In this document: piece after piece, positions 1 to 64,000 of the stretch
How positions within the stretch are numbered: position 1 is the stretch's first letter
How the letters are laid out: each line of letters starts with the position of its first letter
DNA from: Pseudomonadota bacterium
Lineage (GTDB): Bacteria; Pseudomonadota; Gammaproteobacteria; Xanthomonadales; Wenzhouxiangellaceae
Reading direction: 5' to 3'
Assembly (NCBI GenBank): GCA_036832975.1
Contig: DAITQM010000007.1
Coordinates: 14,465 to 78,464 of the forward strand
DNA: 64,000 nt
The notes under the pieces: generated by a model
Seen by the model: only the letters and a program-made list of their open reading frames with translations
Told to the model about the DNA's origin: nothing
Databases searched by the model: none
Program-made: the position numbers and the translations under genes

Positions 1-1
1 G

Positions 2-1171
2 ATGCAAAACCTCGGCCAGGGCGCGGTGCGTTACAAGACGGTCGCGCCGCGCGATTACGAAAGCTATTCCCGCGACGTCGAGATTTTCCACCAGCAGATC
101 CAGCACGACCTCGATATCCTCGAACGCGGCGTGGACAACCTGGCTGCGGATGATCGCAGTCTGACGGCGCGTGGCTTTTTCGGGGCGGTGGGCGGTGGCG
201 GCGATTCGGAACTCGAACGGGCCGTCGCGGCGCTCGTCCGGACATGGGGCGGTTTTCGCGCCGGCCTGAACGAGAAACTCGGTCCCGACCACAATGAGCC
301 GCGGCTCGAATGGGGCGCCGAATACATCGGGGCGCACTACGACGAACTGGCTGCCGCACTCGGCGAAGTCAACACTCATTTTTTGCGGGTGATCAACCGC
401 GACCTGGCCGTGGCCCGATTGCTGACGCGGGCCGGATACGCCCTCGGCATCGTCTTTGCGGCGCTCGGCGTCGCGTGGTTTTACTTTGGTGTAACCCGTC
501 GTCTCAGAACCACGCTCAAAGGTTGCCGGCAGGCGGCGCGGGGCGACTTCGGCTACCAGGTTCCGGTGCACAGCAACGATGAACTCGGCGCGTTGGCGAC
601 GGCATTCAACAGTCTGTCGACGCGCGCCCACCTGGTGTTATCGGTCCTCGATCGACTGCGCGAAAACCTTGATTTACCTGCTGCGGCCAACGTGCTCTGG
701 GAAGAAACCCGTGCCACCTTGCCGGTGGAATGTTTTGTACTGGCCGATTGCGCGTTACCGCGCATCGAGCCGATTGCCCTGTTCGGTGTGGCGGACGTCG
801 ATCTCGCCGGCGAGCCGGCGGCGAACGGCGACGAAGCTTCGGTCAAGCGGGCGTTGGAGTCCGCCCGGCCGCAGTATTTTCCGGATTTGCTGCGCCATAC
901 GGTGGCCCGAGCCGGCGACCGCCTGTTGCGCCGGATTTACCAAGCCGGATTTCGCTCGGCGGTACTCGTCCCGCTCAACGAGCCGGGTAGTCGTTGTCTG
1001 CTGATGCTCCTCGCTGCCCGTGAAGTGAATGCATTCACCGCCGAGCAGGTCATATTGTTGCACCGCTTCGCGCCGATGATCGCTTATCGGTTATCGCGCC
1101 TTCGGCAAGGTGGCGAAACGGTGGACCGCCGTCCGCCCACCGGGGGCGCGCCGGCGCCGGCGATCGGTTAG
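2..1171 (+). CDS. Membrane sensor fragment, TM-HAMP-GAF-like architecture (5' end outside window)
   Basis: ORF open at the window start. Hydrophobic helix GYALGIVFAALGVAWFYFGV is followed by the HAMP-like DELGALATAFNSL and a C-terminal GAF-like region. Codon usage matches the high-G+C backbone. Confidence 0.6.
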   Translation: MQNLGQGAVRYKTVAPRDYESYSRDVEIFHQQIQHDLDILERGVDNLAADDRSLTARGFFGAVGGGGDSELERAVAALVRTWGGFRAGLNEKLGPDHNEPRLEWGAEYIGAHYDELAAALGEVNTHFLRVINRDLAVARLLTRAGYALGIVFAALGVAWFYFGVTRRLRTTLKGCRQAARGDFGYQVPVHSNDELGALATAFNSLSTRAHLVLSVLDRLRENLDLPAAANVLWEETRATLPVECFVLADCALPRIEPIALFGVADVDLAGEPAANGDEASVKRALESARPQYFPDLLRHTVARAGDRLLRRIYQAGFRSAVLVPLNEPGSRCLLMLLAAREVNAFTAEQVILLHRFAPMIAYRLSRLRQGGETVDRRPPTGGAPAPAIG

Positions 1172-1205
1172 GATGGGCGACGAAAAATAACGTGGATTAC
1201 AACCG

Positions 1206-4139
1206 ATGAACGCTCACTTGCCACGCTCTTTCGTTGCTTCCTTGTTGTGGACGATCTTGCTGCTGCTTCCGGTGGGCAGTGCCGGGGCGAAAAGGCCCGA
1301 TGCGGCCGGGCCGGCGACGCCTGAAGCGTCGCAGGCGGCCTGGGAGATGCATCGCAAGATGGCCGGCGAATCGCTGCTCCACGGCTTGCAATGGCGCAGC
1401 ATCGGCCCGGTTGACCAGGGTGGCAGAGTGGTCGATATCGCCGGCATTCCCGGTGAACCGCACCGCTTTTACGTCGCTTACGCGAGCGGCGGGGTCTGGA
1501 AAACCACGAACGACGGAACGACGTTCACGCCGCTGTTCGATCGGCTGCCGGGGACGGCAATCGGGGCGCTGGCCGTGGCCTCCGATCCGGCCGCGACGGT
1601 GTGGGTCGGCACCGGCGAGGCCAATTCCTCGCGTTCGTCTTACGGCGGCAGCGGCATCTATCGCAGCCGGGATGGCGGCGCGACGTTCGAACATCGCGGT
1701 CTTGAAGACACCGATCGGATCGCCCGCATCGTCATCGACCCACGCGACGCCCAGCGAATCCTGGTCGCCGCGCTCGGCAAACTCTATACGCCAGGTGGTG
1801 GACGCGGCGTCTATCTCAGCGAGGATGGTGGTGAGCACTGGACTTTGACGTTGCCTGGCGACGATTGGACTGGCGCCATCGACCTGGTTATCGATCCGGC
1901 CGCTCCAGACACCGTCTACGCCGCAACCTGGGAGCGCCGCCGTCGGCCGTGGGATTTCACCGAAGGCGGGCCGGGCAGCGGGATCTGGCGCAGCGACGAT
2001 AGCGGAAGGACCTGGCGCCGGCTCGCCGGCGGGCTGCCGGCGGGTCAAGACGTCGGACGAATTGGTTTGGCGCTTGCCGCCTCACGGCCGGCCACGCTCT
2101 ATGCCGCGATCGACCATCAAGGGCCGCTCCCCGAAGGGCAATCGGATCCCGGCGACCGGCCGCTCAGCGCGCGCCGCATGCGCGAGATGGATAAAGCGAC
2201 ATTCATCGCCGCCGGCAAGGATGAAATCGAATGGTTCTTGCGCGCCTATGACATCGATCCCGAGTGGGACGCCGAAAAACTCATCGCTGCGTTGAACGAT
2301 AACACTGTGACAATGGAGACTTTGCGCCAGACGCTCGTCAACGCCAATCGCAACCTGTTCGAGGCCGAAATCCGCGGTCTCGAAATCTGGCGCAGCGACG
2401 ACGGCGGCGAAAATTGGCGGCGCACCCACGACGAGCCACTGCGCGAGGTCAGTTACACCTACGGTTACTACTTCGGCACCATCCGTGTCGCTCCCGACGA
2501 TGCGGAGCGTATCTACGTCCAGGGCGTGCCGCTGATTACCTCCGCCGACGGCGGCCGGACGTTCAGCAGCCTCCAGCAGCCGGATGTCCACGTCGATTAC
2601 CACGCCCATTGGATCGACCCCGAAAATCCTCAACGCATGATCATCGGCAACGACGGCGGCCTGGACATCAGCCACGACGGCGGCCGGACCTGGCGCCGGC
2701 TCGACGCCCAACCCGTCGGCCAGTTCTACAACATCGCCGTGGATATGGAAGAGCCTTATAACGTTTACGGCGGCCTGCAAGACAACGGCACGATGAAAGG
2801 TTCGAGCCGGACGCGCTGGGAAAAAGGCGAGCGCTGGACGCGGATCAACGGCGGCGACGGCATGCACGTTGCGGTCGACCCGCGCGACAGCGGCGTGGTC
2901 TACACCGGTTTTCAGTTCGGCAATTACGTCCGCCTCGAGTCCGGCAAGCGGGCGTCGATCCGGCCGCACACCGCGCTCGGCGAGACGCCGTTGCGCTTCA
3001 ACTGGAACTCGCCGGTGGTCCTCTCGCCGCACACTCCGGAGATCGTTTATTTCGGCAGCGAACGGCTCTTCCGCAGCACCGACCAGGGCCGCAACTGGGC
3101 GGCGATCAGCGGCGATCTCAGCCGATCATCCGAACGCGGCGACGTGCCATTCGCGACGATCACCACGATCACCGAATCGCCGCGCCAGCCGGGCCTGCTC
3201 TGGGCCGGGACCGACGACGGCGAACTGTGGGTCAGTGAAACCGCAGGTTACCACTGGAAAAACGTCGCCGGCCGTTTGCCCGCCGGGCGCTGGGTCAGTC
3301 GGGTCGTCGCCTCGGCGCACGACCGCGATCGTGCCTATGTCAGCCTCAACGGCTATCGCGACGACGATATCGCTGCCTACCTGTACCGCAGCGACGACCT
3401 CGGTCGCCATTGGCGTTCGCTCGCCGGCGGTCTGCCAGCCGAACCGATCAACGTTGTCCACGAAGACCCGTTCAACCCCGACGTGCTTTACGTCGGCACC
3501 GATCGCAGCGTTTACGTCTCGCTCGATCGCGGCGTAAGCTGGCAAGCACTGGCCAATAATTTGCCGCACGTACCGGTCCACGATCTTATCGTCCATCCCC
3601 GGCAGCGCGAGTTGATTGCCGGAACACACGGCCGCAGTGCCTGGGTGGTCGATGCGCTGCCGGTCGAAGAACTGACCGCCGACGTACGCGACAGGCCATT
3701 GCACGTTTTCCATATCGACGAGTTGCAAGCCGAGCGTGACTGGCTAAGCCGACCGTCGCGCTGGCTGCACGATCCAGAAGACGAACCGCGACTGATCGCC
3801 CACGTCTGGGCCAGCGCCGACGGCGTAGCCGAAGCAGCGATCGAAGACAGCAAAAAACGAGTCGTGCAGCGCTTCTCGCTGCCGCTGAGGCGCGGCATCA
3901 ACCGGATCGAATGGAACCTGCAATTGGATCTCGACATGGTGCGCAGCGCCGAGGCCGAAGCCGAGAGCGCCGAATACGCCCAGGCCATCGAATTCGGCTA
4001 TCCACTCTATCCGCTGCCGGGCGAGTACGCGCTGCGCCTAACCCAAGGTGACGCCGCAACCGACCGCACCTGGCGAATCACCCCACCACCCCCGTGGCCG
4101 CCGCGCCGCGAAAAACCGCCCAAGATCCGCGGCAAATAA
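1206..4139 (+). CDS. Secreted BNR/Asp-box repeat protein (sortilin/VPS10-like beta-propeller, glycosidase-like)
   Basis: N-terminal signal peptide (LLLLPVGSAGA). Repeated Asp-box motifs: SRDGGATF, SEDGGEHW, SDDSGRTW, SDDGGENW, SADGGRTF, SHDGGRTW, STDQGRNW, SLDRGVSW. Confidence 0.8.
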   Translation: MNAHLPRSFVASLLWTILLLLPVGSAGAKRPDAAGPATPEASQAAWEMHRKMAGESLLHGLQWRSIGPVDQGGRVVDIAGIPGEPHRFYVAYASGGVWKTTNDGTTFTPLFDRLPGTAIGALAVASDPAATVWVGTGEANSSRSSYGGSGIYRSRDGGATFEHRGLEDTDRIARIVIDPRDAQRILVAALGKLYTPGGGRGVYLSEDGGEHWTLTLPGDDWTGAIDLVIDPAAPDTVYAATWERRRRPWDFTEGGPGSGIWRSDDSGRTWRRLAGGLPAGQDVGRIGLALAASRPATLYAAIDHQGPLPEGQSDPGDRPLSARRMREMDKATFIAAGKDEIEWFLRAYDIDPEWDAEKLIAALNDNTVTMETLRQTLVNANRNLFEAEIRGLEIWRSDDGGENWRRTHDEPLREVSYTYGYYFGTIRVAPDDAERIYVQGVPLITSADGGRTFSSLQQPDVHVDYHAHWIDPENPQRMIIGNDGGLDISHDGGRTWRRLDAQPVGQFYNIAVDMEEPYNVYGGLQDNGTMKGSSRTRWEKGERWTRINGGDGMHVAVDPRDSGVVYTGFQFGNYVRLESGKRASIRPHTALGETPLRFNWNSPVVLSPHTPEIVYFGSERLFRSTDQGRNWAAISGDLSRSSERGDVPFATITTITESPRQPGLLWAGTDDGELWVSETAGYHWKNVAGRLPAGRWVSRVVASAHDRDRAYVSLNGYRDDDIAAYLYRSDDLGRHWRSLAGGLPAEPINVVHEDPFNPDVLYVGTDRSVYVSLDRGVSWQALANNLPHVPVHDLIVHPRQRELIAGTHGRSAWVVDALPVEELTADVRDRPLHVFHIDELQAERDWLSRPSRWLHDPEDEPRLIAHVWASADGVAEAAIEDSKKRVVQRFSLPLRRGINRIEWNLQLDLDMVRSAEAEAESAEYAQAIEFGYPLYPLPGEYALRLTQGDAATDRTWRITPPPPWPPRREKPPKIRGK

Positions 4140-4238
4140 TTCTGGTCATGATGCCGCCTAACGAGCAGAGAAGCAGCGCGTACACGGCTCTTGGGTGAAT
4201 CTGCCGGCAAGGCATCACTGATTTTCGAGTTTTCGAGG

Positions 4239-5729
4239 TTAACCTTCTTCCAGGACCGCCTCCGCCACGCTGTCGGCGAGCGCCATGATGGTCAGGTAGG
4301 GGTTGGTTTCCAGCGCGCTGCGAAACAGCGAGGCGTCGGCGATGTAAAGCCACGGCTGGCCGTGCACGCGGCCGTGGCCGTCGGTAACGGAGTCGCGCGC
4401 GTTCAGGCCCATGCGGCAGCCGCCCATCAAGTGGGCGGCGCTGACGCTGATCGTGCCGGGTTTGAAATGGCGTGTTGTAACGAGTTCGTCAATGCGCCCG
4501 GCGTCTGAGTGCATCAGCCGCATCGGACGTGCGCTGGGAGCGTGCACGGACCGGGCGCCGGCGGCAAAAAAGATCTTCGCCGCGGCGCGCGTGCCGCGCA
4601 CCAGGGCTTCGATCGTTGCCGGCGTCAGGCGGTACTGGACCTGCGGCTCTCCGCGGCGGTTGATGGCGACCCGGTGGTGCGGCAGCGCTTCGTCGCAGGC
4701 CAGCACCAGGATCATCTGCAGGCGGTCGAAGGCGGTCATGAAGGACTCGTGTTCCGGCCCGAAACCGCTCATGTTCTTGGCGGTGATAAACGGCGGATAC
4801 ATGCACACTTCCAGGAACGCCCGGTCCTGTTCGATCCGTTCATCCCAGAGATAGCTTTTCGGGTGGCCGACCGCATTGGCCAGCGGCCGGTCGTGTTCGC
4901 CCACCAGGATATGCGCGGGCTGGCAAGTGAAGTAGCGCCCCAACGCGGGCAGCGCTGCGTTCAGGCCGGAACGCAAAAGCAGCGCCGGAGAACCGACCGC
5001 GCCCCCGGCCACCACCACTTTGCGGGCGCGCACTTCATAACGCCCCGGCGCCCATTCGCTGCGATATCCCAGGGGATGGAGAGTCTCATCCACATCGACG
5101 ACGACCCGCCCTTCGGCGACCGCGCGCACCCGCGCGCGGGTGACAATCTCGACCCCCGCGGCCGCGGCCTGCGGCAACTGCACCGCGTGGGTACCCTGCT
5201 TGGCGCCATTGGGACAACCCAGGTTGCACAGGCTGGAACCCTTGCAACCGCGGGTGTTGACCGGAAACCGCGTGGCTTTCCATCCGAGCCGGTCGCATCC
5301 TGCCGCGAACAGGCGGTTGTTATCGTTGAGTTCTTCCTCGGGAACGATATGAACATGGTTGTCCAGCGCATAATGCCGGGCGCGCGCGGTCAGATCGGCG
5401 GGGTCGAGACCGGGGATATTCCAGTTTGCAATGACCCGTTCCGGCGGCATCAGGCTGGTGCCGGTGTAAACCAGCGTCGAGCCGCCGTAGGCTTCGGCAA
5501 ACGCGAGCGACACCGTGCCATCGGCGGTCATGAACGCGCCGCCGCTGCGGTACAGCAACTCGCCCATTTCCGTTTCGCGCCCCGAGAAATGCGCCGTGGC
5601 AAACCGCGGGCCCTGCTCGAAGACCACCACCCGCCGGCCCCGCGCCGCCAGTTCGCCCAAACGCGCCGCCACCGTACCGCCGCCGGCGCCGCTGCCGATA
5701 ATCACGACGTCGGCGTCAATGCGCGGCAT
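4239..5729 (-). CDS. GMC-family FAD-dependent oxidoreductase
   Basis: Rossmann FAD motif DVVIIGSGAGGG near the N-terminus; GMC-like C-terminus (HLMGGCRMG). The ATG at 5729 (MPRIDADV) is preferred over the TTG at 5747. Confidence 0.8.
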   Translation of the reverse strand: MPRIDADVVIIGSGAGGGTVAARLGELAARGRRVVVFEQGPRFATAHFSGRETEMGELLYRSGGAFMTADGTVSLAFAEAYGGSTLVYTGTSLMPPERVIANWNIPGLDPADLTARARHYALDNHVHIVPEEELNDNNRLFAAGCDRLGWKATRFPVNTRGCKGSSLCNLGCPNGAKQGTHAVQLPQAAAAGVEIVTRARVRAVAEGRVVVDVDETLHPLGYRSEWAPGRYEVRARKVVVAGGAVGSPALLLRSGLNAALPALGRYFTCQPAHILVGEHDRPLANAVGHPKSYLWDERIEQDRAFLEVCMYPPFITAKNMSGFGPEHESFMTAFDRLQMILVLACDEALPHHRVAINRRGEPQVQYRLTPATIEALVRGTRAAAKIFFAAGARSVHAPSARPMRLMHSDAGRIDELVTTRHFKPGTISVSAAHLMGGCRMGLNARDSVTDGHGRVHGQPWLYIADASLFRSALETNPYLTIMALADSVAEAVLEEG

Positions 5730-6162
5730 CGTCCACCCCGCCGGCAACGGCGGCCCAACCCGTTTTATGCGGGCGGTAACCGATTTCGCCTTGGCGCTCC
5801 AAATCGCCGTAATAACCGGCGAAAATCAAAGTGCGCAAACCCCACACCGCCAGCCGGAGCTTCAAGACCGGCGCCTCGTGCAGCGTTTCCAAAAAGCACC
5901 GCAGCCGATCTGCCGGGATGCGTTCGAACGGGCTGAAAAACCGCGCCGCCGCCAACAGGACCACGCCGCGCAGTGCCAATGTCACCTGCCGGCGCAGCCG
6001 CCCGGGCCGCGCCGCCAACATGGCATCCGCCCGCGCCAGCACGCCGGCTATCCCCGCTTCATCCAGTACCGCAGCGGCGGGGATAAACGCTTCGACCAAC
6101 GGACGCAGGCGCCGCGGCCGGCGCGCCAGTAGCAAAATCTCATCAGTCACGACAAACCCCAA
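5716..6162 (-). CDS. Small accessory subunit-like protein co-transcribed with the GMC oxidoreductase (gluconate 2-dehydrogenase subunit 3-like), hypothetical
   Basis: ORF overlaps the downstream GMC gene start by 14 nt. Arg-rich N-terminus (RRPRRLRP). Start codon uncertain (TTG 6162 or GTG 6150). Confidence 0.45.
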   Translation of the reverse strand: MGFVVTDEILLLARRPRRLRPLVEAFIPAAAVLDEAGIAGVLARADAMLAARPGRLRRQVTLALRGVVLLAAARFFSPFERIPADRLRCFLETLHEAPVLKLRLAVWGLRTLIFAGYYGDLERQGEIGYRPHKTGWAAVAGGVDDAAH

Positions 6163-6176
6163 TCGATCAACAGGTC

Positions 6177-6435
6177 AACCCAATTGTTGCATAGATTCCC
6201 GGAATTCCCTGCCTGCCGGCAGGCAGGTCGGTCAAGCTGGTGAGAGCAGCTTGTCCAATTCCCTGACAAATGCGTCTGGAACGCAATTTGAACCGCGCAG
6301 CGGGCCCGCAGGGCGAGGGCAGGATAGCACGAGTACAAATGCGTCGGGAACGCAATTTGAACCGCGAAGCGGGCCCGAAAAGCGAGGGCAGGATTGCCCA
6401 AGTAAATCGAGCAAAATTTATGCAACTATTGGGTT
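6177..6435. mobile_element. MITE-like non-coding element with terminal inverted repeats
   Basis: Left end AACCCAATTGTTGCATA (6177-6193) and right end TATGCAACTATTGGGTT (6419-6435) are imperfect inverted repeats. Interior has a perfect palindrome cctgcctgccggcaggcagg and two 69-bp tandem repeats. No ORF. The right end abuts the break in the intI stub. Confidence 0.6.
6267..6404 (+). repeat. Tandem direct repeat, 2 x 69 bp
   Basis: caaatgcgtcKggaacgcaatttgaaccgcg...gagggcaggat is repeated head to tail (6267-6335 and 6336-6404) with a few substitutions. Confidence 0.85.
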
Positions 6436-6534
6436 TACATACGCCTTTTCGGTGCGGATGCTGTAATGCCTGGCACAGATCTGCGTGCGAAGTTGATCGA
6501 GCAGTTTTAGTGGTATTTTACTAATGATAACCAT
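6418..6534 (-). pseudogene. intI: Integron integrase (intI) N-terminal stub, copy 1, truncated after about 33 codons
   Basis: Minus-strand translation is MVIISKIPLKLLDQLRTQICARHYSIRTEKAYV, then NPIVA and a stop. The LLDxLR...RHYSxRTExAY motif is the N-terminal SAM-like signature of integron integrases. It is divergent from the cassette array. The remainder is replaced by the MITE-like element. Confidence 0.7.
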
Positions 6535-6646
6535 TGAGTTTGAATCTAAGTTATTGAATTTTAATGAATATTATAGGCAAGTGAAAAATTATACACTGGA
6601 AGAAATGTTTATGGTATATTACTTTGGTGTATAGTTATAGTTAGGC
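6535..6646 (+). other. attI-like region, type 1, copy 1, ending in core site GTTAGGC
   Basis: Lies between the intI start codon and the first cassette. AT-rich. Inverted TATACAC/GTGTATA boxes. GTTRRRY core at 6640-6646. The first cassette begins with TTAGGC. Confidence 0.6.
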
Positions 6647-6660
6647 AGCTTCCTCACACG

Positions 6661-7179
6661 ATGAACGGGGATCCGTCCTCCAAGATGACCGAAAACGTTA
6701 CGGTCGAGCACGCAACCGAACGTGACGTAGCTGCCATCGCCGCGGTGCTCATCGCCAACCGCAACGATGCCTCGCTATTCCTCCGCTCGCAGCAGGACAT
6801 CGCTCGCTGCTTCAGCGACTTCATCGTTGCGAGGGACGGTTCAGCGCAACTCGTGGGCTGCGCTGCAATTCACCGATACGGGCCTAACCTGGCCGAACTT
6901 GTTTCGGTGGCTGTTGTGCCGACGCTTCACGGCGCCGGGATCGGGAGTTTGCTTGTTTCGCGATCCCTTCAGAAGGCAACCACCGGCGGCATCACAAGGG
7001 TGTGGCTAGCCACAGCCAAACCAACGTACTTTGCGCAGTTCGGCTTTCGGTCAATGTCACGTTGGGCGTTGCCGCTGGCCGTGCTTCTGTCCAAACTCAA
7101 GCAGGTGTTCCAGCAGCCGGTGGCCCACTGGTTCCCGTCTTTGTTCGCACGGTTTACTTTCATGGTCCGCGATGCGTAG
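6661..7179 (+). CDS. GNAT-family N-acetyltransferase (cassette 1)
   Basis: Acetyl-CoA binding motif VVPTLHGAGIGSLLV and the C-terminal YFAQFGF motif. Followed by an attC. Confidence 0.75.
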   Translation: MNGDPSSKMTENVTVEHATERDVAAIAAVLIANRNDASLFLRSQQDIARCFSDFIVARDGSAQLVGCAAIHRYGPNLAELVSVAVVPTLHGAGIGSLLVSRSLQKATTGGITRVWLATAKPTYFAQFGFRSMSRWALPLAVLLSKLKQVFQQPVAHWFPSLFARFTFMVRDA

Positions 7180-7188
7180 AAAGTCGAA

Positions 7189-7257
7189 AGCTAACACTTC
7201 GGTCAACCGGACGCTCCGCCGCAATGCGGCTCTGCGCCGGTTACCTCTGCGTTAGGC
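7189..7257 (+). other. attC site (69 bp) of cassette 1
   Basis: R'' AGCTAAC (7189-7195) and R' GTTAGGC (7251-7257). Imperfect palindrome cggtcaaccggac / gccggttacct. Confidence 0.7.
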
Positions 7258-7274
7258 GGACGGATCAAACGCCG

Positions 7275-8054
7275 TTGCAAGAACTCAACACAATCCTCCA
7301 ACTGATCCCGCAGGCTCGCGAATACCGGCGAGAGCAGATATCTATCGGCAGATCTGGCTCCTCGGTCTACGGACTCGCAAATCCTAGTAGGCCCACTCGG
7401 TTTCTGAAGGTGTCGACCGCGGATGACGCCTGCGATTTGGAGGCCGAACGCGATCGTCTTGCTTGGCTTGCGAACAGAACATTCGTTCCGAAGGTTCTAG
7501 AATTTGGTAAGGCCGAAGGATTTGCATTTCTTTTGACGGAGGCCCTTCCCGGAGCCAACGCTGCAGAAGCACCTGCGCGCCTTTGGTCTCGGCTTGTTGA
7601 GCAGGTAGCACGCCAGTTGCGTCAACTACACTCGCTGCACCCCGATGACTGCCCGTTCGATCGGACCCTTGATCGAGTCATACTCCTTGCGGGCCAGCGC
7701 GCCGAGACTGGTTTGGTAGACGATTCCGACTTCGACCCCGAGCATACCGGCCGTAGCGCAATGGAGTTACTCACCTCGCTCCACCACAGGCGCCCCCAAT
7801 CCGAGGACATAGTCGTTACGCACGGCGATGCCTGCCTACCCAACCTAATCTTCGAGAATGGCAACTTCAGCGGGTTCGTAGATTGCAGGCGATGTGGTCG
7901 TGCTGATCGATATCAGGACCTTGCGCTGGCACACCGACGCATCGAAAGTAACTTTGGAGGCAGCCTCGCCGAGGATTTCCTTAGCGCATACGGATTGGAG
8001 CATGTCGACTCCCGGAGGCTATCCTACTATCGCTTGCTGGATGAGTTCTTCTAG
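7275..8054 (+). CDS. Aminoglycoside/antibiotic phosphotransferase (APH-family kinase) (cassette 2)
   Basis: Kinase motifs VVTHGDACLPNLIF and VDCRRCGRADRYQDLALA. The track ORF (from 7002) crosses the attC at 7189-7257, so the start must lie inside the cassette. In-frame TTG at 7275 proposed; start uncertain. Confidence 0.75.
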   Translation: MQELNTILQLIPQAREYRREQISIGRSGSSVYGLANPSRPTRFLKVSTADDACDLEAERDRLAWLANRTFVPKVLEFGKAEGFAFLLTEALPGANAAEAPARLWSRLVEQVARQLRQLHSLHPDDCPFDRTLDRVILLAGQRAETGLVDDSDFDPEHTGRSAMELLTSLHHRRPQSEDIVVTHGDACLPNLIFENGNFSGFVDCRRCGRADRYQDLALAHRRIESNFGGSLAEDFLSAYGLEHVDSRRLSYYRLLDEFF

Positions 8055-8063
8055 TGGACAGCC

Positions 8064-8163
8064 GCCTAACATGGCCGATGCAGCTGACATCAAAAAGCGT
8101 CACACAAATTGCTTCCGCAATTTGTCCGCCGTTTTCCGGCGCAGCTGATCGCCGGTGTTATAC
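8064..8163 (+). other. attC site (100 bp) of cassette 2
   Basis: R'' GCCTAAC (8064-8070) is the exact complement of the cassette start TTAGGC (7252). R' is GTTATAC (8157-8163). Arms atggccgatgcagctg / cagctgatcgccggt. Confidence 0.8.
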
Positions 8164-8181
8164 CAATTGGAGGGGCATAAT

Positions 8182-9069
8182 ATGTGGAATATTTTTTCTA
8201 TTGCTTTCTTTCTAGCATTACTCTTCATTACATTGGAAGCAAATGCAATTGAATCCCGGATCTCGTGGACGACTGTGAAGGACCAGCGGTCGTTGGATGA
8301 GATCATTCAGAATTCCGTTTCACAAGGGAAGAGTTCAGTTCTTTACTTCTCCGTCGATTGGAGCGTTGACGCAAATCGCACTGAAAAAAACCTATGGATA
8401 CCGAAAAAAGGGCATGAACACTTTAATTTCATAAAAGTCGATCTAAGCGCATGGGATGAAGAGTCGAAGCTACTTATTGCCCACTATAATCTAAGCCAAG
8501 AAACATACACTCCGGTACTCATGATGTTAGATCAGAAGGGTCAAGAGGTAGAAGCAAGTAGGATTGTAGGCCCGAAGATCTTAACAATTAATGCTTTTGT
8601 TTTATGGCTACGTGAAGGGCATCTCAGCTTAACTTCCTCTTCTCCAACAATTGGTCACGTGACTATCGTCAGGACCGAAAGCGGGGGGAAGCCTAAGAAT
8701 GACGATATCGATTCTGTCTTTCGTTATAAAGTAAGTCACGAGGAAAGTACAATCATTGCAGACTTTACAATTTCTCCCAACTATTATCTCTACAAGGACA
8801 AATTTAAAATTGCAATAAACGGGAATGTTAGCCCTAGCGCTGATCTTCACTTTGCTGGAACACCGGTCCAACATGCCGATGCCGCTTGGGGTAGCAAAGA
8901 AGTATTTGAGGATAATGTGAAAATTGAACTCGATTTAGGCCGCAATAACTTCCTAATTTGCAATCCTGAAGCAGCCAATCAAATTGCTCTTTATTATCAG
9001 GGTTCAAGCAAATCAGGAAAATTCTACCCGCCACAAAAGCGAACTGTTCAATTTGAAGTAAGGTGCTAA
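8182..9069 (+). CDS. Secreted DsbD-like protein: thioredoxin-like (gamma-type) domain fused to a DsbD-alpha-like domain, catalytic cysteines absent (cassette 3)
   Basis: Signal peptide [22 protein letters not shown] preceded by [28 protein letters not shown] aligns with the DsbD-gamma [33 protein letters not shown] and [19 protein letters not shown] align with the DsbD-alpha DGYYLYRKQIRI and TYQGCADAGFCYPPETKTV. Confidence 0.65.
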   Translation: [295 protein letters not shown]

Positions 9070-9075
9070 AAAATT

Positions 9076-9185
9076 GTATAACAAGAGGCTGCTACGGACA
9101 CAAAACAGTTGGCGACTTTCCTGCGTTCGCTGCGCTCAGCCACAAAAGCGCCAACTGTTTTGTGCCGCAGAGCCATGCGTTGGGC
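9076..9185 (+). other. attC site (110 bp) of cassette 3
   Basis: R'' GTATAAC (9076-9082) is the exact complement of the cassette start TTATAC (8158). R' is GTTGGGC (9179-9185). Long arms cggacacaaaacagttggcg / cgccaactgttttgtgccg. Confidence 0.85.
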
Positions 9186-9297
9186 ATCATGAAAAGCGAG
9201 GCAGCCACGAATGCTGTAGTGCCTGAGGGGGCCTGGCACGGATCAGGAAGCGAAACTGGTCGAGTAGCTTTGGGAGTTTTTTACTATTGATAACCAT
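9186..9297 (-). pseudogene. intI: intI N-terminal stub, copy 2 (degenerate, contains an indel)
   Basis: Minus-strand translation MVINSKKLPKLLDQFRFLIRAR, then a small (8-9 nt) insertion, then HYSIRG. Homologous at nucleotide level to 6437-6534. It starts immediately after the R' of the preceding attC. Confidence 0.6.
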
Positions 9298-9410
9298 TGA
9301 GCTTGAATCTAAGTTATTGAATTTGGAGGAATATTCTATGCAAGTTAAAAAATTATACACCAGAAGAAATGTTTATGGCATATTACTTTGGAGTATAATT
9401 GTAATTGAGC
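9298..9410 (+). other. attI-like region, type 1, copy 2 (core mutated to ATTGAGC)
   Basis: Near-colinear copy of 6535-6646 (ccattgagYttgaatctaagttattgaatt...atggYatattactttgg). The core G is mutated. Confidence 0.55.
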
Positions 9411-9566
9411 GGCGCTCGCGCTCCCTCGCTTCGCACCGCTTAACGGATCGGGCGCCGGCGCCGGCGCCGGTGAAGGTGTCGCTAGCGGGGGACGAGGCGG
9501 CATAGTATGATTACCGGGTTGATCATAAGCTGATGAAATTACCGGATGCCGGGGAGCGCTCGCGCC

Positions 9567-9681
9567 GCCTAACCGGCGCTGGAGCGGACACCGCTTCTCG
9601 GCCAAGCCCCGTGCTAGCGGCGCGAGAATCCCTTTTCGCGCGCTGCGAGCGGGGTGCCGCTCAGCGCCCGATCCGTTAGGC
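9567..9681 (+). other. attC site (115 bp)
   Basis: R'' GCCTAAC (9567-9573) and R' GTTAGGC (9675-9681). Arms cggcgctggagcggacaccgc / gcggggtgccgctcagcgccc. An extra orphan R''-L'' arm, GCTTAACggatcgggcgc, sits at 9438-9455. Confidence 0.75.
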
Positions 9682-9720
9682 ATCGGTTCGGCAAAGTAGA
9701 GTAGAACGGACAGCGATGAT

Positions 9721-9942
9721 ATGAGCGCCAACAAAACAGTCTTAGACATGAATGATGACGAACTTTTACAGGGTTGTCGACGGACAGCAGAATGCACTCA
9801 ATTTTGGCACAACGACTATTATCGCGAGATAGAGCGCCGAACTCAAAATAGGCACACTAGAGCAATGATTTGGTTGACCGTAGTGATTGGTGTGTTGACA
9901 TTTGTTGCTACCGCTGCAACGGTTATCGGGGTAATAAAATAA
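9721..9942 (+). CDS. Small tail-anchored membrane protein, hypothetical (cassette 5)
   Basis: 73-aa ORF with a C-terminal TM helix IWLTVVIGVLTFVATAATVIGVI. Low-G+C codon usage like neighbouring cassettes. Confidence 0.45.
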   Translation: MSANKTVLDMNDDELLQGCRRTAECTQFWHNDYYREIERRTQNRHTRAMIWLTVVIGVLTFVATAATVIGVIK

Positions 9943-10031
9943 GAGTCATTGATAGACTGTAGTTGAATAGCTGGATCAACTTTAGGAAGCCGATCGAGGA
10001 CAGTCACCATCACCGTCACCCCAACGAGCCG

Positions 10032-10139
10032 ATCGAGCGGCTCGCGGCCGCACAGCCAGGCCTGGCGGACGCAGCGCGAGATGCAGTGGTAAAAGCCCGG
10101 CTGGCCGGGGGTGACGATATGGGCGCGGGGGTAGGTCAT
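10032..10139 (-). pseudogene. Y1 (IS200/REP-associated type) transposase N-terminal fragment
   Basis: Minus-strand MTYPRAHIVTPGQPGFYHCISRCVRQAWLCGREPLD matches the conserved N-terminus of Y1 transposase-like proteins as I recall it. The reading frame loses similarity after about 36 aa. High-G+C patch inside a low-G+C cassette. Confidence 0.45.
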
Positions 10140-10279
10140 GGGGGCATGGTGCCGGATCTGCTGGCGTGGCTGTATCGGCCGAGGGCGCGTCAACGTGTAG
10201 GCCGGGGCCAACGGGGGTTGTCAGCGGGGGCTGACAGAGTCGTGACAACAGAATCATGACTGTCCCGAATCGGCTTCAC

Positions 10280-10430
10280 GTTCGCCGGCGCTGCGCGCCG
10301 GCGAACGGAGCGGCGATATGCGGCTTATAATGATAGTAACCGGAATGACGGAAATACCATCGAGCACAGGAGGCTGCGCATGACGATTGCTTCTTCGTTC
10401 AAGGCAATGCTGGCGCGCAACGCCGTCGAA
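10280..10430 (+). repeat. 151-bp repeat, copy 1: ORF-less cassette carrying hairpin, TATAAT box, SD and short-ORF start
   Basis: The first 77 nt are identical to 11462-11538 and the last 52 nt nearly so. Contains GTTCGCC/GGCGAAC forming an 11-bp perfect hairpin, TATAAT at 10326-10331, AGGAGG at 10368-10373 and ATG at 10380. Confidence 0.85.
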
Positions 10431-10507
10431 CCAGCAATGATGCCCCCATCGGGGAACGGGCATCGAGCCCGTCCCCCGATGGGCCGCATATCGCCGCTCC
10501 GTTGGGC
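10300..10507 (+). other. Unusually long attC-like site (208 bp) making up almost all of cassette 6
   Basis: R'' GGCGAAC (10300-10306) is the exact complement of the cassette start TTCGCC (10281). Arm ggagcggcgatatgcggc (10307-10324) pairs with gccgcatatcgccgctcc (10483-10500). R' is GTTGGGC (10501-10507). Confidence 0.6.
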
Positions 10508-10538
10508 ATCAGAACCGAGCCATTGGACTCTCTCATGA
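10380..10538 (+). CDS. Short ORF (52 aa) spanning the cassette 6/7 junction, stop overlapping the next gene's ATG
   Basis: AGGAGG, 6 nt, then ATG. Product MTIASSFKAMLARNAVEPAMMPP.... The TGA at 10536-10538 overlaps the ATG at 10535 (ATGA). The first 17 codons are conserved in the second repeat copy. Below the 60-aa track cutoff. Function unproven. Confidence 0.35.
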   Translation: MTIASSFKAMLARNAVEPAMMPPSGNGHRARPPMGRISPLRWASEPSHWTLS

Positions 10539-11398
10539 TGGAATCGAATAACAGATCCAGTCCCCTTCCGCTCAGTCGTAGAGTTCTTTACGGGATTACA
10601 GACTGGGCGCTACTTGGTGCGGGGCTTGCCAATCTTGCCGTCGGCACCCTCTCGGCATTGAATGATTCCGCAGCGATAGCTGCAACGTCCCTCGCAGCAG
10701 GTCTCGTGCTTCTATTTGCCGCAACCATTGATCGCTTTGAGTCATTGAAGGGGCTTGGTATCGAGGCGAAGACTAAGCAACTCGATCAAAAGATCATCCA
10801 AGCCGATGACGCATTGCGACGTCTTCGTGAGATGACTGAGATCACGGGGGCGGCACTGATTGATCTAAACAGCAAGATGGGCCGATGGGACTCTGCTCCC
10901 GGGGCGCGAGAGACGATCGCTCTCGCCGATCGCGTCAGACAGATAATGAAAAATTTGGGGTCCAGCGATGACGTTATCACTTCCGCCCTACGTCCTTGGG
11001 CAAAGACACTTTGCTTTGACATGGCTATCGCGCAAACGCATGGATTAAGAGGACTACTGCAAGCCCGTATAAGTTCGCTGGAGGCCGAACGTCAGAAGAT
11101 CAAGCAGCCAATCCAGCCAGATGATCCACTCTTCAATCAGCTAACTACCCAAATTCGGTCAATACAAGAATTTCAGGGTTCTCGACTCAAGGATCTGCGT
11201 CGACTGGAACTTGAAGACTATCCGCACCGATTCATGGAAATATTTGACGACGTTCCACAGATCGACCCGGTCGAAATAGACAGTCTTCGCAAAGCTGCGG
11301 CTCGCTTTGCTCCTGGCATGTCTTCTCTTCGTGAATCCAGGTCATTGCCGGACCCAGAGTTGTGGATAGATGCTCTCAGCAAAGCGCGGGAACGCTGA
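10535..11398 (+). CDS. Hypothetical protein with two N-terminal TM helices and a long helical/coiled-coil domain (cassette 7)
   Basis: TM segments ITDWALLGAGLANLAVGTLSAL and AIAATSLAAGLVLLFAATI, then a heptad-rich region. I recognise no family motif. Cassette start TTGGGC (10502) matches R'' GCCCAAC. Confidence 0.55.
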   Translation: MMESNNRSSPLPLSRRVLYGITDWALLGAGLANLAVGTLSALNDSAAIAATSLAAGLVLLFAATIDRFESLKGLGIEAKTKQLDQKIIQADDALRRLREMTEITGAALIDLNSKMGRWDSAPGARETIALADRVRQIMKNLGSSDDVITSALRPWAKTLCFDMAIAQTHGLRGLLQARISSLEAERQKIKQPIQPDDPLFNQLTTQIRSIQEFQGSRLKDLRRLELEDYPHRFMEIFDDVPQIDPVEIDSLRKAAARFAPGMSSLRESRSLPDPELWIDALSKARER

Positions 11399-11399
11399 T

Positions 11400-11468
11400 G
11401 CCCAACCCTGCGGTCAACCGGACCTTGCACATAAAGCCGCGCAAGGCCGGTTACCTTGAACGTTCGCC
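11400..11468 (+). other. attC site (69 bp) of cassette 7
   Basis: R'' GCCCAAC (11400-11406) is the exact complement of TTGGGC. Arms cggtcaaccggacc / ggccggttacc, the same attC family as 7189-7257. R' is GTTCGCC (11462-11468). Confidence 0.75.
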
Positions 11469-11612
11469 GGCGCTGCGCGCCGGCGAACGGAGCGGCGATA
11501 TGCGGCTTATAATGATAGTAACCGGAATGACGGAAATATGATGGAGAATAGGCGGCTTCGCATGACGATTGTTCCTTCGTTCAAGGCAGCGCTGGCGCGC
11601 AACGCCGTCGAA
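11462..11612 (+). repeat. 151-bp repeat, copy 2 (3' attC arm missing; fused to ttctagttatac)
   Basis: Same hairpin, TATAAT (11508-11513) and short-ORF start (ATG 11562; 18 codons MTIVPSFKAALARNAVEF). The stop TAG ends exactly on the G of the GTTATAC core (11618-11624). Confidence 0.85.
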
Positions 11613-11637
11613 TTCTAGTTATACGGCTTAAATCACT

Positions 11638-12485
11638 ATGCCATCAGCAACCATCAAATTATTTCTGGTCAATGGTGACCCCAAAAGGCTTCGAACCGCT
11701 GAAATTTCTAATTGGAGTGGTAAGGCTGTTGCTGGGCCTCGTAGTGAGTTTGATGGCATATTGGCGCGGAATGAATCTTTTCAAGCCGGTATATATCTAC
11801 TTGCGGGTACTGATCCAGAAACTGGTAAGCCAGCACTTTATGTTGGTGAAGGGGAATGTATAAAAGACAGAATAAAGGCTCATCTTTCAAAGGATTTCTG
11901 GAATCAAATTATTTTCTTTGTTAGTAAAGACGAAAATTTAACCAAATCACACATTCGCTATCTAGAAGGCCGGCTTATTGAACAAGCCTTAAAAGCTAAA
12001 CGCTGCATTGTTACAAATAACCAAAATAGCGGGGCTAAGCTTCCAGAGTCTGACAAAGAGGATATGGAAGTATTTTTAAGTAAAATTTTCCAATTGTTAC
12101 CAGTATTGGGTGTTGAGTTACTTGTTTCGGTATCTGAAAAATCCCCAACAGATAAAAAGGAAAGAGAAATACTTTATTGTGAAATTAAGGGCATAAAAGC
12201 TAAGGGTCACCTGGTTCCAAATGGATTATTAGTACTGAAAGACTCTGAGGCGGTGTTTAAAGAACGGCCATCTGTAGAAAAATATCCATGGCCTAAAAAT
12301 ATGAGAGATAAATTCCTGGAGGAGGGAACTCTTATTGCGGATGGTGACAGGCTTATTTTACTGAAGATGTAGAATTTTCAAGTCCAAGTGCAGCAGCAGC
12401 TGTAATTCATGGCGGACATGCTAATGGACTCACTGCTTGGAAAAATAAGACGGGTGTAACACTGAAAGAAATGGAAGCCGGATAA
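11638..12485 (+). pseudogene. GIY-YIG nuclease with C-terminal DUF4357-like domain, interrupted by a frameshift near 12345-12352 (cassette 9)
   Basis: GIY-YIG motif GIYLL...LYVGEGECIKDRIKAH. Frame 1 stops at 12372. The conserved tail TEDVEFSSPSAAAAVIHGGHANGLTAWKNKTGVTLKEMEAG continues in another frame to TAA at 12483-12485. Could be a true frameshift or a sequencing error. Confidence 0.65.
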
Positions 12486-12557
12486 CATGTCATTCCACCG
12501 GACAAAATTTCCGCTGCTTGCGCAGCTCAATTTTGCCGGTGAATTCCGGCGTTAGAC
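12480..12557 (+). other. attC site (78 bp) of cassette 9
   Basis: R'' GGATAAC (one mismatch to the complement of TTATAC). Arms cattccaccggacaaaatt / aattttgccggtgaattc. R' is GTTAGAC (12551-12557). Confidence 0.75.
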
Positions 12558-12560
12558 GGC

Positions 12561-14441
12561 ATGATTGAGGGTGTCACGATGATGGAGGCTTTTGACGAGA
12601 AGCGGACATATATGATACCTGCGACGAACCGCGTGACTGTAACTCGCACTGGTTGCCTATCTGAGTTCTCTCGGCTGATCGCTGTAGTTTTGGTTATAGC
12701 TGTTACGTCGTCTGCCAGTTTTGCGTGCGATTCCCTGGAAGCTTGTATTGCCCAGTATCCGGAAACGGCAGTAGGAGACCACGGGATCGGACAGGCAGAA
12801 GGTGACTTGACTCGCCGAGTTCAGGCTTACGGCCCAGACGCCATTCCCCATCTGATTCGACTCCTTGAACATGAGAATGCGGCTGTGCGGCGGCTGGCCG
12901 GATACACGATACGGGGCATCGACGGTCTCGCCCCTGAACACCTTGAACCGCTAATGAGGGCGAGGGAGAAGGGAGACGGCTGGATACCGCCAGCTATCGC
13001 CAGGATCGGTACGCAGGAGGCGATCGAGTTCTTAGTGGATGACCTCCGCAAACATCCCCAGAAGCATACACAAGTGACCTACGCTTTCGAAATACTCGGA
13101 GCGAATGGAGCGCCGTTTATAGCAGAATTGTTTGCATGTGCTGACGACTGCAATGAAAGAGTGTTCGATGTGGCATCCTTCGTGCTGGGCGAACTAGGCG
13201 AGGATGCCCTTGCCGTTATCCCGCGGTTGCTGGAAATAGCCGACAGCGATCAATTCACGCTGGCCGGCAGGCGGTATGCGATTGTCGGCATCGGTCAGAT
13301 CGGTTCCAGCGCAGAACCGAATGTCCCAGCATTGTTGGCTTTGCGCCAGGGGGAGCCGCTCCTTGCATCAGCCGTCAATCTCGTGCTACTTCAGATAGGA
13401 TCCCCAGAAGCCGTAGCTTCATTGCTTCAAGCACTGCCACGCGACGCAAAGGATGTGTTACCGGAGATCAGGAGTCTTGGCAAAAACGGCTACGATGCAG
13501 GCCCTGAAGTGCTCGCCTATCTCAATGATCAGGACTGGGACATTAGAGTGGCTGCGGCTGATACTCTAGGACACATTGGATACTCACCAGCGTCATCTGC
13601 CCTCGCAAAGATGCTAACTGACATCGATGACTGGAAACTCGTCTACGCTGCGAGTTTATCCTTGGGGCGCTTGAGTGCGGATGAGTTCCTTGAAAACTTG
13701 GAAAGTGTTCGAAATACGCACTGGTATCCACCAGTCCGCGATATCGCTGATTCCGCGATTCAGCATATCCAGACCGGTCAGGCGATGGATGAAGGGGAAT
13801 GGTGGCACTTGAGCACTGTTGAAAACAGTCCGGAGACATGCGATGCGGTGAACTACCGGACCGTCGACGAACCGGAAGGTACGAAACTATATGCAATTGA
13901 CAATAGCGAAAAGTTGAAGCTTTTGTCATATAAGACTGCAATTTATTCGTACGGTGCGCCGGAAGGAACAGAGCCGAACGAACAAGGGATTATCGAAGTT
14001 ACTGTTAAGAATGTGGTTGAACACGTGGAGTATGTTCAGCAGGTGCCCGACCTCGCATTGAAAGTCCCTTGCGGGTGGCTAGTTGGTGCGGACAGAGGCG
14101 AGTGGGGCGGTGAACTCGTTCACATCCCTACAAAAGGCGATAGTTATGTCCTGTATGACGGGAATGTGGAGGACGTCTTTCACCTTGGAGATCAAATTGT
14201 CGCGCCCGCGGGGTTGGCCCATATGTTCAGCAATCAGGGCGTATTACTGAGAATCGTCGAGGACGAGAACGGACGGTTCACGGCAACTCCGTGGAAACGA
14301 CTCCCCGGCGCACCGGCATCGTCATGGCTCATTGAGGGGAGTAAGCTACTCGTGAACACATATGGCGGAGGCAGTATCGTGGTCGATGGTGACGGCACAA
14401 TGCGCATGGCAGAATGTGCTCCTGATCAGACCAGCGAATGA
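12561..14441 (+). CDS. HEAT-repeat (PBS-lyase-type) putative lipoprotein with an uncharacterised C-terminal domain (cassette 10)
   Basis: Hydrophobic leader ending in the lipobox-like SASFAC. Repeated HEAT-like units (ENAAVRRLAGYTIRGI; DWDIRVAAADTLGHIGY; AIPHLIRLLEH). The C-terminal 200 aa or so are beta-rich with no motif I recognise. Confidence 0.6.
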   Translation: MIEGVTMMEAFDEKRTYMIPATNRVTVTRTGCLSEFSRLIAVVLVIAVTSSASFACDSLEACIAQYPETAVGDHGIGQAEGDLTRRVQAYGPDAIPHLIRLLEHENAAVRRLAGYTIRGIDGLAPEHLEPLMRAREKGDGWIPPAIARIGTQEAIEFLVDDLRKHPQKHTQVTYAFEILGANGAPFIAELFACADDCNERVFDVASFVLGELGEDALAVIPRLLEIADSDQFTLAGRRYAIVGIGQIGSSAEPNVPALLALRQGEPLLASAVNLVLLQIGSPEAVASLLQALPRDAKDVLPEIRSLGKNGYDAGPEVLAYLNDQDWDIRVAAADTLGHIGYSPASSALAKMLTDIDDWKLVYAASLSLGRLSADEFLENLESVRNTHWYPPVRDIADSAIQHIQTGQAMDEGEWWHLSTVENSPETCDAVNYRTVDEPEGTKLYAIDNSEKLKLLSYKTAIYSYGAPEGTEPNEQGIIEVTVKNVVEHVEYVQQVPDLALKVPCGWLVGADRGEWGGELVHIPTKGDSYVLYDGNVEDVFHLGDQIVAPAGLAHMFSNQGVLLRIVEDENGRFTATPWKRLPGAPASSWLIEGSKLLVNTYGGGSIVVDGDGTMRMAECAPDQTSE

Positions 14442-14485
14442 CCGTTCTTCACCGAAAGCAGATATTGCAGAGGAGCGCATATGTC

Positions 14486-14582
14486 GCCTAACGACGTTGC
14501 AAGTGTCGTATGATCAGCTGCCCACTTTTGCTGTCGCAAAAGCGGCCATCGCCTCAGAAGCACCTGAACGTGGACGTTAAAT
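14486..14582 (+). other. attC site (97 bp) of cassette 10
   Basis: R'' GCCTAAC (14486-14492). R' GTTAAAT (14576-14582) fits GTTRRRY. Arms gacgttgcaagtg / cacctgaacgtggac. Confidence 0.65.
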
Positions 14583-15045
14583 GGCACGCATGAAACATAC
14601 CCCGCACGGGTTCTGGCGCCACGGAAAAGATTTTCTTTCTGCTGCAGATGCTGTAAAGCCCCCGTCGGAGAAAATAAGGATAATGGATGGGGTGTCGATG
14701 GTCGCTTACTATTTGGTTGGCCACACAATCGAGCTCACGTTGAAGTCGTATCTGTTTGCAAAAGGGTACACGCTGTCAGATTTGCGTAATCCGAAAAAGT
14801 TTGGACACAGTATATCGAAATTGCTGGATGAATGTCGGAAACGGAAAATCGGGCGAGAGGTAAAACTCAGTAAAGCAGAAATTACAGCGATTCATTCGCT
14901 CAATGATGAGTACAAAACAAAGAGATTTGAATACATTGAGTATGGCATGTACCGCCTTCCGGACTATTTGTTCACGCGGGGTGTAGCTGAAAAGCTGGTC
15001 AATGGGCTTCAGCGATATGCCATGAATCCGCCATTTAACAAGTGA
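14581..15045 (+). CDS. HEPN-like domain protein (putative RNase/toxin module) (cassette 11)
   Basis: All-helical 154-aa ORF with the pattern AYYLVGHTIELTLKSYL and an Rx6H motif (RNPKKFGH) with N after R, as in HEPN domains. The ATG overlaps the R' core of the preceding attC. The assignment is by motif only. Confidence 0.4.
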   Translation: MARMKHTPHGFWRHGKDFLSAADAVKPPSEKIRIMDGVSMVAYYLVGHTIELTLKSYLFAKGYTLSDLRNPKKFGHSISKLLDECRKRKIGREVKLSKAEITAIHSLNDEYKTKRFEYIEYGMYRLPDYLFTRGVAEKLVNGLQRYAMNPPFNK

Positions 15046-15202
15046 AAGCAGGCGGACGAGCTAAAATGTGCGCCTCTGTTTGAAGGTCTCCGTATACCTA
15101 TCTGAGTCGCCAATTTGGACCTGCAAGTCTGCTCAACTTTGGAGTGCGCCAATAGCTTCAGCAACTAGGTGGCTGCTCTCGGCACTATCCTCAGGACAAA
15201 TC

Positions 15203-15243
15203 GGGGACAGTCATCATCCACAAGCGGAATCTTGACTGTCCCC
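15203..15243. repeat. Inverted repeat GGGGACAGTCA - 19 nt - TGACTGTCCCC at the break of intI stub 3
   Basis: Perfect 11-bp arms. The GGACAGTCA core recurs at three other rearrangement junctions in the island. Confidence 0.7.
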
Positions 15244-15248
15244 AGCCT

Positions 15249-15403
15249 TTACATTTCCCTGGGGTGTCGCTTGTGATTGAACAGAATGAAGCGCCGCACC
15301 TTGTCGGTGTAGCATTTTTCAGTCCGGATGCTGTAATGGTGCGCCCGGATGGAATCTCGAAGGCGGTCAAGCAGCTTTTGGGGCTTTTTGCTTCAGTCAA
15401 CAC
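15249..15403 (-). pseudogene. intI: intI N-terminal stub, copy 3 (different lineage; frameshift in an A-run, truncated after about 45 codons)
   Basis: Minus-strand KKPQKLLDRLRDSIRAHHYSIRTEKCYTDKVRRFILFNHKRHPREM then a stop: the classic IntI N-terminal motif. The start (GTG/TTG at 15403) is in a different frame. Confidence 0.7.
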
Positions 15404-15517
15404 AGATTGGGTGAGCGTAACTCATTGATTGGTAGGAAGAATTTGTGCTATGATGTGTATTTATACACCATTTAACATTTTTTATCAACCATTTTTGGTG
15501 TCGAATTCTAGTTAGAC
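15404..15517 (+). other. attI-like region, type 2, ending in core GTTAGAC
   Basis: AT-rich spacer between intI stub 3 and the next cassette. Palindromes gtgtatttatacac and acacca...tggtgt. Core GTTAGAC at 15511-15517. The next cassette's R'' is GTCTAAC. Confidence 0.5.
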
Positions 15518-15530
15518 CGACGAGAACCCG

Positions 15531-16031
15531 ATGGCTCCGAAATCAACTGAAACCGTGGAGTCTTGCCCCGAGTGCGGAGCGTCAGTACTCAGCGGCCGTG
15601 CAGGGTGCCAGCGGTTGTTCGACGAAATCCTGGCGCGTGAATTCGGCGACTACAGGTACGCCGGCGAGCACCGCTTGATGGTGGATGTTTACTCCCTCCA
15701 GCATCCTGCAGAGTACATGCGGTCGGCGAAGTCGTATGCGGCGCACCTTACCGGAATGTACGCGGCGCTCGAACTCAGTGGCACGTCCGAGGTGAATCGG
15801 GCTGTCCAGACATGGCTGAACGGGCCCCAGACCTTCCAACGCCCAGACAATCCTGGGCCGCTGCGGCGGGGAGTGCTCACGATCGTCCACATCCATGAGG
15901 CAAGAGAGCCTGAAGAGCACGTTCGCCGGGTCCGCGAATGGGCGCAGTCTGTTTGGGAGGCTTGGCGCGGCTACCATCATGTGGCCAAGCAGTGGATTGA
16001 GGAAGCGACTGCACGTCTGCGGGCGGTCTAA
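15531..16031 (+). CDS. DUF5946-like protein with N-terminal Cys cluster (cassette 12)
   Basis: CPECGA...GCQRLFDEIL followed by a helical region. The family assignment is from memory. The R'' box overlaps the stop codon. Confidence 0.5.
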   Translation: MAPKSTETVESCPECGASVLSGRAGCQRLFDEILAREFGDYRYAGEHRLMVDVYSLQHPAEYMRSAKSYAAHLTGMYAALELSGTSEVNRAVQTWLNGPQTFQRPDNPGPLRRGVLTIVHIHEAREPEEHVRRVREWAQSVWEAWRGYHHVAKQWIEEATARLRAV

Positions 16032-16125
16032 CAGGCCGTTGCAGACTGACGAGCGGCGCTGGCAGGTCAAGCGGGATTGAGACGAGTCGAAGCGCCGCTC
16101 GCAGCTGAGCGGCACGGCGTTAGCT
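16026..16125 (+). other. attC site (100 bp) of cassette 12
   Basis: R'' GTCTAAC (16026-16032) is the exact complement of TTAGAC (15512). Arms ggccgttgcagactgacgagcggcgc / gcgccgctcgcagctgagcggcacggc. R' is GTTAGCT (16119-16125). Confidence 0.8.
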
Positions 16126-16156
16126 GCGCAAGTACTCTACTCAGGAACATAGAAAG

Positions 16157-16783
16157 ATGTATGTCCCGAATCATTTTAAAGAAGAAGACCAAGACAAGCT
16201 TCAACAGTACATTCGAGATTATGGATTTGGGCTGCTCGTCATCGCAGACGAAAAAGGGATTGAGGCCAATCACGTACCCTTTCATCTGAGTTCTGGGGCA
16301 AACGGCTCTCTTGGTTATCTTCAGTGTCACCTGGCCCGCAGTAATCCAGTCTGGCAACGTATGCAGGGCGGAGTTCGAGTGCTTGTAGTTTTTCAGGGGC
16401 CAGATGCTTACGTTTCACCCTCATGGTACGCAACCAAGGCCGAGACAGGCCGGGTCGTCCCAACATGGAACTATCTAGCTGTCCATGCACAAGGTAACGC
16501 CCAGATTATTCAGGATCCAAGCTGGTTGAAACGTCATCTCCATCAGCTAACAGACCAACATGAGTCGCAAATGGTCGCCCCTTGGTCTGTGGACGATGCG
16601 CCGACGGATTTCACTGAGCGTTTGGTACAGGCTATTGTAGGCGTAGAGATCAAAATTGAAACTCTGACGGGTAAGCTGAAAGCAAGTCAGAATCAGCCGG
16701 AGAGGAATCGGACCGGTGTCAAAGCTGGCCTCATGACAGGAGAAGGATCGCAGAACCGTGCCATGGCCAAGCTCATCAGCTAA
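16157..16783 (+). CDS. paiB: FMN-binding negative transcriptional regulator, PaiB family (cassette 13)
   Basis: MYVPNHFKEED...ANHVPFHL N-terminus and the PTWNYLAVHAQG motif are typical of PaiB. Confidence 0.75.
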   Translation: MYVPNHFKEEDQDKLQQYIRDYGFGLLVIADEKGIEANHVPFHLSSGANGSLGYLQCHLARSNPVWQRMQGGVRVLVVFQGPDAYVSPSWYATKAETGRVVPTWNYLAVHAQGNAQIIQDPSWLKRHLHQLTDQHESQMVAPWSVDDAPTDFTERLVQAIVGVEIKIETLTGKLKASQNQPERNRTGVKAGLMTGEGSQNRAMAKLIS

Positions 16784-16855
16784 CCAGGGGCTGTTGTCGG
16801 ACGGTTTTTCCGTCGCTTCGGTCCTCCAAAACCGCCGCAAAGCTCGGCGTTATGC
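16778..16855 (+). other. attC site (78 bp) of cassette 13
   Basis: R'' AGCTAAC (16778-16784) is the exact complement of TTAGCT (16120). R' is GTTATGC (16849-16855). Confidence 0.75.
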
Positions 16856-16907
16856 CGCAGCAAAGAGCCTGGTTGACATGTCATATATGGTATAGTCATA
16901 ATATGGT

Positions 16908-17189
16908 ATGTGGCGCATCGAAGAGCACCGCCGGGTAGATAGGCAGGTTGCAACGATTCCGAAGGATATTCTGAAGCGATATGAGAAATGGAAAGATATC
17001 GTGACAATATCCGGTCCACCTGGACTTCGGCTTATTCGGGGGTTCCATGACGAGGCGCTATCGAGTAAGTGGCGTGGGTATCGGTCATCCCGGCTTGGAC
17101 TTCAGTGGCGTGTTATATACCGTGTAATTCCGGAAAAGCTGCTGTTCCAAGTGGCATCGATAACCGCCCATGACTATCGGAGGCCTTGA
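16908..17189 (+). CDS. RelE/ParE-superfamily toxin (toxin-first, HigB-like gene order) (cassette 14)
   Basis: 93-aa basic protein with the WRVIYRV and ITAHDYR motifs. It overlaps a downstream XRE antitoxin. Confidence 0.65.
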   Translation: MWRIEEHRRVDRQVATIPKDILKRYEKWKDIVTISGPPGLRLIRGFHDEALSSKWRGYRSSRLGLQWRVIYRVIPEKLLFQVASITAHDYRRP

Positions 17190-17190
17190 A

Positions 17191-17451
17191 ATGAGAGATT
17201 ATCGTCCCGCAAAAAAGCGCATCGAGGTGTCGGTAGGAGAATCCGTACGGATTCTTCGCGAACTTCAGGATCTGAGCCAAAGCCAGCTCTCCCGTTTGAC
17301 CGGGATTCCGCAGGCAACCATCTCCGCCATCGAGAATGATCGGGTCCGCCTGGGAGTGGAGCGAGCGAAAGTTCTAGCCAAGGCTCTCAAGTGCCATCCG
17401 GGTGTGTTGGTATTCCCGGGTTGGGAGCTTCCCGGGAAGGCTGCGGCATAA
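17191..17451 (+). CDS. XRE-family HTH antitoxin
   Basis: HTH LSQSQLSRLTGIPQATISAIENDR. GGAGG lies 8 nt upstream of the ATG at 17191. The cassette R'' GCATAAC (17446-17452) overlaps the stop and is the exact complement of the cassette start TTATGC (16850). Confidence 0.7.
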   Translation: MRDYRPAKKRIEVSVGESVRILRELQDLSQSQLSRLTGIPQATISAIENDRVRLGVERAKVLAKALKCHPGVLVFPGWELPGKAAA

Positions 17452-17482
17452 CACGTCGTTCGTGCGGACCGGCTGTGCCGGC

Positions 17483-17850
17483 TGTCATTTTTCACCCATA
17501 TGGCGCCATTTCGTTTTCGCCTTAAAGGCGCCACCTGTTTTTCGGGTTAAAGGCGCCAGGGCGTATTCGCCCTAAAGGCGCCACCGGATTTTCGGCCTAA
17601 AGGCGCCACCAGGGCGGCCGGTTTTCGCGTTTCAGACTTCTTTCAATGGCCTACCCTCGGTTGTTTTGACCGAGGAGGGCCCGATGAACCGGAGGTTTGA
17701 GATGCACCAGTACCGACATATCCTTGCCCGCATGCGCCTTTGCGAGTCCGATCGCCAGATCGATGCGGCCGACCTGATGAATCGGAGAATGGCGGCCAAG
17801 CTGCGCAAAAGGGCAACCTTAATGCAGATGAACGAATATACGCCATGAGA
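17483..17850 (+). mobile_element. IS21-family (IS408-like) left-end remnant inserted in the attC of cassette 14
   Basis: Starts TGTCA. Five copies of GGCGCCA-containing units of about 24 bp (17500-17612), typical of the multiple terminal repeats of IS21-family ends. Followed by the IstA N-terminus MNRRFEMHQYRHILARMRLCESDRQI (17684 onward), truncated near 17815-17850. Confidence 0.5.
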
Positions 17851-17852
17851 AG

Positions 17853-17894
17853 TAGTTATGGTATATTACTTTGGTGTATAATTGTAATTTAGAA
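17853..17894 (+). other. attI type-1 core, third partial copy
   Basis: agttatggtatattactttggtgtataattgtaatttagaa matches 6607-6646 closely. The core is degenerated to TTTAGAA. The next cassette's R'' is TTCTAAC, complementary to TTAGAA. Confidence 0.55.
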
Positions 17895-17897
17895 CGC

Positions 17898-18548
17898 ATG
17901 AACATCGCCACTCTTCGCAAGAAATATCAAGAAGGACGGCTAGATGTCGAGGACCTGCTGCAGGCCGCAATTGAAAAGCAGCCGGGCCTATCTGAAGAAT
18001 TGGCGCGTTTGGCGACGGCATATGGTTGGCAAACGCAGGGGCTTCAGTCCAACGGCACACGGGAAGTCCCTTTCGCGAAGTGGGCCGCAATCGCGAGTGC
18101 ATATGCAGATAGTGGATTCGATGGTCTTCGAGCGCAGGTTCAAGAGCCACAAAACATTCCGTTCGTTTTAGGTTTGGTTGAAGAAATAAAGTCCTCCGAT
18201 GCCGTAGCCTTCGTTCTAGAAATATCAGATCAGTACCTTAAAGGCGAAGCCTCTGAAGAGCTTGCTGCTCGGATCGCGTCTGCGTTTAATCTTTTGCTTT
18301 CCTTCAAACAAGCTGCTCCCGTCTCTTCCGCCCAAGCCGCAGCGATACAAAATTTCTTGATTGCTGTGTATCCCAGCCTTCAAGCTGAAGCCAAGCGGGC
18401 CATATGCCTACTTGCGCTTCGTGGCGTTGGAGATCAAAGTGCAATTCAGTTTGTTGAGGCTGCAGCTGATTTCAAGGAGCCGTGGAGTGATACAAAATCA
18501 GTTGTGCTTCGTGCCGTTCGAAAGCGGGTCAAAGCACATGCGTTCTAA
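17898..18548 (+). CDS. Hypothetical helical-repeat protein (cassette 15)
   Basis: 217-aa all-alpha ORF from ATG 17898. No recognisable motif. R'' TTCTAAC (18543-18549) overlaps the stop. The 3' attC arm is missing. Confidence 0.5.
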   Translation: MNIATLRKKYQEGRLDVEDLLQAAIEKQPGLSEELARLATAYGWQTQGLQSNGTREVPFAKWAAIASAYADSGFDGLRAQVQEPQNIPFVLGLVEEIKSSDAVAFVLEISDQYLKGEASEELAARIASAFNLLLSFKQAAPVSSAQAAAIQNFLIAVYPSLQAEAKRAICLLALRGVGDQSAIQFVEAAADFKEPWSDTKSVVLRAVRKRVKAHAF

Positions 18549-18767
18549 CGATTCCGTCGAGACGGACCGCCTGCAGGCTGCACTTTAGGGTTTCCTACGC
18601 GGCTTCGCTGCTACGGTGGCACCTCACGTCAAACCTTGGTCGTCACTAGCATGATACTGGCGCTGCCACGAGCTACGCTCAGATCTGATGTATGAGCTTA
18701 CTTGAAAAGCGGCGGCAATCTCTGCTGAAATTAGAAGTGTCAACCCACTGATTTCAGACAAAAAGAC

Positions 18768-19190
18768 ACCCAGGCGCAAGCCCATCGAGTAGGTGGTCAG
18801 CATGAATATCCGGTAGCGCAGCTTGCGCGCCGCACCGATCAGGCGCTCAATCTCCGCGACTCTCAGAATGACAGGCAGCGAGCGAATCTTCGGCGCCCGG
18901 ATCATCTCGACCCACTGCCAGTCACGCCCGAGTACATGTTTGTAGAAGAACTGCAAGCTGCACCGGTCCAGCTTGACGGTGGGCCAGGAATGCGACTCGA
19001 CCAGTTCGGTAAAGCATCGCGCCAACTGCTCGGGCTCCAGCCGATCCGGGCAGCAATCGAACCAAGCCGAAATCCGCCGCACGGCGCGGGTATAGGCCTC
19101 GATGGTCCTGTCGCTCATGCCCTGCAATTTCAGGGCCAGGAGGTGTTTCAGGTACAGTTCGTCGAACCGTTTTTGCTCGGATTTTTTCAT
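18768..19190 (-). pseudogene. Tyrosine recombinase of the IS91-associated type, C-terminally truncated (catalytic domain missing)
   Basis: MKKSEQKRFDELYLKHLLALKLQGMSDRTIEAYTRAVRRI...RKLRYRIFMLTTYSMGLRLG matches the N-terminal 140 aa of integrases found next to IS91-family transposases (from memory). Similarity ends at 18768. The track ORF 18624..19310 carries unrelated ends. Confidence 0.55.
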
Positions 19191-19381
19191 GGTGGTAAAC
19201 TCCTTGAAAATGCGCCCCGATTGGGCGCCGGTCAAGGATTGCACAGAATGAATGGGGTTTTCTGCCGCGGAGCGGCTTCGTTCAACAACAGCATACAGCG
19301 GATGGTCCACTGCGCGGCCCGCAACTGGTACTGGACGTTATGTATCTGAAATACCTGATCACGTCGTATTGGACGCATTGA

Positions 19382-19642
19382 ATGGGAAAGTATTCAAAAC
19401 TCAGGGAAAAAATTCTGGCGGGCATCGCTGATTCAAACATCGAGTTTGCCGAATTGTGCAAGTTACTTGGTCGCCTTGAATTTGAGGAGCGGGTAAGGGG
19501 TGACCATCACATCTTCACTCGGTATGGTGTTGTCGAGATCATCAATTTGCAGCCCAAGGGCAAGAAGGCGAAACCCTATCAAGTCAGGCAAGTCAGAGGT
19601 ATTATTGTGAAATATCGATTGGGAGAAAGCAATGTCGATTAA
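19382..19642 (+). CDS. hicA: HicA-family toxin (cassette 16)
   Basis: 86 aa with GDHHIFT and KPYQVRQV motifs. It overlaps hicB by 11 nt. Confidence 0.75.
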   Translation: MGKYSKLREKILAGIADSNIEFAELCKLLGRLEFEERVRGDHHIFTRYGVVEIINLQPKGKKAKPYQVRQVRGIIVKYRLGESNVD

Positions 19643-19844
19643 ATATGAATTTATTATTTACTGGAGCGAAGAAGATCACAGCTTTGTAGTCGAGGTTCCT
19701 GAGCTGCCTGGGTGTATGGCGGACGGAGAAAACTACGAACAAGCTGTGGCTAATGCACAAAAGGTAATTGAGGAATGGATTGCAACCGCGAAGGAGCTGA
19801 ATCGGCCGGTTCCGGAACCCCGTGGCCGGCTGATGTATGCATAA
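19632..19844 (+). CDS. hicB: HicB-family antitoxin
   Basis: YEFIIYWSEEDHSFVVEVPELPGCMADGENYEQAV is the canonical HicB N-terminal fold motif. Confidence 0.8.
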   Translation: MSIKYEFIIYWSEEDHSFVVEVPELPGCMADGENYEQAVANAQKVIEEWIATAKELNRPVPEPRGRLMYA

Positions 19845-19910
19845 CAAACCCATCAAACCGACGATCTTTTCGCTGTGCTTCGTTCGCACGGCTTATGGGC
19901 AACGTTATAT
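19839..19910 (+). other. attC site (72 bp) of the hicAB cassette
   Basis: R'' GCATAAC (19839-19845). Arms aaacccatcaaaccg / cggcttatgggc. R' is GTTATAT (19904-19910). The cassette starts at GTTATGT (19337-19343). Confidence 0.7.
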
Positions 19911-20120
19911 TTCTTAAGCATGACCAAAAATCATGAGGTTATCGGCCAATCGATGACAGTCACGATCACTCCGACAACGACCCAAAAGGTAGTTCATCCA
20001 CCCTGCCTCGGCTATTGATTGGTATCATTTCAATCGTCCGGGGACGAAACAGACGGCGATGAGGCAGAAAAGGGCCCCGCTCTTTCTGCTGTACCGCATA
20101 ACGAACGGCATCGACCGCCT

Positions 20121-20190
20121 GTCAGGGAATTGAACAAGTTGCACTCGTCAGCTTGACCGAGAATTCCGGGAATCTATGCAACAATTGGGT
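20121..20190. repeat. Half copy of the MITE-like element, inverted relative to 6177-6267
   Basis: The reverse complement of 20161-20190 is identical over 30 nt to 6178-6207 (acccaattgttgcatagattcccggaattc). Homology continues for about 45 more nt. It abuts a last orphan R'' GCATAAC (20096-20102). Confidence 0.85.
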
Positions 20191-20282
20191 GTGCTCTGCA
20201 GCTTTGCCCGGCGCGCGCCGTGCTACAAGACTGATGACCGCTCGGGTTCCCCGAGGGCGGCAAAACTTGAGTTGTAAGGTCC

Positions 20283-20552
20283 TCAGTGATCGGCGCCGCT
20301 TAGGTGATTGCGGATTTTGACGATCAGGATCGACAGGGACAGGATGCCGGTGATGAGGTTGGCGACGACGATGGCCGGGTCGCCGATCGCCCAGCCGTAG
20401 AGGAACCAGAAGACTACGCCGGTGGTGAATATGGCGTACATCGACAGGGCCAGCGAACGGGTGTCACCGGTGCGCAGTGTTTTGATCGCCTGCGGCAGAA
20501 AGGCGACGGTGGTCAACGTTGCGGCGGTATAACCAAACCAAAGCGCGGGCAT
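20283..20552 (-). CDS. SemiSWEET / PQ-loop family transporter
   Basis: About 89 aa with three TM helices and the PQ motif (FLPQAIKTLRTGDTRSLA). Start taken at MPALW. Confidence 0.75.
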   Translation of the reverse strand: MPALWFGYTAATLTTVAFLPQAIKTLRTGDTRSLALSMYAIFTTGVVFWFLYGWAIGDPAIVVANLITGILSLSILIVKIRNHLSGADH

Positions 20553-20613
20553 GGGCGGCTCCTGGAAATGGATGAACAATAGGGGAGGAATGATAAGGGA
20601 ATCGAACTATCGC

Positions 20614-21048
20614 TCAGGCCGATTCGTGCCGTTTCTTTCCAGCTTTTACTAGCCCATCGAGCGAGCGGTCGATCGCATTTTTAGCGGCGGCAGTCAACCC
20701 GCCGCGCTCGTATTGCTCGACCAGCAGTTTCTCCAACCGCTGCACAACCTGGTCGAAGTTCTGAGTCGCGGTGTCGTGTACCGATTGTTCATCGTGCTCT
20801 ACTGCACCGAATAAATTAATCCACCGCTCGGTTCGGCAACCGAAGTGCAGTACCGAATAAAAATGGCGGCTGTGCAGTTCATGGGGCGACAAAAGATCGA
20901 CGAGCCCGGCGATCAGGGCAGCCGGACCCAGTATCAGATCGCGCAGGGCGTCGATAACGAGTCGCGCCTGAAAAGCGATGAGATCACCGATCAGCCGCCA
21001 GCGGCTTGGACTGTCGCCTGCCGGCGGCGTAGGCAGGTCTCGATTCAT
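20614..21048 (-). CDS. Hypothetical protein
   Basis: Backbone-like codon usage. One hydrophobic segment (LILGPAALIAGLV). No motif recognised. Confidence 0.5.
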   Translation of the reverse strand: MNRDLPTPPAGDSPSRWRLIGDLIAFQARLVIDALRDLILGPAALIAGLVDLLSPHELHSRHFYSVLHFGCRTERWINLFGAVEHDEQSVHDTATQNFDQVVQRLEKLLVEQYERGGLTAAAKNAIDRSLDGLVKAGKKRHESA

Positions 21049-21112
21049 GGGCTTTGCTCCAGTATTACCGGGAATCTATTCCAACAACGCTGATTTCAAC
21101 TGTCGGAGATTT

Positions 21113-21361
21113 TCAGCGATTGTACGCTTGATTGGTGGGTGGGTCGGATAAGAGAGGGTAGCGCTGGGGATCGGATGTTTGAAGATCGGGCGGACGGGCG
21201 GTGGGAGCCTGGGTGGTTTCGCGGTCTTCATCGAGCACGATGCGCCAGGCGGGGGCATCGAGGTCGTCGAACTGGCCGCTTTTGACGGCCCACCAGAAGA
21301 CGGCGAGAGCCAGGGCGATCAGCACCAGGCCGAGCGGCAGCAGGACGGCGAGCATGCTCAT
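21113..21361 (-). CDS. ccoS: cbb3 oxidase maturation protein CcoS
   Basis: MSMLAVLLPLGLVLIALALAVFWWAVKSGQFDDLD is the CcoS/FixS signature. ATGA overlap with the ccoI stop. Confidence 0.8.
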   Translation of the reverse strand: MSMLAVLLPLGLVLIALALAVFWWAVKSGQFDDLDAPAWRIVLDEDRETTQAPTARPPDLQTSDPQRYPLLSDPPTNQAYNR

Positions 21362-23856
21362 CCGGCCGGAACACCGTGCAGGGTATCGACGGCAGGGGCG
21401 GTGTTTTCTCTGGCCACGACCGTGTCCGGCAAGCGCGCGGCGCGCCGGGCGTTGCCGACGACGATGAGCGAACTCAGCGACATGCCGAGCGCCGCCAGCC
21501 ACGGGGCGACAAGGCCGAAAGCGGCGGCCGGTGCGGCGAGCAGGTTGTAGGCCACGGCCCAGGTGAAGTTCTGGCGGACGATTTGCCGTGTGTGGCGGGC
21601 GTGGGCGATCAGTTCGGGAAGTTGCGACAGGCGCTCGGCGGTGATGATCACGTCGGCACCGGCGCGGCCGATCGCATCGCCGCCGGCTAACGCGATCGAG
21701 ACATCGGCGGCGGCGAGCACCGGTGCATCGTTGACGCCGTCGCCAGCCATCGCCACGGTATGCCCCTGTGCCTGGGCTTCTCTGGCGATCGTCATTTTAT
21801 CTTGCGGCAATAAACCAGCGGACCAGTCGCCAAGACCCAACCGGGCGGCGGCGGCGCCGACCGCGGCTGGCCGGTCGCCGCTCAGAATTCTCATCTTAAG
21901 GCCCAAGCGCTTGAGGGCTTGCACGGCGGCATCGGCATCGGGGTGTAAGCGGTCGGCGAGCCGGAAGCGGGCGGCGATCCGTTCGCCGTCGCCGAGATAA
22001 AGCACGGTGCTGCGATCTTCGGCACTGTTCCAGCGTTGGCCGTCGCGGCCGGCGAATTCGGCGCGTCCGAGGCGCCAGCACCGGCCGTCGATCACGGCCG
22101 CGACGCCGATACCGGGCACGATGTCGCGGTCGCTGGGAACCGGCCCGCTGACTGTGCCGCTGCCGCTAAATGCACTGGACAGCGGATGACGCGTGCCATC
22201 CAGCAGGCCGGCCGCGATGCGGGTCGCGCCGTCCCGCTCGATGCCCGGGGCGGTGTCGATTTCGAGTAACGTAAAACGGCCGTCGGTCAGGGTTCCGGTT
22301 TTGTCGAGCAACACAAGATCGCACGCGGCGAGGGTGTCCAATGCCTGGCTACTGGTGATGAAAATGCCGCGCCGCGCCAGTGCGCCGATCGCCCCGGCGA
22401 GCGCCGCCGGCGCGGCGAGCGACAAGGCACACGGGCAGGTCACCACCAGTACGGCGAGCGTGGCGGCGAAAGCCCGCTCAGGATCGACCTGCGACCAGAG
22501 CAATGCGGTGCCGGCGGCGAGCAACAGGACGAGCCCGATAAAGCCGGCGGCGAGTCGGTCGCCGGCGATCTGCCGCGGCGGCCGCGCACTCTGTGCCGCG
22601 GCCAGAATGTGGCGCAGGCGGCCGAGGCTCGAGTCGGCGCCGGCGGCTGCCACCCGGGCTTCGGCGGTGCCCGAAACGATCCGGCTGCCGGCCAGCAGAT
22701 AATGGCCGCGGCCGGCCCGGCGAGGCGCCGCTTCACCGGTTAACAGCGATTCGTCAACCGCAACGGTGCCGTGCTCGAGCACGACATCCGCCGGCACGGA
22801 GGCCGTGGGTCGCAGCCGCACGCGGTCGCCATTTTCCAGTTCGTCGGCGGCCACCGTAGTCCAAGTGCCGTCGCGATCGTGGCGTTCGGCGCCGACGATC
22901 GCCGCTGCGGCCAGCCGCCGGCCGCTCGCCGCTGCCTTGCGCCGCGCGCCGAGTTCGAGATAACGGGCGAGCGTCAGGAAAAAGACGAACATCGTCACTG
23001 CTTCGAAATAGACTTCACCGGCCCCACGCACCGTGTGCCAGACGCTGGCCGACCAGGCGAGCACCAGGGCCAACGCCACCGGCTGGTCCATCACCGGCCG
23101 GCGGGCGATCAGCCCGCGCCAGGCCTGGGCAAGGATCGGCCAGCCGGCGAACCAGACGACCGGAATGCTGAGGACCAGCGAGAACCAGCGCAGCCCGCCG
23201 CTCAACGCTGGGGAGATGCCCGCAGCGGCGCCGAAATAAAGTCCGACGGCATACATCAGGACCTGCATCATGCCGATGCCGGCGACGGCGAGACGGAGCA
23301 CGGCGCGGCGCGCTTGTTGGCGTTCGGCGATTAAACTCTCGCCGCCGAGTTCGGGCGTCGGCTTGAAACCCCAGCCGGCGATGACGGCAAGCAAGGCCGC
23401 AAGCGTCAGGCGCTGCGCATCCCATTCGACCCGCGCCCGGGCGGTCGCCGGATTGACTTCCAGCGCCGCGATGCCCGGCGTGCGCGCTGCCAGGGAGTGC
23501 AAAAGCCAGGCGCAGGCGGCGCAGCGCACGCCGTCGAGATGCAACACGATCTCGCGATGCCGGTCATCGATCCGGCGCGTCAAGCGGTCGAGTACGGCGG
23601 GCCGATCGTAAAGCGCGAAACCGTCCGCCGCCGCATCCGGCACGGTTGTTGCCGGTGCGGTGCGATAACGATAGTAATTTTCGAGGCCCGAACCGGCGAT
23701 CAACAAGGCGACCGCTTGGCAACCCCGGCAACAAAAATGGCGGAGCGCCCCGGCGATGCGTTCGTGCGGCGCACCCGGCGGCAGCGCTTCGCCGCAGTGA
23801 AAACAAACGCCGGCAATGCCGGAGTGGGTGTCGGTTTTAGCCAAGGCGGCGTTCAT
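21358..23856 (-). CDS. ccoI: Copper-translocating P-type ATPase CcoI/FixI
   Basis: CPC, DKTGTLT and GDGVNDAP motifs. N-terminal CFHCGE metal site. Start at MNAALAK overlaps the ccoH stop. Confidence 0.85.
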   Translation of the reverse strand: MNAALAKTDTHSGIAGVCFHCGEALPPGAPHERIAGALRHFCCRGCQAVALLIAGSGLENYYRYRTAPATTVPDAAADGFALYDRPAVLDRLTRRIDDRHREIVLHLDGVRCAACAWLLHSLAARTPGIAALEVNPATARARVEWDAQRLTLAALLAVIAGWGFKPTPELGGESLIAERQQARRAVLRLAVAGIGMMQVLMYAVGLYFGAAAGISPALSGGLRWFSLVLSIPVVWFAGWPILAQAWRGLIARRPVMDQPVALALVLAWSASVWHTVRGAGEVYFEAVTMFVFFLTLARYLELGARRKAAASGRRLAAAAIVGAERHDRDGTWTTVAADELENGDRVRLRPTASVPADVVLEHGTVAVDESLLTGEAAPRRAGRGHYLLAGSRIVSGTAEARVAAAGADSSLGRLRHILAAAQSARPPRQIAGDRLAAGFIGLVLLLAAGTALLWSQVDPERAFAATLAVLVVTCPCALSLAAPAALAGAIGALARRGIFITSSQALDTLAACDLVLLDKTGTLTDGRFTLLEIDTAPGIERDGATRIAAGLLDGTRHPLSSAFSGSGTVSGPVPSDRDIVPGIGVAAVIDGRCWRLGRAEFAGRDGQRWNSAEDRSTVLYLGDGERIAARFRLADRLHPDADAAVQALKRLGLKMRILSGDRPAAVGAAAARLGLGDWSAGLLPQDKMTIAREAQAQGHTVAMAGDGVNDAPVLAAADVSIALAGGDAIGRAGADVIITAERLSQLPELIAHARHTRQIVRQNFTWAVAYNLLAAPAAAFGLVAPWLAALGMSLSSLIVVGNARRAARLPDTVVARENTAPAVDTLHGVPAG

Positions 23857-24404
23857 GGCGGCGGGGCGGTTTCCGGCGCCGTGAGCGTGAAGTGTTCTTC
23901 GATTTCGCGCGGTTCCGATTCGAGACGCCAGGTCGCGCCGGGATCGTGCAACAGCCACGTGCCGCGCCGGACATCGGGCATGGCCAGCGCGCCGTGATAG
24001 ATGCCGTCCGGGCCGCGGGTCAGGACCGTGGCGCGGTCGAGTTCGGCGCGCGTCGGGTGGATGTAGCGCAGTTGCACGGTGGCTGGCGCGGCGGCGCCGC
24101 TCAATGTCAGGCGTACCCGGCCGGCTGTCCGGTCGAGTTCGATTTCGGCCCCGAGCCCCAGGCGGACGGCGACATCCAGAGCGCCGCGCTCGTCAAGCAC
24201 GGCCTTGCCGAGCCGGTTCAGGTCTTTGGCGATCACCGGGTCGGGGTGGGCAAGGGCCAGCCAGATCGTCGCGAACGAGCCGGCGATCGTGGCGAAGATG
24301 GGCACCAGCAGCCAGATCCACAGCGGCGCCCGCCGCGCAGTGCGGCCCGTTGCCGGTTGCGTAACGGGATCAATCGTCGTCATGATGTTCTCCGTCGTCG
24401 TCAT
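23853..24404 (-). CDS. ccoH: FixH/CcoH family protein
   Basis: Position between ccoG and ccoI. Single TM PLWIWLLVPIFATIAGSFATIWL. Confidence 0.7.
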   Translation of the reverse strand: MTTTENIMTTIDPVTQPATGRTARRAPLWIWLLVPIFATIAGSFATIWLALAHPDPVIAKDLNRLGKAVLDERGALDVAVRLGLGAEIELDRTAGRVRLTLSGAAAPATVQLRYIHPTRAELDRATVLTRGPDGIYHGALAMPDVRRGTWLLHDPGATWRLESEPREIEEHFTLTAPETAPPP

Positions 24405-25794
24405 GCCGCCGCTCGCCGGGCGGCGCGAAAAACCGGCTGGGCTCGATCACCGGCGCCAAAGCGCCGGCTTGCGGTTTTACGACAAAGTGGATGACCTGCC
24501 GTTCCGCCACCTCGTCGCGCTCCGCCCGCACCGTGACCGGCACCGCCTGCACGGCACCGGCGGCGATCTCGATCCGCGGCCAGGTACGGACGGCAAAACC
24601 ATGCTCGCGGACCCCGATCGTCACTCGCTGCGGCACCGCCGTTTTATTGATCAGGCGGATCGTGTAGATGTTTTCGACGTCGTCGCCGGCCAACCGGTAC
24701 AGCGCGTTGCGGTCGCGGATGACGTCGGCGATCAACGGCGCCCGGCCGCCGAGCAGCAGGCCGAAACCGATGAGCAGGGCAACGAGCAGCGTGAAATAGA
24801 TGACGATACGCGGCCGGACGAGGCGTGTCGGGCGGCCGCTGACGGCGTTTTCGGTGGTGTAACGGATCAGCCCGCGCGGGTAGTTCATTTGCTCCATGAT
24901 CTGGTCGCAGGCGTCGATACAGGCGCCGCAGGCGATGCAGTCGATCTGCAAGCCGTCGCGTATGTCGATGCCGGTCGGGCAGACCTGCACGCACCAGGTG
25001 CAATCGATGCAATCGCCGAGCCCGGCGGCGCGCGGGTCGATACCGCGCCGCCGGCGGCCGCGCGGCTCGCCGCGTCCGTCGTCGTAGGCGATGACCAACG
25101 TATCGCGGTCGAACATGGCGCTCTGGAAGCGGGCGTAGGGGCACATGTATTTGCACACCTGCTCGCGCAGAAAGCCGGCGTTGCCGTAAGTCGCCAGGCC
25201 GTAGAACAGTATCCAGAAGGTTTCCCACGGTCCGGTGCTGAAGGTCAGCACTTTATCGGCCAGCTCGCCGATCGGCGTGAAATAGCCGACGAAGGTAAAA
25301 CCGGTCCATAAGCTGAAGACGATCCACAACGCCTGCTTGGCGCTCTTACGCCCCCACCAGCGAAGGTCGCGCGGCCCCTGGTCGAGTTTGAGGCGTTTTT
25401 GCCGCCGCCCTTCGAGCAAGCGTTCCATCGCCAGAAAGACTTCCGTCCACACCGTCTGCGGGCACGCATAACCGCACCACAGGCGGCCGGCGAGCGCGGT
25501 GAAAAAAAACAAGGAAAGGGCGGCGATGATCAGCGTCACCGTCAGCAACAGAAAATCCTGCGGCCAGAACGTCAGACCGAAGACGTGAAACTTGCGGGCC
25601 GGCAAGTCGAACAACAATAACGGCTCGCCGCCCGGCCGGAGCCAGGCGATGAGGTAGAACAACCCCATCAACAGCCAAGCGGCAGTGGTGCGCAGCCGTG
25701 TAAGACGACCGCCGATTTCGCGCGGGTAGACTTTTTCGCGGCGGGCGTACAGCGCCTCGCCGGCGGGGCCGGCGGCGGCCGGAAGCGGTTTCAT
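24370..25794 (-). CDS. ccoG: Cytochrome c oxidase accessory protein CcoG (4Fe-4S)
   Basis: Two ferredoxin clusters, CIDCTWCVQVCP and CIACGACIDAC. Polytopic N-terminus. Start at MKPLPAA. Confidence 0.85.
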   Translation of the reverse strand: MKPLPAAAGPAGEALYARREKVYPREIGGRLTRLRTTAAWLLMGLFYLIAWLRPGGEPLLLFDLPARKFHVFGLTFWPQDFLLLTVTLIIAALSLFFFTALAGRLWCGYACPQTVWTEVFLAMERLLEGRRQKRLKLDQGPRDLRWWGRKSAKQALWIVFSLWTGFTFVGYFTPIGELADKVLTFSTGPWETFWILFYGLATYGNAGFLREQVCKYMCPYARFQSAMFDRDTLVIAYDDGRGEPRGRRRRGIDPRAAGLGDCIDCTWCVQVCPTGIDIRDGLQIDCIACGACIDACDQIMEQMNYPRGLIRYTTENAVSGRPTRLVRPRIVIYFTLLVALLIGFGLLLGGRAPLIADVIRDRNALYRLAGDDVENIYTIRLINKTAVPQRVTIGVREHGFAVRTWPRIEIAAGAVQAVPVTVRAERDEVAERQVIHFVVKPQAGALAPVIEPSRFFAPPGERRHDDDGEHHDDD

Positions 25795-26081
25795 GAGCGC
25801 CGCCGGAAACGCACCGCCGGGCGGAGCAGCCACCAGGTCAAGGTCGAAGAGACGAGGTTCAGAGCCCAGAAACAGAAAAAGCCGATGGCATAACCGCTTT
25901 GCCGGTCCAGCTCCCATGCCGGATCGATCAGGTGGGCCAGATCGAGCGGGTCGTAAAGGCCGAAAACGACCAACGTACCGAGGCCGGCGGTCAGAAACGA
26001 CGGCCAAAAAATAGCCCCGAGCCGCTGCACCAGCGGCCGGGGCGGGGGCACGAAATCACTGGGTGGCAAGACTTTTGACAT
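25791..26081 (-). CDS. Small membrane protein between ccoP and ccoG, hypothetical
   Basis: Two TM helices (FWPSFLTAGLGTLVVFGL; AIGFFCFWALNLVSSTLTWWLL). Stop overlaps the ccoG start. Own start uncertain. Confidence 0.35.
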   Translation of the reverse strand: MSKVLPPSDFVPPPRPLVQRLGAIFWPSFLTAGLGTLVVFGLYDPLDLAHLIDPAWELDRQSGYAIGFFCFWALNLVSSTLTWWLLRPAVRFRRRS

Positions 26082-26952
26082 AAGCGGCAAGGACATGGAT
26101 CCGCTCGGCGCCCAGGCGGTCGGCGAAGGCCGGCATCTGGTTCGCGCGGCCGGTGCGGACGATGTCGGCGATGGTGGCTTCGGAAGCATCATACAACCAG
26201 ATGCCGTCGGTCAAATTCGGCGCGCCGAGCAGCGGGTTGCCCTTGCCGTCGGCGCCGTGGCAGGCGACACAGAACAGCGCGAACCGGGCCTGCCCGGCGG
26301 CGGCGAGTTCGGGGTCGTGGTCGAGGTCGCTCAGGCTGCGGACATAGGCGGTCACTTCAGCGACGCCGGCATCGCCGAGCGCCGGACCCCAGGGCGGCAT
26401 CAGACCTTGCCGGCCGCCGGTGATCGTCGTCTGAATCGTCGCCGCATCGCCGCCCCACAACCAATCGTCGTCGGCGAGGTTCGGGAAACCGTGCGCGCCG
26501 CGGCCGTCGGAGCCGTGGCATTGGGCGCATTCATTGACGAACAAGTTGTAGCCGGCGGCCAACGCCTGGCTGTCGCTTTGCAGTTCGTCGATCGGACGCG
26601 CCGCGAAGGCCGCGAAAACCGGTCCATAGCGGGCTTCGGCTTGCGCCATTTCACTGTCGTAGCGCGCCGTGCTCGACCAGCCGAGGACGCCGTCGAAGGC
26701 CCCGAGGCCCGGGTACAACACCAGGTAACCGATGCTGAAAAAGACCGTCAGGTAGAACAAAACCATCCACCAGCGCGGCAGCGGGTTGTTGTATTCCCGA
26801 AGATCGCCGTCCCAGACGTGGCCAGTGGTCTTGGTGTCGGCGGCCGGTGTTTTATCGACCCGCATTTTCGCGGTTCGATACAAGAACCACAATGTCGCGA
26901 CGATCGTCAATACGGTCAGCGCGATGATGTAAACGCTCCACAAATCACTCAT
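26056..26952 (-). CDS. ccoP: cbb3-type cytochrome c oxidase subunit III (dihaem)
   Basis: Two CxxCH motifs (CAQCHG, CVACHG) and an N-terminal TM helix. Confidence 0.9.
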   Translation of the reverse strand: MSDLWSVYIIALTVLTIVATLWFLYRTAKMRVDKTPAADTKTTGHVWDGDLREYNNPLPRWWMVLFYLTVFFSIGYLVLYPGLGAFDGVLGWSSTARYDSEMAQAEARYGPVFAAFAARPIDELQSDSQALAAGYNLFVNECAQCHGSDGRGAHGFPNLADDDWLWGGDAATIQTTITGGRQGLMPPWGPALGDAGVAEVTAYVRSLSDLDHDPELAAAGQARFALFCVACHGADGKGNPLLGAPNLTDGIWLYDASEATIADIVRTGRANQMPAFADRLGAERIHVLAAYVKSLATQ

Positions 26953-27133
26953 GGTCCGATGCTCCCAAACGCGCCGTCCGGACCGGTATCACGTCGTCGG
27001 CGAGCGGCAGGCGCGCCGCCTCGTCGAAACGGCGGCGGTCGGCGATAAACCACAGCCAGATCACCATGCCCGCAAACAGCAGGATCAACAAAACGATGAT
27101 CGCGCCGCGCAAGACATCCAGGTTCCACATCAT
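26945..27133 (-). CDS. ccoQ: cbb3-type oxidase subunit CcoQ
   Basis: 62 aa, [34 protein letters not shown]. It is embedded in the longer track ORF 26945..27691. The alternative ORF 26949..27137 is not membrane-like. Confidence 0.7.
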
Positions 27134-27738
27134 CCACCCCCCGGGCCGAAGCGGCTCATGCCCTGCAGGTAAGCGATCAACGCCGCCAGCTCGGTCGTTT
27201 CGCCGAGGTGCGCGGCCGCCGCGATGTCGTCGTCGCTGTACGGATCGCCGATGGCGCGCAGGGCGCGCATATGGGCGGCGAGGCGCGCCGGATCGAGCCG
27301 CTGCGCGGCGAGCCAGGGATAACCCGGCATGTTCGATTCGGGAACCACGGAGCGCGGATCGATGAGGTGCGCCCGGTGCCATTCGTCGCTGTAGCGGCCG
27401 CCGACCCGGGCCAGGTCGGGGCCGGTGCGTTTCGACCCCCACTGGAAAGGCCGATCGTAGACCGACTCGCCGGCCACCGAATAAGGCCCGTAGCGTTCGG
27501 TTTCGCTGCGAAACGGCCGAACCTGCTGCGAATGGCAGACATAACAGCCCTCGCGGACATACACATCGCGGCCGGCGAGGCGCAGCGCGTCGTACGGCTT
27601 GACACCCGGCGCCGGCTCGATGACTTGGCTTTGGTACATCAACGGGACGATTTCGACCAGACCGCCGAAGCTGATGACGACGACGATCCAAAAGGCCATC
27701 CAGCCGACGTGTTTTTCGATGAACTCATGCGCTTTCAT
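27130..27738 (-). CDS. ccoO: cbb3-type oxidase subunit II (monohaem)
   Basis: CYVCHSQ haem motif and an N-terminal TM helix. Confidence 0.9.
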
Positions 27739-27750
27739 CAGTTCGACTCC

Positions 27751-29175
27751 TCAAGCGGCGACTGGGGCTGGTACGGCGTAGCGCGCCGGAGCTTCGGCCT
27801 GCCGGCGCGTCAACCACAGATTCCAGGCCATGATGAGCATACCGGCGAGGAACAAAAGCCCGCCGAGCAGCCTGACGTAATAGAACGGGTAGGTCTGCTT
27901 CAGCGATTCGATGAAGCTGTAAGTCAGCGTTCCGTCGGCGTTGACGGCGCGCCACATCAGCCCCTGCATCACGCCGGCGATCCACATCGCGGTGATATAC
28001 AGCACGACGCCGATCGTCGAGGTCCAGAAATGCCACTCGACGAGCCGCGTGCTGGCCATTCTTTCCAGCCCATAAAGCCTGGGGAACAGCGAATACACTG
28101 CGCCGATCGTGATGAACGCCACCCAACCGAGCGCCCCGGAGTGGACGTGGCCGATCGTCCAGTCGGTGTAGTGCGACAAGGCGTTGACCGTCTTGATCGA
28201 CATCATCGGCCCTTCGAACGTGGACATGCCGTAAAACGACAGCGAGACGATCATGAAACGCAGGATCGGGTCGGAACGCAATTTGTCCCACGCTCCCGAC
28301 AACGTCATGAGGCCGTTGATCATGCCGCCCCACGACGGGGCGAGCAGCATCAGCGAAAAAACCATGCCGAGCGACTGCACCCAGTCGGGCAGTGAGGTGT
28401 AATGCAGGTGATGCGGCCCAGCCCACATATAAATCGCGATCAGCGCCCAGAAGTGGACCACCGACAGGCGGTAGGAATAAATCGGCCGGCCGGCCTGCTT
28501 GGGCACGAAGTAATACATCATGCCGAGGAAGCCGGCGGTCAGGAAGAAGCCGACGGCGTTGTGGCCGTACCACCACTGGACCATCGCATCGACGGCGCCG
28601 GAATACAGCGGATACGATTTCCATAACCCGGCCGGCACCGCCAGGTTGTTGACGATGTGCAGCACTGCGATGGTCAGGATGTAAGCGCCGAAAAACCAGT
28701 TGGCGACGTAGATGTGGGCGATCTTGCGCTTGGCGATGGTGCCGAAGAAAACGACGGCGTAAGCCACCCAGACGACGGCGATCAGAAGGTCGATCGGCCA
28801 TTCCGCTTCGGCGTACTCCTTGCTCTGCGTGATGCCGAGCGGTAAGGTCACGGCGACCAGCACGATCACCGCCTGCCAGCCCCAGAACGTGAACGACGCC
28901 AGGCGCGGTAGAAACAGCGCCGTATGGCAGGTGCGCTGTACCACCCAGTACGAAGCGGCGAACAGCGCTGAACCGCCGAAAGCGAAAATCACCGCGTTGG
29001 TGTGCAGCGGCCGAAGCCGGCTGTAGGTCAGCCACGGGATATCGAAATTGAGCGCCGGCCAAGCCAGTTGCGCCGCGATCAGCGCCCCGACCGCCATGCC
29101 GACGATGCCCCAGACCACGGTCATCACCGTGAACTGGCGGATCACTTTGTCATGATAGATGGATGAATCGGCCAC
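27751..29175 (-). CDS. ccoN: cbb3-type oxidase subunit I
   Basis: Polytopic haem-copper oxidase. The GTG at 29175 is preceded by AGGAGG at a 7-nt spacing. The ATG at 29205 lies too close to the Anr box. Confidence 0.9.
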
Positions 29176-29231
29176 GAGCCGCCCTCCTGCGGAAAGTCGG
29201 CGCATTATCGCCGCCTGCCGCGGCGCTGAAC

Positions 29232-29245
29232 TTGACTTTGATCAA
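29232..29245. promoter_or_regulatory. Anr/FNR-type box TTGAC-TTTG-ATCAA upstream of ccoN
   Basis: A 9/10 match to TTGAT-N4-ATCAA. Its centre lies about 63 nt upstream of the GTG at 29175, compatible with a class II site at -41.5. Confidence 0.7.
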
Positions 29246-29458
29246 ATGCCGCCCGGCGAAGATGACTGCCGCCCCAATCGGGTGGACTCGAACCGCGGTG
29301 TCATCAAACGGTCACCGCCGGCAGCGAAGCTGGGCCGGGGTGCCGGCAGTCTGGCGCAAGGATTGCATTTCGCCGGATTTCATGGCCAAATGTACGGGCC
29401 CGGAGTGAGTCGGGTGGCGCGCCGCCGGCGCGCCGCAGTCGAGTGGGCAGGTAAATCG

Positions 29459-30073
29459 ATGATGCCGAATCTGAATCAACTGGTCTTACGCACCGATGCC
29501 GCCGGCATGCCGCTGGAATGGATCAACCACCAGCAGGCGGTGCACATGATCGCCCTCGAGAGGGTGTCGTACGCGCTCGGCTCGGTGATTTACACGCTGC
29601 ACGGCGGCATCAATGCCAAAAGCGGCCGGCAGAGCCGGATCGACGTCAACGCCATCCTCGCCTCGAGCGGCCAGCACAAGACCGAGCAACTGTGGGCCGA
29701 CGATTATGTTCCGCCGCTGTCGAACCGGGCGCTGTTCCGCCGCGACCAGAATCTGTGTCTGTATTGCGGTGAGCAGTTCCCCGATTCGCTCCTCTCGCGG
29801 GACCACGTCGAGCCGCTCAGCCGCGGCGGTGGCGACCGCTGGTCGAACGTTGTCACCGCCTGCAAGCGGTGCAACAACCACAAGGCCGGACGTACGCCCG
29901 AGCAGGCCGGCATGCAGTTGCTCGCCGTGCCGTTCGTACCGACCCACGCCGAATACGTCTACCTCCAGGGCCGGCGCATCCTCGCCGACCAGATGGACTT
30001 TCTGCTCGCCCATTTCCCGCGTCACAGCGTGCTGCGCCTGCGCGTCGAGAAGGGCGGCAGCCTGTTGCACTGA
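29459..30073 (+). CDS. HNH endonuclease family protein
   Basis: CLYCG...RDHVEPLSRGGGDRWSNVVTACKRCNNHK (HNH/zinc-finger motif). Start at MMPNL; the upstream part of the track ORF is a shadow. Confidence 0.8.
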   Translation: MMPNLNQLVLRTDAAGMPLEWINHQQAVHMIALERVSYALGSVIYTLHGGINAKSGRQSRIDVNAILASSGQHKTEQLWADDYVPPLSNRALFRRDQNLCLYCGEQFPDSLLSRDHVEPLSRGGGDRWSNVVTACKRCNNHKAGRTPEQAGMQLLAVPFVPTHAEYVYLQGRRILADQMDFLLAHFPRHSVLRLRVEKGGSLLH

Positions 30074-30089
30074 TCCCTCGGCCGCTGCG

Positions 30090-30980
30090 GTGAATCCGGC
30101 GGCCTGCTGTTATCTGGTCGACGCCAGCGTCTATATCTTCCGCGCCTGGTTTTCGCTGCCGCCCGAACTCAGCGATCCGGCCGGCCGGCCGACCAACGCG
30201 CTGTACGGTTTCGCCGGCTTTTTGTGCGCGCTGCTCGAAGAAACCTCGGCCGAACGGATTGCCCTGGCCTTCGATAGCGCCTCCCGCGGGAATTTCCGCA
30301 ACGCGTTGTATCCCGCATACAAAGCCAACCGCGCGCCGACCCCCGATGAACTGAAAGTCCAGTTTCCCTGGTGCCGTGAACTGGCCGAGGCACTGGGGCT
30401 GGCCTGCCACAGCCACCCGCGGTATGAAGCCGACGACCTCATCGGCACGTTGGCCAAGACCGCTCGCGGCAGCGGGGCGCGGGTTGTTGTGGTCAGCAGC
30501 GACAAGGATCTTTGCCAGGTGCTCGCCGCCGGCGATCACTGGTGGGATCACGCCCGCCAAGTCCGCCTCGACCCGGCCCGCGTGCAGGATAAATTCGGTG
30601 TGCCGCCGGCCTGGATCGCGGATTTTTTGGCCCTCACCGGCGACAGCGTGGACAACATCCCCGGTATACCCGGTATCGGCCGCAAGACCGCGGCACGGCT
30701 TTTACACCTGTTCGACGGTTGGGACGGGTTGTGGCAAAACCTCGACCGCGTGCCGAAAGCAAAACTGCGCGGCGCAGCCGCGATCGCCGAGCGGCTGGCC
30801 GCCGGCCGGCCGCAAGCCGAACTGGCCCGCCGCCTGACCCACCTCGAAACCGCGGTCGACGGCCTCGACCACGCCCAGGCGATCCGCCGAGGCGCCGCCG
30901 ACCGCGCGCGGCTGACCTTGTTGATCGAACGTTTCGGATTCGGTCCGACCCTCAGCCGCCGGCTGCTCGGCTTGGCGTGA
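30090..30980 (+). CDS. 5'-3' exonuclease / flap endonuclease (PolI N-terminal-like)
   Basis: YLVDASVYIFRAWF, YKANRAP, YEADDLIGTLA, SSDKDL and LTGDSVDNIPGIPGIGRKTA motifs. In-frame GTG at 30090. The track ORF from 29613 overlaps the HNH gene out of frame. Confidence 0.8.
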   Translation: MNPAACCYLVDASVYIFRAWFSLPPELSDPAGRPTNALYGFAGFLCALLEETSAERIALAFDSASRGNFRNALYPAYKANRAPTPDELKVQFPWCRELAEALGLACHSHPRYEADDLIGTLAKTARGSGARVVVVSSDKDLCQVLAAGDHWWDHARQVRLDPARVQDKFGVPPAWIADFLALTGDSVDNIPGIPGIGRKTAARLLHLFDGWDGLWQNLDRVPKAKLRGAAAIAERLAAGRPQAELARRLTHLETAVDGLDHAQAIRRGAADRARLTLLIERFGFGPTLSRRLLGLA

Positions 30981-31001
30981 AATCACGCGCCTCCGTAGAG
31001 G

Positions 31002-32444
31002 TTAACGCACCGCAGTGGACAGCGGTTCGAGCGCACCGGCGGCGGCGAGGTCGATCTTCATCACCGGCACCGGATCGAGCGCCGTGCCGGGGCGGCGCCG
31101 GCCGTCGATGTCGTATGCACTCCAATGGTTGGCGGCGAGAAAATAAAAGCCGCCGTCATCGGCCAACGTTCCGAAGGTCGGACCGCGGAACTCGGGCAGC
31201 GCCGCGGCCAGCGGCAGGGCGGTTCGCACGGCCTTGCCGCTATCGTCCAGACGCAAGGCCATCACCCGCTCCGGCTCGATGCCGTTTTGCACGATCAAAA
31301 GGCCGCCAGGGTAGCGGCTCAGGCCCTCGATGCCGCCGAGATTGATATTGTCGGCAAGCCCAGGGCGGAACAAGCGCTGTTCGGCGTCCGACCAGAAAGC
31401 GAATCCCATTTCGCGATCGGCGATGTACAAAAGGCCGCGCTCGTCGTCGACGGCCAGGCCGCGGATGTTCGTCAATTGCCCGCTGCCGGCCAGCATCGTC
31501 AACTGGTCGGCACCCGCCTTGAGGACATGCACCACCGGTTGGCGCAAATCGGCGACATAGACCGTGCCGTCGGCGGCCAACGCCAGGTTGGCCAGTCCGT
31601 GGCGATTGCCGTCGGGGGCCAGCCGGTATTCGCCGCGCGCTTGGCCGCTGTCCAGATCGAAAGCGAGCAGTGCCGATTGCCCGAAGTCGCTGTTTTTGTA
31701 ACCGACGTGCTGGCCGAGGGCGCTGGTGCTGGCCCACAGGATGCGGCGTTCGGCATCGACCGCCAGGCCGAGCACCGACCAGCGGCCGTCGTAAGCGAAC
31801 GGCGGCGGCTGGGCGGCCGGTTTGCCGTCGCGGCCCAGCCGGACGATTTTGCCTTCCCGCACAGTGCCGACAATGAACTGCTCGTGGCGCGGATCCCAGA
31901 CGATCGCTTCGGGCATCAAGAGATTTTCCGGCAGCGTAAATGCCACTTCGGCGCCGTTGTTGTACGGTTCGAGGGCGCCTTTCAGCAAGACATTGATGTG
32001 ACTGTAAACCTCGGTGCCGCGGATGTTCTCGACCTCGGGGATGGCGTCGAAATCGACTCCCAGGCCCTGCTGCTGCATGTTCAGCATCGTCGTATAGGCT
32101 TGCGGTTTGTCGTCGAGCAACGCATTGCCGACAACGAGTTGGATCATGACTTCCTGGTCGAAAGGTCTCAGGTTCAGATGATGCCGCCGGATACGGACGA
32201 ATTCTTTGTAGTCCTTGGCCTCGAAGGCCGTTTGCGCCAGGCGGTCGAGCAACAGCGGCTGGTCGGGCAGGCGGGCTGGTGGCGGGGCCGGCGGCTTGCC
32301 GGCGGGCTGGGCGGCATCGTGTGAGGCGCTTTGGGCCGGTGCCGGCGGGGTATCCGCGGCTTGTTGCGCGCCGGCGAACGGCACATGAGCCGCGACCGCC
32401 GCCAGCCAAATCAGCAGCGGCCGGGATAAACTGGATACTTTCAT
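31002..32444 (-). CDS. Secreted protein with beta-propeller-like C-terminal region, hypothetical
   Basis: Signal peptide MKVSSLSRPLLIWLAAVAAHVPFAGA. Pro/Ala linker. Repeated strand-rich units. Confidence 0.55.
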   Translation of the reverse strand: MKVSSLSRPLLIWLAAVAAHVPFAGAQQAADTPPAPAQSASHDAAQPAGKPPAPPPARLPDQPLLLDRLAQTAFEAKDYKEFVRIRRHHLNLRPFDQEVMIQLVVGNALLDDKPQAYTTMLNMQQQGLGVDFDAIPEVENIRGTEVYSHINVLLKGALEPYNNGAEVAFTLPENLLMPEAIVWDPRHEQFIVGTVREGKIVRLGRDGKPAAQPPPFAYDGRWSVLGLAVDAERRILWASTSALGQHVGYKNSDFGQSALLAFDLDSGQARGEYRLAPDGNRHGLANLALAADGTVYVADLRQPVVHVLKAGADQLTMLAGSGQLTNIRGLAVDDERGLLYIADREMGFAFWSDAEQRLFRPGLADNINLGGIEGLSRYPGGLLIVQNGIEPERVMALRLDDSGKAVRTALPLAAALPEFRGPTFGTLADDGGFYFLAANHWSAYDIDGRRRPGTALDPVPVMKIDLAAAGALEPLSTAVR

Positions 32445-32543
32445 CAATTCCAACCTTTGGGTGTTGTCGGCGGGGCGGCAGTTTAACCGGAATTGCGGTG
32501 GACCGACCGGTCCGCCTCGCCCCGCTAGTCATCGAGGTACAGC

Positions 32544-33080
32544 ATGGACCTGATCGCCGCCGGAAAATTCCTCAAGCTTGTTCGTCAAGGCCACTGGGAA
32601 TACGCCACCCGGCCGGGCGGTCGTGAAGTGGCGGTGATCGTCGCCGTGACCGCCGACCGCCGGCTGTTGCTCGTCGAACAGGCGCGCATCCCCTTGGGCT
32701 GCAATGTCCTCGAGTTGCCGGCCGGGCTGATCGGCGACCATGCGGCATACGCCGATGAGGCGGCGAGCGACGCCGCGCAGCGCGAGTTGGAAGAAGAAAC
32801 GGGGTACCGGGCCGGCCGCCTGACCGAATTGATGCGTTGCCCGACGAGTGCCGGACTGACCGACGAGACCGCGGTGTTTTTTCGTGCCGAAGCGCTAATG
32901 AAGGTCGGCCCCGGCGGCGGCGATCCGAGCGAACAGATCACCGTCCACGCCGTGCCGCTCGCCGGCATCGACCGCTGGCTGCTCGACCGCCAAAGCCAGG
33001 GCGTGGCGCTCGACCCGAAGATCTATACCGCGCTTTACTGGCTGGATCACCCGCCGGATGCCAGCGGTCCGTTTTCCTGA
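32544..33080 (+). CDS. NUDIX hydrolase (ADP-ribose pyrophosphatase-like)
   Basis: Nudix box with GLIGD...AAQRELEEETGY. Confidence 0.8.
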   Translation: MDLIAAGKFLKLVRQGHWEYATRPGGREVAVIVAVTADRRLLLVEQARIPLGCNVLELPAGLIGDHAAYADEAASDAAQRELEEETGYRAGRLTELMRCPTSAGLTDETAVFFRAEALMKVGPGGGDPSEQITVHAVPLAGIDRWLLDRQSQGVALDPKIYTALYWLDHPPDASGPFS

Positions 33081-33736
33081 TCGGCGCCCAGCAGCGCAGC
33101 CAGACGAGCGAATTCCGCCGGCCACTTCGCCGGCTCATGGCCGACCACGCCGAGCAGCGGGGCGGCCAGCGCCGCTTGTAATGTCGCGATATTGTCCGCG
33201 GCACGCTCCATGCCCGGCGGCAGATGGTTGGCGACCCAGCCACGCAGGCGAAGGCCGTCGGCGGCGATGGCCCGGGCAGTCAGCAAGGTGTGGTTCAGGC
33301 AACCGAGGCGCAGGCCGGCGACCAAAATCACCTCGGTGCCGATCGCGCGCACCAGATCGCTCAGCATCGACCCGCCGCCCAACGGCACCATCCAGCCGCC
33401 GACCCCCTCGACCACGACCACTTCGGCCTTGATCTGCAATATCCCCGCCGCCAGCGCCGTGCCGTCGATGCGCACCCCGGCCTCGCGCGCCGCCAGGTGC
33501 GGCGCGATCGGCGGTGCGAAACGGCAGGGGTTGACCGCCGCCACCGGCAACGCGACATTGGCCGCCGCCGCCAGCGCCTTGGCATCGGCGTTGAGACCAT
33601 CGTCATCCAGGCCACTGGCGATCGGCTTGCAGGCCGCGACGCGCCGGCCGCGCGCCGCAAAGGCTGCGGTCAGTCCGGCCGCGACGTGGGTTTTGCCGCA
33701 GCCGGTGTCGGTACCGGTGATGAAATAGATCGCCAT
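33047..33736 (-). CDS. bioD: Dethiobiotin synthetase
   Basis: MAIYFITGTDTGCGKTHV P-loop. Operon context. Confidence 0.85.
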   Translation of the reverse strand: MAIYFITGTDTGCGKTHVAAGLTAAFAARGRRVAACKPIASGLDDDGLNADAKALAAAANVALPVAAVNPCRFAPPIAPHLAAREAGVRIDGTALAAGILQIKAEVVVVEGVGGWMVPLGGGSMLSDLVRAIGTEVILVAGLRLGCLNHTLLTARAIAADGLRLRGWVANHLPPGMERAADNIATLQAALAAPLLGVVGHEPAKWPAEFARLAALLGADQENGPLASGG

Positions 33737-33752
33737 GTTGCAACGATTGGGT

Positions 33753-34610
33753 TTACATCGGTCTCCGGTGGCGCAGTTCGGCAAGCGGGATCACGTCCCC
33801 GGCCTTCGCTGGCCCATTAGCCGCAGGCGCGAAAGCGGCCCCTATGATCGCCTCCCAGGTCACCGGCAGGCCGTGTTCGGTGCGTTCGCACTCATAAGCT
33901 TGGCGCATCCGGCCATACGCCGCCTTGCCGGTCAGACCGCGACGCCGGGCGTGATCGGCGTTGCCGGCGCCGATGGCGCGCAGGCCGCGCATCACGGTTT
34001 CCACGTCCGGTTCGTACACTTCCAGCCGTTCACTGCCGAGCACCGGATTTTTGAAACCCGCCGCGACCAGCCGGTCGCCGATCTCATGCAGATCGACGAA
34101 ATCATGGACGTGCACCGCTTCGTCGGCTGCCCGCCAGGCGCGCCGCAGTTCGTGCAGCGTCGCCGGGCCGAACGTCGAAAACAACACTGCGCCGCCCGGC
34201 CGGAGGATCCGCCGCCATTCGGCAAAGACGGTATCCCCTGGCGCGCTCCACTGCACGGCCAAGTTGCTGACCAATAAATCGATGCTGCCGTCCCGGAACG
34301 GCGTGACCGCCAGATCGCCACACAGCAGGCCGAAAGTGCGATACCAGTGGCGATGGTGGCGGGCGGCGGCGAGCATCGCCGGCGCGATATCCAGCCCGCT
34401 GACCGCGGCGCGCGGCCAGCGGCGCTTCAGTTCGGCGGTCAACCGCCCGCTGCCGCAGCCGAGATCGGCGATCCACCGCGGTGCCAGAGATTCGGCCTGC
34501 GGCAGGTCGAGCAGACGGCCGGCGACTTCCCGTTGCAGCCAGGCGTGGCGTTCGTAATGCGGCGCCGCGCGGTCGAATCCACGGCGGAGCGCGGTCCGTT
34601 CCAGGGTCAT
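33753..34610 (-). CDS. bioC: Malonyl-ACP O-methyltransferase
   Basis: SAM motif IADLGCGSG. Lies between bioH and bioD. Confidence 0.8.
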   Translation of the reverse strand: MTLERTALRRGFDRAAPHYERHAWLQREVAGRLLDLPQAESLAPRWIADLGCGSGRLTAELKRRWPRAAVSGLDIAPAMLAAARHHRHWYRTFGLLCGDLAVTPFRDGSIDLLVSNLAVQWSAPGDTVFAEWRRILRPGGAVLFSTFGPATLHELRRAWRAADEAVHVHDFVDLHEIGDRLVAAGFKNPVLGSERLEVYEPDVETVMRGLRAIGAGNADHARRRGLTGKAAYGRMRQAYECERTEHGLPVTWEAIIGAAFAPAANGPAKAGDVIPLAELRHRRPM

Positions 34611-35389
34611 CGTAAAAATGCCTGTACGGCTGCGACAAATTCCCGCCGGTGACTCAGAAACGGCGCGTGAGCGGCGCCTTCGATCAGGACGAGTTCGCCC
34701 GGCGCAATCCGGTTGGCAGTATCGTGCAGCGCCCGCGGCGCGGTGAGCCGGTCGCGCGACCCGCCGATCACCAGGGTCGGTACGGCCACTTTGGCGAGTT
34801 CAGACCTAAAATCGCCGTCACCGAGGAGCGCCAGCGCCCGTTCGAGCGCCGCCTTGGCCGGCGGCCCATAACGCAATGCGCTTTCCCGCAGCCGGCGCAG
34901 CGTGCCCCGCGCCTCGGCCCCTCCTTGCACTTCGAGCGCTAAAAATCGTGCGAGCGCGGCGACCGGCTCGGCGCTCAACTCATGCGCGAAAGCCTTGAAC
35001 ACGTCCGGATCCATGCCGCCTGGCCAGTCGGGGCGGGCGACGTAGCACGGATTACAGGCGGCCAATACCAGGCGGCGGACCTTCGCCCGCGGCCGGCCGG
35101 CGGCCAGCAGGGCCGGCAGACCGCCGAGCGACCAGCCGAGCCAGTCGGCGCCCGGCGGCAAGTTTTCGCTCAGCGCTTCGACCCAGACGCCCAGATCGTC
35201 CGGCCAGGTCACCTCGCGCGCTCGGCCGTGGCCGGGCAGATCGACGAGATGGAGTGTGTGCGCCGCGCCCAGATCGTCCAGCACTTCGCCGAAGATGCCG
35301 CTGTGCATCCCCCAGCCGTGCAACATCACCAGTGGCGGGCCGCGCCCGACCACTTCGATTGCCGGTGGCATGGCGCACTGCGCGTTCAT
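34607..35389 (-). CDS. bioH: Pimeloyl-ACP methyl ester esterase
   Basis: Alpha/beta hydrolase motifs LVMLHGWG and GWSLGG. Operon context. Confidence 0.75.
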   Translation of the reverse strand: MNAQCAMPPAIEVVGRGPPLVMLHGWGMHSGIFGEVLDDLGAAHTLHLVDLPGHGRAREVTWPDDLGVWVEALSENLPPGADWLGWSLGGLPALLAAGRPRAKVRRLVLAACNPCYVARPDWPGGMDPDVFKAFAHELSAEPVAALARFLALEVQGGAEARGTLRRLRESALRYGPPAKAALERALALLGDGDFRSELAKVAVPTLVIGGSRDRLTAPRALHDTANRIAPGELVLIEGAAHAPFLSHRREFVAAVQAFLR

Positions 35390-36570
35390 CCGCCGGGCGC
35401 CGCCGGGTGGTCGTCGAGTGTTGCGGCCAGCGTCTCAACCAGGCGCTCGATCATCTCCGTTTCATGACCGGCCGACAGCGTGATCCGCAAGCGGGCAGTG
35501 CCCTCCGGGACGGTCGGCGGGCGCATCGCGCCGACCCAAAAGCCGGCCCGTTCCAGCGCTCCGGCGACCGCCATCGTGCGCGCTGCCGAACCCAGAACCA
35601 ACGGCTGGATCGCGCTGCTCGACGCGCCGAGCGGCAGACCTGCGGCGCGCGCCCGGTCGCGGAAATAGGCGATATTACGGTGCAGCGCAACGCGCCTTTC
35701 CGGTTCGGTGCGGATAATGTCAAGCGCGGCGAGTGTCGCCGCAGCCAGAGCCGGTGGTGGCGCGGTGGTATAGATCCAGGTGCGCGCCGTCTGTTCGAGA
35801 TGGTCGATCAGCGGTCGCGGCCCGGCAACGAAGGCCCCGGCCGTCCCGAATGCTTTGCCGAAGGTGCCGATCAATAACGGCACCTCGTCCTGTCCGGCGC
35901 CGGCCGCTTCCAGCACGCCGCGGCCCGTCTCGCCCAGCACGCCGATGCCATGCGCATCGTCGATCGCCAGCAGGGCGCCGTGTTCGCCGGCCAAGGCCGC
36001 CAGCCCGCGAACGGGCGCGGTATCGCCGTCCATCGAAAACACGCCATCGCTGACGATCAACAACAGGCCGCGGCGCGGCGCGCTCGCCAGACGGCGCGCG
36101 GCGTCCAGATCGCCATGCGGATAACGCCGGAAGTCGGCGGCGCCAAGGCGCGCCGCGTCGATCAGCGAGGCGTGGTTCAATTTGTCGCCGAGCACGACGT
36201 CGCCGCGCTGCAACAACCCCTGGGCGAGCGCGAGATTGGCCTGGTAGCCACTGCTGAACAACAGCGCCCGATCGCGGCCGAGCCAGGCGGCGATTTCGTG
36301 TTCGAGGGTTTCGTGTACGGCGAAATTGCCGGTTACCAGCCGCGCCGCGCCGCTCCCGGTGCCGTTTGCGCCAAGCGCCGCGGCCAGCGCCGCGCTGAGC
36401 CGCGGATCGGCGGCCAGGCCGAGATAGTCATTGCTGGCGAAATCGAGCCGCCGGCGGCCGCCGGCGGTCAACCACCGGCCGTTGCGTTCCTCGATCACCC
36501 GCCGCGCGCGCCACAGTCCGGCGGCGCGGCGCGCGCCGGCCAACGCCGCGAGGCGTTCATTCCAGCCCAT
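35386..36570 (-). CDS. bioF: 8-amino-7-oxononanoate synthase
   Basis: PLP aminotransferase class II fold (GTFGKAFG lysine motif). Operon context. Confidence 0.85.
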   Translation of the reverse strand: MGWNERLAALAGARRAAGLWRARRVIEERNGRWLTAGGRRRLDFASNDYLGLAADPRLSAALAAALGANGTGSGAARLVTGNFAVHETLEHEIAAWLGRDRALLFSSGYQANLALAQGLLQRGDVVLGDKLNHASLIDAARLGAADFRRYPHGDLDAARRLASAPRRGLLLIVSDGVFSMDGDTAPVRGLAALAGEHGALLAIDDAHGIGVLGETGRGVLEAAGAGQDEVPLLIGTFGKAFGTAGAFVAGPRPLIDHLEQTARTWIYTTAPPPALAAATLAALDIIRTEPERRVALHRNIAYFRDRARAAGLPLGASSSAIQPLVLGSAARTMAVAGALERAGFWVGAMRPPTVPEGTARLRITLSAGHETEMIERLVETLAATLDDHPAAPGG

Positions 36571-36576
36571 CGCCGC

Positions 36577-37536
36577 TCAGGCGGCCGCCGGACGGATGCC
36601 GAGGCTCTGAAACAATTGCCGGTCGGCGTCGGTCGTGGGATTGTCCGTGGTCAACAGTGTTGCGCCATAGAAAATCGAATTGGCGCCGGCATAAAAACAC
36701 AACGCCTGGCATTCGTCGCTCATCCCGCTGCGGCCCGCCGACAGCCGGACCCGGGAGCGCGGCAACATCAGCCGCGCGACAGCGATGGTCCTGACGAATT
36801 CGATCGCCTTAAGTCGCGGCGTCCCGTCGAGCGGCGTCCCGGGAACCTGGACCAATAGGTTGATCGGCACGCTCTCGGGATGTTGCGGCAACGTCGCCAG
36901 CTCGACGAGCAGCGCGGCGCGGTCGGCCCGCTCTTCACCCATGCCGACGATGCCGCCGCAGCAGACTTTCAGCCCGGCGTCGCGGACGTGGGCGAGCGTA
37001 TCGAGGCGGTCTTGATAAGTCCGGGTCGTGACGATCTCGGAATAATATTCCGGCGAGGTGTCCAGGTTATGGTTGTAATAATCGAGTCCGGCGGCTTTCA
37101 GGCGCGCGGCCTGCGCAGCGCTCAACATGCCGAGCGTAACGCAGGTTTCGAGCCCCTCCGCGCGCACAGCGGCGATCTGATCGATGACCTTGTCCAAATC
37201 GCGGTCGCTCGGCCGGCGCCACGCCGCGCCCATGCAGAAGCGGGTCGCGCCGGCCTGGCGTGCGGCGCGCGCCGCGCCGCGGACCTCATCGACCGGCAGC
37301 AGTTTTTCGCGGCCCAACCCGGTATCGTAATGGACGCTTTGCGGGCAGTATTTGCAATCCTCGGGGCAGGCGCCGGTCTTGATGCTGAGCAGCGTGCTGA
37401 TCTGCACCTCGTTGGGGTCGAACACCGCGCGATGGACCTCATGCGCGGCGTGGAGCAGATCGCCGAAAGGCCGGCCGAACAACGCCTCGGCTTCGGCGCG
37501 GGTCCAGTCATGGCGGGGTGTGGCGGCGATCGACAT
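36577..37536 (-). CDS. bioB: Biotin synthase
   Basis: Radical-SAM motif [11 protein letters not shown]. Start at [11 protein letters not shown]; the track ORF carries an N-terminal shadow extension. Confidence 0.9.
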
Positions 37537-37604
37537 CGAGGGCAACCGTAATGAAAAGAGCAGGCGACGGATGTGGTGTGCAGTATCGGGGCCGGCGTTG
37601 CTGC

Positions 37605-37636
37605 TGTCAACCTGGCCGGTCATTACGAGGTTGACG
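37605..37636. promoter_or_regulatory. BirA-type operator candidate TGTCAACC-N16-GGTTGACG
   Basis: Inverted repeat in the bioB-comF divergent intergenic region, 69 nt upstream of the bioB ATG. It resembles the TGTWAACC-N14-16-GGTTWACA consensus. Confidence 0.5.
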
Positions 37637-37644
37637 AAAGTTTC

Positions 37645-38328
37645 ATGCGCGCCATTCTCGACTGGCTGCTGCCCAGAACCTGCCTGCTGTGTGGCGCCGC
37701 CGGCGACGACGACCTCGACCTGTGCGCCGCCTGCCGGTGCGATCTGCCCTGGCTTACGGCCGCCTGCCCCAGGTGCGCCGAACCGCTGCCGGTCGCCGCG
37801 CTGTGCGGCCCGTGCCAATTGCACCCGCCGCCGTTTCGCGCCGCCACGATGCCGTTGCGTTACGAAGCCGAGGTCGAACGACTGGTGCAGAGCTTCAAGT
37901 TCCACCGCCAACTCGCCGCCGGCCGAACGCTGGCGCTATTGCTCGCCGCCCACCTCGAACGTACCGCCGTCCCGTTGCCTGAAGCGCTGCTCCCGGTGCC
38001 CCTCAACCGCCGGCGGCTATACCGCCGCGGTTATAACCAGGCGGCCCTCATCGCCCGTATTCTCAGCCGCCGGTTCCGCCTGCCGGTCGTGACCGGCGGA
38101 CTGCACCGGACCCGCGCGACCACCCCGCAAAGCGAACTGGCTAAAAGCGCCCGCCGGCAAAACGTCAAAGGCGCCTTCGCCTGCCGCTCCGGCACCCACC
38201 TGCCGCGCCACGTCGCCTTGATCGACGACGTCGTCACTACCGGCGCCACCGTCGCCGAATGCGCCCGCGTACTCAAACGCGCCGGCGTCAAGCACATCCA
38301 AGTCTGGGCCCTGGCTCGCACACCGTAG
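37645..38328 (+). CDS. comF: ComF-family protein (phosphoribosyltransferase domain)
   Basis: N-terminal Cys pairs (CLLCG, CAACR, CPRCA, CGPC). C-terminal PRT motif [13 protein letters not shown]. Confidence 0.8.
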
Positions 38329-38519
38329 CCATCACAGGCAACCACCCAATCGACCGCCACCATTTAGCACCGAGCGCAAAAACAGAGTGGGACTGATACC
38401 GGACCGCTCCTTACCCTACCAGCGGTGGTTGCCATCTCGCGTCGTGAACCCAGACAATGAGGTGCCACCCAGCGGGGGCGGCGGTAGAGGTCGCGCCTGT
38501 GATCTGGCATAATCGGCCT

Positions 38520-38757
38520 ATGAGTCCGACCATATTCCGCGAGAAAGGTTATCGGTTTTTCTTCTTCTCGCGCGAAGAATCGCGGATGCACGTCCATGTG
38601 TACTGCGGGAAAGGCGAGGCCAAGTTTTGGCTTGTACCGCACATAGAACGCAAACAACTATCGCCTGTCGCGAGGGCAGTTGAACGAAATCGAGGCGATC
38701 ATCGAGGTGCACTATGATGAACTCAAGCGCGCTTGGCAAAAGCACTTCCCAGGTTGA
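38520..38757 (+). pseudogene. DUF4160-family protein, frameshifted near 38650
   Basis: MSPTIFREKGYRFFFFSREESRMHVHVYCGKGEAKFWL is then out of frame. The conserved tail ANNYRLSRGQLNEIEAIIEVHYDELKRAWQKHFPG continues in another frame to TGA at 38755-38757. Confidence 0.6.
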
Positions 38758-38977
38758 AGTCACTCATATTTCGAATCACGGGGTTTGGTTGCTGGCGGGT
38801 GGTCATGAGCTGTTCATGTCTTATGAGCAGTTTCCGTGGTTCAAGGACGCAGTGATTGCCAAGATCCTTAATGTTGAGGAATCCACTCCCGGCCATTTCT
38901 ACTGGCCGGATCTTGACGTTGATCTTACAGAGGAGATCATTTCGCATCCTGAACGATATCCGCTCACAGCACAGTAA
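38714..38977 (+). CDS. DUF2442-family protein
   Basis: VEVTHISNHGVWLL...SYEQFPWFKDA...GHFYWPDLDVDL pattern typical of DUF2442, the usual partner of DUF4160. Start uncertain. Confidence 0.6.
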   Translation: MMNSSALGKSTSQVEVTHISNHGVWLLAGGHELFMSYEQFPWFKDAVIAKILNVEESTPGHFYWPDLDVDLTEEIISHPERYPLTAQ

Positions 38978-39085
38978 GTTCCTGGTTGAAAATGGTCGCC
39001 CCTATGACGGCAAGCATTCGCTGCTTCAGATCGGCCCCGCCACGTGCTTTTGACAAATCGCCCAGGCGGGGCCGGTGAGTTGCTT

Positions 39086-41122
39086 TTATTGCCGCTGGGC
39101 GGTGTTCAGCAGGTGGTCGGCGATGCGGGTCAGGCGTTCGCCGAGGGCGGTGAGATCGAGTCCGGGGAACAACGCTGTCAGAGGGGCGAGCGCTGCGGCC
39201 GGAGCGGTTTGCCACACCGTGTGTGGCAGATCGATGAACTGCAATGGGATCTGCTGGCGTGCCTGTTGTAAAAAAGCCTGTTCTTCATGCCAGAGGTCGG
39301 GCAGGCGTTCGAGGTCGGTAAAACCGGCGAGTTGCCATTCGATTTTGAGGGCTTCGAGGTCACGATCGACGACGATGACCCGCGCTCCGGGAAACAGCCG
39401 GTAGATTGTCGGCAGGGCGCGGGCCGTGAACCACAGGCCGTCGGCCATGGGGCGGTCGAGTTCCGCGGGCGCCAAGCGGCGACGCGCAGCGCGCCAGTAA
39501 CGCTGCCTGGCCAGCCGGATGGCGCTCTCGTCGAGTGCGGTCAGGGTGGCGGCGCCGCGTGGCCAGCACAACGCTTCGCGCCGCTCGTTCTGGTCGCCGA
39601 TCGCGTCGTGGATCACACTGCACGCGGGATCCTGGGCGAGGGCGAAGAGCAACGCCCCTCGGCCGCTTCCCGGCCAGCCGTGGACGAGGATCGGATCGGC
39701 GAGGTCGTCGCCCGGCCCGCTCGGCGGCCAAGACCACAGCACGTCCTGGTCGAGTGCGGTTGCCGGCTCCTCGGCCGATTCGGGGTGCTGTTCGGCGATG
39801 ACCGATGCCAGGCTCATCGGCGAGTCGCCGGCGGTGTGGTCGGCCAGCAGGGCGGCTGCCGCCTCGTGCCGGCCGGCGCGGGTTAACGCCTGCCATTGGT
39901 ACCGCCGCCAGGCCCGTCGGTATGCCGGAGGCAGCGTTTTGTGTTCCGATTCGAGCCGTGCCGCGGCCTCGGCCGGGTCGTTTTCGGCCAGCGCCAGCCG
40001 GGCGCGGAATAAATCGCCGAGGGCCGGCGGATTGCCGGCGGTCTCGAATGCCGCCAGGGCTTCCCGGGCGTCCGCGATCTCGCCGCAGCGCAGGTGGGCG
40101 TCGATCTTCAGCGCTGCGATCTCGCTGTCGGGGATGCCCGCCGGCCAATGGGCCATGGCCGCCAGCGCCTCGGTGGGACGTTGTTGATCGAGTAACACGG
40201 CCGCTTTGATACGCATCGCCTCGGGTAATTCGCCAAGCGGCGCCAGCCAGGCGAGCGCTTCGGCATAACGGCCGAGACGGCGCGCCGCGGTCGCCGCCTG
40301 CAGGGCATGCTCAGGGATTCCGGGTTGCCGCTGGCGCAGTCGGGACAACGCCACCAGTGCCGCTTCGTTGTCGCCCAACTCGAGGTTGGCGGTGGCGATG
40401 CCAGCGAGCGCTTCGAGCGTTTCGGGGCCGAGTTCCAGGCTCTTGCTGAAGGCGACAAGCGCTTCACTGTATTCCCCCATGCCGTTCAACGCCTGGCCGA
40501 GCCAGAGCCATAACGGGTACTGATCGGGATACGGCCGCAGGGCGTTGCGCAGGCATTGCACGGCAAAAGCGTGGCGGCCCATGGCGAGAAAGGCTCGGCC
40601 GAGATGGGATTGAATGTAGGGGTCGTCGGGTTTGCGGCTCACTGCCTCTTGCAGGTAGCGGGCCGCCTCATCGAGCCGGCCGGAATCGAGCAGGGCAACG
40701 CCGAGGTGGGCGTAGGCTTCGTTCAGCTCGGGATCGGCCCGCAGCGCGGTGTGCAGTGCGTCGATCGCCTCGTCATAGCGCCCCAGGCTCAAGAGCACGT
40801 ACCCGGCGCCCATATGTGCCGCGGCGTGATTGGGGTTGCTCTCGGCCGCCCGGCGGTAACTGTCGAGGGCGGCGGTCGGCTGGCCGAGGCGCATTTCGAG
40901 GCCGCCCAAAGCGTAGTGATAAGGCGCGATCGCCGGCGCCAGGCGGGCGCAAGCCGCCAGCCGCTCGCGGGCCGCGGCGAACTGCCCGGTTCGTTGTTCG
41001 CACAACGCCAGCATGTACAGCACCTGGTGATTGTCCGGCTCGTCGTCGAGCATTTGCCGGTACAGTGCGTGGGCTTTGTCGTATTCGCCTTTTTCGTAGT
41101 GTTCGAGTGCTTGTTCGATCAT
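39086..41122 (-). CDS. TPR-repeat protein with C-terminal sulfotransferase-like domain
   Basis: Many TPR units (AHALYRQML, AIDALHTALRADP ...). C-terminal LVHGWPGSGRGALL (degenerate PAPS 5'-PSB loop) and VIVVDRDLEA (3'-PB-like). Start at MIEQALEHYEKG. Confidence 0.6.
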   Translation of the reverse strand: MIEQALEHYEKGEYDKAHALYRQMLDDEPDNHQVLYMLALCEQRTGQFAAARERLAACARLAPAIAPYHYALGGLEMRLGQPTAALDSYRRAAESNPNHAAAHMGAGYVLLSLGRYDEAIDALHTALRADPELNEAYAHLGVALLDSGRLDEAARYLQEAVSRKPDDPYIQSHLGRAFLAMGRHAFAVQCLRNALRPYPDQYPLWLWLGQALNGMGEYSEALVAFSKSLELGPETLEALAGIATANLELGDNEAALVALSRLRQRQPGIPEHALQAATAARRLGRYAEALAWLAPLGELPEAMRIKAAVLLDQQRPTEALAAMAHWPAGIPDSEIAALKIDAHLRCGEIADAREALAAFETAGNPPALGDLFRARLALAENDPAEAAARLESEHKTLPPAYRRAWRRYQWQALTRAGRHEAAAALLADHTAGDSPMSLASVIAEQHPESAEEPATALDQDVLWSWPPSGPGDDLADPILVHGWPGSGRGALLFALAQDPACSVIHDAIGDQNERREALCWPRGAATLTALDESAIRLARQRYWRAARRRLAPAELDRPMADGLWFTARALPTIYRLFPGARVIVVDRDLEALKIEWQLAGFTDLERLPDLWHEEQAFLQQARQQIPLQFIDLPHTVWQTAPAAALAPLTALFPGLDLTALGERLTRIADHLLNTAQRQ

Positions 41123-42114
41123 CGGGTAGCAACGGTTCGTTGTGAAGGGCGGCCGGCGGTGTGGACGAGTAAGCCGTCGATCCAGCTGGCAAGCCGCCAG
41201 TCGGCCAGAAAGCCGCAATGCCCGCCGTGGGCTTCGAGACGAAGCTGCATCGCCGGGGGGCGGGGTAAGGCGGCGAAATCGGCGGCCGGCACGACCGGGT
41301 CGTCGGCGGCGGCGACGATCGTTGTCGGCACGCGCAATGCGGCCAGGCGGTCACCGCCGAGGGCGTAGCCGTCGAGATACTCCTCCAGTGTCGAAAAATC
41401 GGTGTGTTGTTCGATCAGGTACCGCGTCTGGGCGCGCAATCCGCGCATTGTAAACCACTCGCTGAAATCGTAATCGGCCGGAAACAACGCCTGCTTGCGG
41501 CCGAGCGAGTGACGCCATTTGCGCTCGAAGTAGCGTTGGTAGAGCGGCAGGCCGCGTTCCAGAGCATCGAGCACACCGGCCGGCCGGATCACCGGGCAAA
41601 CGGCGATCACCCGGGCCAGGTCGATGCCGCGACCGGGGGCGGCGAGGGCGACGCGCAAGGCGAAATTACCGCCCAGCGAAAAACCGGCGAGCGTCACCGG
41701 CCCCGCCGCTGCTTGGCTGAGCAGAGCGACTGCTTCGACGACTTCTTCGAGGCGGCAGGAATGAAACAACTCCCGGTTTAAGTGATGGCTGTCGCCATGA
41801 TCGCGGAAGTTGAGCCGGAACACCTCGAAGCCCGCCTGCCACAACGCATTCGCCGCCGACAGCAGATAATTCGACGCGGCGCTGCCTTCCCAGCCATGGA
41901 GCAGAATCGTCAGGCCCCGAGGTACGGTGCGCGCCGGCGTCCGCCAGCCGGCCAGGCGCACACCTTGCGGCGTAGTGACGATTTCGCCTTGCGATGCGGC
42001 GAGCAATTCGCGGGCCCGGCGGCGGACAACAAGCCGGCGCACCGCGCTGCTGCTCAAGATGGATTGCACGTGGCGGTTGGCCAGTCCGCGGGCGGGTCGG
42101 AACGGCGCGATCAT
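41119..42114 (-). CDS. Alpha/beta-fold hydrolase (YheT-like)
   Basis: LLHGWEGSAASNY and GFSLGGN nucleophile elbow. 4-nt overlaps with both neighbours. Confidence 0.7.
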   Translation of the reverse strand: MIAPFRPARGLANRHVQSILSSSAVRRLVVRRRARELLAASQGEIVTTPQGVRLAGWRTPARTVPRGLTILLHGWEGSAASNYLLSAANALWQAGFEVFRLNFRDHGDSHHLNRELFHSCRLEEVVEAVALLSQAAAGPVTLAGFSLGGNFALRVALAAPGRGIDLARVIAVCPVIRPAGVLDALERGLPLYQRYFERKWRHSLGRKQALFPADYDFSEWFTMRGLRAQTRYLIEQHTDFSTLEEYLDGYALGGDRLAALRVPTTIVAAADDPVVPAADFAALPRPPAMQLRLEAHGGHCGFLADWRLASWIDGLLVHTAGRPSQRTVATR

Positions 42115-42944
42115 CCGGGATCGACCGGCGCCGACCACGCCGCCTTGACTGCTGCCTCAGCCGCCCGGGCCAGGGCACGGCGGTCGTCGCCGCCCGCCGG
42201 CAGGGCGGGCAGAATGTGGACCTCGACGCGTAGTCCGGCGCCGCCCAAAAGACGCCAGCCGTTGCCGAGCACATGTTCCCCCGGACGAAAACGCGCCTCT
42301 TCGCTGACCTGACCGCCGCGGGTGAAACGAATCGCGGCGGGTACGGCTGGGCACAAGCCGCTTGCCGCCGGCGCGAACAACCGGCTGTGAAAACGATGAA
42401 CGCCGGGCGCGTGCGGCGCGCCGCCTTCGGGGAAAATCGCCAGGCGCTCGCCGTGCGCGATCATTGTCCGCATCTTTGCCAGTACCGCGACGGTCGATTG
42501 GCTCTGGCCGCGTTCGAGATACAGGGCCCGCGCCCGAGTCACGATCCAGCCGGCCAGCGGCCAACCCCGGATTTCAGCTTTGGCGACGAAGCGCATCAGG
42601 CCGGCGGCGAGCAGCACGAAAATGTCGAGCCAGCTTTGGTGGTTGGCGGCGAGCAGCACGCCCGGTGGCATCTCGCCGCTGATCGTCAGCCGGATGCCGA
42701 AAACACGGAGCAGCGTCCGGCACCACCAGCGTGACAGATGATCCTCGACGGTCCGCCCGTAGAGGCGCCGGTCGCGTAGACCGGGCGTTTGCGCCATTAC
42801 CGCGAGCGGCAGGCCGAGCAGCAGATGCAAGCAGAGCCACGGCAGACGCCAGAGGCGGCGCAACGCCCGGTGCCAGGAAGGTGCCCGGGCGGTGCGCGGG
42901 AGCGTCCGATCGGTGTCGGACGGGGTGCGCTCGGCGGTGTTCAT
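42111..42944 (-). CDS. Lysophospholipid (PlsC-family) acyltransferase
   Basis: HX4D-type motif ANHQSWLDIF and FPEGG motif. Start at MNTAERT. Confidence 0.7.
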   Translation of the reverse strand: MNTAERTPSDTDRTLPRTARAPSWHRALRRLWRLPWLCLHLLLGLPLAVMAQTPGLRDRRLYGRTVEDHLSRWWCRTLLRVFGIRLTISGEMPPGVLLAANHQSWLDIFVLLAAGLMRFVAKAEIRGWPLAGWIVTRARALYLERGQSQSTVAVLAKMRTMIAHGERLAIFPEGGAPHAPGVHRFHSRLFAPAASGLCPAVPAAIRFTRGGQVSEEARFRPGEHVLGNGWRLLGGAGLRVEVHILPALPAGGDDRRALARAAEAAVKAAWSAPVDPG

Positions 42945-43291
42945 GCCCCGTCGCCCAGCGGCGCCGCGGCGCCGCAACGCCAGCAAGCGGCAAAAGTCGA
43001 CGGGACTTTCGCCTGACATTGGGTGCAGCGCCATTCGTGGTCCGGCGCGTCGTCCGTCGTCGCCTGTTGGTATTGCGCCACCAGCGCCGCGGCGCGCGCC
43101 GCCGCGGGGTCGGGGACCCAAACCGCCGGTGCGGCGCCTTCGCTGAAGAAGATCTCGACGGCCACACTCCACAACTCGGAGCCGCTGACCTGGGCCTCGA
43201 TGCCCGCCGCGCGCAAGGCGCCGGCAACCGCGGCGGCGGCGAAAGGGTGATCCGCGACGTACACTCGTTGCCAGCCGGCTATTTCAGACAT
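42941..43291 (-). CDS. DUF2007-like small protein with C-terminal zinc-ribbon
   Basis: N-terminal alpha/beta region and C-terminal CTQC...CWRCG. Confidence 0.5.
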   Translation of the reverse strand: MSEIAGWQRVYVADHPFAAAAVAGALRAAGIEAQVSGSELWSVAVEIFFSEGAAPAVWVPDPAAARAAALVAQYQQATTDDAPDHEWRCTQCQAKVPSTFAACWRCGAAAPLGDGA

Positions 43292-43346
43292 TGTTCATCC
43301 GCGGTTACCCTGATTCGGCTGCGGCTTTCCGGTACGATGCACGCCT

Positions 43347-44450
43347 GTGAACGCCTCCGCGACTGTCAAACTGGCCGGCAGCGGCAAAACTTTCACCGCC
43401 CGTGCCGGCGAGACCATCCTGGCCGCGGCGTTGCGCCAAGGCATCGTCTTGCCGTACTCGTGCCGCAACGGGACGTGCGCCAGTTGCCACGCGACACTGG
43501 TGCACGGGGTTGTCGAGTACCCCTACCAGCCGCCGGCGGCGCTCGATGCCGGCGAGATCGGCCGCGGCCAGGTCCTGCTGTGCCAGGCGGTGGCCAGCGG
43601 CGACGTCGTGATCGAAGCGCGTGAAATCGAAGCGGTTCGTGATATTCCGATCCGTATCCTGCCGGCCCGGGTCAGTGAGAAACATCTTTTGTCGCCGAGC
43701 GTGGTGCAATTGAGGCTCACCTTGCCTAAAGGCATGCGCATGCAGTTTCTGGCCGGCCAGTATATTGACATACTGACTGGCGATGGACTGGCCGGCAAAG
43801 GGCGCCGCCGGGCTTTTTCTCTCGCCTCGCCGCCGCACCAGGAAGCCTTTCTGGAGCTGCACATCCGCTACGTCGACGGCGGCGATTTTACCGAATACGT
43901 TTTTCACCGGCTCGCCGAGCGCGACATCCTGCGCTTTCAGGGCCCGCTCGGGACGTTCTTCATCCGCGACGACAGCCGGCGGCCGATCCTGATGCTCGGC
44001 GGCGGGACCGGCTTCGCGCCGCTGAAAGCGATGGTCGAACATCTGCTGCACTGCGGCTCCACCCGCCCGATCCACCTTTATTGGGGGGCGCGCAACCGGG
44101 CGGAGCTGTATCTCGATGCGCTGCCCCGGCGCTGGGCGGCGGAAAACGCATTTTTTAAGTACACCCCGGTGCTCTCGGATCCGGAACCGGATGAACGCTG
44201 GACGGGGCGGAGCGGTTGGGTCCACGAGGCACTCTTAGCCGATTACCCCGACCCGGCCGGCTACGATATTTACATGAGTGGTCCGCCGGCGATGATCGAT
44301 GTCGCGCGCCATCGTTTTCAAACCGCCGGCCACCCGGAGGACCGCTTGTTCTACGACTCGTTCGATTTTTCGGCCGACACACCGGCCGGTGGCGGGAAAG
44401 CGGCGGCCGGCGGCACCGCCGGCTCGAACGGCGGTTCGCCGCGGAGCTGA
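43347..44450 (+). CDS. 2Fe-2S ferredoxin / FNR-like NAD(P)H oxidoreductase (CDP-6-deoxy-delta-3,4-glucoseen reductase-like)
   Basis: Plant-type ferredoxin Cys pattern (SCRNGTCASC...C), then RAFSLAS and GGGTGFAP motifs. Confidence 0.75.
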   Translation: MNASATVKLAGSGKTFTARAGETILAAALRQGIVLPYSCRNGTCASCHATLVHGVVEYPYQPPAALDAGEIGRGQVLLCQAVASGDVVIEAREIEAVRDIPIRILPARVSEKHLLSPSVVQLRLTLPKGMRMQFLAGQYIDILTGDGLAGKGRRRAFSLASPPHQEAFLELHIRYVDGGDFTEYVFHRLAERDILRFQGPLGTFFIRDDSRRPILMLGGGTGFAPLKAMVEHLLHCGSTRPIHLYWGARNRAELYLDALPRRWAAENAFFKYTPVLSDPEPDERWTGRSGWVHEALLADYPDPAGYDIYMSGPPAMIDVARHRFQTAGHPEDRLFYDSFDFSADTPAGGGKAAAGGTAGSNGGSPRS

Positions 44451-45610
44451 TCTTCCCGACCCGTTTCGCGGTATTCCTGCGCCAGCGCCGGGTCGCTGCG
44501 GATCGCCAGTGCCTGCCGGTAATATTCGCCGGCCTTGCCGCGCAACTCCATCGTTTGGCACAAGCGCGCCATCGCCGTCAATAAATCGGGATCGGCAGGG
44601 TGCCGGTGCAACCAGCGGCTGGCTTTTTTGAGCGCCGCTTTCGGCGCGGCGCGGGCCAGCCGTTCCCACGGCACTAACAGCGAAGGCTGCCAGTCCCGGT
44701 CGATTGCCGCCTCGATCCGCCGCCGGACCCGGCGCACCCGCTCCGCCGGTGCTGCTTCGCCGCCGGCGGCGGCCAGTTCCGTGTCGGTTGCCGCGCTGCT
44801 CCCGGCTGCCGGGGTATCGGCCGCAGCGCTGTCGGCCAGCACTCGATCGGCCAATGCCGCCAGTACGGCGGGTTGTTGCCGTATGGCGCCCGGCAGAGCG
44901 CGCCAGATTCGTTCCGCTTCGCCGCCGCCGGCGGTCTGGCGCAGCGCCGCCGCAGCGATGCCCGGTAGCGTTTCGTGCGCCGCCAGCCGCTGGCGCTCGA
45001 GATCGGACAGCACCGGCAACAAGGCACGCCATTCGCCCGCTTCTTCGGCCGCCGAACGCAGCAGGCGCAGCACTTCGGGATGGCGCGGGTGTTCGGTTCG
45101 CAAGGCGGCCAATCGTTTCAACGCTTCCTTGGGCCGGCCGTCGCCCAGCATCAGTCGCGAGCGAGTCAGCGCGATCAAAAGGCGGGTGCGGCGCTGGCCG
45201 TCGTCGGCGGCATCGAGATAACGGGCGCGGCGCTCGTCGGCGTCGGCACCGCGCACGGCACTCGCTGCGGCGAGCCATGCCGCCGGGCTGTGCAGGCGGC
45301 GGGCGGCGCGCTGCAAAGTGTGTTCGGCGCGCCGGTAATCGCCTTCGGCCAGAGCCAGCAGGCCCTTTTCCAGTCCGTGTTGGGCAGCGTGCCGGCGGGT
45401 GCGACGCGGCAAGTGCCAGAGCTGACCCAACAGATAACCGAGCCCGGCGAGTAGCAGCAGGGAGACGAGCAGCGTCGGGACCGTCGTTTCCAGCACCCAA
45501 CCAAAGGCGTTGATGCGCAGCGCACCGGGAGCGGCGGCGAGTTCGGGCACGAGCCAGGCGGCGGCGATGCCGAGGGCCAGCGCAGCGCTGATCCACGCCA
45601 GGCGTTTCAC
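44351..45610 (-). CDS. hemY: HemY-like protein (haem biosynthesis-associated TPR membrane protein)
   Basis: Two N-terminal TM helices, then TPR-like repeats. The GTG at 45610 overlaps the hemX stop (GTGA). Pseudomonas-like synteny. Confidence 0.7.
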   Translation of the reverse strand: MKRLAWISAALALGIAAAWLVPELAAAPGALRINAFGWVLETTVPTLLVSLLLLAGLGYLLGQLWHLPRRTRRHAAQHGLEKGLLALAEGDYRRAEHTLQRAARRLHSPAAWLAAASAVRGADADERRARYLDAADDGQRRTRLLIALTRSRLMLGDGRPKEALKRLAALRTEHPRHPEVLRLLRSAAEEAGEWRALLPVLSDLERQRLAAHETLPGIAAAALRQTAGGGEAERIWRALPGAIRQQPAVLAALADRVLADSAAADTPAAGSSAATDTELAAAGGEAAPAERVRRVRRRIEAAIDRDWQPSLLVPWERLARAAPKAALKKASRWLHRHPADPDLLTAMARLCQTMELRGKAGEYYRQALAIRSDPALAQEYRETGREDQLRGEPPFEPAVPPAAAFPPPAGVSAEKSNES

Positions 45611-46803
45611 GAGTCTTGGCCTTCCGGTACCGTGCCTTGCAGCGCGGCGCGTAGCGCATCGAAGCTCGGCCACTCAGGCAAGCCGGCGGTCGCCAGTGTG
45701 TCAAGCCACCTCCGGGCGGCTGCCAAGTCGCTGTCGGCTGCCGCGGGGTCGGCGGCGGCCAGGTGTTCGGCCAGTGACGTGGCGCTCCGGTGTAGGCGCT
45801 CCGGATCGGCGAAATCGAACGCTAGCGCCAGATCGTGCCAGCGCCGTTCGGTGTCGAGGCGCCAAAGCGCCAGATGAGCGATCGCCTCATCGCGCGGCGT
45901 CGTCTTGCGAAGCACAAACAGGCGGGCAAGCGCCGCTTTGAAGCGCTGCCAGCGGCTTGCCGCCGGCGCCGCCGGCGCCGCCGGTTCGGTTCCGGGTTCC
46001 CAGGCCACGGTCGCCGCGGCGTGCGTTTGCAGTTCAGCGCGCAGTCGCTCGCGTGCCGCACCGGTTGCACTGATCTCAAGTCGCAGTTCGGCGAGGGCCG
46101 TCGGTCCATCCGCCATCGCGCGCCCGCTGGAGGTGACGAGGAACTCGCCGAGGGCGTCGAGGGCCTTTTCAGCGTGGCGCGCGTCGTTGTGCACCGTCAA
46201 GGCGAGCTCGGCGCTGCTCAGCCACGCGGCGGTGAGTTCGCGCCGCCAGGCCGCGGCGGACCGGCGCTCGGACTCGAGCGCCGCGATCCGTTGTGACAGA
46301 TCGGCAACCGCGACTTGCGCCCGAGCGGCGTCTTGCACGGCGCGGGCTGTTTCAGCGGCCAGCGCTGCCGACCGCGATTCGTTCGCGGCGACCCTGCCGG
46401 CCAGATCGGTCGCGCGGCCGCCCTGAGATTCGACGGCAGTCAGCCGTTCATCGAGCCCGGCCAGCCGCGCCTGGAGGTCGTCGGCCTCAGCTGCCGTTCT
46501 TTCTTGCCCACGGGCCAAGCCGCTTTCGAGGGTGGCGAGGCGTTCTTCAAACGCGACGGCGCTTTGTTCGCGCTGGGTTGCCAGCCAGTAATCAACCGCT
46601 GCCGCGGCCGCTGCCGCGACCAGAAGAACGGCAAGCCCCCAGAGAACACGTTGCACTGCGCGGCTTTTTTGGGGCTCGACCTTGGGCGCGGCTTTGCCGG
46701 AGGGGCGGTTACCGCTGGCCTTCGCAGCCGGTTCACCGGGTTTGGACTGGGCGGCGGCAAGGCGTTTGGTGGTGGTTTTATCCGAGACGGGTGGGCTGGT
46801 CAT
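45607..46803 (-). CDS. hemX: HemX-like protein (uroporphyrinogen-III C-methyltransferase-like membrane protein)
   Basis: Single TM, then a long Ala/Glu-rich coiled coil. Synteny hemD-hemX-hemY. Start uncertain (46803 or 46833). Confidence 0.65.
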   Translation of the reverse strand: MTSPPVSDKTTTKRLAAAQSKPGEPAAKASGNRPSGKAAPKVEPQKSRAVQRVLWGLAVLLVAAAAAAAVDYWLATQREQSAVAFEERLATLESGLARGQERTAAEADDLQARLAGLDERLTAVESQGGRATDLAGRVAANESRSAALAAETARAVQDAARAQVAVADLSQRIAALESERRSAAAWRRELTAAWLSSAELALTVHNDARHAEKALDALGEFLVTSSGRAMADGPTALAELRLEISATGAARERLRAELQTHAAATVAWEPGTEPAAPAAPAASRWQRFKAALARLFVLRKTTPRDEAIAHLALWRLDTERRWHDLALAFDFADPERLHRSATSLAEHLAAADPAAADSDLAAARRWLDTLATAGLPEWPSFDALRAALQGTVPEGQDS

Positions 46804-46908
46804 GACGCTCCGATGAATCGATTTATGCGGCACGGCGATGCCGTGGCAATAAGGATACCTCAGCTTTTACGGTTTGAACGAAATACCAGACGATGATGAG
46901 ATCGTCAT

Positions 46909-47021
46909 GCCCGGCGAAATCAGGCGCTCCTTAGCGGCTGATTTCGGGAGCGCAGCGCAAGTCGCGCCTTTCGCCAGCGACGTTGAAATACGCCAGGATG
47001 GCGTTTTTCAACAACCTGCTA
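46909..47021 (-). repeat. 113-bp structured repeat, copy A (inverted relative to copy B)
   Basis: The reverse complement matches 55392-55503 with about 4 mismatches. Lies in the hemD-hemX intergenic region. Confidence 0.85.
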
Positions 47022-47031
47022 GTGCACTCCG

Positions 47032-47778
47032 TCACTTATATTGTGACAACAGCGTTCGGCAGCACGTCGCAAGCGATTCGGTGCCGGGGTCCGGGCTTGA
47101 GACGATGCGCGTAAAGCCGAGTTCGGCGGCCGATGCCGCAAGTCGTTTGGAAATCACGATCACGGGTTGAGTGAGCAGGTGTTGCCAGACGCGGGGGGGC
47201 AGTGTGTCGAGCAGGGCTTTGAGGCCGCCGGCGCTGGTCGCCAGCGTGACGAAGCCGCCTTGGTGGCCGGCGATCCGGGCCAGCACCGCCGGATCCGGCG
47301 CCGACGGCTCGCGCCGGTAAACGTACAGAATGCGGACCTCAGCGCCGCGTTGGCGCAAGGTCGAGGGGATCAAATCACGGCCGCCGGGCGCAGTCAGCAG
47401 AGTGATCGTGCGGCCGGCGACCTGCTGCATTTCAGCCATCGCCAGCAGCGCTTCACTGTCATGCCCCGCGGCCGGCAGCCGGATCGTGCCGACGCCGGCC
47501 GCCTGTAATTGCCGCTCGGTGCCGTGTCCCAGGCAGATCGCCCGTACCTTCCGGCGTAGGGCAACGGGGAGCGCTGCGATGTAAGGCACCGCATGACGGC
47601 TCGGGATGATCCACCAATCGCCCGGTCGAGGCATCAGGCCCTGGCCGCCGGCGGGTGGGGTTTCGCCAACGATCCGCCACAGTCCGGGATTGACCACCTC
47701 GGCCGCCGGGCAGCCGAGTGCGGTTGTCAGTCGCGCATCGTCTCCGGGCTGGCGGGTGGAGACGATCAGCGTTTTCAC
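47032..47778 (-). CDS. hemD: Uroporphyrinogen-III synthase
   Basis: HemD size and fold. Operon context with hemC and hemX. Confidence 0.75.
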   Translation of the reverse strand: MKTLIVSTRQPGDDARLTTALGCPAAEVVNPGLWRIVGETPPAGGQGLMPRPGDWWIIPSRHAVPYIAALPVALRRKVRAICLGHGTERQLQAAGVGTIRLPAAGHDSEALLAMAEMQQVAGRTITLLTAPGGRDLIPSTLRQRGAEVRILYVYRREPSAPDPAVLARIAGHQGGFVTLATSAGGLKALLDTLPPRVWQHLLTQPVIVISKRLAASAAELGFTRIVSSPDPGTESLATCCRTLLSQYK

Positions 47779-47779
47779 C

Positions 47780-48088
47780 TTATTTTTTACGGATATATTC
47801 GCTGAGTCCGTGCTGGTGGCGGCGGGTTTCCAGTTGCTTTTCCTCGACCGTCTGGCAGTAGACCTTCTGTAGACGCCGGCCGGTGGCTTCTTCGCGGGCG
47901 CAATAAATCCGTTCGTCGTCGAGCCGCAGTTTACCGTCTTTGGAGATCAGCGCTCTGACCCCATCGCTCAAGGCGATATCGGAGGCATGCTCGACCTGAG
48001 TGACTTTTTGCGCCGCTGCCGTGAAGGGCAGAAGAAGAGCGAGGCAGAGAATGGGGGTTGAATATTTCATGATGGTTGAACGTTTCAT
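47780..48088 (-). CDS. Small secreted protein with C-x14-C loop, hypothetical
   Basis: Signal peptide ...ILCLALLLPFTAAAQ. C-terminal YCAREEATGRRLQKVYCQT. Lower G+C than its neighbours. Confidence 0.5.
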   Translation of the reverse strand: MKRSTIMKYSTPILCLALLLPFTAAAQKVTQVEHASDIALSDGVRALISKDGKLRLDDERIYCAREEATGRRLQKVYCQTVEEKQLETRRHQHGLSEYIRKK

Positions 48089-48131
48089 GTGGACTCCTTC
48101 GATTGAACATCGGTGGCAGTAGGGAACGTAA

Positions 48132-48341
48132 TCACTTGCAGACCCGAACCCCGGTACGGCTTCCAGTACGCTTGATCACTTGACACTTGGGCTCGGTTTT
48201 GGTGTCCTGTTGACTCGTCTCGTCGCCCGCCTCGGCAGGAGCGTTGCCTTTTCCGCCGGCTTGCTCGACCGGGCCCGCGGCGCAGGCCGCCAGTGTAACG
48301 CTAATAATCAGCGTTGGTATCACATTTTTCATCATAGGCAC
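48132..48341 (-). CDS. Small lipoprotein with C-x14-C loop, hypothetical (paralogue of 47780..48088)
   Basis: Lipobox VTLAAC. C-terminal KCQVIKRTGSRTGVRVCK shares the C-x5-TGxR-x5-C spacing. Confidence 0.5.
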   Translation of the reverse strand: MPMMKNVIPTLIISVTLAACAAGPVEQAGGKGNAPAEAGDETSQQDTKTEPKCQVIKRTGSRTGVRVCK

Positions 48342-48491
48342 TCCCAGATAGAACGATAGATTTCGTGATCATGCCTGTCTTTTATAGCAAACTTTTGTTG
48401 TCTACGCAAGTATTCGTAATTACCGGCCCGAAAACAATCCGGATCCCGCCCAGGGGCAGGGCCGGGGTCAGCGTCCGGTGACGGGGGAGTG

Positions 48492-49394
48492 TCAGTCCCG
48501 GAGCTGTGCTACCAGCGCCGCGATCGGATGCTGCCCACCGCCGATCGACGCCTCCTCGAGCGGCAGGTCCGCCCGCCGGATCCGGCCCCGGTCGTCGGCG
48601 ATCAAGCCGTACAGTCCGGGTTCGGGGGTGTTGAGATCGGCGAAAGCACCGAACGCGGTATGACAATCGGCGCCGAGGGCGGCGGCGAGACGGCGCTCCA
48701 GTTCGACCGCGCCGCGGGTCGGCCGGTGATCGAATACAGCGAGCCGCTCGCCGGTGGCACGGTCGTCGGCCCGGCACTGGATCGCGATCGCGCCCTGGGC
48801 CGGGGCTGGTAGCCAGGCGGGTGGCGCCAGGCGCTGGGTGATGCGCTCTCCAAAGCCGAGCCGCTTGAGGCCGGCCGCGGCCAGTACGATGGCATCGAAA
48901 TCGCCTTGGTCGAGGCGTTTGAGCCGGGTATCGACATTGCCGCGTAAGTCGAGAATGTCGAGATCGGGCCGTGCCGCTTGGATCTGGACGCGGCGCCGGG
49001 CGCTCGAGGTACCGACCCGTGCCCCGGCCGGCAACGCTTCCAGTGCCGGGTGGTGGGGGCAAAGCAGCACGTCGGCGGGGTCGGCGCGTTCGAGCACCGC
49101 GGCGAGCGTCAGGCGCGGGTCCATTTCCACCGGGACGTCTTTCATTGAGTGGACCGCCAGGTCGGCCCGCCCGGCGAGCAGTGCCTGTTCCAGTTCCTTC
49201 AGGAACAAACCCTTGCCGCCAATCGCCGCCAGCGGGCGGTCGAGGATGCGGTCGCCGCGGGTGGTCAGCGGTAACAGATCCACTTCAAGCCCGGGGTAAC
49301 GCCGGGTCAGCAGGGTTTGCACGTGACGGCTTTGCCACAAGGCCAGTGGGCTTTGCCGGGTGGCGATGGTCAGACGGCCGGGTCGTTGGGTCAT
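48492..49394 (-). CDS. hemC: Hydroxymethylbilane synthase
   Basis: LTIATRQSPLALWQ N-terminus. Start at MTQRPGR overlaps the algR stop. Confidence 0.9.
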   Translation of the reverse strand: MTQRPGRLTIATRQSPLALWQSRHVQTLLTRRYPGLEVDLLPLTTRGDRILDRPLAAIGGKGLFLKELEQALLAGRADLAVHSMKDVPVEMDPRLTLAAVLERADPADVLLCPHHPALEALPAGARVGTSSARRRVQIQAARPDLDILDLRGNVDTRLKRLDQGDFDAIVLAAAGLKRLGFGERITQRLAPPAWLPAPAQGAIAIQCRADDRATGERLAVFDHRPTRGAVELERRLAAALGADCHTAFGAFADLNTPEPGLYGLIADDRGRIRRADLPLEEASIGGGQHPIAALVAQLRD

Positions 49395-50113
49395 GGATTC
49401 GGGTGTTCGGCAGGGGATGGTGTGACCAGCGCCGCGCGGACTGCCGGTAAGTGGCGGCGCGATACGAGCAACCGCTCCGGATACCCGTCGAGCTGCACGT
49501 AGTTGATTTCGCCGGACTTGACCAGACGGCACAGGCGTTGGCGGGCGATCAGGGTCCGGCGGTGAATGCGCAGAAAGAAATCGCCCGCCCGGCGTTCCAG
49601 CTCGGCCAGCGACAGATCGGTGACCACGGTACCGCCCAGATGATGGAGCGTGACGTATTTATCTTCGGCGCGGCACCACAGAATATGCTCCAGCGGCAGG
49701 CGATCGAGGTGCTGGCCGCTGCGGATCGTCAGAGACAGTCCGCTCGCCTGTGCCGCGCGCCAGCGGGCAGCGCGATCCAGTGCGGCGCGCAGCCGCCGGC
49801 GGGACACCGGTTTGAGCAGATAGTCGATCGCGCCGTGCTCGTAGGCGGCCAGGGCGTGTTGTTCATAGGCGGTGATGAAGATGATCACCAGGTGCGGCCA
49901 ACGCTGCCGGGCCAGCGCCGCGAAGGCCATCCCGTTCATGCCGGGCATTTCATAATCGAGCAAGACGATGTCGGCCGCCGTCTCGGCCAGTAAAGCGACG
50001 GCCGCGGCGCCGTTTTCCGCTTCGCCGCTGATCCGGCAGTCGGGACAGTGAACCAACATATCTCGCAGGCGCGCTCTGGACAGCGGTTCGTCATCGACCA
50101 GAAACAGATTCAC
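49391..50113 (-). CDS. algR: LytTR-family response regulator (AlgR-like)
   Basis: Receiver domain (LVDDEPL...DIVLLDYEMPGMNG) plus a C-terminal LytTR domain. Sits upstream of hemC as in Pseudomonas. Confidence 0.8.
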   Translation of the reverse strand: MNLFLVDDEPLSRARLRDMLVHCPDCRISGEAENGAAAVALLAETAADIVLLDYEMPGMNGMAFAALARQRWPHLVIIFITAYEQHALAAYEHGAIDYLLKPVSRRRLRAALDRAARWRAAQASGLSLTIRSGQHLDRLPLEHILWCRAEDKYVTLHHLGGTVVTDLSLAELERRAGDFFLRIHRRTLIARQRLCRLVKSGEINYVQLDGYPERLLVSRRHLPAVRAALVTPSPAEHPNP

Positions 50114-51177
50114 GTCGCGTTCTCTCGGGCGGTAGCCGTGAGCGGGAGCCGGAGCCGGACGACGAACCGATTGTCTTCGCGCCAGGCGTCCAATCCGGCT
50201 TCCGGCCCGTAGTGCAGCGCCAGCCGGGCGCGCAGATTGGCCAGGGCCAGACCGCCGCGGTGGGCGCCGGATTCATCGCCGGTTGGCGCGGGTGCTCGAT
50301 TGTCCTGCGCCGCCACCGGGTGAGGGTTTTCGATTTCGCATTCGACATAGCGGTCGGCGATCCGGGCGCGGATCGCGATGACCCCGCCCGCCGGCGACGG
50401 CGCGATGCCGTGCAGCACGGCGTTTTCCACCAGCGGCTGCAGGGACAGCGGCGGGACCGGAATGTCCGGCAAGGCCGCCGGCAATGTCCAGTGGACTTTG
50501 AGCCGCGCGCCGAAACGCAGTTGCTGCAAGGCGAGGTAGTCGCGGCAAAGCTGCACTTCTTCGCTCAGCGGGACCAGGCGGTCGGGGTCGCCGAGCGCGC
50601 CGCGCAGCAAGGTGGCGAGTTGTTCCAGCGCCGTGACCGCATCTTGCGGCTGCCGGGGGACCAGCGCCGCGACCGTGTTCAGCGCATTGAACAGAAAATG
50701 CGGCCGGATCCGGGCCTGCAAGGCGTCGAAGCGGGCGCGCTCGGCGGCCAGCCGGCCGCGACGCCAGCGCTCGTCGAGTACCAGATAACGTAGCAACATG
50801 CCGCCGAGCAGTGCGGCGATCAGTCCGATCCGCAATACCACCTGGGCGGCCGGCGCCGTTCCGGTCATTTCCCAATGCAAGGTGCGGTCGAACCCGGTCG
50901 TGGCCGCGCCCATCGCCAGGGCTATGGCGATCACCAAAATCCACGCCAGAAACCAGCCGCCCCGGCCGAGCCGTTCGAGGCGCCGGCCCAGCAGGCAGAG
51001 CACCGCCAGCGCGATCAAGGCCAGCCAGACCGCGAACAGCGAGGCCAGGCCGAACACCGCGAAGCTCCACGGACGCAATGGATCGAGCAGCGGCAATAAG
51101 GCCCCGAGTTCGGCGATCGTGACCGCGGCGAACAGCACCGGCCAGCGGCAGAAGATCGGAACGGAGCTGTCGTTCAT
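50110..51177 (-). CDS. algZ: LytS/AlgZ-type sensor histidine kinase
   Basis: Polytopic N-terminus, then the RIRPHFLFNALN H-box. Start at MNDSSVP. The track ORF upstream extension is a shadow of the esterase gene region. Confidence 0.8.
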   Translation of the reverse strand: MNDSSVPIFCRWPVLFAAVTIAELGALLPLLDPLRPWSFAVFGLASLFAVWLALIALAVLCLLGRRLERLGRGGWFLAWILVIAIALAMGAATTGFDRTLHWEMTGTAPAAQVVLRIGLIAALLGGMLLRYLVLDERWRRGRLAAERARFDALQARIRPHFLFNALNTVAALVPRQPQDAVTALEQLATLLRGALGDPDRLVPLSEEVQLCRDYLALQQLRFGARLKVHWTLPAALPDIPVPPLSLQPLVENAVLHGIAPSPAGGVIAIRARIADRYVECEIENPHPVAAQDNRAPAPTGDESGAHRGGLALANLRARLALHYGPEAGLDAWREDNRFVVRLRLPLTATARENAT

Positions 51178-51878
51178 GCCGTTTCCCCGCCATCCAGTTG
51201 GGCGAGGCGGGCGAGCAGCCAGGTTTCGAGATCGGCGATTTCCGCGGCGCAGACCTGGTGTTGCATCGGGTAGGTGTGCCAATCGACCGCGATCCCCGCG
51301 GCTTGCAGCGTCCGCCGGCCGGCTTCTCCGAGCGCCGGGGGGATCAGCGGATCGTGGCGGCCGTGGGCCATAAAGACCGGAACCCGGCGGGCTGCGGGCT
51401 GCGGCCAGGGGTCGGGCAGGCCGGCGGCGGGCAGGTAGCAGCTCAACGCCACGATACCGGCGGGCGGCGTTTCGAGCCCGAGACCCGTGGCCAGCGCGAT
51501 CACGCCGCCTTGAGAGAACCCTGCTAAAAAAAGTCGACAAACGGGGAGGGTCCGATCCGCGGCGAGCAGCGCGCGGAGCGCGGCGCAGGCGGCGGCAATC
51601 CCGGCGCCGTCCTGGCCACGCTGCAACTCCATGCCGGTGATGTCGTACCAGGCCCGCATCACCATGCCGTTGTTGATTGTCACCGGCCGGTACGGGGCGT
51701 GCGGGAAGCGGTAATGGACGCCGCGCGCCGCCAGACGCGGCATCGCTTCGGCGATCGGCACGAAATCGTGGCCGTCGGCGCCGAGGCCGTGCAGCCAGAC
51801 GATGCCGCACGACGGCCGCTCGGCGGTTTTCAGTTCGATGACCTCGAGCGCCGGTGCGTTATCATGGTTGCGGTTCAT
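51174..51878 (-). CDS. Carboxylesterase/phospholipase family alpha/beta hydrolase
   Basis: WLHGLGADG and GFSQGG motifs. Confidence 0.8.
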   Translation of the reverse strand: MNRNHDNAPALEVIELKTAERPSCGIVWLHGLGADGHDFVPIAEAMPRLAARGVHYRFPHAPYRPVTINNGMVMRAWYDITGMELQRGQDGAGIAAACAALRALLAADRTLPVCRLFLAGFSQGGVIALATGLGLETPPAGIVALSCYLPAAGLPDPWPQPAARRVPVFMAHGRHDPLIPPALGEAGRRTLQAAGIAVDWHTYPMQHQVCAAEIADLETWLLARLAQLDGGETA

Positions 51879-51904
51879 CCCCGTCAGTTTACCGGTTTCG
51901 ACTT

Positions 51905-52120
51905 ATGCGCCGCATGCCGCTCATCGTTGCCTTGACCGTGGTTCTGCTTGCCGCCTGCGGTCAGAAAGGGCCGCTGTTCCTGCCGCCGCCCGAGCCGCCG
52001 CCGGCCGCCGAAGCGCCGGCCGCTGAAGCGGAGCCGGCCGCGGGCGAGCCACAAAGCACCGACCAATCCAGTGAGGATGACGATGACGGAGGCACGGCCG
52101 CCCGGCCCGCCCGGGGCTGA
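51905..52120 (+). CDS. lptM: LptM (YifL-like) lipoprotein
   Basis: LLAACGQKGPLFLP signature followed by a Pro/Ala/acidic tail. Lies upstream of dapF. Confidence 0.7.
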   Translation: MRRMPLIVALTVVLLAACGQKGPLFLPPPEPPPAAEAPAAEAEPAAGEPQSTDQSSEDDDDGGTAARPARG

Positions 52121-52123
52121 GCG

Positions 52124-52804
52124 ATGGAACGCCGGCCCGAACCGGAGTTGATGGATTCCCCGGCGCAGACCGCGGCCTACGCGGCGGCGGATTTCGCTGA
52201 CGCCAACACTCTGTTCACCGAGACCTTTGCCGCGTTGCGCTCGGCGTTGCCGGTGCACGGCGTGCTCTACGACCTCGGTTGCGGTCCAGCCGATATCACG
52301 CAACGACTGGCGCGCTTGCTGCCCGGCTGGCGGCTGATCGGGCTCGATGCCGGCCCCAACATGCTGGCGGCGGCGGCTGAGGCCGTGCACTGTGCGCCGG
52401 ATCGTGAGGATCTGAGCCGGCGCATCGAATTTCAACTCCGGCACCTGCCGGACTCGAGCCTGCCGCGCGGCGCGGCCGGCGCGGTGGTCAGCAATTCGCT
52501 GTTGCACCATCTGCCCGACCCGCGAGCCCTTTGGCAAACGGTGTTGCACCTCGCGGCACCGGGGGCTGTGGTGCAGGTGATGGATCTCGAACGGCCGCCG
52601 GACAACGCGGCGGTCAAAGCGCTCGTCGAACGTTACGCCGGCGATGCGCCGGCTGTGCTGCGCGACGATTTCGATCATTCTCTGCGCGCCGCTTATCGCC
52701 CGGCCGAGGTGACCGCGCAGCTCGCCGCCGCCGGCCTCGGCTGGCTTGCGGTGCGCCGGGTCAGCGACCGGCACTGGCTGGCGCAGGGGATACGGCCGGT
52801 GTGA
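52124..52804 (+). CDS. Class I SAM-dependent methyltransferase
   Basis: Motif I LYDLGCGPADIT. Confidence 0.7.
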   Translation: MERRPEPELMDSPAQTAAYAAADFADANTLFTETFAALRSALPVHGVLYDLGCGPADITQRLARLLPGWRLIGLDAGPNMLAAAAEAVHCAPDREDLSRRIEFQLRHLPDSSLPRGAAGAVVSNSLLHHLPDPRALWQTVLHLAAPGAVVQVMDLERPPDNAAVKALVERYAGDAPAVLRDDFDHSLRAAYRPAEVTAQLAAAGLGWLAVRRVSDRHWLAQGIRPV

Positions 52805-53607
52805 TGCGGCGTTTCCACAAGCTGCACGGCCTGGGCAACGATTTCATGCTGGTCGATGCCCGGCAGAGCCCGTGGACACCTGACCCCAGCACGATCGCGG
52901 CGCTGGCCGACCGCCACGAAGGCATCGGTTTCGACCAGTTGCTGATCCTCGATACGCCGGCCGAGCGCGCCGCCGACGTTGCCTGCCGCATCTACAATCT
53001 CGACGGCAGTGCCGCCCAGCAGTGTCTGAACGGCGTGCGCTGCATCGCCCGCTATCTGGCCGATACGTCGCCCGGGCCGGTTGAATGGCGGATCGCGGCC
53101 CCCGCCGGCCAGGTGATCGGCGCCCGGCTGCAAGGCAAGGGCGTCGAGTTGTCGCTGCCGCTGCCGCGCCTACTCGACACTGCACCGTGCGACATCGACG
53201 TGCCCGGCAGGCGTTTGTCGGTTTGGCGGGTCGACGCCGGCAATCTGCATGCCATTGCTTTCGGCCACGAGCCCAGGGAAGCGCGCGCCCGCTTCGGCCG
53301 TGCCGTTTCGGTCCACCCGTCGTTCGCGGACGGCGCCAATGCCGGTTTCGCCCGTTTTGCCGGCGACGGCGAGATCGAACTGGCGGTTTTCGAGCGCGGC
53401 AGCGGACCGACCCGGGCGTGCGGCAGCGCCGCCGCCGCCGCCGCGGTCGCCGCCCGGGCGCAAACGGCGCGCCGCGGGCCGTGGACGGTTCGCCAACCCG
53501 GCGGCGTGCTTGTGATAGATTGGGACGCGGCGGGAGAGACGCTGGTGCAACGCGGCCCGGCTGTACATGTCTTTCAAGGTGAACTGATTGAACAACGTTT
53601 CCGCTGA
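52804..53607 (+). CDS. dapF: Diaminopimelate epimerase
   Basis: MRRFHKLHGLGNDFMLVD N-terminus. The ATG overlaps the upstream stop (TGATG). The track ORF from 52531 is an out-of-context extension. Confidence 0.9.
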   Translation: MRRFHKLHGLGNDFMLVDARQSPWTPDPSTIAALADRHEGIGFDQLLILDTPAERAADVACRIYNLDGSAAQQCLNGVRCIARYLADTSPGPVEWRIAAPAGQVIGARLQGKGVELSLPLPRLLDTAPCDIDVPGRRLSVWRVDAGNLHAIAFGHEPREARARFGRAVSVHPSFADGANAGFARFAGDGEIELAVFERGSGPTRACGSAAAAAAVAARAQTARRGPWTVRQPGGVLVIDWDAAGETLVQRGPAVHVFQGELIEQRFR

Positions 53608-54280
53608 ACAACCGATCGACGATCTCGACGGCCGGGAGCGCGCGGTCGTTGAATTCCTGCACGCGCATCCGGACTTTTTGCGCCGCCATCCGGAACTGCT
53701 CGACCGTTTGGAACCGCCGGAGGGCGATGCCACTGCCGTGTCGCTCGTCGAGTACCAGTTGCGGCGGGCGAGAAAACGGCTCGCCGAGTTGGAGATGCGG
53801 CTCAAAAGCCTGATCGACATCGCCCGCGCCAACGAAACCCTGCTGCTCCGCCTGCATCAGGTCCATCTCGAACTGGGTAGTTGTGCCGGCGCCGAATTGC
53901 TCGATAAGTTGGATGGCGCGTTGCGCGCCGATTTCGCGGTCGATGCTTGGTGTGTCCTGGTCGGCAACGAGATGCTCGGCGGCTTGCAACATCCGCGGCT
54001 CAAACGGCCCGGCCACGAGCCGGTGCTCGACGCCCTGATCGCCGCCCCCCGGCCGCATTGCGGCCGCCTGACCGCGGCCAAGCGCCAAGCGCTGTTCGGC
54101 GCTATGGAAATCGCCTCGGCGGCGCTGGCGCCGTTGCCGCAAGGCGGCTTGCTGGCGCTCGGTAGCCGTGATCCCGAGCGCTTCACACCCGATGCCGATA
54201 CCCTGCTGTTAAAACTCCTCGGCCTGACGTTGGCCCGGCGCCTGCCGCTGGTCACCGTCGTGGCCTCCGCGGCCGGGTGA
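53588..54280 (+). CDS. DUF484-family protein
   Basis: Conserved dapF-DUF484-xerC synteny. GAF-like C-terminus. Confidence 0.7.
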   Translation: MNNVSAEQPIDDLDGRERAVVEFLHAHPDFLRRHPELLDRLEPPEGDATAVSLVEYQLRRARKRLAELEMRLKSLIDIARANETLLLRLHQVHLELGSCAGAELLDKLDGALRADFAVDAWCVLVGNEMLGGLQHPRLKRPGHEPVLDALIAAPRPHCGRLTAAKRQALFGAMEIASAALAPLPQGGLLALGSRDPERFTPDADTLLLKLLGLTLARRLPLVTVVASAAG

Positions 54281-54339
54281 TCCGCTTCAGACCTGGCTAT
54301 TTCATGAACGATTCGCGGTGCGAAAATCTGCCCCCTTCC

Positions 54340-54490
54340 GCGCCCTCCCCCGCAAGCGGGGGGCCGGGGAGGGGGAAAATCGACTTCGGTAATCGCGCCC
54401 CCTTCCTAACCTTCCCCCGCAAGCGGGGGAAGGGACAAGGCGGGTTCCCGCAAGCGGGGGAGACAAGGCGGGTTCCCGCAAGCGGGGCAA
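54340..54490. repeat. Cluster of four REP-like GC-rich hairpins (CCCGCAAGCGGG core)
   Basis: Core hairpin at about 54349, 54415, 54448 and 54474. The last two form a 26-bp tandem unit (caaggcgggttcccgcaagcggggga). Confidence 0.8.
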
Positions 54491-54494
54491 GGGT

Positions 54495-55394
54495 TTGGGA
54501 ATGAGCGCTGACCTCGATGACTGGCTGGCGGCGCTCACCTACACCCGCCGCTTGTCGCCGCGGACGCTCACCGCTTACCGCCGGGATATCGAGCGCTTAT
54601 TGGCGGTTCTGACCGCGGCGGGGATCGCCGATCCGGCCACGGCCGGCGCCCAGGACTTGCGCCGGGCGCTCGCCGAGCTGCACCGCGCCGGGCTCGGCGG
54701 TCGTTCGCTGCAACGCTGGCTGGCGGCGGTCCGCGGTTTTTATCGCCACCTGCAAAAACGCGGCCGCAGCGCGGCCAACCCGGCGGCGCAACTGCGCGCT
54801 CCGCGCGCCCCGCGCCGGTTGCCCGGAACCCTCGACACCGAAGAGGCCGGCCGCCTGATGGCGATTCCCGGCCATACGCCGTTACAGCGGCGTGACCGGG
54901 CGATGGTCGAACTCTTTTATTCCTCGGCGCTCAGGCTGGCGGAGCTGGCCGGATTGCAATGGAGCGATATCGATTTCGACAGCGCCCTGGTCCGGGTGCT
55001 CGGCAAAGGGCAGAAGACTCGGGTCGTGCCGGTCGGCCGCCAGGCGCGCGCCGCGCTCGACGCCTGGCGCGGCGACCATGAGCAACTCGCCGGCCCCGGC
55101 GTCGGAACGGTGTTCGTCGGCCGCCACGGCCGGCCGCTCGGGGTGCGCGCCATCCAGTTGCGGCTGGCGCACTGGGGTCGGGTGCTCGGCCTGGACCGGC
55201 GGATCCACCCGCATCTTTTGCGCCACAGCGCGGCCAGCCATCTGCTCGAATCGAGCGGCGACCTGCGTGCCGTGCAGGAATTTCTCGGTCATGCGAGCCT
55301 GGCGACGACGCAGGTTTACACCCATCTCGATTTCCAACACCTGGTCAAGGTTTACGATCAGGCCCACCCTCGCGCCCGGCGCAAACACAATTAA
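54495..55394 (+). CDS. xerC: Tyrosine recombinase XerC
   Basis: Conserved RHSAASHLLESSGDLRAVQEFLGHASLATTQVYTH C-terminus. Synteny. Confidence 0.9.
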   Translation: MGMSADLDDWLAALTYTRRLSPRTLTAYRRDIERLLAVLTAAGIADPATAGAQDLRRALAELHRAGLGGRSLQRWLAAVRGFYRHLQKRGRSAANPAAQLRAPRAPRRLPGTLDTEEAGRLMAIPGHTPLQRRDRAMVELFYSSALRLAELAGLQWSDIDFDSALVRVLGKGQKTRVVPVGRQARAALDAWRGDHEQLAGPGVGTVFVGRHGRPLGVRAIQLRLAHWGRVLGLDRRIHPHLLRHSAASHLLESSGDLRAVQEFLGHASLATTQVYTHLDFQHLVKVYDQAHPRARRKHN

Positions 55395-55503
55395 CAGGTT
55401 GTTGAAAAACGCCATCCTGGCGTTTTTCAACGTCGCTTGCGAAAGGCGCGACTTTCGCTGCGCTCCCGAAATCAGCCGCTAAGGAGCGCCTGATTTCGCC
55501 GGG
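55392..55503 (+). repeat. 113-bp structured repeat, copy B
   Basis: Three consecutive hairpins. About 96 percent identical to the reverse complement of 46909-47021. A related hairpin, tagcaggctgtttttcaacagcctgcta, follows at 55521-55548. Confidence 0.85.
55401..55431 (+). terminator. Hairpin GTTGAAAAACGCCA-tcc-TGGCGTTTTTCAAC just after xerC (possible bidirectional terminator)
   Basis: Perfect 14-bp stem with a T/A run inside the arms, 7 nt after the xerC stop. It is part of the repeat element. Confidence 0.4.
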
Positions 55504-55632
55504 CCATCCGTGGCCCGGATTAGCAGGCTGTTTTTCAACAGCCTGCTAAGGCGGCTCTGAACAAGTCCATTCCCGGATCAAGTTTGGCAGGGACCCTGGA
55601 CTGATCGGAGCACGACAATCGCCAAAGACGAC

Positions 55633-55661
55633 CTTGCAAGCACCCCTGCCGGCCCCCAGTT
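55633..55661 (+). promoter_or_regulatory. Sigma-32-type heat-shock promoter candidate for hslVU
   Basis: CTTGCAA (55633-55639), a 14-nt spacer, then CCCCAGTT (55654-55661), compared with the consensus CTTGAAA-N13-15-CCCCATNT. It lies 29 nt upstream of the hslV ATG. Confidence 0.55.
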
Positions 55662-55689
55662 ATACCGCTCATCCGCCTCGAGGACGACG

Positions 55690-56238
55690 ATGGCCGGTTT
55701 TCATGGGACGACAATCGTGGCGGTCCGCCGCGGCAACGCGGTGGCCGTGGGCGGCGACGGTCAGGTGACCCTCGGTAATTCGGTGATCAAGGCCAATGCC
55801 CGCAAAGTGCGCCGCCTGTACAAAGACCGCGTGCTGGCCGGGTTCGCCGGCGCCACGGCCGACGCCTTCACGCTGTTCGAACGCTTTGAAGGCAAGCTCG
55901 AAAAACACTCCGGACATCTGCTGCGCGCCGCGGTCGAATTGGCCAAGGACTGGCGCACCGATCGGATCCTGCGCCGTCTCGAAGCGATGCTCGTCGTCGC
56001 TGACCATGAGACGACGTTGATCCTGAGCGGCACCGGTGACGTTCTCGAACCGGAACACGGCCTGGTGGCGATCGGTTCGGGCGGCGATTACGCCCGCGCC
56101 GCGGCGAGCGCGCTGTTGAACCATACCGCCCTGGAGCCGGAAACCATCGTCCGCGAAGCGCTGAACATCGCCGCCGATATCTGCATCTATACCAACCGCC
56201 AATTGACCATCGAAACCCTCGCATCGTCGCCCGCCTGA
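55690..56238 (+). CDS. hslV: ATP-dependent protease subunit HslV
   Basis: [25 protein letters not shown]-terminal Thr protease signature. Confidence 0.95.
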
Positions 56239-56242
56239 ACCT

Positions 56243-57553
56243 ATGTCGCAAATGACCCCCCGTGAGATCGTCCAGGAGTTGGACCGCCACATCATCGGCC
56301 AGCAAGCCGCCAAACGCGCCGTGGCGATCGCCCTGCGCAACCGCTGGCGGCGCCAGCAGATCGTCGAGCCGCTGCGCTCCGAGATCACGCCGAAGAATAT
56401 TTTGATGATCGGGCCGACCGGCGTCGGCAAAACCGAAATCGCCCGGCGCCTCGCGGCGCTCGCCAACGCGCCGTTCATCAAGGTCGAGGCGACGCGTTTC
56501 ACTGAAGTTGGTTACGTCGGAAAAGACGTCGAGGCCATCATCCGCGATCTGCTGGAAGTGGGCATGAAAATGGTGCGCGAGCAGGCGGCCAAGGCGGTCG
56601 AACCGCGGGCCCAGGACGCGGCGGTCGAGCGCGTGCTCGCGGCGCTACTGCCGCCGGCCGGTGACGATGGGGACAACACCGAAGCGTCGCGCGCCAAGCT
56701 GCGGCGCAAACTCCTCGCCGGGGAACTCGACGAGCGCGAAGTCGAAATCGATACCTCGACCCAGGTCGGCGTCGAGATCATGGCGCCACCCGGCATGGAA
56801 GAGATGACCTCGCAGTTGCAGCAGATGTTCCGCCAGATGGCCGGCGAACGGCGCCAACGGCGGCGGCTGAAAATCCGCGAGGCGCTGCGCCTGGCGACCG
56901 AAGAGGAGGTCGGGCGGCTGATCAACGAGGAAGAGGTTAAACAGCAGGCGCTGGCCGCCGTCGAAGAGAACGGCATCGTATTCATCGACGAGATCGACAA
57001 GGTCGCCAAGCGCGGCGAATACACCGGGGCCGATGTGTCGCGCGAAGGCGTCCAGCGCGATCTGTTGCCGCTCGTCGAGGGCAGTACGGTCAGCACCCGT
57101 CACGGACCGGTGCGCACCGACCATATCCTGTTCATCGCCTCCGGCGCTTTTCATCTGTCCAAGCCATCGGACTTGATTCCCGAACTGCAAGGACGGCTGC
57201 CGATCCGCGTGGAGTTGGCATCGTTGACGGTGGACGATTTCGAACGGATTCTGACCGAGCCCGAAGCGGCGCTCTGCGAGCAATACAGCGCGCTGCTCGC
57301 CACCGAGGACTTGCGGCTGAAGTTCAGTCCGGACGCCATCCGGCGACTCGCCGAGATCGCCTGGGCGGTCAACGAAAGGACCGAGAACATCGGCGCCCGC
57401 CGCTTGCACACCGTGCTCGAGCGCCTGCTCGACGAATTGTCCTTCCAGGCGCCCGATCAGCCGGTGCCCGAGCAGGTCATCGACGCCGCTTACGTCGACC
57501 GCCAGCTCGGCGATATCGCCGCCGACCAGGACCTCAGCCGCTACATTCTGTAA
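56243..57553 (+). CDS. hslU: ATP-dependent protease ATPase subunit HslU
   Basis: [17 protein letters not shown] and the Walker [16 protein letters not shown]. Confidence 0.95.
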
Positions 57554-57607
57554 GCTGTATTCTTCAGGGCCCGCTCAACCGCGGCGCTGCTTTCGAGCGA
57601 GACACAG

Positions 57608-58354
57608 ATGAGCCAGGAATCGACTCACTTCGGTTACCGCACCGTCAGCCGCGGCGAGAAAAACCGGCTCGTGCGCGGCGTCTTCGATTCGGTCGCCGGC
57701 CGTTACGACTTGATGAACGATCTGATGTCCGGCGGCCTGCACCGTTTGTGGAAGCGGGAATTCGTCGCCACCTCCGGCATCCGGCCCGGCGCTACGGTGC
57801 TCGACTTGGCCGGCGGCACCGGCGATATCGCCCGTCTCGTCGCCCGGCGGGTCGGGGCGGCGGGCAAGGTGTATCTCGCCGATATCAACGGCCACATGGT
57901 CGAAGTCGGCCGGCGGCGGTTGGACAATCGCGGGCTTGCCGGGCGGGTCGAGTACCTCATCGCCGACGCCGAACATTTACCTTTCCCCGACAACCGTTTC
58001 GACGCGGTGACGATCGCCTTCGGGCTGCGCAACGTCACCGACCCGCCGCGGGCGCTTGGCGAGATGCAGCGGGTGCTGCGTCCCGGCGGGCGGGTTTTGA
58101 TCCTCGAATTCTCGCGCGTCCATGACGGGCTTTTCAGCCGGCTTTATGATCTGCACTCGTTCCGGATACTGCCCTGGCTCGGGGCCCGGGTGGCCGGCGA
58201 CGCGGCCAGCTACCGCTACCTGGCCGAGAGTATCCGCCGCCACCCGGCGCAGCCGGAATTGGCCGCCATGCTCGGCACCGCCGGTTTTGTCGAAACCGGC
58301 TGGCGCAACCTGAGCGCCGGCATCGTCGCCATCCACCGGGGTTGCAAGCCTTGA
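57608..58354 (+). CDS. ubiE: Demethylmenaquinone/ubiquinone C-methyltransferase
   Basis: THFGYRTV...VFDSVAGRYDLMNDLMS signature. Confidence 0.9.
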   Translation: MSQESTHFGYRTVSRGEKNRLVRGVFDSVAGRYDLMNDLMSGGLHRLWKREFVATSGIRPGATVLDLAGGTGDIARLVARRVGAAGKVYLADINGHMVEVGRRRLDNRGLAGRVEYLIADAEHLPFPDNRFDAVTIAFGLRNVTDPPRALGEMQRVLRPGGRVLILEFSRVHDGLFSRLYDLHSFRILPWLGARVAGDAASYRYLAESIRRHPAQPELAAMLGTAGFVETGWRNLSAGIVAIHRGCKP

Positions 58355-59013
58355 GCCCGGCGTGGCGGACGCCGCTGCCGCGCCTTTTGGCCCGATCCAT
58401 CGAGCGGGCGGTCAACGGCGTGCTGCGCTTTGACGAAGCGGCCCGCGAGCGGCTGGCGGCCCTGCCCGCCGGCGGCTTTGCCGCCGAATTGCCAGAACTC
58501 GCTTTGGCGTTGGTCTTTACGGCGGATCGAGCGCACGTCCATGTCGCGGCGATCCGCCAGGCCGGCGAGTCGGCGGCGGTGATCCGCGGCAGCGCCCCGG
58601 CGCTTGCCGGTCTGGCCTTCGCCACCGGCGCCCGGACCGGCAAGGTCACGATCCGCGGCGATGCCGAATTGGCGCAGGCCTGGCAGGCGTGGTTCGCGGC
58701 GCTGTCTCCGGACTTTGAAGAAGCGCTCTGCCGCATACTGGGCGATGTCGCCGGCCATCAATTGGCGGCGGCGCTGCGCGGCCTGTTCGCCGGGACGCGC
58801 CGTCGGCTGACCGATGGCGCGGCGATGGCGGCCGAATACCTGACCGAGGAAGCCGCCATCCTGCCCACTGCCGGCGAGTTGAGCGACTTCTATCACGAAG
58901 TGGATTGGTTGCGTGACGCCGCAGCAAGGCTCGAAGCCCGGCTCGCCGCCCGCCAACGCCGCCTGGGCGATCAGCCGGCGGCGCGCCGGACCGCCGGGTT
59001 GGAGCGGGGATGA
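58342..59013 (+). CDS. ubiJ: Ubiquinone biosynthesis accessory factor UbiJ (SCP2 domain)
   Basis: Position between ubiE and ubiB. SCP2-like N-terminal region. Confidence 0.7.
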   Translation: MQALSPAWRTPLPRLLARSIERAVNGVLRFDEAARERLAALPAGGFAAELPELALALVFTADRAHVHVAAIRQAGESAAVIRGSAPALAGLAFATGARTGKVTIRGDAELAQAWQAWFAALSPDFEEALCRILGDVAGHQLAAALRGLFAGTRRRLTDGAAMAAEYLTEEAAILPTAGELSDFYHEVDWLRDAAARLEARLAARQRRLGDQPAARRTAGLERG

Positions 59014-60665
59014 ATACGCCGGCCCGCCTGCTTCGGCTGACCGCGCTCAGCCTGACTCTGGCCCGCTACCGGCTGGATGCGATCCTCGCCGCGACCCACC
59101 TCAAACGGGCGCTCGGCTGGGTGTTGTGGCTGGTCCCCGGCCGCTGTGCCGCGACGATGCCGCGCGGCGAGCGCTTGCGCCGGGCGCTGGTCGAACTCGG
59201 TCCGATCTACGTCAAGTTCGGTCAGGTTCTGTCCACCCGCCGCGATTTGTTGCCAACCGATATCGCCGACGAACTGGCCCTGCTGCAAGACCAGGTGCCG
59301 CCGTTTCCCGGCGATGAAGCGCGGCGCATCGTCGAAGCTGAACTCGGCGCGCCGGTCGGTGAGTTGTTCGCCGCGTTCGATCCAAACCCCCTGGCTTCAG
59401 CGTCGATCGCCCAAGTCCACGCGGCGCAGCTCAAGGACGGCCGCAACGTCGTCGTCAAGGTCGTCAGGCCGGGCATCGAACGCAAAATCGACCGCGACCT
59501 CGATCTGCTCGCCGCCAGCGCCGCGTTGGCCGAACGTTACTGGGACGAAGGCGAGCGCATCCGGCCGGCGGCGATCGTCGCCGAGTTTGCGCAAGTGCTG
59601 CACGGCGAACTCGATATGCAGCGCGAGGCGGCCAACGCCAGCCTGCTGCGCCGCAATCTCAACCCCGGCGGCGAGATCTACATCCCCGAGATCTACTGGG
59701 AATACTGCAAAGACCGCGTGCTGACGATGGAGCGCGTCTCAGGCTTGCCGTTGCGCGACCTCGCGGCTTTACGCCGGCGCGGTTTCGATCTCAAAAAACT
59801 GGCGGCGCGCGGCGTCAGGCTGCTCTATACGCAGGTCTTCCGCGATAACCTGTTCCATGCCGATCTGCATCCGGGCAATCTGCTGGTCGCCGCGGATCAT
59901 CCCGCCGATCCGACCTTCATCGCACTCGATTTCGGCATTGTCGGTTCCCTGCCGCCGCGCGATCTCACCTATCTCGGCGACAACTTCATGGCCATGTTCA
60001 ACCGCGAGTACCGCCGCATCGCGGAACTGCACGTCGAAGCGGGCTGGCTGCCGGCCGATACCCGGATCGACGAGATGGAAGCGGCGGTACGCACCGTCTG
60101 TGAAGCCAATTTCTCGCGGCCGCTCGCCGAGATCTCGTTCGGCGAACTGCTCGCCAAATTGTTCCAGGTGGCGCGCCGTTTCCGGCTCAACTTGCAGCCG
60201 CAATTGATCCTGTTGCAAAAAACCCTGCTCAATGTCGAAGGTCTCGGCCGCCAGCTCGACCCGGAACTCGACATCTGGGCGGTCGCCAAGCCGGAACTCG
60301 AGCGCATTCTGCGCACCCGCCACGGCTTGGGATCGACCGCCCGCGCCCTCGGTCGCCGCTTGCCCGGCCTGCTCGAACACAGCCCTGAAATCCCCGAACT
60401 GATCCACGGCGCCTTGCAGCAACTGGCCGCCGGGAAGGTGCAGGCGACGCTCGATCCAGCGACGCTGGCGGCGTTGGACCGGCAACGCCGGGCCAGCGAC
60501 ATCCGGCGCAACAGTGCACTGCTGGCCGCCGTGCTGCTGGTGCTGTCCTTTCTGCTGTTCGCCTTCCCGCCTACGCCTGCCGCGTGGCTCCCCTGGTTGG
60601 GCGGCGGCTTGATCGTGGTGGCCTTGTTCCTGGTCCGGCGCGCCCTTCGATCGTCAGCATCGTAA
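59010..60665 (+). CDS. ubiB: Ubiquinone biosynthesis regulatory protein kinase UbiB
   Basis: LGPIYVKFGQVLSTRRDLLP and FHADLHPGNL motifs. C-terminal TM helices. Confidence 0.9.
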   Translation: MNTPARLLRLTALSLTLARYRLDAILAATHLKRALGWVLWLVPGRCAATMPRGERLRRALVELGPIYVKFGQVLSTRRDLLPTDIADELALLQDQVPPFPGDEARRIVEAELGAPVGELFAAFDPNPLASASIAQVHAAQLKDGRNVVVKVVRPGIERKIDRDLDLLAASAALAERYWDEGERIRPAAIVAEFAQVLHGELDMQREAANASLLRRNLNPGGEIYIPEIYWEYCKDRVLTMERVSGLPLRDLAALRRRGFDLKKLAARGVRLLYTQVFRDNLFHADLHPGNLLVAADHPADPTFIALDFGIVGSLPPRDLTYLGDNFMAMFNREYRRIAELHVEAGWLPADTRIDEMEAAVRTVCEANFSRPLAEISFGELLAKLFQVARRFRLNLQPQLILLQKTLLNVEGLGRQLDPELDIWAVAKPELERILRTRHGLGSTARALGRRLPGLLEHSPEIPELIHGALQQLAAGKVQATLDPATLAALDRQRRASDIRRNSALLAAVLLVLSFLLFAFPPTPAAWLPWLGGGLIVVALFLVRRALRSSAS

Positions 60666-60776
60666 ACCACTCGTCGGATCCCGGCGAGCGGCGGGTGCAG
60701 GCGAATGGTCTGGATTTCCCCTGGGGGATGCGCCTTTTTGCAACCTTTTCCCGCTTGGCCGGTTCTATAGACAGGC

Positions 60777-62234
60777 ATGTTCGATTGTGCCGCCATCCCC
60801 GCTACGATTCGCCGCCTGCCGGTGATCGGATCATTGTTGTCGATCGTCTGCCTGCTGCTGGCGGCCGGGCAGGTGGCCGCGGCGCCCGGTGCCGGGGTGG
60901 TCCGCTACGCGGCCCAACCATCATCCGATCTGCGCTTTATCGCGCTCGACATCTGCGCCGAGACGGCGCTGCCGCGCCGTTTCTATGCCGAGCGGACTTT
61001 GCGCCGCAAGCTCCAGAACATCCGTTTCGACGGCCGCGACAGCCGGCCGCGCTGGCAGGGCGACTTGCTGTCGGTGCCGGCGGTCGCCCGCTGTTTGTCC
61101 TATCGCGTCCGGCTTGACGAATCGTCCGGCACCTGCCGCTGGCGTCTGGCGCAATGGATCGGCCGCGACCTGTTGACCGAAGCCGGCGACTGGCTGCTGA
61201 TGCCGCCCGGCGTCGAACGGGCCGCGGTGCATGAGATCCATTTCACCCTGCCGCCGGGCATCTCGGTGTCGGCCCCGTGGCCGGATCTTCCGGCTGGCGG
61301 CGGGACCGCCTTTCGCCTCGCCCTGACGCCGCCCGACTGGGGCATGCAGGTGGCGTTTGGGCGTTTTGTGCTCGAGCGCATCCCGGTGGGCAATGTTGAA
61401 TTGCGCGTCGCGATGCTCGACAGCAACCCGCCGATCGACCGCGACGCGGCGCGCGTCTGGGTCCGCGAAGCGGCGGCCGCGGTGCTCGCCGTGCGTGACA
61501 CCTTTCCGCAACCCGATCCGCAGGTCATGCTCGTCCCGGCCAGTGGCCGCGGCGAAGCGGTGCCGTTCGCGCGCGTCGTGCGCGGCGGCGGCGTGGCGCT
61601 GCAATTTTTCGTCGATCCCAGCCGGCCGCTCGCCGAATATCGCGCTGACTGGACCGCGACCCACGAATTCAGCCACCTGCTGTTGCCCTACGTCCGGCGT
61701 TCCGATGCCTGGATGTCGGAGGGGCTGGCGTCGTATTACCAGAACGTGCTGCGCGCCCGCGACGGGCGGCTCAGCGAGGCGGCCGCCTGGCACAAGCTGT
61801 ACGAGGGCTTCATGCGCGGCATCCGCGCCACCAGCGGCCGTTATTCGCTGGCCGATGAAGCCGCGTCCGGCGACTGGCGGCGTAATACGATGCGGGTTTA
61901 TTGGGGCGGCGCGGCGTACTGGCTGCTCGCCGACACCGAATTGCGCCGGCGCAGTGCAGGCCGTCTGAGCGTCGATCGTGCCCTCTCCGGACTGGCCGCC
62001 TGCTGCATGGATCCCGGCCGCTTGTGGTCGGCCCGCGAGATGGCGCGCCAGCTTGACCGGATCACCGCCACCACCGTCTTCAGCGACCTGTACGAAGAGC
62101 AGGTCAGGGCCCGCGATTTTCCTCCCGCTCTCGACGCATTACGGACCCTCGGCGTGGACATCGAGGACAACCGCGCCAAACTCGACCCCGACGCCCCCGA
62201 CGCCCGTATCCGCGACGCCATCATGCGGGAGTAA
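60777..62234 (+). CDS. Secreted gluzincin-type metallopeptidase (HEXXH...E; M61/MA-clan-like)
   Basis: Signal peptide. HEFSH followed 15 residues later by WMSEGLASYY. Confidence 0.6.
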   Translation: MFDCAAIPATIRRLPVIGSLLSIVCLLLAAGQVAAAPGAGVVRYAAQPSSDLRFIALDICAETALPRRFYAERTLRRKLQNIRFDGRDSRPRWQGDLLSVPAVARCLSYRVRLDESSGTCRWRLAQWIGRDLLTEAGDWLLMPPGVERAAVHEIHFTLPPGISVSAPWPDLPAGGGTAFRLALTPPDWGMQVAFGRFVLERIPVGNVELRVAMLDSNPPIDRDAARVWVREAAAAVLAVRDTFPQPDPQVMLVPASGRGEAVPFARVVRGGGVALQFFVDPSRPLAEYRADWTATHEFSHLLLPYVRRSDAWMSEGLASYYQNVLRARDGRLSEAAAWHKLYEGFMRGIRATSGRYSLADEAASGDWRRNTMRVYWGGAAYWLLADTELRRRSAGRLSVDRALSGLAACCMDPGRLWSAREMARQLDRITATTVFSDLYEEQVRARDFPPALDALRTLGVDIEDNRAKLDPDAPDARIRDAIMRE

Positions 62235-62286
62235 GTCAAGCGATTTCGTCCCTGCGTTATCATGCGTCGATGAGGGGAGCATTTCG

Positions 62287-63276
<990 letters not shown>

Positions 63277-63281
63277 CGAGA

Positions 63282-64000
63282 ATGAACGATCTGGTCGAGC
63301 GTTATCGGCGTATGGATTACGGTCCGGCGCCGGAGAGCACGGCGGCGGCCGAGGCCTGGCTCGCGACGCACGACCGCCATTTCGGGCATTTCATCGCCGG
63401 CCGCTTCGTGCCGCCGGCCGGCGGCACCCGGTTCACCAGCTACAACCCGGCGCATCGCACGGTGCTCGCCGAGATCGCCGCGGCCGACGCGGCGGACGTC
63501 GAACAGGCGGTGTGCGCCGCCGAACAGGCGCTGCCCGCCTGGCAGGCGCTCGGCGGGCATGGCCGGGCACGGCACCTTTATGCCCTGGCCCGTCTGGTGC
63601 AGAAGCATGCGCGGCTGCTGGCGGTCGTCGAAACGCTCGACAACGGCAAGCCGATTCGCGAAACGCGCGATATCGATGTGCCGCTCGCCGCCCGCCATTT
63701 CTATCACCACGCCGGCTGGGCCGGGCTGTGCGGTGAGCGTTTCCCGGGGCTCGAGCCGTGGGGCGTTTGCGGTCAGATCATCCCGTGGAACTTTCCGTTG
63801 TTGATGCTCGCCTGGAAGGTCGCGCCGGCGCTCGCCGCCGGCAACACGGTGGTGCTCAAACCGGCCGAATACACCTCGCTCAGCGCCTTGCTGTTCGCCG
63901 AGCTGGCCGCTCAGGCCGGACTGCCACCGGGGGTTCTGAACCTGGTCACCGGCGACGGGCGGACCGGCGAGATCATCGTCGATCACCCGCGGATCGCTAA
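63282..64000 (+). CDS. NAD(P)-dependent aldehyde dehydrogenase (3' end outside window)
   Basis: My own translation from ATG 63282: MNDLVERYRRMDYGP...ETLDNGKPIRE...GQIIPWNFPLLMLAWKVAPALAAGNTVVLKPAEYT. It is open to the window end, so it is absent from the track. Confidence 0.85.
   Translation, partial: MNDLVERYRRMDYGPAPESTAAAEAWLATHDRHFGHFIAGRFVPPAGGTRFTSYNPAHRTVLAEIAAADAADVEQAVCAAEQALPAWQALGGHGRARHLYALARLVQKHARLLAVVETLDNGKPIRETRDIDVPLAARHFYHHAGWAGLCGERFPGLEPWGVCGQIIPWNFPLLMLAWKVAPALAAGNTVVLKPAEYTSLSALLFAELAAQAGLPPGVLNLVTGDGRTGEIIVDHPRIA

Follow-up and report, generated by a model that had tools for sequence, protein, structure and literature searches.

A 14-kb island of integron cassettes that is very probably a degenerate chromosomal integron lacking its integrase

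The 14-kb island within the 64-kb stretch of DNA analysed here (the window) is very probably a chromosomal integron in a degenerate state, an attC cluster that lacks an integrase (CALIN). Considering (i) the attC sites found by an independent covariance model, (ii) the adherence of cassette boundaries to the crossover-point rule and (iii) a cassette shared with Halomonas, its sequence supports the reading proposed in a preliminary description, an array of integron cassettes with no working integrase in cis; about 15 gene cassettes survive. A single integron, however, it is not. Because three stubs of the integron integrase (IntI) are each accompanied by attI-like DNA, and two further attI fragments are present, the island is a mosaic of several integron heads. 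The G+C content, which varies among the cassettes (0.41-0.60), lies below that of both flanks (0.63-0.71), as had been noted. The features of the island are as follows (bits refer to the covariance model R2 described below).

6178-6434, plus: complete MITE, left island edge; 30-nt terminal repeat 6178-6207, right end 6414-6434
6436-6534, minus: IntI stub A, about the first 33 residues (MVIISKIPLKLLDQLRTQICARHYSIRTEKAYV), MITE-truncated
6535-6646, plus: attI-like head A; crossover G|TTAGGC at 6640/6641
6641-7251, plus: cassette A1; GNAT acetyltransferase 6661-7179 (Pfam); attC 7189-7257 (38.2 bits)
7252-8157, plus: cassette A2; APH(3')-family aminoglycoside phosphotransferase; attC 8064-8163 (21.9 bits)
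8158-9179, plus: cassette A3; secreted protein with DsbD_N-like domain (PF11412), 8155/8183-9069; attC 9076-9185 (31.5 bits)
9207-9410, unstranded: head B; frameshifted IntI stub (9207-9297, minus) and attI-like DNA
9405-9681, plus: cassette B1; no ORF; nested attC-like palindromes, outer 9438-9681, inner 9567-9681 (attC, 16.2 bits, E 0.055)
9682-10279, plus: remnant of cassette B2; 73-aa membrane ORF 9721-9942
10280-10507, plus: mini-cassette B3; no ORF; 208-bp palindrome, R'' GGCGAAC, R' GTTGGGC
10502-11468, plus: cassette B4; 298-aa ORF 10502-11398; attC 11400-11468 (25.1 bits)
11606-11620, plus: attI-C-like junction, before cassette C'1
11606-12557, plus: cassette C'1, after the attI-C-like junction; PDC-S14 homologue with DUF4357 tail; attC 12480-12557 (47.7 bits)
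12552-14582, plus: cassette C'2; 626-aa HEAT-repeat protein 12561-14441 (Pfam); weak attC 14486-14582 (marginal, 11.6 bits, E 1)
14577-15057, plus: cassette C'3; 154-aa ORF 14581-15045, weak HEPN match; ends in half attC, R''-L'' at 15033-15057
15252-15517, unstranded: head C; IntI stub 15252-15392 (minus; KLLDRLRDSIRAHHYSIRTEKCYTDKVRRFILFNHKRHPREM) and attI-like DNA
15512-16125, plus: cassette C1; DUF5946 protein 15531-16031 (Pfam); attC 16026-16125 (marginal, 11.7 bits, E 0.9)
16120-16855, plus: cassette C2; PaiB-like FMN-binding protein 16157-16783; attC 16778-16855 (53.8 bits)
16850-17482, plus: cassette C3; RelE-family toxin 16908-17189, HTH antitoxin 17170-17451
17483-17830, plus: unclassified insertion-sequence-like fragment; five 25-bp tandem repeats 17477-17626, short ORF
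17831-17894, plus: head D; the last 64 nt alone of the attI type in heads A and B
17831-18570, plus: cassette D1 with head D; 225-aa ORF 17871/17898-18548; half attC from 18543
18755-19190, minus: tyrosine recombinase remnant of the 251-aa kind accompanying IS91-family transposases
19300-19910, plus: orphan 3' half attC (last bases GTTATGT, to 19337), then cassette E1; HicA 19382-19642, HicB 19632-19844 (both plus, Pfam); attC 19839-19910 (42.5 bits)
19905-20119, plus: last cassette remnant E2; half attC, R'' at 20096, L'' cut
20120-20190, minus: partial MITE, right island edge; the element's first 71 nt, inverted, without its 20-nt palindrome

A gene cassette consists of an ORF, or sometimes none, followed by an attC site, whose bottom strand forms a hairpin carrying bulged bases, the structure recognised by IntI. 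The training set of our covariance model R2 comprised 25 attC sites, from class 1 integrons and a Halomonas array and none from the window; both strands of the whole 64 kb were searched with it, without filters. These 25 sites were matches of a first model, R1, and include the sites held out from it; in the R1 control, genuine attC sites outside the training set scored 12-26 bits. R2 is specific, giving five hits only in 218 kb of other DNA, all of them within two other cassette clusters. Ten of the 11 complete attC sites listed in the preliminary description score with R2 at exactly the proposed starts, all on the plus strand; eight are clear (E < 0.1) and those at 14486 and 16026 are marginal. 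The rest of the window, outside the island, gave no R2 hit with E < 0.05, and a minus-strand hit at 7553-7602 (15.6 bits) is probably false. The exception among the listed sites, at 10300, is a 208-bp perfect palindrome without bulged bases, which R2 missed and which we regard as atypical for an attC; it is partly repeated at 11460-11612.

Folding revealed the expected extrahelical bases. An L''/L' stem is present in nine attC sites, and its extra unpaired bases are confined to the L'' arm, where typically a C or G is followed by six paired bases and then an A (G/C and T on the bottom strand). The arm duplex of the site at 16026-16125 has an energy of -25.4 kcal/mol versus -10.1 kcal/mol for shuffled sequence; that of the site at 14486-14582 is no better than shuffled sequence. 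Five orphan R'' arms had also been claimed. Those at 15033, 17446 and 18543 bear this out, sharing an R''-N5-L'' pattern with a GGAC end; at 20096 the L'' box is interrupted by the MITE copy, and the arm at 11482 duplicates the atypical palindrome. Insertion-sequence-like fragments interrupt several attC sites, including the half attC of cassette C3 (17446-17482).

IntI cuts between G and TT when it inserts cassettes at attI or excises them between attC sites, so that the start of a cassette is the complement of its own R'' box. The complementarity proposed earlier stands well clear of shuffled controls: over 15 cassettes, 52 of the 60 variable positions match, against an expectation of 30.2 ± 3.3 from 100,000 permutations, none of which reached 52 matches or nine exact pairs. 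All nine pairs described as exact were verified, although one of them, TTCGCC/GGCGAAC, is actually a 24-nt hairpin inside an ORF-less mini-cassette. The cassette at 6641, thought to be off by one base, is off by two, and the pairing of a cassette start at 9180 is invalid, since an intI stub and an attI head lie in between.

The boundaries of cassette C2 are also marked by its counterpart in the sedentary chromosomal array of Halomonas halocynthiae (KE384440.1), the one cassette in common. From crossover to crossover (16120-16849) the two are 87.8% identical over 744 nt, with identity beginning at G|TTAGCT and ending at G|TTATGC. The attC anatomy is the same in both arrays, down to a near-identical L'' box (AGTCAACCGGAC in H. 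halocynthiae, GGTCAACCGGAC in the island). The Halomonas array, however, holds over 30 cassettes, all in one orientation, within the 20 kb seen, whereas the island is broken by mobile-element scars.

The cargo comprises an APH(3') gene, a frameshifted PDC-S14 defence candidate, two toxin-antitoxin pairs and four ORFs without a family match. The phosphotransferase ORF (probable TTG start at 7275, end at 8054) scores 290.7 bits with NCBIfam NF033068 (cutoff 205) and its product is 46% identical to APH(3')-IIa. The PDC-S14 gene (PADLOC E 1e-79) is split by a stop codon at 12370, and its DUF4357 match (50.4 bits) lies in another reading frame. The toxin-antitoxin pair of C3 has its own promoter-like site at 16873-16902. 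Family searches with the 298-aa ORF of B4 and the 225-aa ORF of D1 gave no match, nor did the insertion-sequence-like fragment at 17483-17830. A small element bearing terminal inverted repeats (9985-10278) occupies the 3' end of B2.

The 64-kb window contains no intact integron integrase, its only full tyrosine recombinase being XerC. The minus strand, previously held to lack credible ORFs, carries three N-terminal IntI stubs of about 30-47 residues (6436-6534, 9207-9297 and 15252-15392), which match integron-integrase models only, together with the remnant of another recombinase. Each stub is followed by attI-like DNA, two more attI fragments are embedded in the array, and all heads share one orientation. 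Stub A is 56% identical to IntI1 over 32 aa (tblastn); its NCBIfam matches are two integron-integrase models only, and Pfam PF13495 gives an E of 0.0014. Head A immediately precedes the first cassette and shares 89% identity with 9279-9397 in head B, where the crossover-equivalent position reads A|TTGAGC (9404/9405). Head C has its crossover, G|TTAGAC, at 15511/15512, and its stub (tblastn E 6e-8; PF13495 44.5 bits against a cutoff of 27; TIGR02249 positions 1-41, E 1e-9) is truncated at a back-to-back inverted-repeat hairpin (15203-15247). Comparable stubs of 61-83 aa are present in other metagenomes; the 75-aa stub, the one whose surroundings were inspected, adjoins opposite-strand cassette-like genes with R2 attC sites. 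The recombinase remnant at 18755-19190 is not an IntI; its homologues are 251 aa long and 66-86% identical over the first 145 residues, and the gene next after one of them encodes Zn_Tnp_IS91 and Y2_Tnp domains.

It is conceivable, though we rather doubt it, that the array is still active, with an IntI encoded elsewhere in the genome loading and excising cassettes in trans through the surviving attI and attC sites. Eight attC sites are structurally intact, R2 finds a second attC cluster on a different contig of the WGS project, and half of CALIN sit in genomes with an IntI gene at another locus (Cury et al. 2016, PMC4889954); however, no intact intI was found among the DNA examined, and heads B and D lack the G of the crossover triplet.

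Positions 6177 and 20190, previously taken as the limits of the array, correspond to inverted copies of a MITE and not to integron ends. The left copy contains a 20-nt palindrome (6208-6227) and two 69-bp tandem repeats (6266-6403). The same MITE ends occur on at least 20 other contigs of the WGS project, where complete copies measure 99-219 bp and three of five are flanked by a 4-bp target duplication. That the 14 kb is a composite transposon with MITE ends, similar to an integron mobilisation unit and inserted whole by the transposase of a parent IS, seems improbable to us. The island's outer ends match as perfect 30-nt inverted repeats, correctly facing outward, and the family is multicopy and clearly mobile, but no target duplication flanks either the island (GTCA/TGTG) or the left MITE alone (GTCA/TTTA), and the right copy is merely a 71-nt fragment. 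MITE-bounded integrons are documented: a Tn402-like class 1 integron of Acinetobacter johnsonii XBB1 is reported to be truncated at both ends by the same 439-bp MITE, proposed to have mobilised the segment (PMC3934969). The island resembles XBB1 in having copies of one MITE on both sides of an integron-derived segment, but differs in its MITE family (99-255 bp) and in that its copies are inverted, one a 71-nt fragment, with no duplication.

Still less probable is an assembly artefact, in which the repeated MITE would have linked these flanks to a contig that belongs to a plasmid or to another part of the same genome. Both edges are indeed copies of that repeat, Logan contigs stop inside its 30-nt terminal sequence on either side, and the JGI scaffold shows a gap of Ns within the MITE at the left junction, which crosses the 255-bp multicopy element. 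Nevertheless, that scaffold joins the left side too, the NCBI contig is continuous, and at the right edge a separate JGI contig (Ga0104734_1000619) links SemiSWEET to HicAB across the 71-nt copy at 100% identity. No close relative showing an empty site was found: the GMC neighbour has its nearest homologue at 72% identity, and in the single relative (82-87% DNA identity) synteny ends with the stop codon of SemiSWEET. Finally, ordinary intergenic hairpins (terminators or REP-like repeats) in a plain genomic island, although such hairpins are common downstream of ORFs and a simple energy-based finder fires often in the G+C-rich flanks too, are refuted by strand-specific R2 hits confined to the island within the window, the crossover rule, the asymmetric bulges, the boundary-to-boundary Halomonas match and the IntI stubs.

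Read as a degenerate integron, the island resembles the CALIN of Cury et al. (PMC4889954), with at least two attC sites on one strand, no integrase nearby, mostly unknown cargo and adjoining insertion sequences (38% of CALIN have a neighbouring IS). With ten model-supported sites it belongs to the larger class, only 6.6% of CALIN having more than ten (PMC4889954). Unlike CALIN, it retains N-terminal intI stubs and several attI heads, although that survey searched for the C-terminal domain of IntI, which such stubs would escape (PMC4889954). Chromosomal integrons of Xanthomonas likewise have inactivated, truncated or deleted intI genes, persisting arrays and insertion sequences in and around them, but their single intI has a fixed position beside ilvD (bioRxiv 10.1101/2025.06.18.660453), whereas the island has three stubs and five attI fragments in 14 kb at a site without conserved synteny.

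We propose that the array grew through the joining of several integron platforms, whose three IntI genes would then have been cut down to N-terminal stubs beside their attI sites as their 3' parts were lost by deletions from the upstream side. The present edges may have been set by MITE-associated rearrangement and not by IntI. Promoters of the attI heads and of the toxin-antitoxin cassettes would drive expression, and without an IntI supplied in trans from elsewhere the array would stay frozen. As decayed integrons of this sort are common, we regard the island as real but ordinary.

The cassette island (about 14 kb, approximately 6178–20190) has a G+C content of 0.41–0.60 that shifts between one cassette and the next, versus 0.63–0.67 in the left flank up to 6.2 kb and 0.66–0.71 in the right flank from 21 kb, and its intact ORFs all lie on the plus strand; both the lower G+C content relative to the flanks and the common orientation of the credible ORFs had been noted in the preliminary description. 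The genes on either side are:

4239–5729 and 5716–6150: GMC oxidoreductase operon of two genes, minus strand, left flank
20283–20552: SemiSWEET gene, minus strand, right flank

Beyond the SemiSWEET gene, the right flank continues with fixS, fixI and fixH and then the cbb3 oxidase genes. A 144-amino-acid ORF without a family match (20614–21048, minus strand) lies between fixS and the SemiSWEET gene; the relative GCA_039794245.1 lacks it and has the SemiSWEET gene directly after fixS.

The island contains attC sites, that is, imperfect palindromes of about 55–150 nt that are bounded by R″ (RYYYAAC) and R′ (GTTRRRY) boxes and recognised by a covariance model. The first model (R1) was seeded with 13 attC sites of plasmid-borne class 1 integrons and a Halomonas halocynthiae array, their arms trimmed to equal length; these foreign sites replaced a MAFFT alignment of the window sites in which the 5′ arms were misaligned. 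On genuine attC sites outside its seed, R1 gave 12–26 bits and the correct strand in all cases. The refined model (R2), built from 25 matches of which none came from the window, was run on both strands of the whole window with filters off. Ten of the 11 complete attC sites proposed earlier were recovered, with starts exactly as proposed and all on the plus strand (eight with E < 0.1; sites 14486 and 16026 were marginal), but the remaining one, at 10300, a perfect palindrome of 208 bp that lacks bulges, was not recognised. Outside the island, neither strand of the 64-kb window yielded an R2 match with E < 0.05, and in 218 kb of other DNA the model produced five matches, each inside one of two other cassette clusters. 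No Rfam family matches the window.

Folding and arm-duplex calculations gave the anatomy R″, a spacer of about 5 nt, L″ ... L′, a spacer and R′. Extrahelical bases on the L″ arm only are what makes attC strand selective, and at nine of the 11 sites they are confined to that arm: typically a C or G is followed six pairs on by an A, which corresponds to G/C and T on the recombining bottom strand. The same asymmetry places every class 1 control match on the correct strand. In class 1 arrays and Halomonas, all 13 matches of an energy-based attC finder fell on the correct strand; the finder was kept as a strand control only, because its relaxed settings over-fire in the G+C-rich flanks. A half-site pattern (R″–spacer–L″) detected the previously proposed orphan R″ arms at 15033, 17446 and 18543 and is strongly enriched on the plus strand of the island (five strict matches versus 0.24 in shuffles).

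The cassettes themselves are delimited by G|TT crossover points, and their first bases are complementary to their own R″ boxes. For 15 cassettes, the four variable bases that follow G|TT were set against the R″ box of the same cassette; agreement is found at 52 of 60 positions, with nine exact pairs, whereas permutations average 30.2 ± 3.3 and none of 100,000 attains the observed values, so that the complementarity claimed from inspection of the sequence withstands a permutation control. One cassette could be compared with a foreign copy. The PaiB-like protein of cassette C2 (16120–16855) falls into a common 90% cluster with a protein of Halomonas halocynthiae, whose gene is one of more than 30 small genes that follow one another in the same orientation. 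At the DNA level the two are 87.8% identical over 744 nt, from G|TTAGCT to G|TTATGC, and because the identity ends at these crossover points, the Halomonas match is exactly one cassette including its attC.

A tblastn search with IntI1 found two N-terminal integrase fragments on the minus strand (15377–15252 and 6510–6415), and a third stub at about 9207–9297, which carries a 10-nt insertion, was found by its homology to the first. The stubs comprise about 30–47 residues and read KLLDxLR...HYSIRTE...RRFILF..KRHPREM; their NCBIfam matches are limited to integron-integrase models, and their Pfam match is PF13495. No intact IntI is present within the 64-kb window, and the array hence has no adjoining intact intI such as a complete integron possesses. 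The sole intact tyrosine recombinase of the window is XerC (TIGR02224, 337 bits versus a cutoff of 335), in agreement with the earlier view of an attC cluster without a functional integrase. ORF 18624–19310 was considered as an intI remnant and rejected, as its homologues belong to IS91-type elements; ORF 18624–19190 is the remnant of a recombinase that accompanies IS91-type transposases.

Each stub is followed by 104–125 nt of AT-rich DNA that extends to a crossover point and represents a candidate attI, and we refer to these units of stub plus candidate attI as heads A, B and C. The first two are homologous to one another and to a further attI-like fragment (head D, 17831–17894). Head C is of another type, and its final 15 nt recur at 11606–11620. 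The crossover of the candidate attI in heads B and D reads ATT or TTT in place of GTT. A scan with the Pc promoter consensus gave one plus-strand match in head C (15425–15454) and none in heads A or B. IntI-like stubs of 61–83 amino acids also occur in other metagenomes, where one of them adjoins cassette-like genes carrying R2 attC matches. This stub, of 75 amino acids, belongs to another degenerate integron, present in at least four assemblies among ENA and JGI metagenomes (loci L111–L114); a PQQ-repeat gene comes after the stub, and toxin–antitoxin-rich cassettes lie on the opposite strand.

The limits of the island, previously placed at 6177–20190, are inverted copies of a MITE. The inverted repeats reach outward to positions 6178 and 20190 and are identical over 30 of 30 nt and then 88% identical over 41 nt. 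The MITE family (99–255 bp, ends CCCAATTGTTGCATAGATTCCC...TGCAACWATTGGG) has copies in the window at 6178–6434 and 20120–20190 and elsewhere at loci L091–L110; it is present on at least 20 contigs of WGS project JRYH01, one 22-mer of it recurring on 20 contigs besides this one, frequently where a contig ends. Its target preference is a 4-bp TNNA, and complete copies elsewhere measure 99–219 bp, with 4-bp duplications in three of five (TTAA, TTTA, TAGA). A partial match to the MITE is also found at 21064–21088, upstream of ORF 20614–21048.

The island is thus bounded by two MITE copies with intact outer ends, the arrangement of a MITE-bounded composite (integron mobilisation unit). A target-site duplication around the whole island, as in a composite transposon, is absent (flanks GTCA and TGTG). 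The left copy (6179–6433) is complete and flanked by GTCA and TTTA, and the right copy is a 71-nt fragment. Given that the edge repeats belong to the MITE family, that the flanking tetramers are GTCA/TTTA and GTCA/TGTG, and that the right copy is a fragment, the edges were made by the MITE but not via one simple insertion; we infer that adjacent deletion, or recombination between MITE copies, shaped them. It is highly improbable that the placement of the island is instead an assembly chimera: two Logan contigs that are 100% identical to the flanks end inside the 30-nt repeat and the JGI scaffold has a gap within the left MITE, as a chimera might predict, yet a separate JGI contig runs continuously through the right edge into HicAB. 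An inversion model for the MITE flanks is inconsistent with the flanking tetramers.

In a GTDB scan, the best match to the GMC protein was 67% identical and shared neighbours stopped at the two-gene operon; in a protein search, the nearest genome or metagenome protein was 72% identical. The only near relative, found via the SemiSWEET cluster, has 82–87% DNA identity over 20308–30947; its synteny ends at the island edge, different genes follow SemiSWEET, and the island is absent. A literature search on the accession numbers found nothing.

A CALIN is a cluster of two or more attC sites, spaced by less than 4 kb, that has no integron integrase in its vicinity. With ten attC sites, a largest gap of 3.0 kb (16855 to 19839) and no intact IntI in 64 kb, the element is a CALIN by definition (Cury et al. 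2016, PMC4889954). Sedentary chromosomal integrons have more than 19 attC sites or are present in all genomes of a species (Cury et al. 2016, PMC4889954), while here there are 10–11 sites and the one relative found lacks the array. In light of these results, the element is not a complete integron, nor is it a sedentary chromosomal integron (by size) or a composite transposon with a duplicated target. Elements that it resembles are the inactivated Xanthomonas integrons (bioRxiv 10.1101/2025.06.18.660453) and the MITE-bounded integron of Acinetobacter johnsonii (PMC3934969). A second attC cluster in JRYH01 (locus L098, JRYH01000384.1, 7652–8614, minus strand) has three sites (40.7, 39.9 and 21.7 bits) among small membrane-protein ORFs; the locus stops short of any possible integrase.

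The interior shows decay as well. Stub A terminates at the MITE and stub C at a hairpin of back-to-back inverted repeats; in cassette C3 (16850–17482, RelE toxin and HTH antitoxin) the attC is interrupted by a fragment with five 25-bp repeats, and in the last cassette, E2 (19905–20119), by the MITE copy. Part of the long palindromic mini-cassette has been duplicated and joined to an attI-like fragment. Over 9.4 kb, the window and the JGI scaffold differ at only four positions, all at 10329–10342 in this mini-cassette, which may reflect assembly cross-talk between its two copies. The five tandem repeats (GGCGCCA..TTTTCG..TAAA, 17477–17626) are followed by a short ORF and resemble an insertion-sequence end, with no match in Pfam or NCBIfam; identification of 17483–17830 as an IS21-type end and of 9985–10278 as carrying a RayT-like fragment was dropped as neither has family support in these databases. 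A second small element, with terminal inverted repeats ..GCCGATCGAGGACAGTCA.., is present as:

9985–10278: 294-bp copy
15203–15247: back-to-back ends
19941–19972: solo end

A further copy is carried by another JRYH01 contig (L096, around 5434). Outside the island, short repeats at 46909–47022, 54392–54459 and 55391–55564 are 93–100% identical to stretches of JRYH01 loci L094, L096 and L102, and two of them flank the xerC gene.

The cargo of the island comprises:

GNAT acetyltransferase
APH(3′) family phosphotransferase (290.7 bits versus a cutoff of 205; 46% identity to APH(3′)-IIa)
DsbD_N-like secreted protein
HEAT-repeat protein
ORF with a weak HEPN match
DUF5946 protein
PaiB-like protein
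RelE toxin with HTH antitoxin; HicAB
PDC-S14 homologue, frameshifted (split by a stop codon; DUF4357 tail in a different frame)

The APH(3′) gene (7275–8054) has no ATG start within its cassette; in frame, the first start codon past the crossover is the TTG at 7275. For four cassette ORFs, neither Pfam, NCBIfam and PADLOC nor PHROGs gave a match, and the three longer ones have no significant PDB sequence match either; nothing in the island suggests a new kind of system.

The sole unusual trait of the element is its several co-oriented attI-like heads. Conceivably, though we regard it as unlikely, the tandem heads record how whole integron platforms of foreign origin were captured one after another: a circular intI–attI–cassettes molecule would have recombined via its attI with a resident attC, and the backbone and most of intI would have been deleted later. 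In that case the heads left behind would act as promoters inside the array and offer an IntI supplied in trans additional points for loading; together with the MITE ends, this would make the island a mobilisable multi-entry cassette store.

The element is a clean, well-delimited example of integron decay, in which intI was lost from its 3′ end, attC sites were struck by mobile elements and the edges were shaped by a MITE. Surveys relying on the IntI C-terminal domain alone would score it as having no integrase remnant. Of its environmental cassettes, one carries a divergent APH(3′) gene and another a homologue of a phage-defence candidate, and the four ORFs without a family match are candidates for function screens. 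Finally, a Halomonas species and an uncultured organism of 65% G+C have one cassette in common.

Follow-up and report, generated by a model that had tools for sequence, protein, structure and literature searches.

A probable gene-less integron cassette found twice in a degenerate, integrase-less chromosomal array

A direct repeat in the 64-kb window (the whole stretch of DNA that was analysed) is, in our preferred reading, the body of a short gene-less integron cassette that occurs twice in a degenerate, integrase-less chromosomal array, and we put the probability of this reading at roughly 0.6. Its structural part, the identification of the unit as a gene-less cassette, is highly probable, and a real effect of the unit in cis on expression is doubtful. 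The array comprises N-terminal remnants of intI (6445-6510 and 15255-15400), several copies of attI and about a dozen attC sites that all point the same way, and we found no intact intI in the 64-kb window. Decay of the array is visible in these stumps, in a frameshifted gene and in interrupted attC sites. An intI stump used as a query returned only other truncated integrases (57-67% identity), on contigs that do not carry the unit.

The repeat is ungapped over 153 nt at 93% identity (10278-10430 versus 11460-11612); copy 1 of the unit occupies 10280-10430 and copy 2 occupies 11462-11612, both on the + strand. Nearly all sequence-level points of the first-pass annotation stood up to checking. 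It had described the same 151 bp at both places, and while the repeat stands, the exact sameness does not: the copies show 11 differences over 10281-10430. Self-BLAST detected no third copy in the 64-kb window. Both copies open at the crossover GTTCGCC (10280 and 11462), as had been proposed, and the GTTCGCC of copy 2 is the R' box of the canonical 69-nt attC of the 2-TM cassette (11400-11468, + strand), which folds into an L stem carrying a bulged base, with its spacer unpaired. The unit also lies directly upstream of two unrelated cassette genes, in agreement with the earlier description. Downstream of copy 1, the 2-TM cassette gene (10535-11398, + strand) encodes a 287-aa membrane protein of unassigned function that belongs to a widespread cassette gene family, with 248 homologues of mostly about 287 aa and no family in Pfam or NCBIfam. 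The gene downstream of copy 2 (11638-12485, + strand) had been labelled a GIY-YIG nuclease, a label that we could not confirm; Pfam recognises only a frame-shifted DUF4357 tail (E 1e-14 in the shifted frame). This gene is frameshifted near 12360, with its ORF ending at 12372 and the domain tail running from 12366 in another frame, and the JGI contig has the same sequence there. Its attC follows at 12480-12557 (+ strand), where R'' GGATAAC matches the opening core GTTATAC at three of four variable positions.

Copy 1 forms a complete ORF-less cassette of 221 bp (10281-10501, + strand), starting with the T that follows the G of GTTCGCC, ending with the G of GTTGGGC, and flanked on both sides by core-site crossovers of the form G↓TTRRRY (G↓TTCGCC at 10280, G↓TTGGGC at 10501). 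The core GTTGGGC (10501-10507, + strand) that opens the 2-TM cassette is the exact complement of that cassette's own R'' box, GCCCAAC, at 11400. Homology to the 2-TM cassette starts at GTTGGGC in loci L027, L028 and L032-36 (in L028 as the first cassette, adjoining an integrase gene), and the sequence upstream of this point is unrelated in each context, which confirms 10501 as the true cassette boundary. The opening TTCGCC of cassette 1 is complementary to its own R''a box, GGCGAAC, at all four variable positions and to R''b, GTCGAAC, at three of four; among the gene cassettes of the array, 8 of 12 show complementarity between their first six nucleotides and their own R'' at all four variable positions. 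No + strand ORF in the cassette exceeds 52 codons and no - strand ORF exceeds 69, which is below the criterion of about 70 codons used for gene-less cassettes (PMC11014356).

Cassette 1 would consist almost entirely of recombination-site hairpin, its first bases pairing with its own R''-type boxes at 10300 and 10425. A hairpin GTTCGCCGGCGC-TGC-GCGCCGGCGAAC (10280-10306) joins the opening core to R''a (10300-10306) and recurs in copy 2 at 11462-11488; it had been correctly traced to the first six bases and the R'' box, but its perfect arms are 12 bp rather than the 11 bp first given. The right terminal inverted repeat (10409-10431), seen by self-BLAST and in the fold, ends in R''b (10425-10431) and matches 10280-10302 at 20 of 23 positions, so that the unit is bounded by imperfect 23-nt terminal inverted repeats and folds along its full length into a long hairpin whose ends are paired (copy 1, z -3.9; copy 2, z -2.5). 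The left arm of a perfect 21-nt inverted repeat (10304-10324) pairs with 10483-10503 and closes a 208-bp site from R'' to R' (10300-10507), whose bottom-strand DNA fold reaches -77 kcal/mol (z -7.5). This is the complementary arm described about 160 nt downstream; 158 nt separate the two arms. As read from the sequence, the outer 21-bp stem has a fully paired spacer and no extrahelical base. An imperfect palindrome (10427-10501, 77% self-complementary) makes up the 3' hairpin of the cassette, and together with R''b and GTTGGGC it forms an alternative 83-nt attC-like site (10425-10507, fold z -5.2) with an oversized 3' spacer of 11 nt. The attC features given here come from manual reading, MAFFT having misaligned the 5' arms in the nine local attC sites.

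Elsewhere in the array, a site at 9438-9681 has the same odd layout as the outer stem of copy 1. We considered it as a third, diverged copy and rejected it: an alignment score of 68 does not rise above that of GC-rich host DNA (65-71). Likewise, a 79-nt leader in locus L029 scored 25 as a relative of the unit, within background, and the idea that the ORF at 9843-10211 on the - strand is the stump of a Y1 transposase found no support in Pfam or NCBIfam and was abandoned.

Copy 2 is truncated. Cassette 2 spans 156 bp (11463-11618) between crossovers G↓TTCGCC at 11462 and G↓TTATAC at 11618, and in it the unit body is severed after the GTCGAA of the inner R''-type box, where identity to copy 1 stops, and joined to 9 nt of an attI-type simple site. 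This simple site, GTCGAAT-TCTA-GTTATAC (11607-11624, + strand, crossover after G 11618), forms the joint to the next cassette. A search of the 64-kb window for the 15-nt sequence GTCGAATTCTAGTTA gives 11607 and the end of attI-B (15500-15514) and nothing else, where 0.02 occurrences are expected, and a three-way alignment shows copy 2 tracking copy 1 through GTCGAA and attI-B from GTCGAA on. The shared 15 nt derive from attI, since attI-A has a homologous layout. No foldable 3' arm was found in copy 2, the bottom strand of 11480-11624 giving z 0.1; with its junction at R''/attI, copy 2 is thus left without its own attC arm and is effectively fused with the DUF4357 cassette.

Judged by these alignments, copy 2 is a recombination or deletion product of the unit. 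Either a deletion or an integrase-type exchange between the R'' box and the attI L box would leave the joint TTCTAG↓TTATAC. The joint may record integrase exchange between the top-strand attC R'' (AA↓C) and the attI L box (AA↓T), to our knowledge a reaction that is not normally seen. It could equally be a deletion across 6 bp of microhomology without integrase. The AA↓C of R'' is the integrase cut point on the folded top strand (PMC5027507). The two copies themselves would have arisen by cassette shuffling or duplication, and in the lineage of the window they appear to have traded at least 14 nt by gene conversion, unless this is an assembly artefact; the copy 1 differences concerned are four, at 10329, 10335, 10339 and 10342, and may instead stem from polishing.

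Variable sites were counted across the copies and assemblies, where the unit exists in three sequence versions. The first 49 nt (10280-10328) contain none, 10329-10376, which spans the -10 and the Shine-Dalgarno (SD) sequence, contains 11, and 10377-10430 contains 4, of which three are unpaired in the fold and one turns a G-C pair into G-U. Seven of the 11 differences between the copies sit on the SD zone (p about 0.003). These data suggest that the conserved parts of the unit, whether selected or homogenised, are its palindromic ends and not the -10 or SD motifs.

This distribution bears directly on the role for which the unit was first singled out, that of a portable expression module, in which a gene-less cassette with a -10-only promoter and an SD-led short ORF drives the next cassette. 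We consider this unlikely, although it has precedents and copy 1 has much of the expected layout. Gene-less cassettes with sense-strand promoter activity are documented (PMC11014356, PMC6557892), as are short ORFs in attI1 and attC that boost downstream translation (PMC8876359), and a cassette-borne promoter would matter here because no consensus promoter was found on the + strand across 6100-12700. The TATAAT hexamers are where they were reported (10326-10331 and 11508-11513, + strand), and copy 1 carries a strong SD, AGGAGG (10368-10373), 6 nt ahead of ATG 10380. From there, as described, a 52-codon ORF (10380-10538; 10368-10538 with the SD, + strand) runs through the hairpins and the recombination core to a TGA that overlaps ATG 10535 of the next gene (ATGA) and abuts ATG 10538. 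The + strand of the 14-kb island has only three AGGAGG-N6-ATG sites, this one included, and both downstream genes (2-TM and DUF4357) lack a clear SD.

Against such a module, the consensus scan found no -35/-10 pair reaching 9/12 matches in the unit, in line with the earlier remark that no convincing -35 box is present. In two other assemblies the copy 1 hexamer is TATCAT, and TATAAT by itself is no rarity: the + strand of the island has five. Copy 2 has lost the SD, which is degraded to AGGCGG, with a GGAG 15 nt from the ATG, and the short ORF there (11562-11618, + strand) has 18 codons instead of 52; its TAG (11616-11618) ends on the G of GTTATAC, as had been noted, 19 nt ahead of the downstream ATG. 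Coding differences between the copies are all non-synonymous, and this comparison gives no hint of coding constraint on the short ORF. The ATGA overlap is a property of the 2-TM family, being the cassette's own ATGAT start, which is kept in homologues with other upstream neighbours; the reading frame alone is therefore the coincidence. The unit is missing from four other contexts of the homologous 2-TM cassette, and the gene after copy 2 is a pseudogene. With no -35, a varying hexamer, an SD lost in copy 2 and no other copy found, the claim of a selected portable promoter or translation-initiation module was not borne out. In-silico promoter predictions, for their part, do not track activity in gene-less cassettes (PMC11014356).

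The arrangement described for translational coupling is present in copy 1, where SD, ATG, an ORF through the hairpins, ATGA and an SD-poor next gene are all in place; in copy 2 the SD is degraded. Any present-day effect of the unit would most likely be in cis, on a read-through transcript. Its hairpins on such a transcript would block ribosomes. Copy 1 alone has an SD-led short ORF that could open the hairpins and pass ribosomes on to the 2-TM gene, itself poor in SD, much as ORF-11 of attI1 and short ORFs within attC are described to do. For copy 1 an expression role is possible but unsupported, and its stronger form, a cassette-borne counterpart of attI1 ORF-11 with a -10-only promoter and a short ORF that would open its own recombination hairpins and stop on the next SD-less start, is rather improbable.

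Equally improbable, in our estimation, is the reading of the unit as the remains of a gene cassette, with SD, ATG and the initial 15-17 codons as the now functionless stump of a lost gene starting MTIASSFKAMLARNAVE whose body was deleted up to its attC. The strong, well-spaced start of copy 1, the visible decay of the array and the fact that a 17-residue N-terminus is too short for protein searches to detect all fit this history. However, the start lies behind a leader of 100 nt, compared with 14-40 nt before the start in the rest of the array, and the loss of a gene body would explain neither the terminal inverted repeats of 23 nt nor the perfect inverted repeat of 21 nt. The open frame has no Pfam match, no gene record with its product was found, and a phmmer search of 1.84 billion representative proteins returned only low-complexity or repeat proteins and no homologue.

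Other searches for relatives of the unit were likewise negative. Exact scans of genome contigs gave no match with 20-mers and nine chance matches with 19-mers, none extending beyond the k-mer, both weak negatives. The exact k-mer scan of metagenome contigs, a collection that lacks the source contig and so again a weak negative, gave one chance match in a Bacteroidetes glycosidase gene, and viral contigs scanned with two unit patterns gave none (exact k-mer scan, a weak negative). BLASTN of plasmids in distant mode gave no match, and a six-frame concatenated protein query of the unit, a poor test, gave none among the matches listed. Exact k-mer scans and plasmid BLASTN produced no relative of the unit in other collections, and its standing as a cassette family derives from its anatomy, with two copies, both in one array.

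A structured RNA, either an RNase III site at the 21-bp stem or an sRNA directed at the polycistronic transcript of the cassettes, is a very improbable account of the unit. A perfectly paired stem of 21 bp has the length that RNase III needs. As RNA, 10275-10545 folds with high stability (-141 kcal/mol, z -7.7), the sole stem substitution between the copies keeps G-U pairing on the + strand, and an integron-encoded sRNA has been reported in Xanthomonas (review PMC8876359). However, recombination sites carry hairpins anyway, the partner arm of the 21-bp stem is missing in copy 2, and Rfam, searched at gathering and E-value thresholds, gave no family near threshold. Least credible of all is a Correia-like miniature inverted-repeat element (MITE) present in the array by chance, to which the length of about 152 bp, the imperfect 23-nt terminal inverted repeats, the hairpin fold and the internal -10-like box would be suited, but both left ends coincide exactly with attC crossovers and the right end with an R''-type box, the flanks show no target-site duplication, and neither the other 50 kb of host DNA nor any of the collections searched yielded a copy.

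The reading as a gene-less cassette, present twice in a degenerate array, offers a worked example of cassette boundaries that can be proved by finding the same cassette in other contexts, of paralogous gene-less cassettes inside a decaying array, and of a joint that resembles an unusual exchange of R'' with an attI L box. If the expression role were true, a mobile leader of 0.2 kb could switch on silent cassettes deep in an array without moving them to attI, and findings on promoter cassettes would extend to the level of translation. An integron specialist would find little surprise in the present evidence on the unit.

Promoter-bearing gene-less cassettes and translational coupling of the ORF-11 type are already known. 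Like the promoter-active gene-less cassettes of Vibrio superintegrons (PMC11014356) and of Treponema in oral metagenomes (PMC6557892), the unit is short, bounded by crossovers and located in an array upstream of promoterless genes, with a -10-like hexamer and no ORF of at least 70 codons. Unlike them, it has no -35, its hexamer is not conserved across assemblies and its promoter is only putative. Its cassettes are also tiny (221 and 156 bp) and nearly all hairpin, copy 2 is missing its attC arm, and the array has no intact integrase. In attI1, ORF-11, ORF-17 and ORF-18 provide coupling, and short ORFs in attC relieve the block imposed by the stem-loop (review PMC8876359). The SD-led ORF of the unit resembles the ORF-11 type in crossing the crossover and stopping at or near an SD-poor next start; it differs from the attI1 ORFs in that it starts within a cassette, has 52 codons and runs through about 100 nt of hairpin, with an SD that is not kept in copy 2.

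With Correia-type MITEs the unit shares its size, terminal inverted repeats, transcript hairpin and internal promoter-like box, whereas its ends are integron core sites without target duplication and its two copies are confined to the array. Copy 2 resembles fused cassettes such as blaGES-1/aacA4 (PMC4670013, PMC8876359) in lacking a 3' arm and forming one unit with the next cassette, but its R'' joins the L-box, spacer and R-box of an attI-type site, which is not a simple internal attC deletion. Canonical attC sites, finally, fold into an R''-L''...L'-R' hairpin that has extrahelical bases, a central spacer left unpaired and a terminal structure that varies (PMC5027507, PMC2727003). Unlike these, the outer stem of copy 1 is perfect for 21 bp, with no unpaired spacer or extrahelical base; like these, copy 1 has R'' and R' boxes with correctly placed and oriented AAC and GTT and a long variable region between its arms.

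A gapless alignment of 10278-10430 with 11460-11612 at 93% identity confirmed that the unit repeat reported by the first-pass annotation is real, and no third copy of the unit occurs within the 64-kb window; external DNA searches for it were exact k-mer scans of limited reach. Each unit starts at the core GTTCGCC, and the opening hairpin is present (GTTCGCCGGCGC-TGC-GCGCCGGCGAAC), with an arm of 12 bp and not the 11 bp first described. The ends of the unit are 23-nt imperfect terminal inverted repeats (10280-10302 versus the reverse complement of 10409-10431, 20/23), and end to end it folds into a long hairpin (z -3.9 for copy 1, -2.5 for copy 2). On the right the unit ends in another R''-type box, GTCGAAC (10425-10431), after which copy 1 continues with a 75-nt palindrome (10427-10501) and R' GTTGGGC. 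Copy 1 would thereby comprise two nested attC-like sites, an outer one at 10300-10507 and an inner one at 10425-10507. The outer site, annotated earlier as a 208-bp attC, is indeed closed by two perfectly inverted 21-nt arms (10304-10324 and 10483-10503) that form a 21-bp perfectly paired stem; canonical attC sites are defined by an unpaired central spacer and by extrahelical bases (PMC5027507), neither of which it has. Both features are found in the neighbouring attC sites of the array. The inner site has bulges and an oversized 3' spacer.

In this array, the first six bases that follow a crossover G can pair with the R'' box of the same cassette: all four variable positions agree in 8 of the 12 gene cassettes, and three of four do in another three. 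The unit follows this rule (TTCGCC pairs with GGCGAAC at 10300), as does the 2-TM cassette 3' of copy 1 (TTGGGC at 10502 with GCCCAAC at 11400). The gene of the latter, for a 287-aa membrane protein, belongs to a large family (248 matches; closest named homologue 85% identical, from a Rhodocyclaceae MAG), and five of its contexts were fetched for comparison. In loci L027, L028 and L032-L036, similarity to the window starts at the GTTGGGC core and the 5' sequence is unrelated in each; in L028 the homologue is the first cassette, adjoining an integrase gene. In L029-L031 similarity starts 23 nt after the core, and a different insert of 79 nt, containing a hairpin and ending in an inverted core ACCCAAC (~150-400 in L029), separates the core from the conserved leader. 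This insert shares the unit's 'GTT...AAC' layout, though its sequence is unrelated, and nhmmer found the unit in none of the fetched contexts. Position 10501 is thus a true cassette boundary, copy 1 is an ORF-less cassette of 221 bp in its own right, and the 2-TM cassette has no need of the unit. In L032 (~3800-4000), and also in L033-L036, the attC of the 90%-identical 2-TM cassette is broken after its L'' by a repeat block (GGGGACAGACCACG...) that may be one end of an insertion element.

Between the two copies there are 11 differences, seven of which fall in a 20-nt stretch across the SD zone (p ~0.003). Two other assemblies cover the same locus. Over 6.9 kb of JGI contig Ga0104734_1000824 and 1.2 kb of a Logan contig from SRR1702226, the only departures from the window are four changes, all in copy 1 (10329, 10335, 10339 and 10342), by which TATAAT becomes TATCAT in both. 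At these four positions the window's copy 1 agrees with copy 2; over at least 14 nt its sequence appears to have been converted to that of copy 2, pointing to gene conversion or to an assembly or polishing artefact. Among the three versions of the unit, the only ones, variable sites number 0 in 10280-10328, 11 in 10329-10376 and 4 in 10377-10430, the last group comprising three unpaired in the fold and one changing G-C to G-U. As judged from these sequences, the unit is conserved or homogenised at its palindromic ends rather than at the putative -10 and SD.

The first-pass annotation had read the unit as a portable expression module, a promoter with an SD-led ORF. In favour of this reading, its start signal in copy 1 is as described (AGGAGG, 6 nt, ATG 10380) and is one of only three AGGAGG-N6-ATG on the island's + strand, and neither downstream gene has a clear SD. 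The 52-codon ORF ends in a TGA overlapping ATG 10535. However, the overlap comes from the 2-TM cassette's own ATGAT start, kept in its other contexts, leaving as locus-specific only the frame match (chance about one in three). TATAAT is found at 10326 and 11508, but lone TATAAT occurs five times on the island's + strand, no -35/-10 pair reaches 9/12 matches in or near the unit, and scanning 6100-12700 turned up no + strand consensus promoter. The SD of copy 2 reads AGGCGG, and its ORF has 18 codons, with the TAG ending on the G of GTTATAC (11618) as annotated. All four nucleotide changes in the short ORF are non-synonymous. For the open frame that spans the unit, a search of 1.84 billion representative proteins gave no homologue, Pfam gave no match, and no gene with such a product is on record. 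The gene 3' of copy 2 (11638-12485) is frameshifted near 12360, with a DUF4357 tail (E 1e-14) in another frame after TAG 12370, and the JGI contig carries the same frameshifted sequence; Pfam gives no GIY-YIG match for its 244-aa ORF, leaving the label first proposed unconfirmed. Of the portable module, then, the copy 1 SD-ATG and the ATGA overlap stand, whereas promoter consensus, the SD of copy 2 and conservation of the -10 and SD do not. In published work promoter prediction fails for gene-less cassettes (PMC11014356), so the unit may nonetheless hold a promoter.

In copy 2, identity to copy 1 stops after GTCGAA, from which point 15 nt (GTCGAATTCTAGTTA) equal the end of attI-B (15500-15514), which belongs to the second of two attI-like sequence types in the array; this 15-mer has only two matches in the window versus 0.02 expected. 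Because attI-A has a homologous layout, the shared 15 nt derive from an attI, and copy 2 is a chimera of unit and attI sequence. The joint falls at GTCGAA|C in the unit and GTCGAA|T in the attI L box. Integron integrase cleaves within 5'-AAC-3' (PMC5027507), and since this triplet sits in R'' on the top strand, the joint positions are where integrase would cut that strand. The joint would reflect either an exchange between R'' and the L box made by integrase or a simple deletion at a 6-bp microhomology, with neither favoured. On both routes copy 2 ends up without a 3' arm, the bottom-strand fold of 11480-11624 scoring z 0.1, and it now forms a fusion with the cassette that follows.

Both copies lie in an island with a GC content within 43-60% (window, 64-70%), bounded by perfect 29-bp inverted repeats (6179-6207 and 20161-20189; CCCAATTGTTGCATAGATTCCCGGAATTC) that may be the trace of a transposon-like carrier or of an old inversion. 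These repeats show no evident target duplication, and their similarity extends ~60 nt inward with a 20-nt indel. The island is a degenerate cassette array of about a dozen attC sites, all in one orientation, with minus-strand integron integrase N-terminal stumps at 6445-6510 and ~15255-15400 and no intact intI in the 64 kb. Type A attI-like sequences lie at 6468-6649, 9231-9413 and 17831-17896, and type B at 15403-15517; between them the two types account for four or five attI copies dispersed through one array. The overall picture resembles a mosaic built from several collapsed integrons. Further cassettes encode a DUF5946 protein (15511-16125), an FMN_bind_2 protein (16119-16855), an HTH_3 antitoxin-like pair (16849-17451) and a HicA/HicB pair (19337-19910). 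Also inside the array is a truncated minus-strand tyrosine recombinase with a Phage_int_SAM_4 domain only (18624-19310), ruled out by score as an integron integrase. A 69-nt tandem repeat (x2, 6266-6403) adjoins the left intI stump, and a 25-nt tandem repeat (x5, 17477-17626), inside which the JGI contig appears to stop, directly follows R'' of the toxin-antitoxin cassette. Just 5' of copy 1, hairpin arms (9986-10006/10257-10277) enclose 250 nt with a minus-strand ORF fragment (9843-10211; no match in Pfam or NCBIfam), and look like the halves of an attC divided at the apex by an insertion. A 244-nt attC-like site (9438-9681, second R''-like box at 9567), with R box, spacer and L box all paired (GCTTAAC-GGATC-GGGCGC versus GCGCCC-GATCC-GTTAGGC), matches the outer site of copy 1 in its long, perfectly paired, non-canonical layout; its sequence similarity to the unit is not above background.

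The unit is best explained as a duplicated gene-less cassette, built mostly of recombination-site hairpins, in a decaying array, with one copy intact and the other truncated and fused. Any present effect would be in cis, on read-through transcripts, and the SD-led ORF of copy 1 could open the hairpins, handing ribosomes to the 2-TM gene. The perfectly paired long site, whose layout recurs at 9438-9681, and the R''-by-attI junction are minor curiosities. By analogy, the copy 1 ORF may be likened to attI1 ORF-11 and attC-embedded ORFs, for which opening of hairpins or passing of ribosomes has been described (PMC8876359). Gene-less cassettes that bear promoters, coupling by ORF-11, ORF-17 and ORF-18, and fused cassettes are already known, and the unit fits as a putative further example of these kinds.
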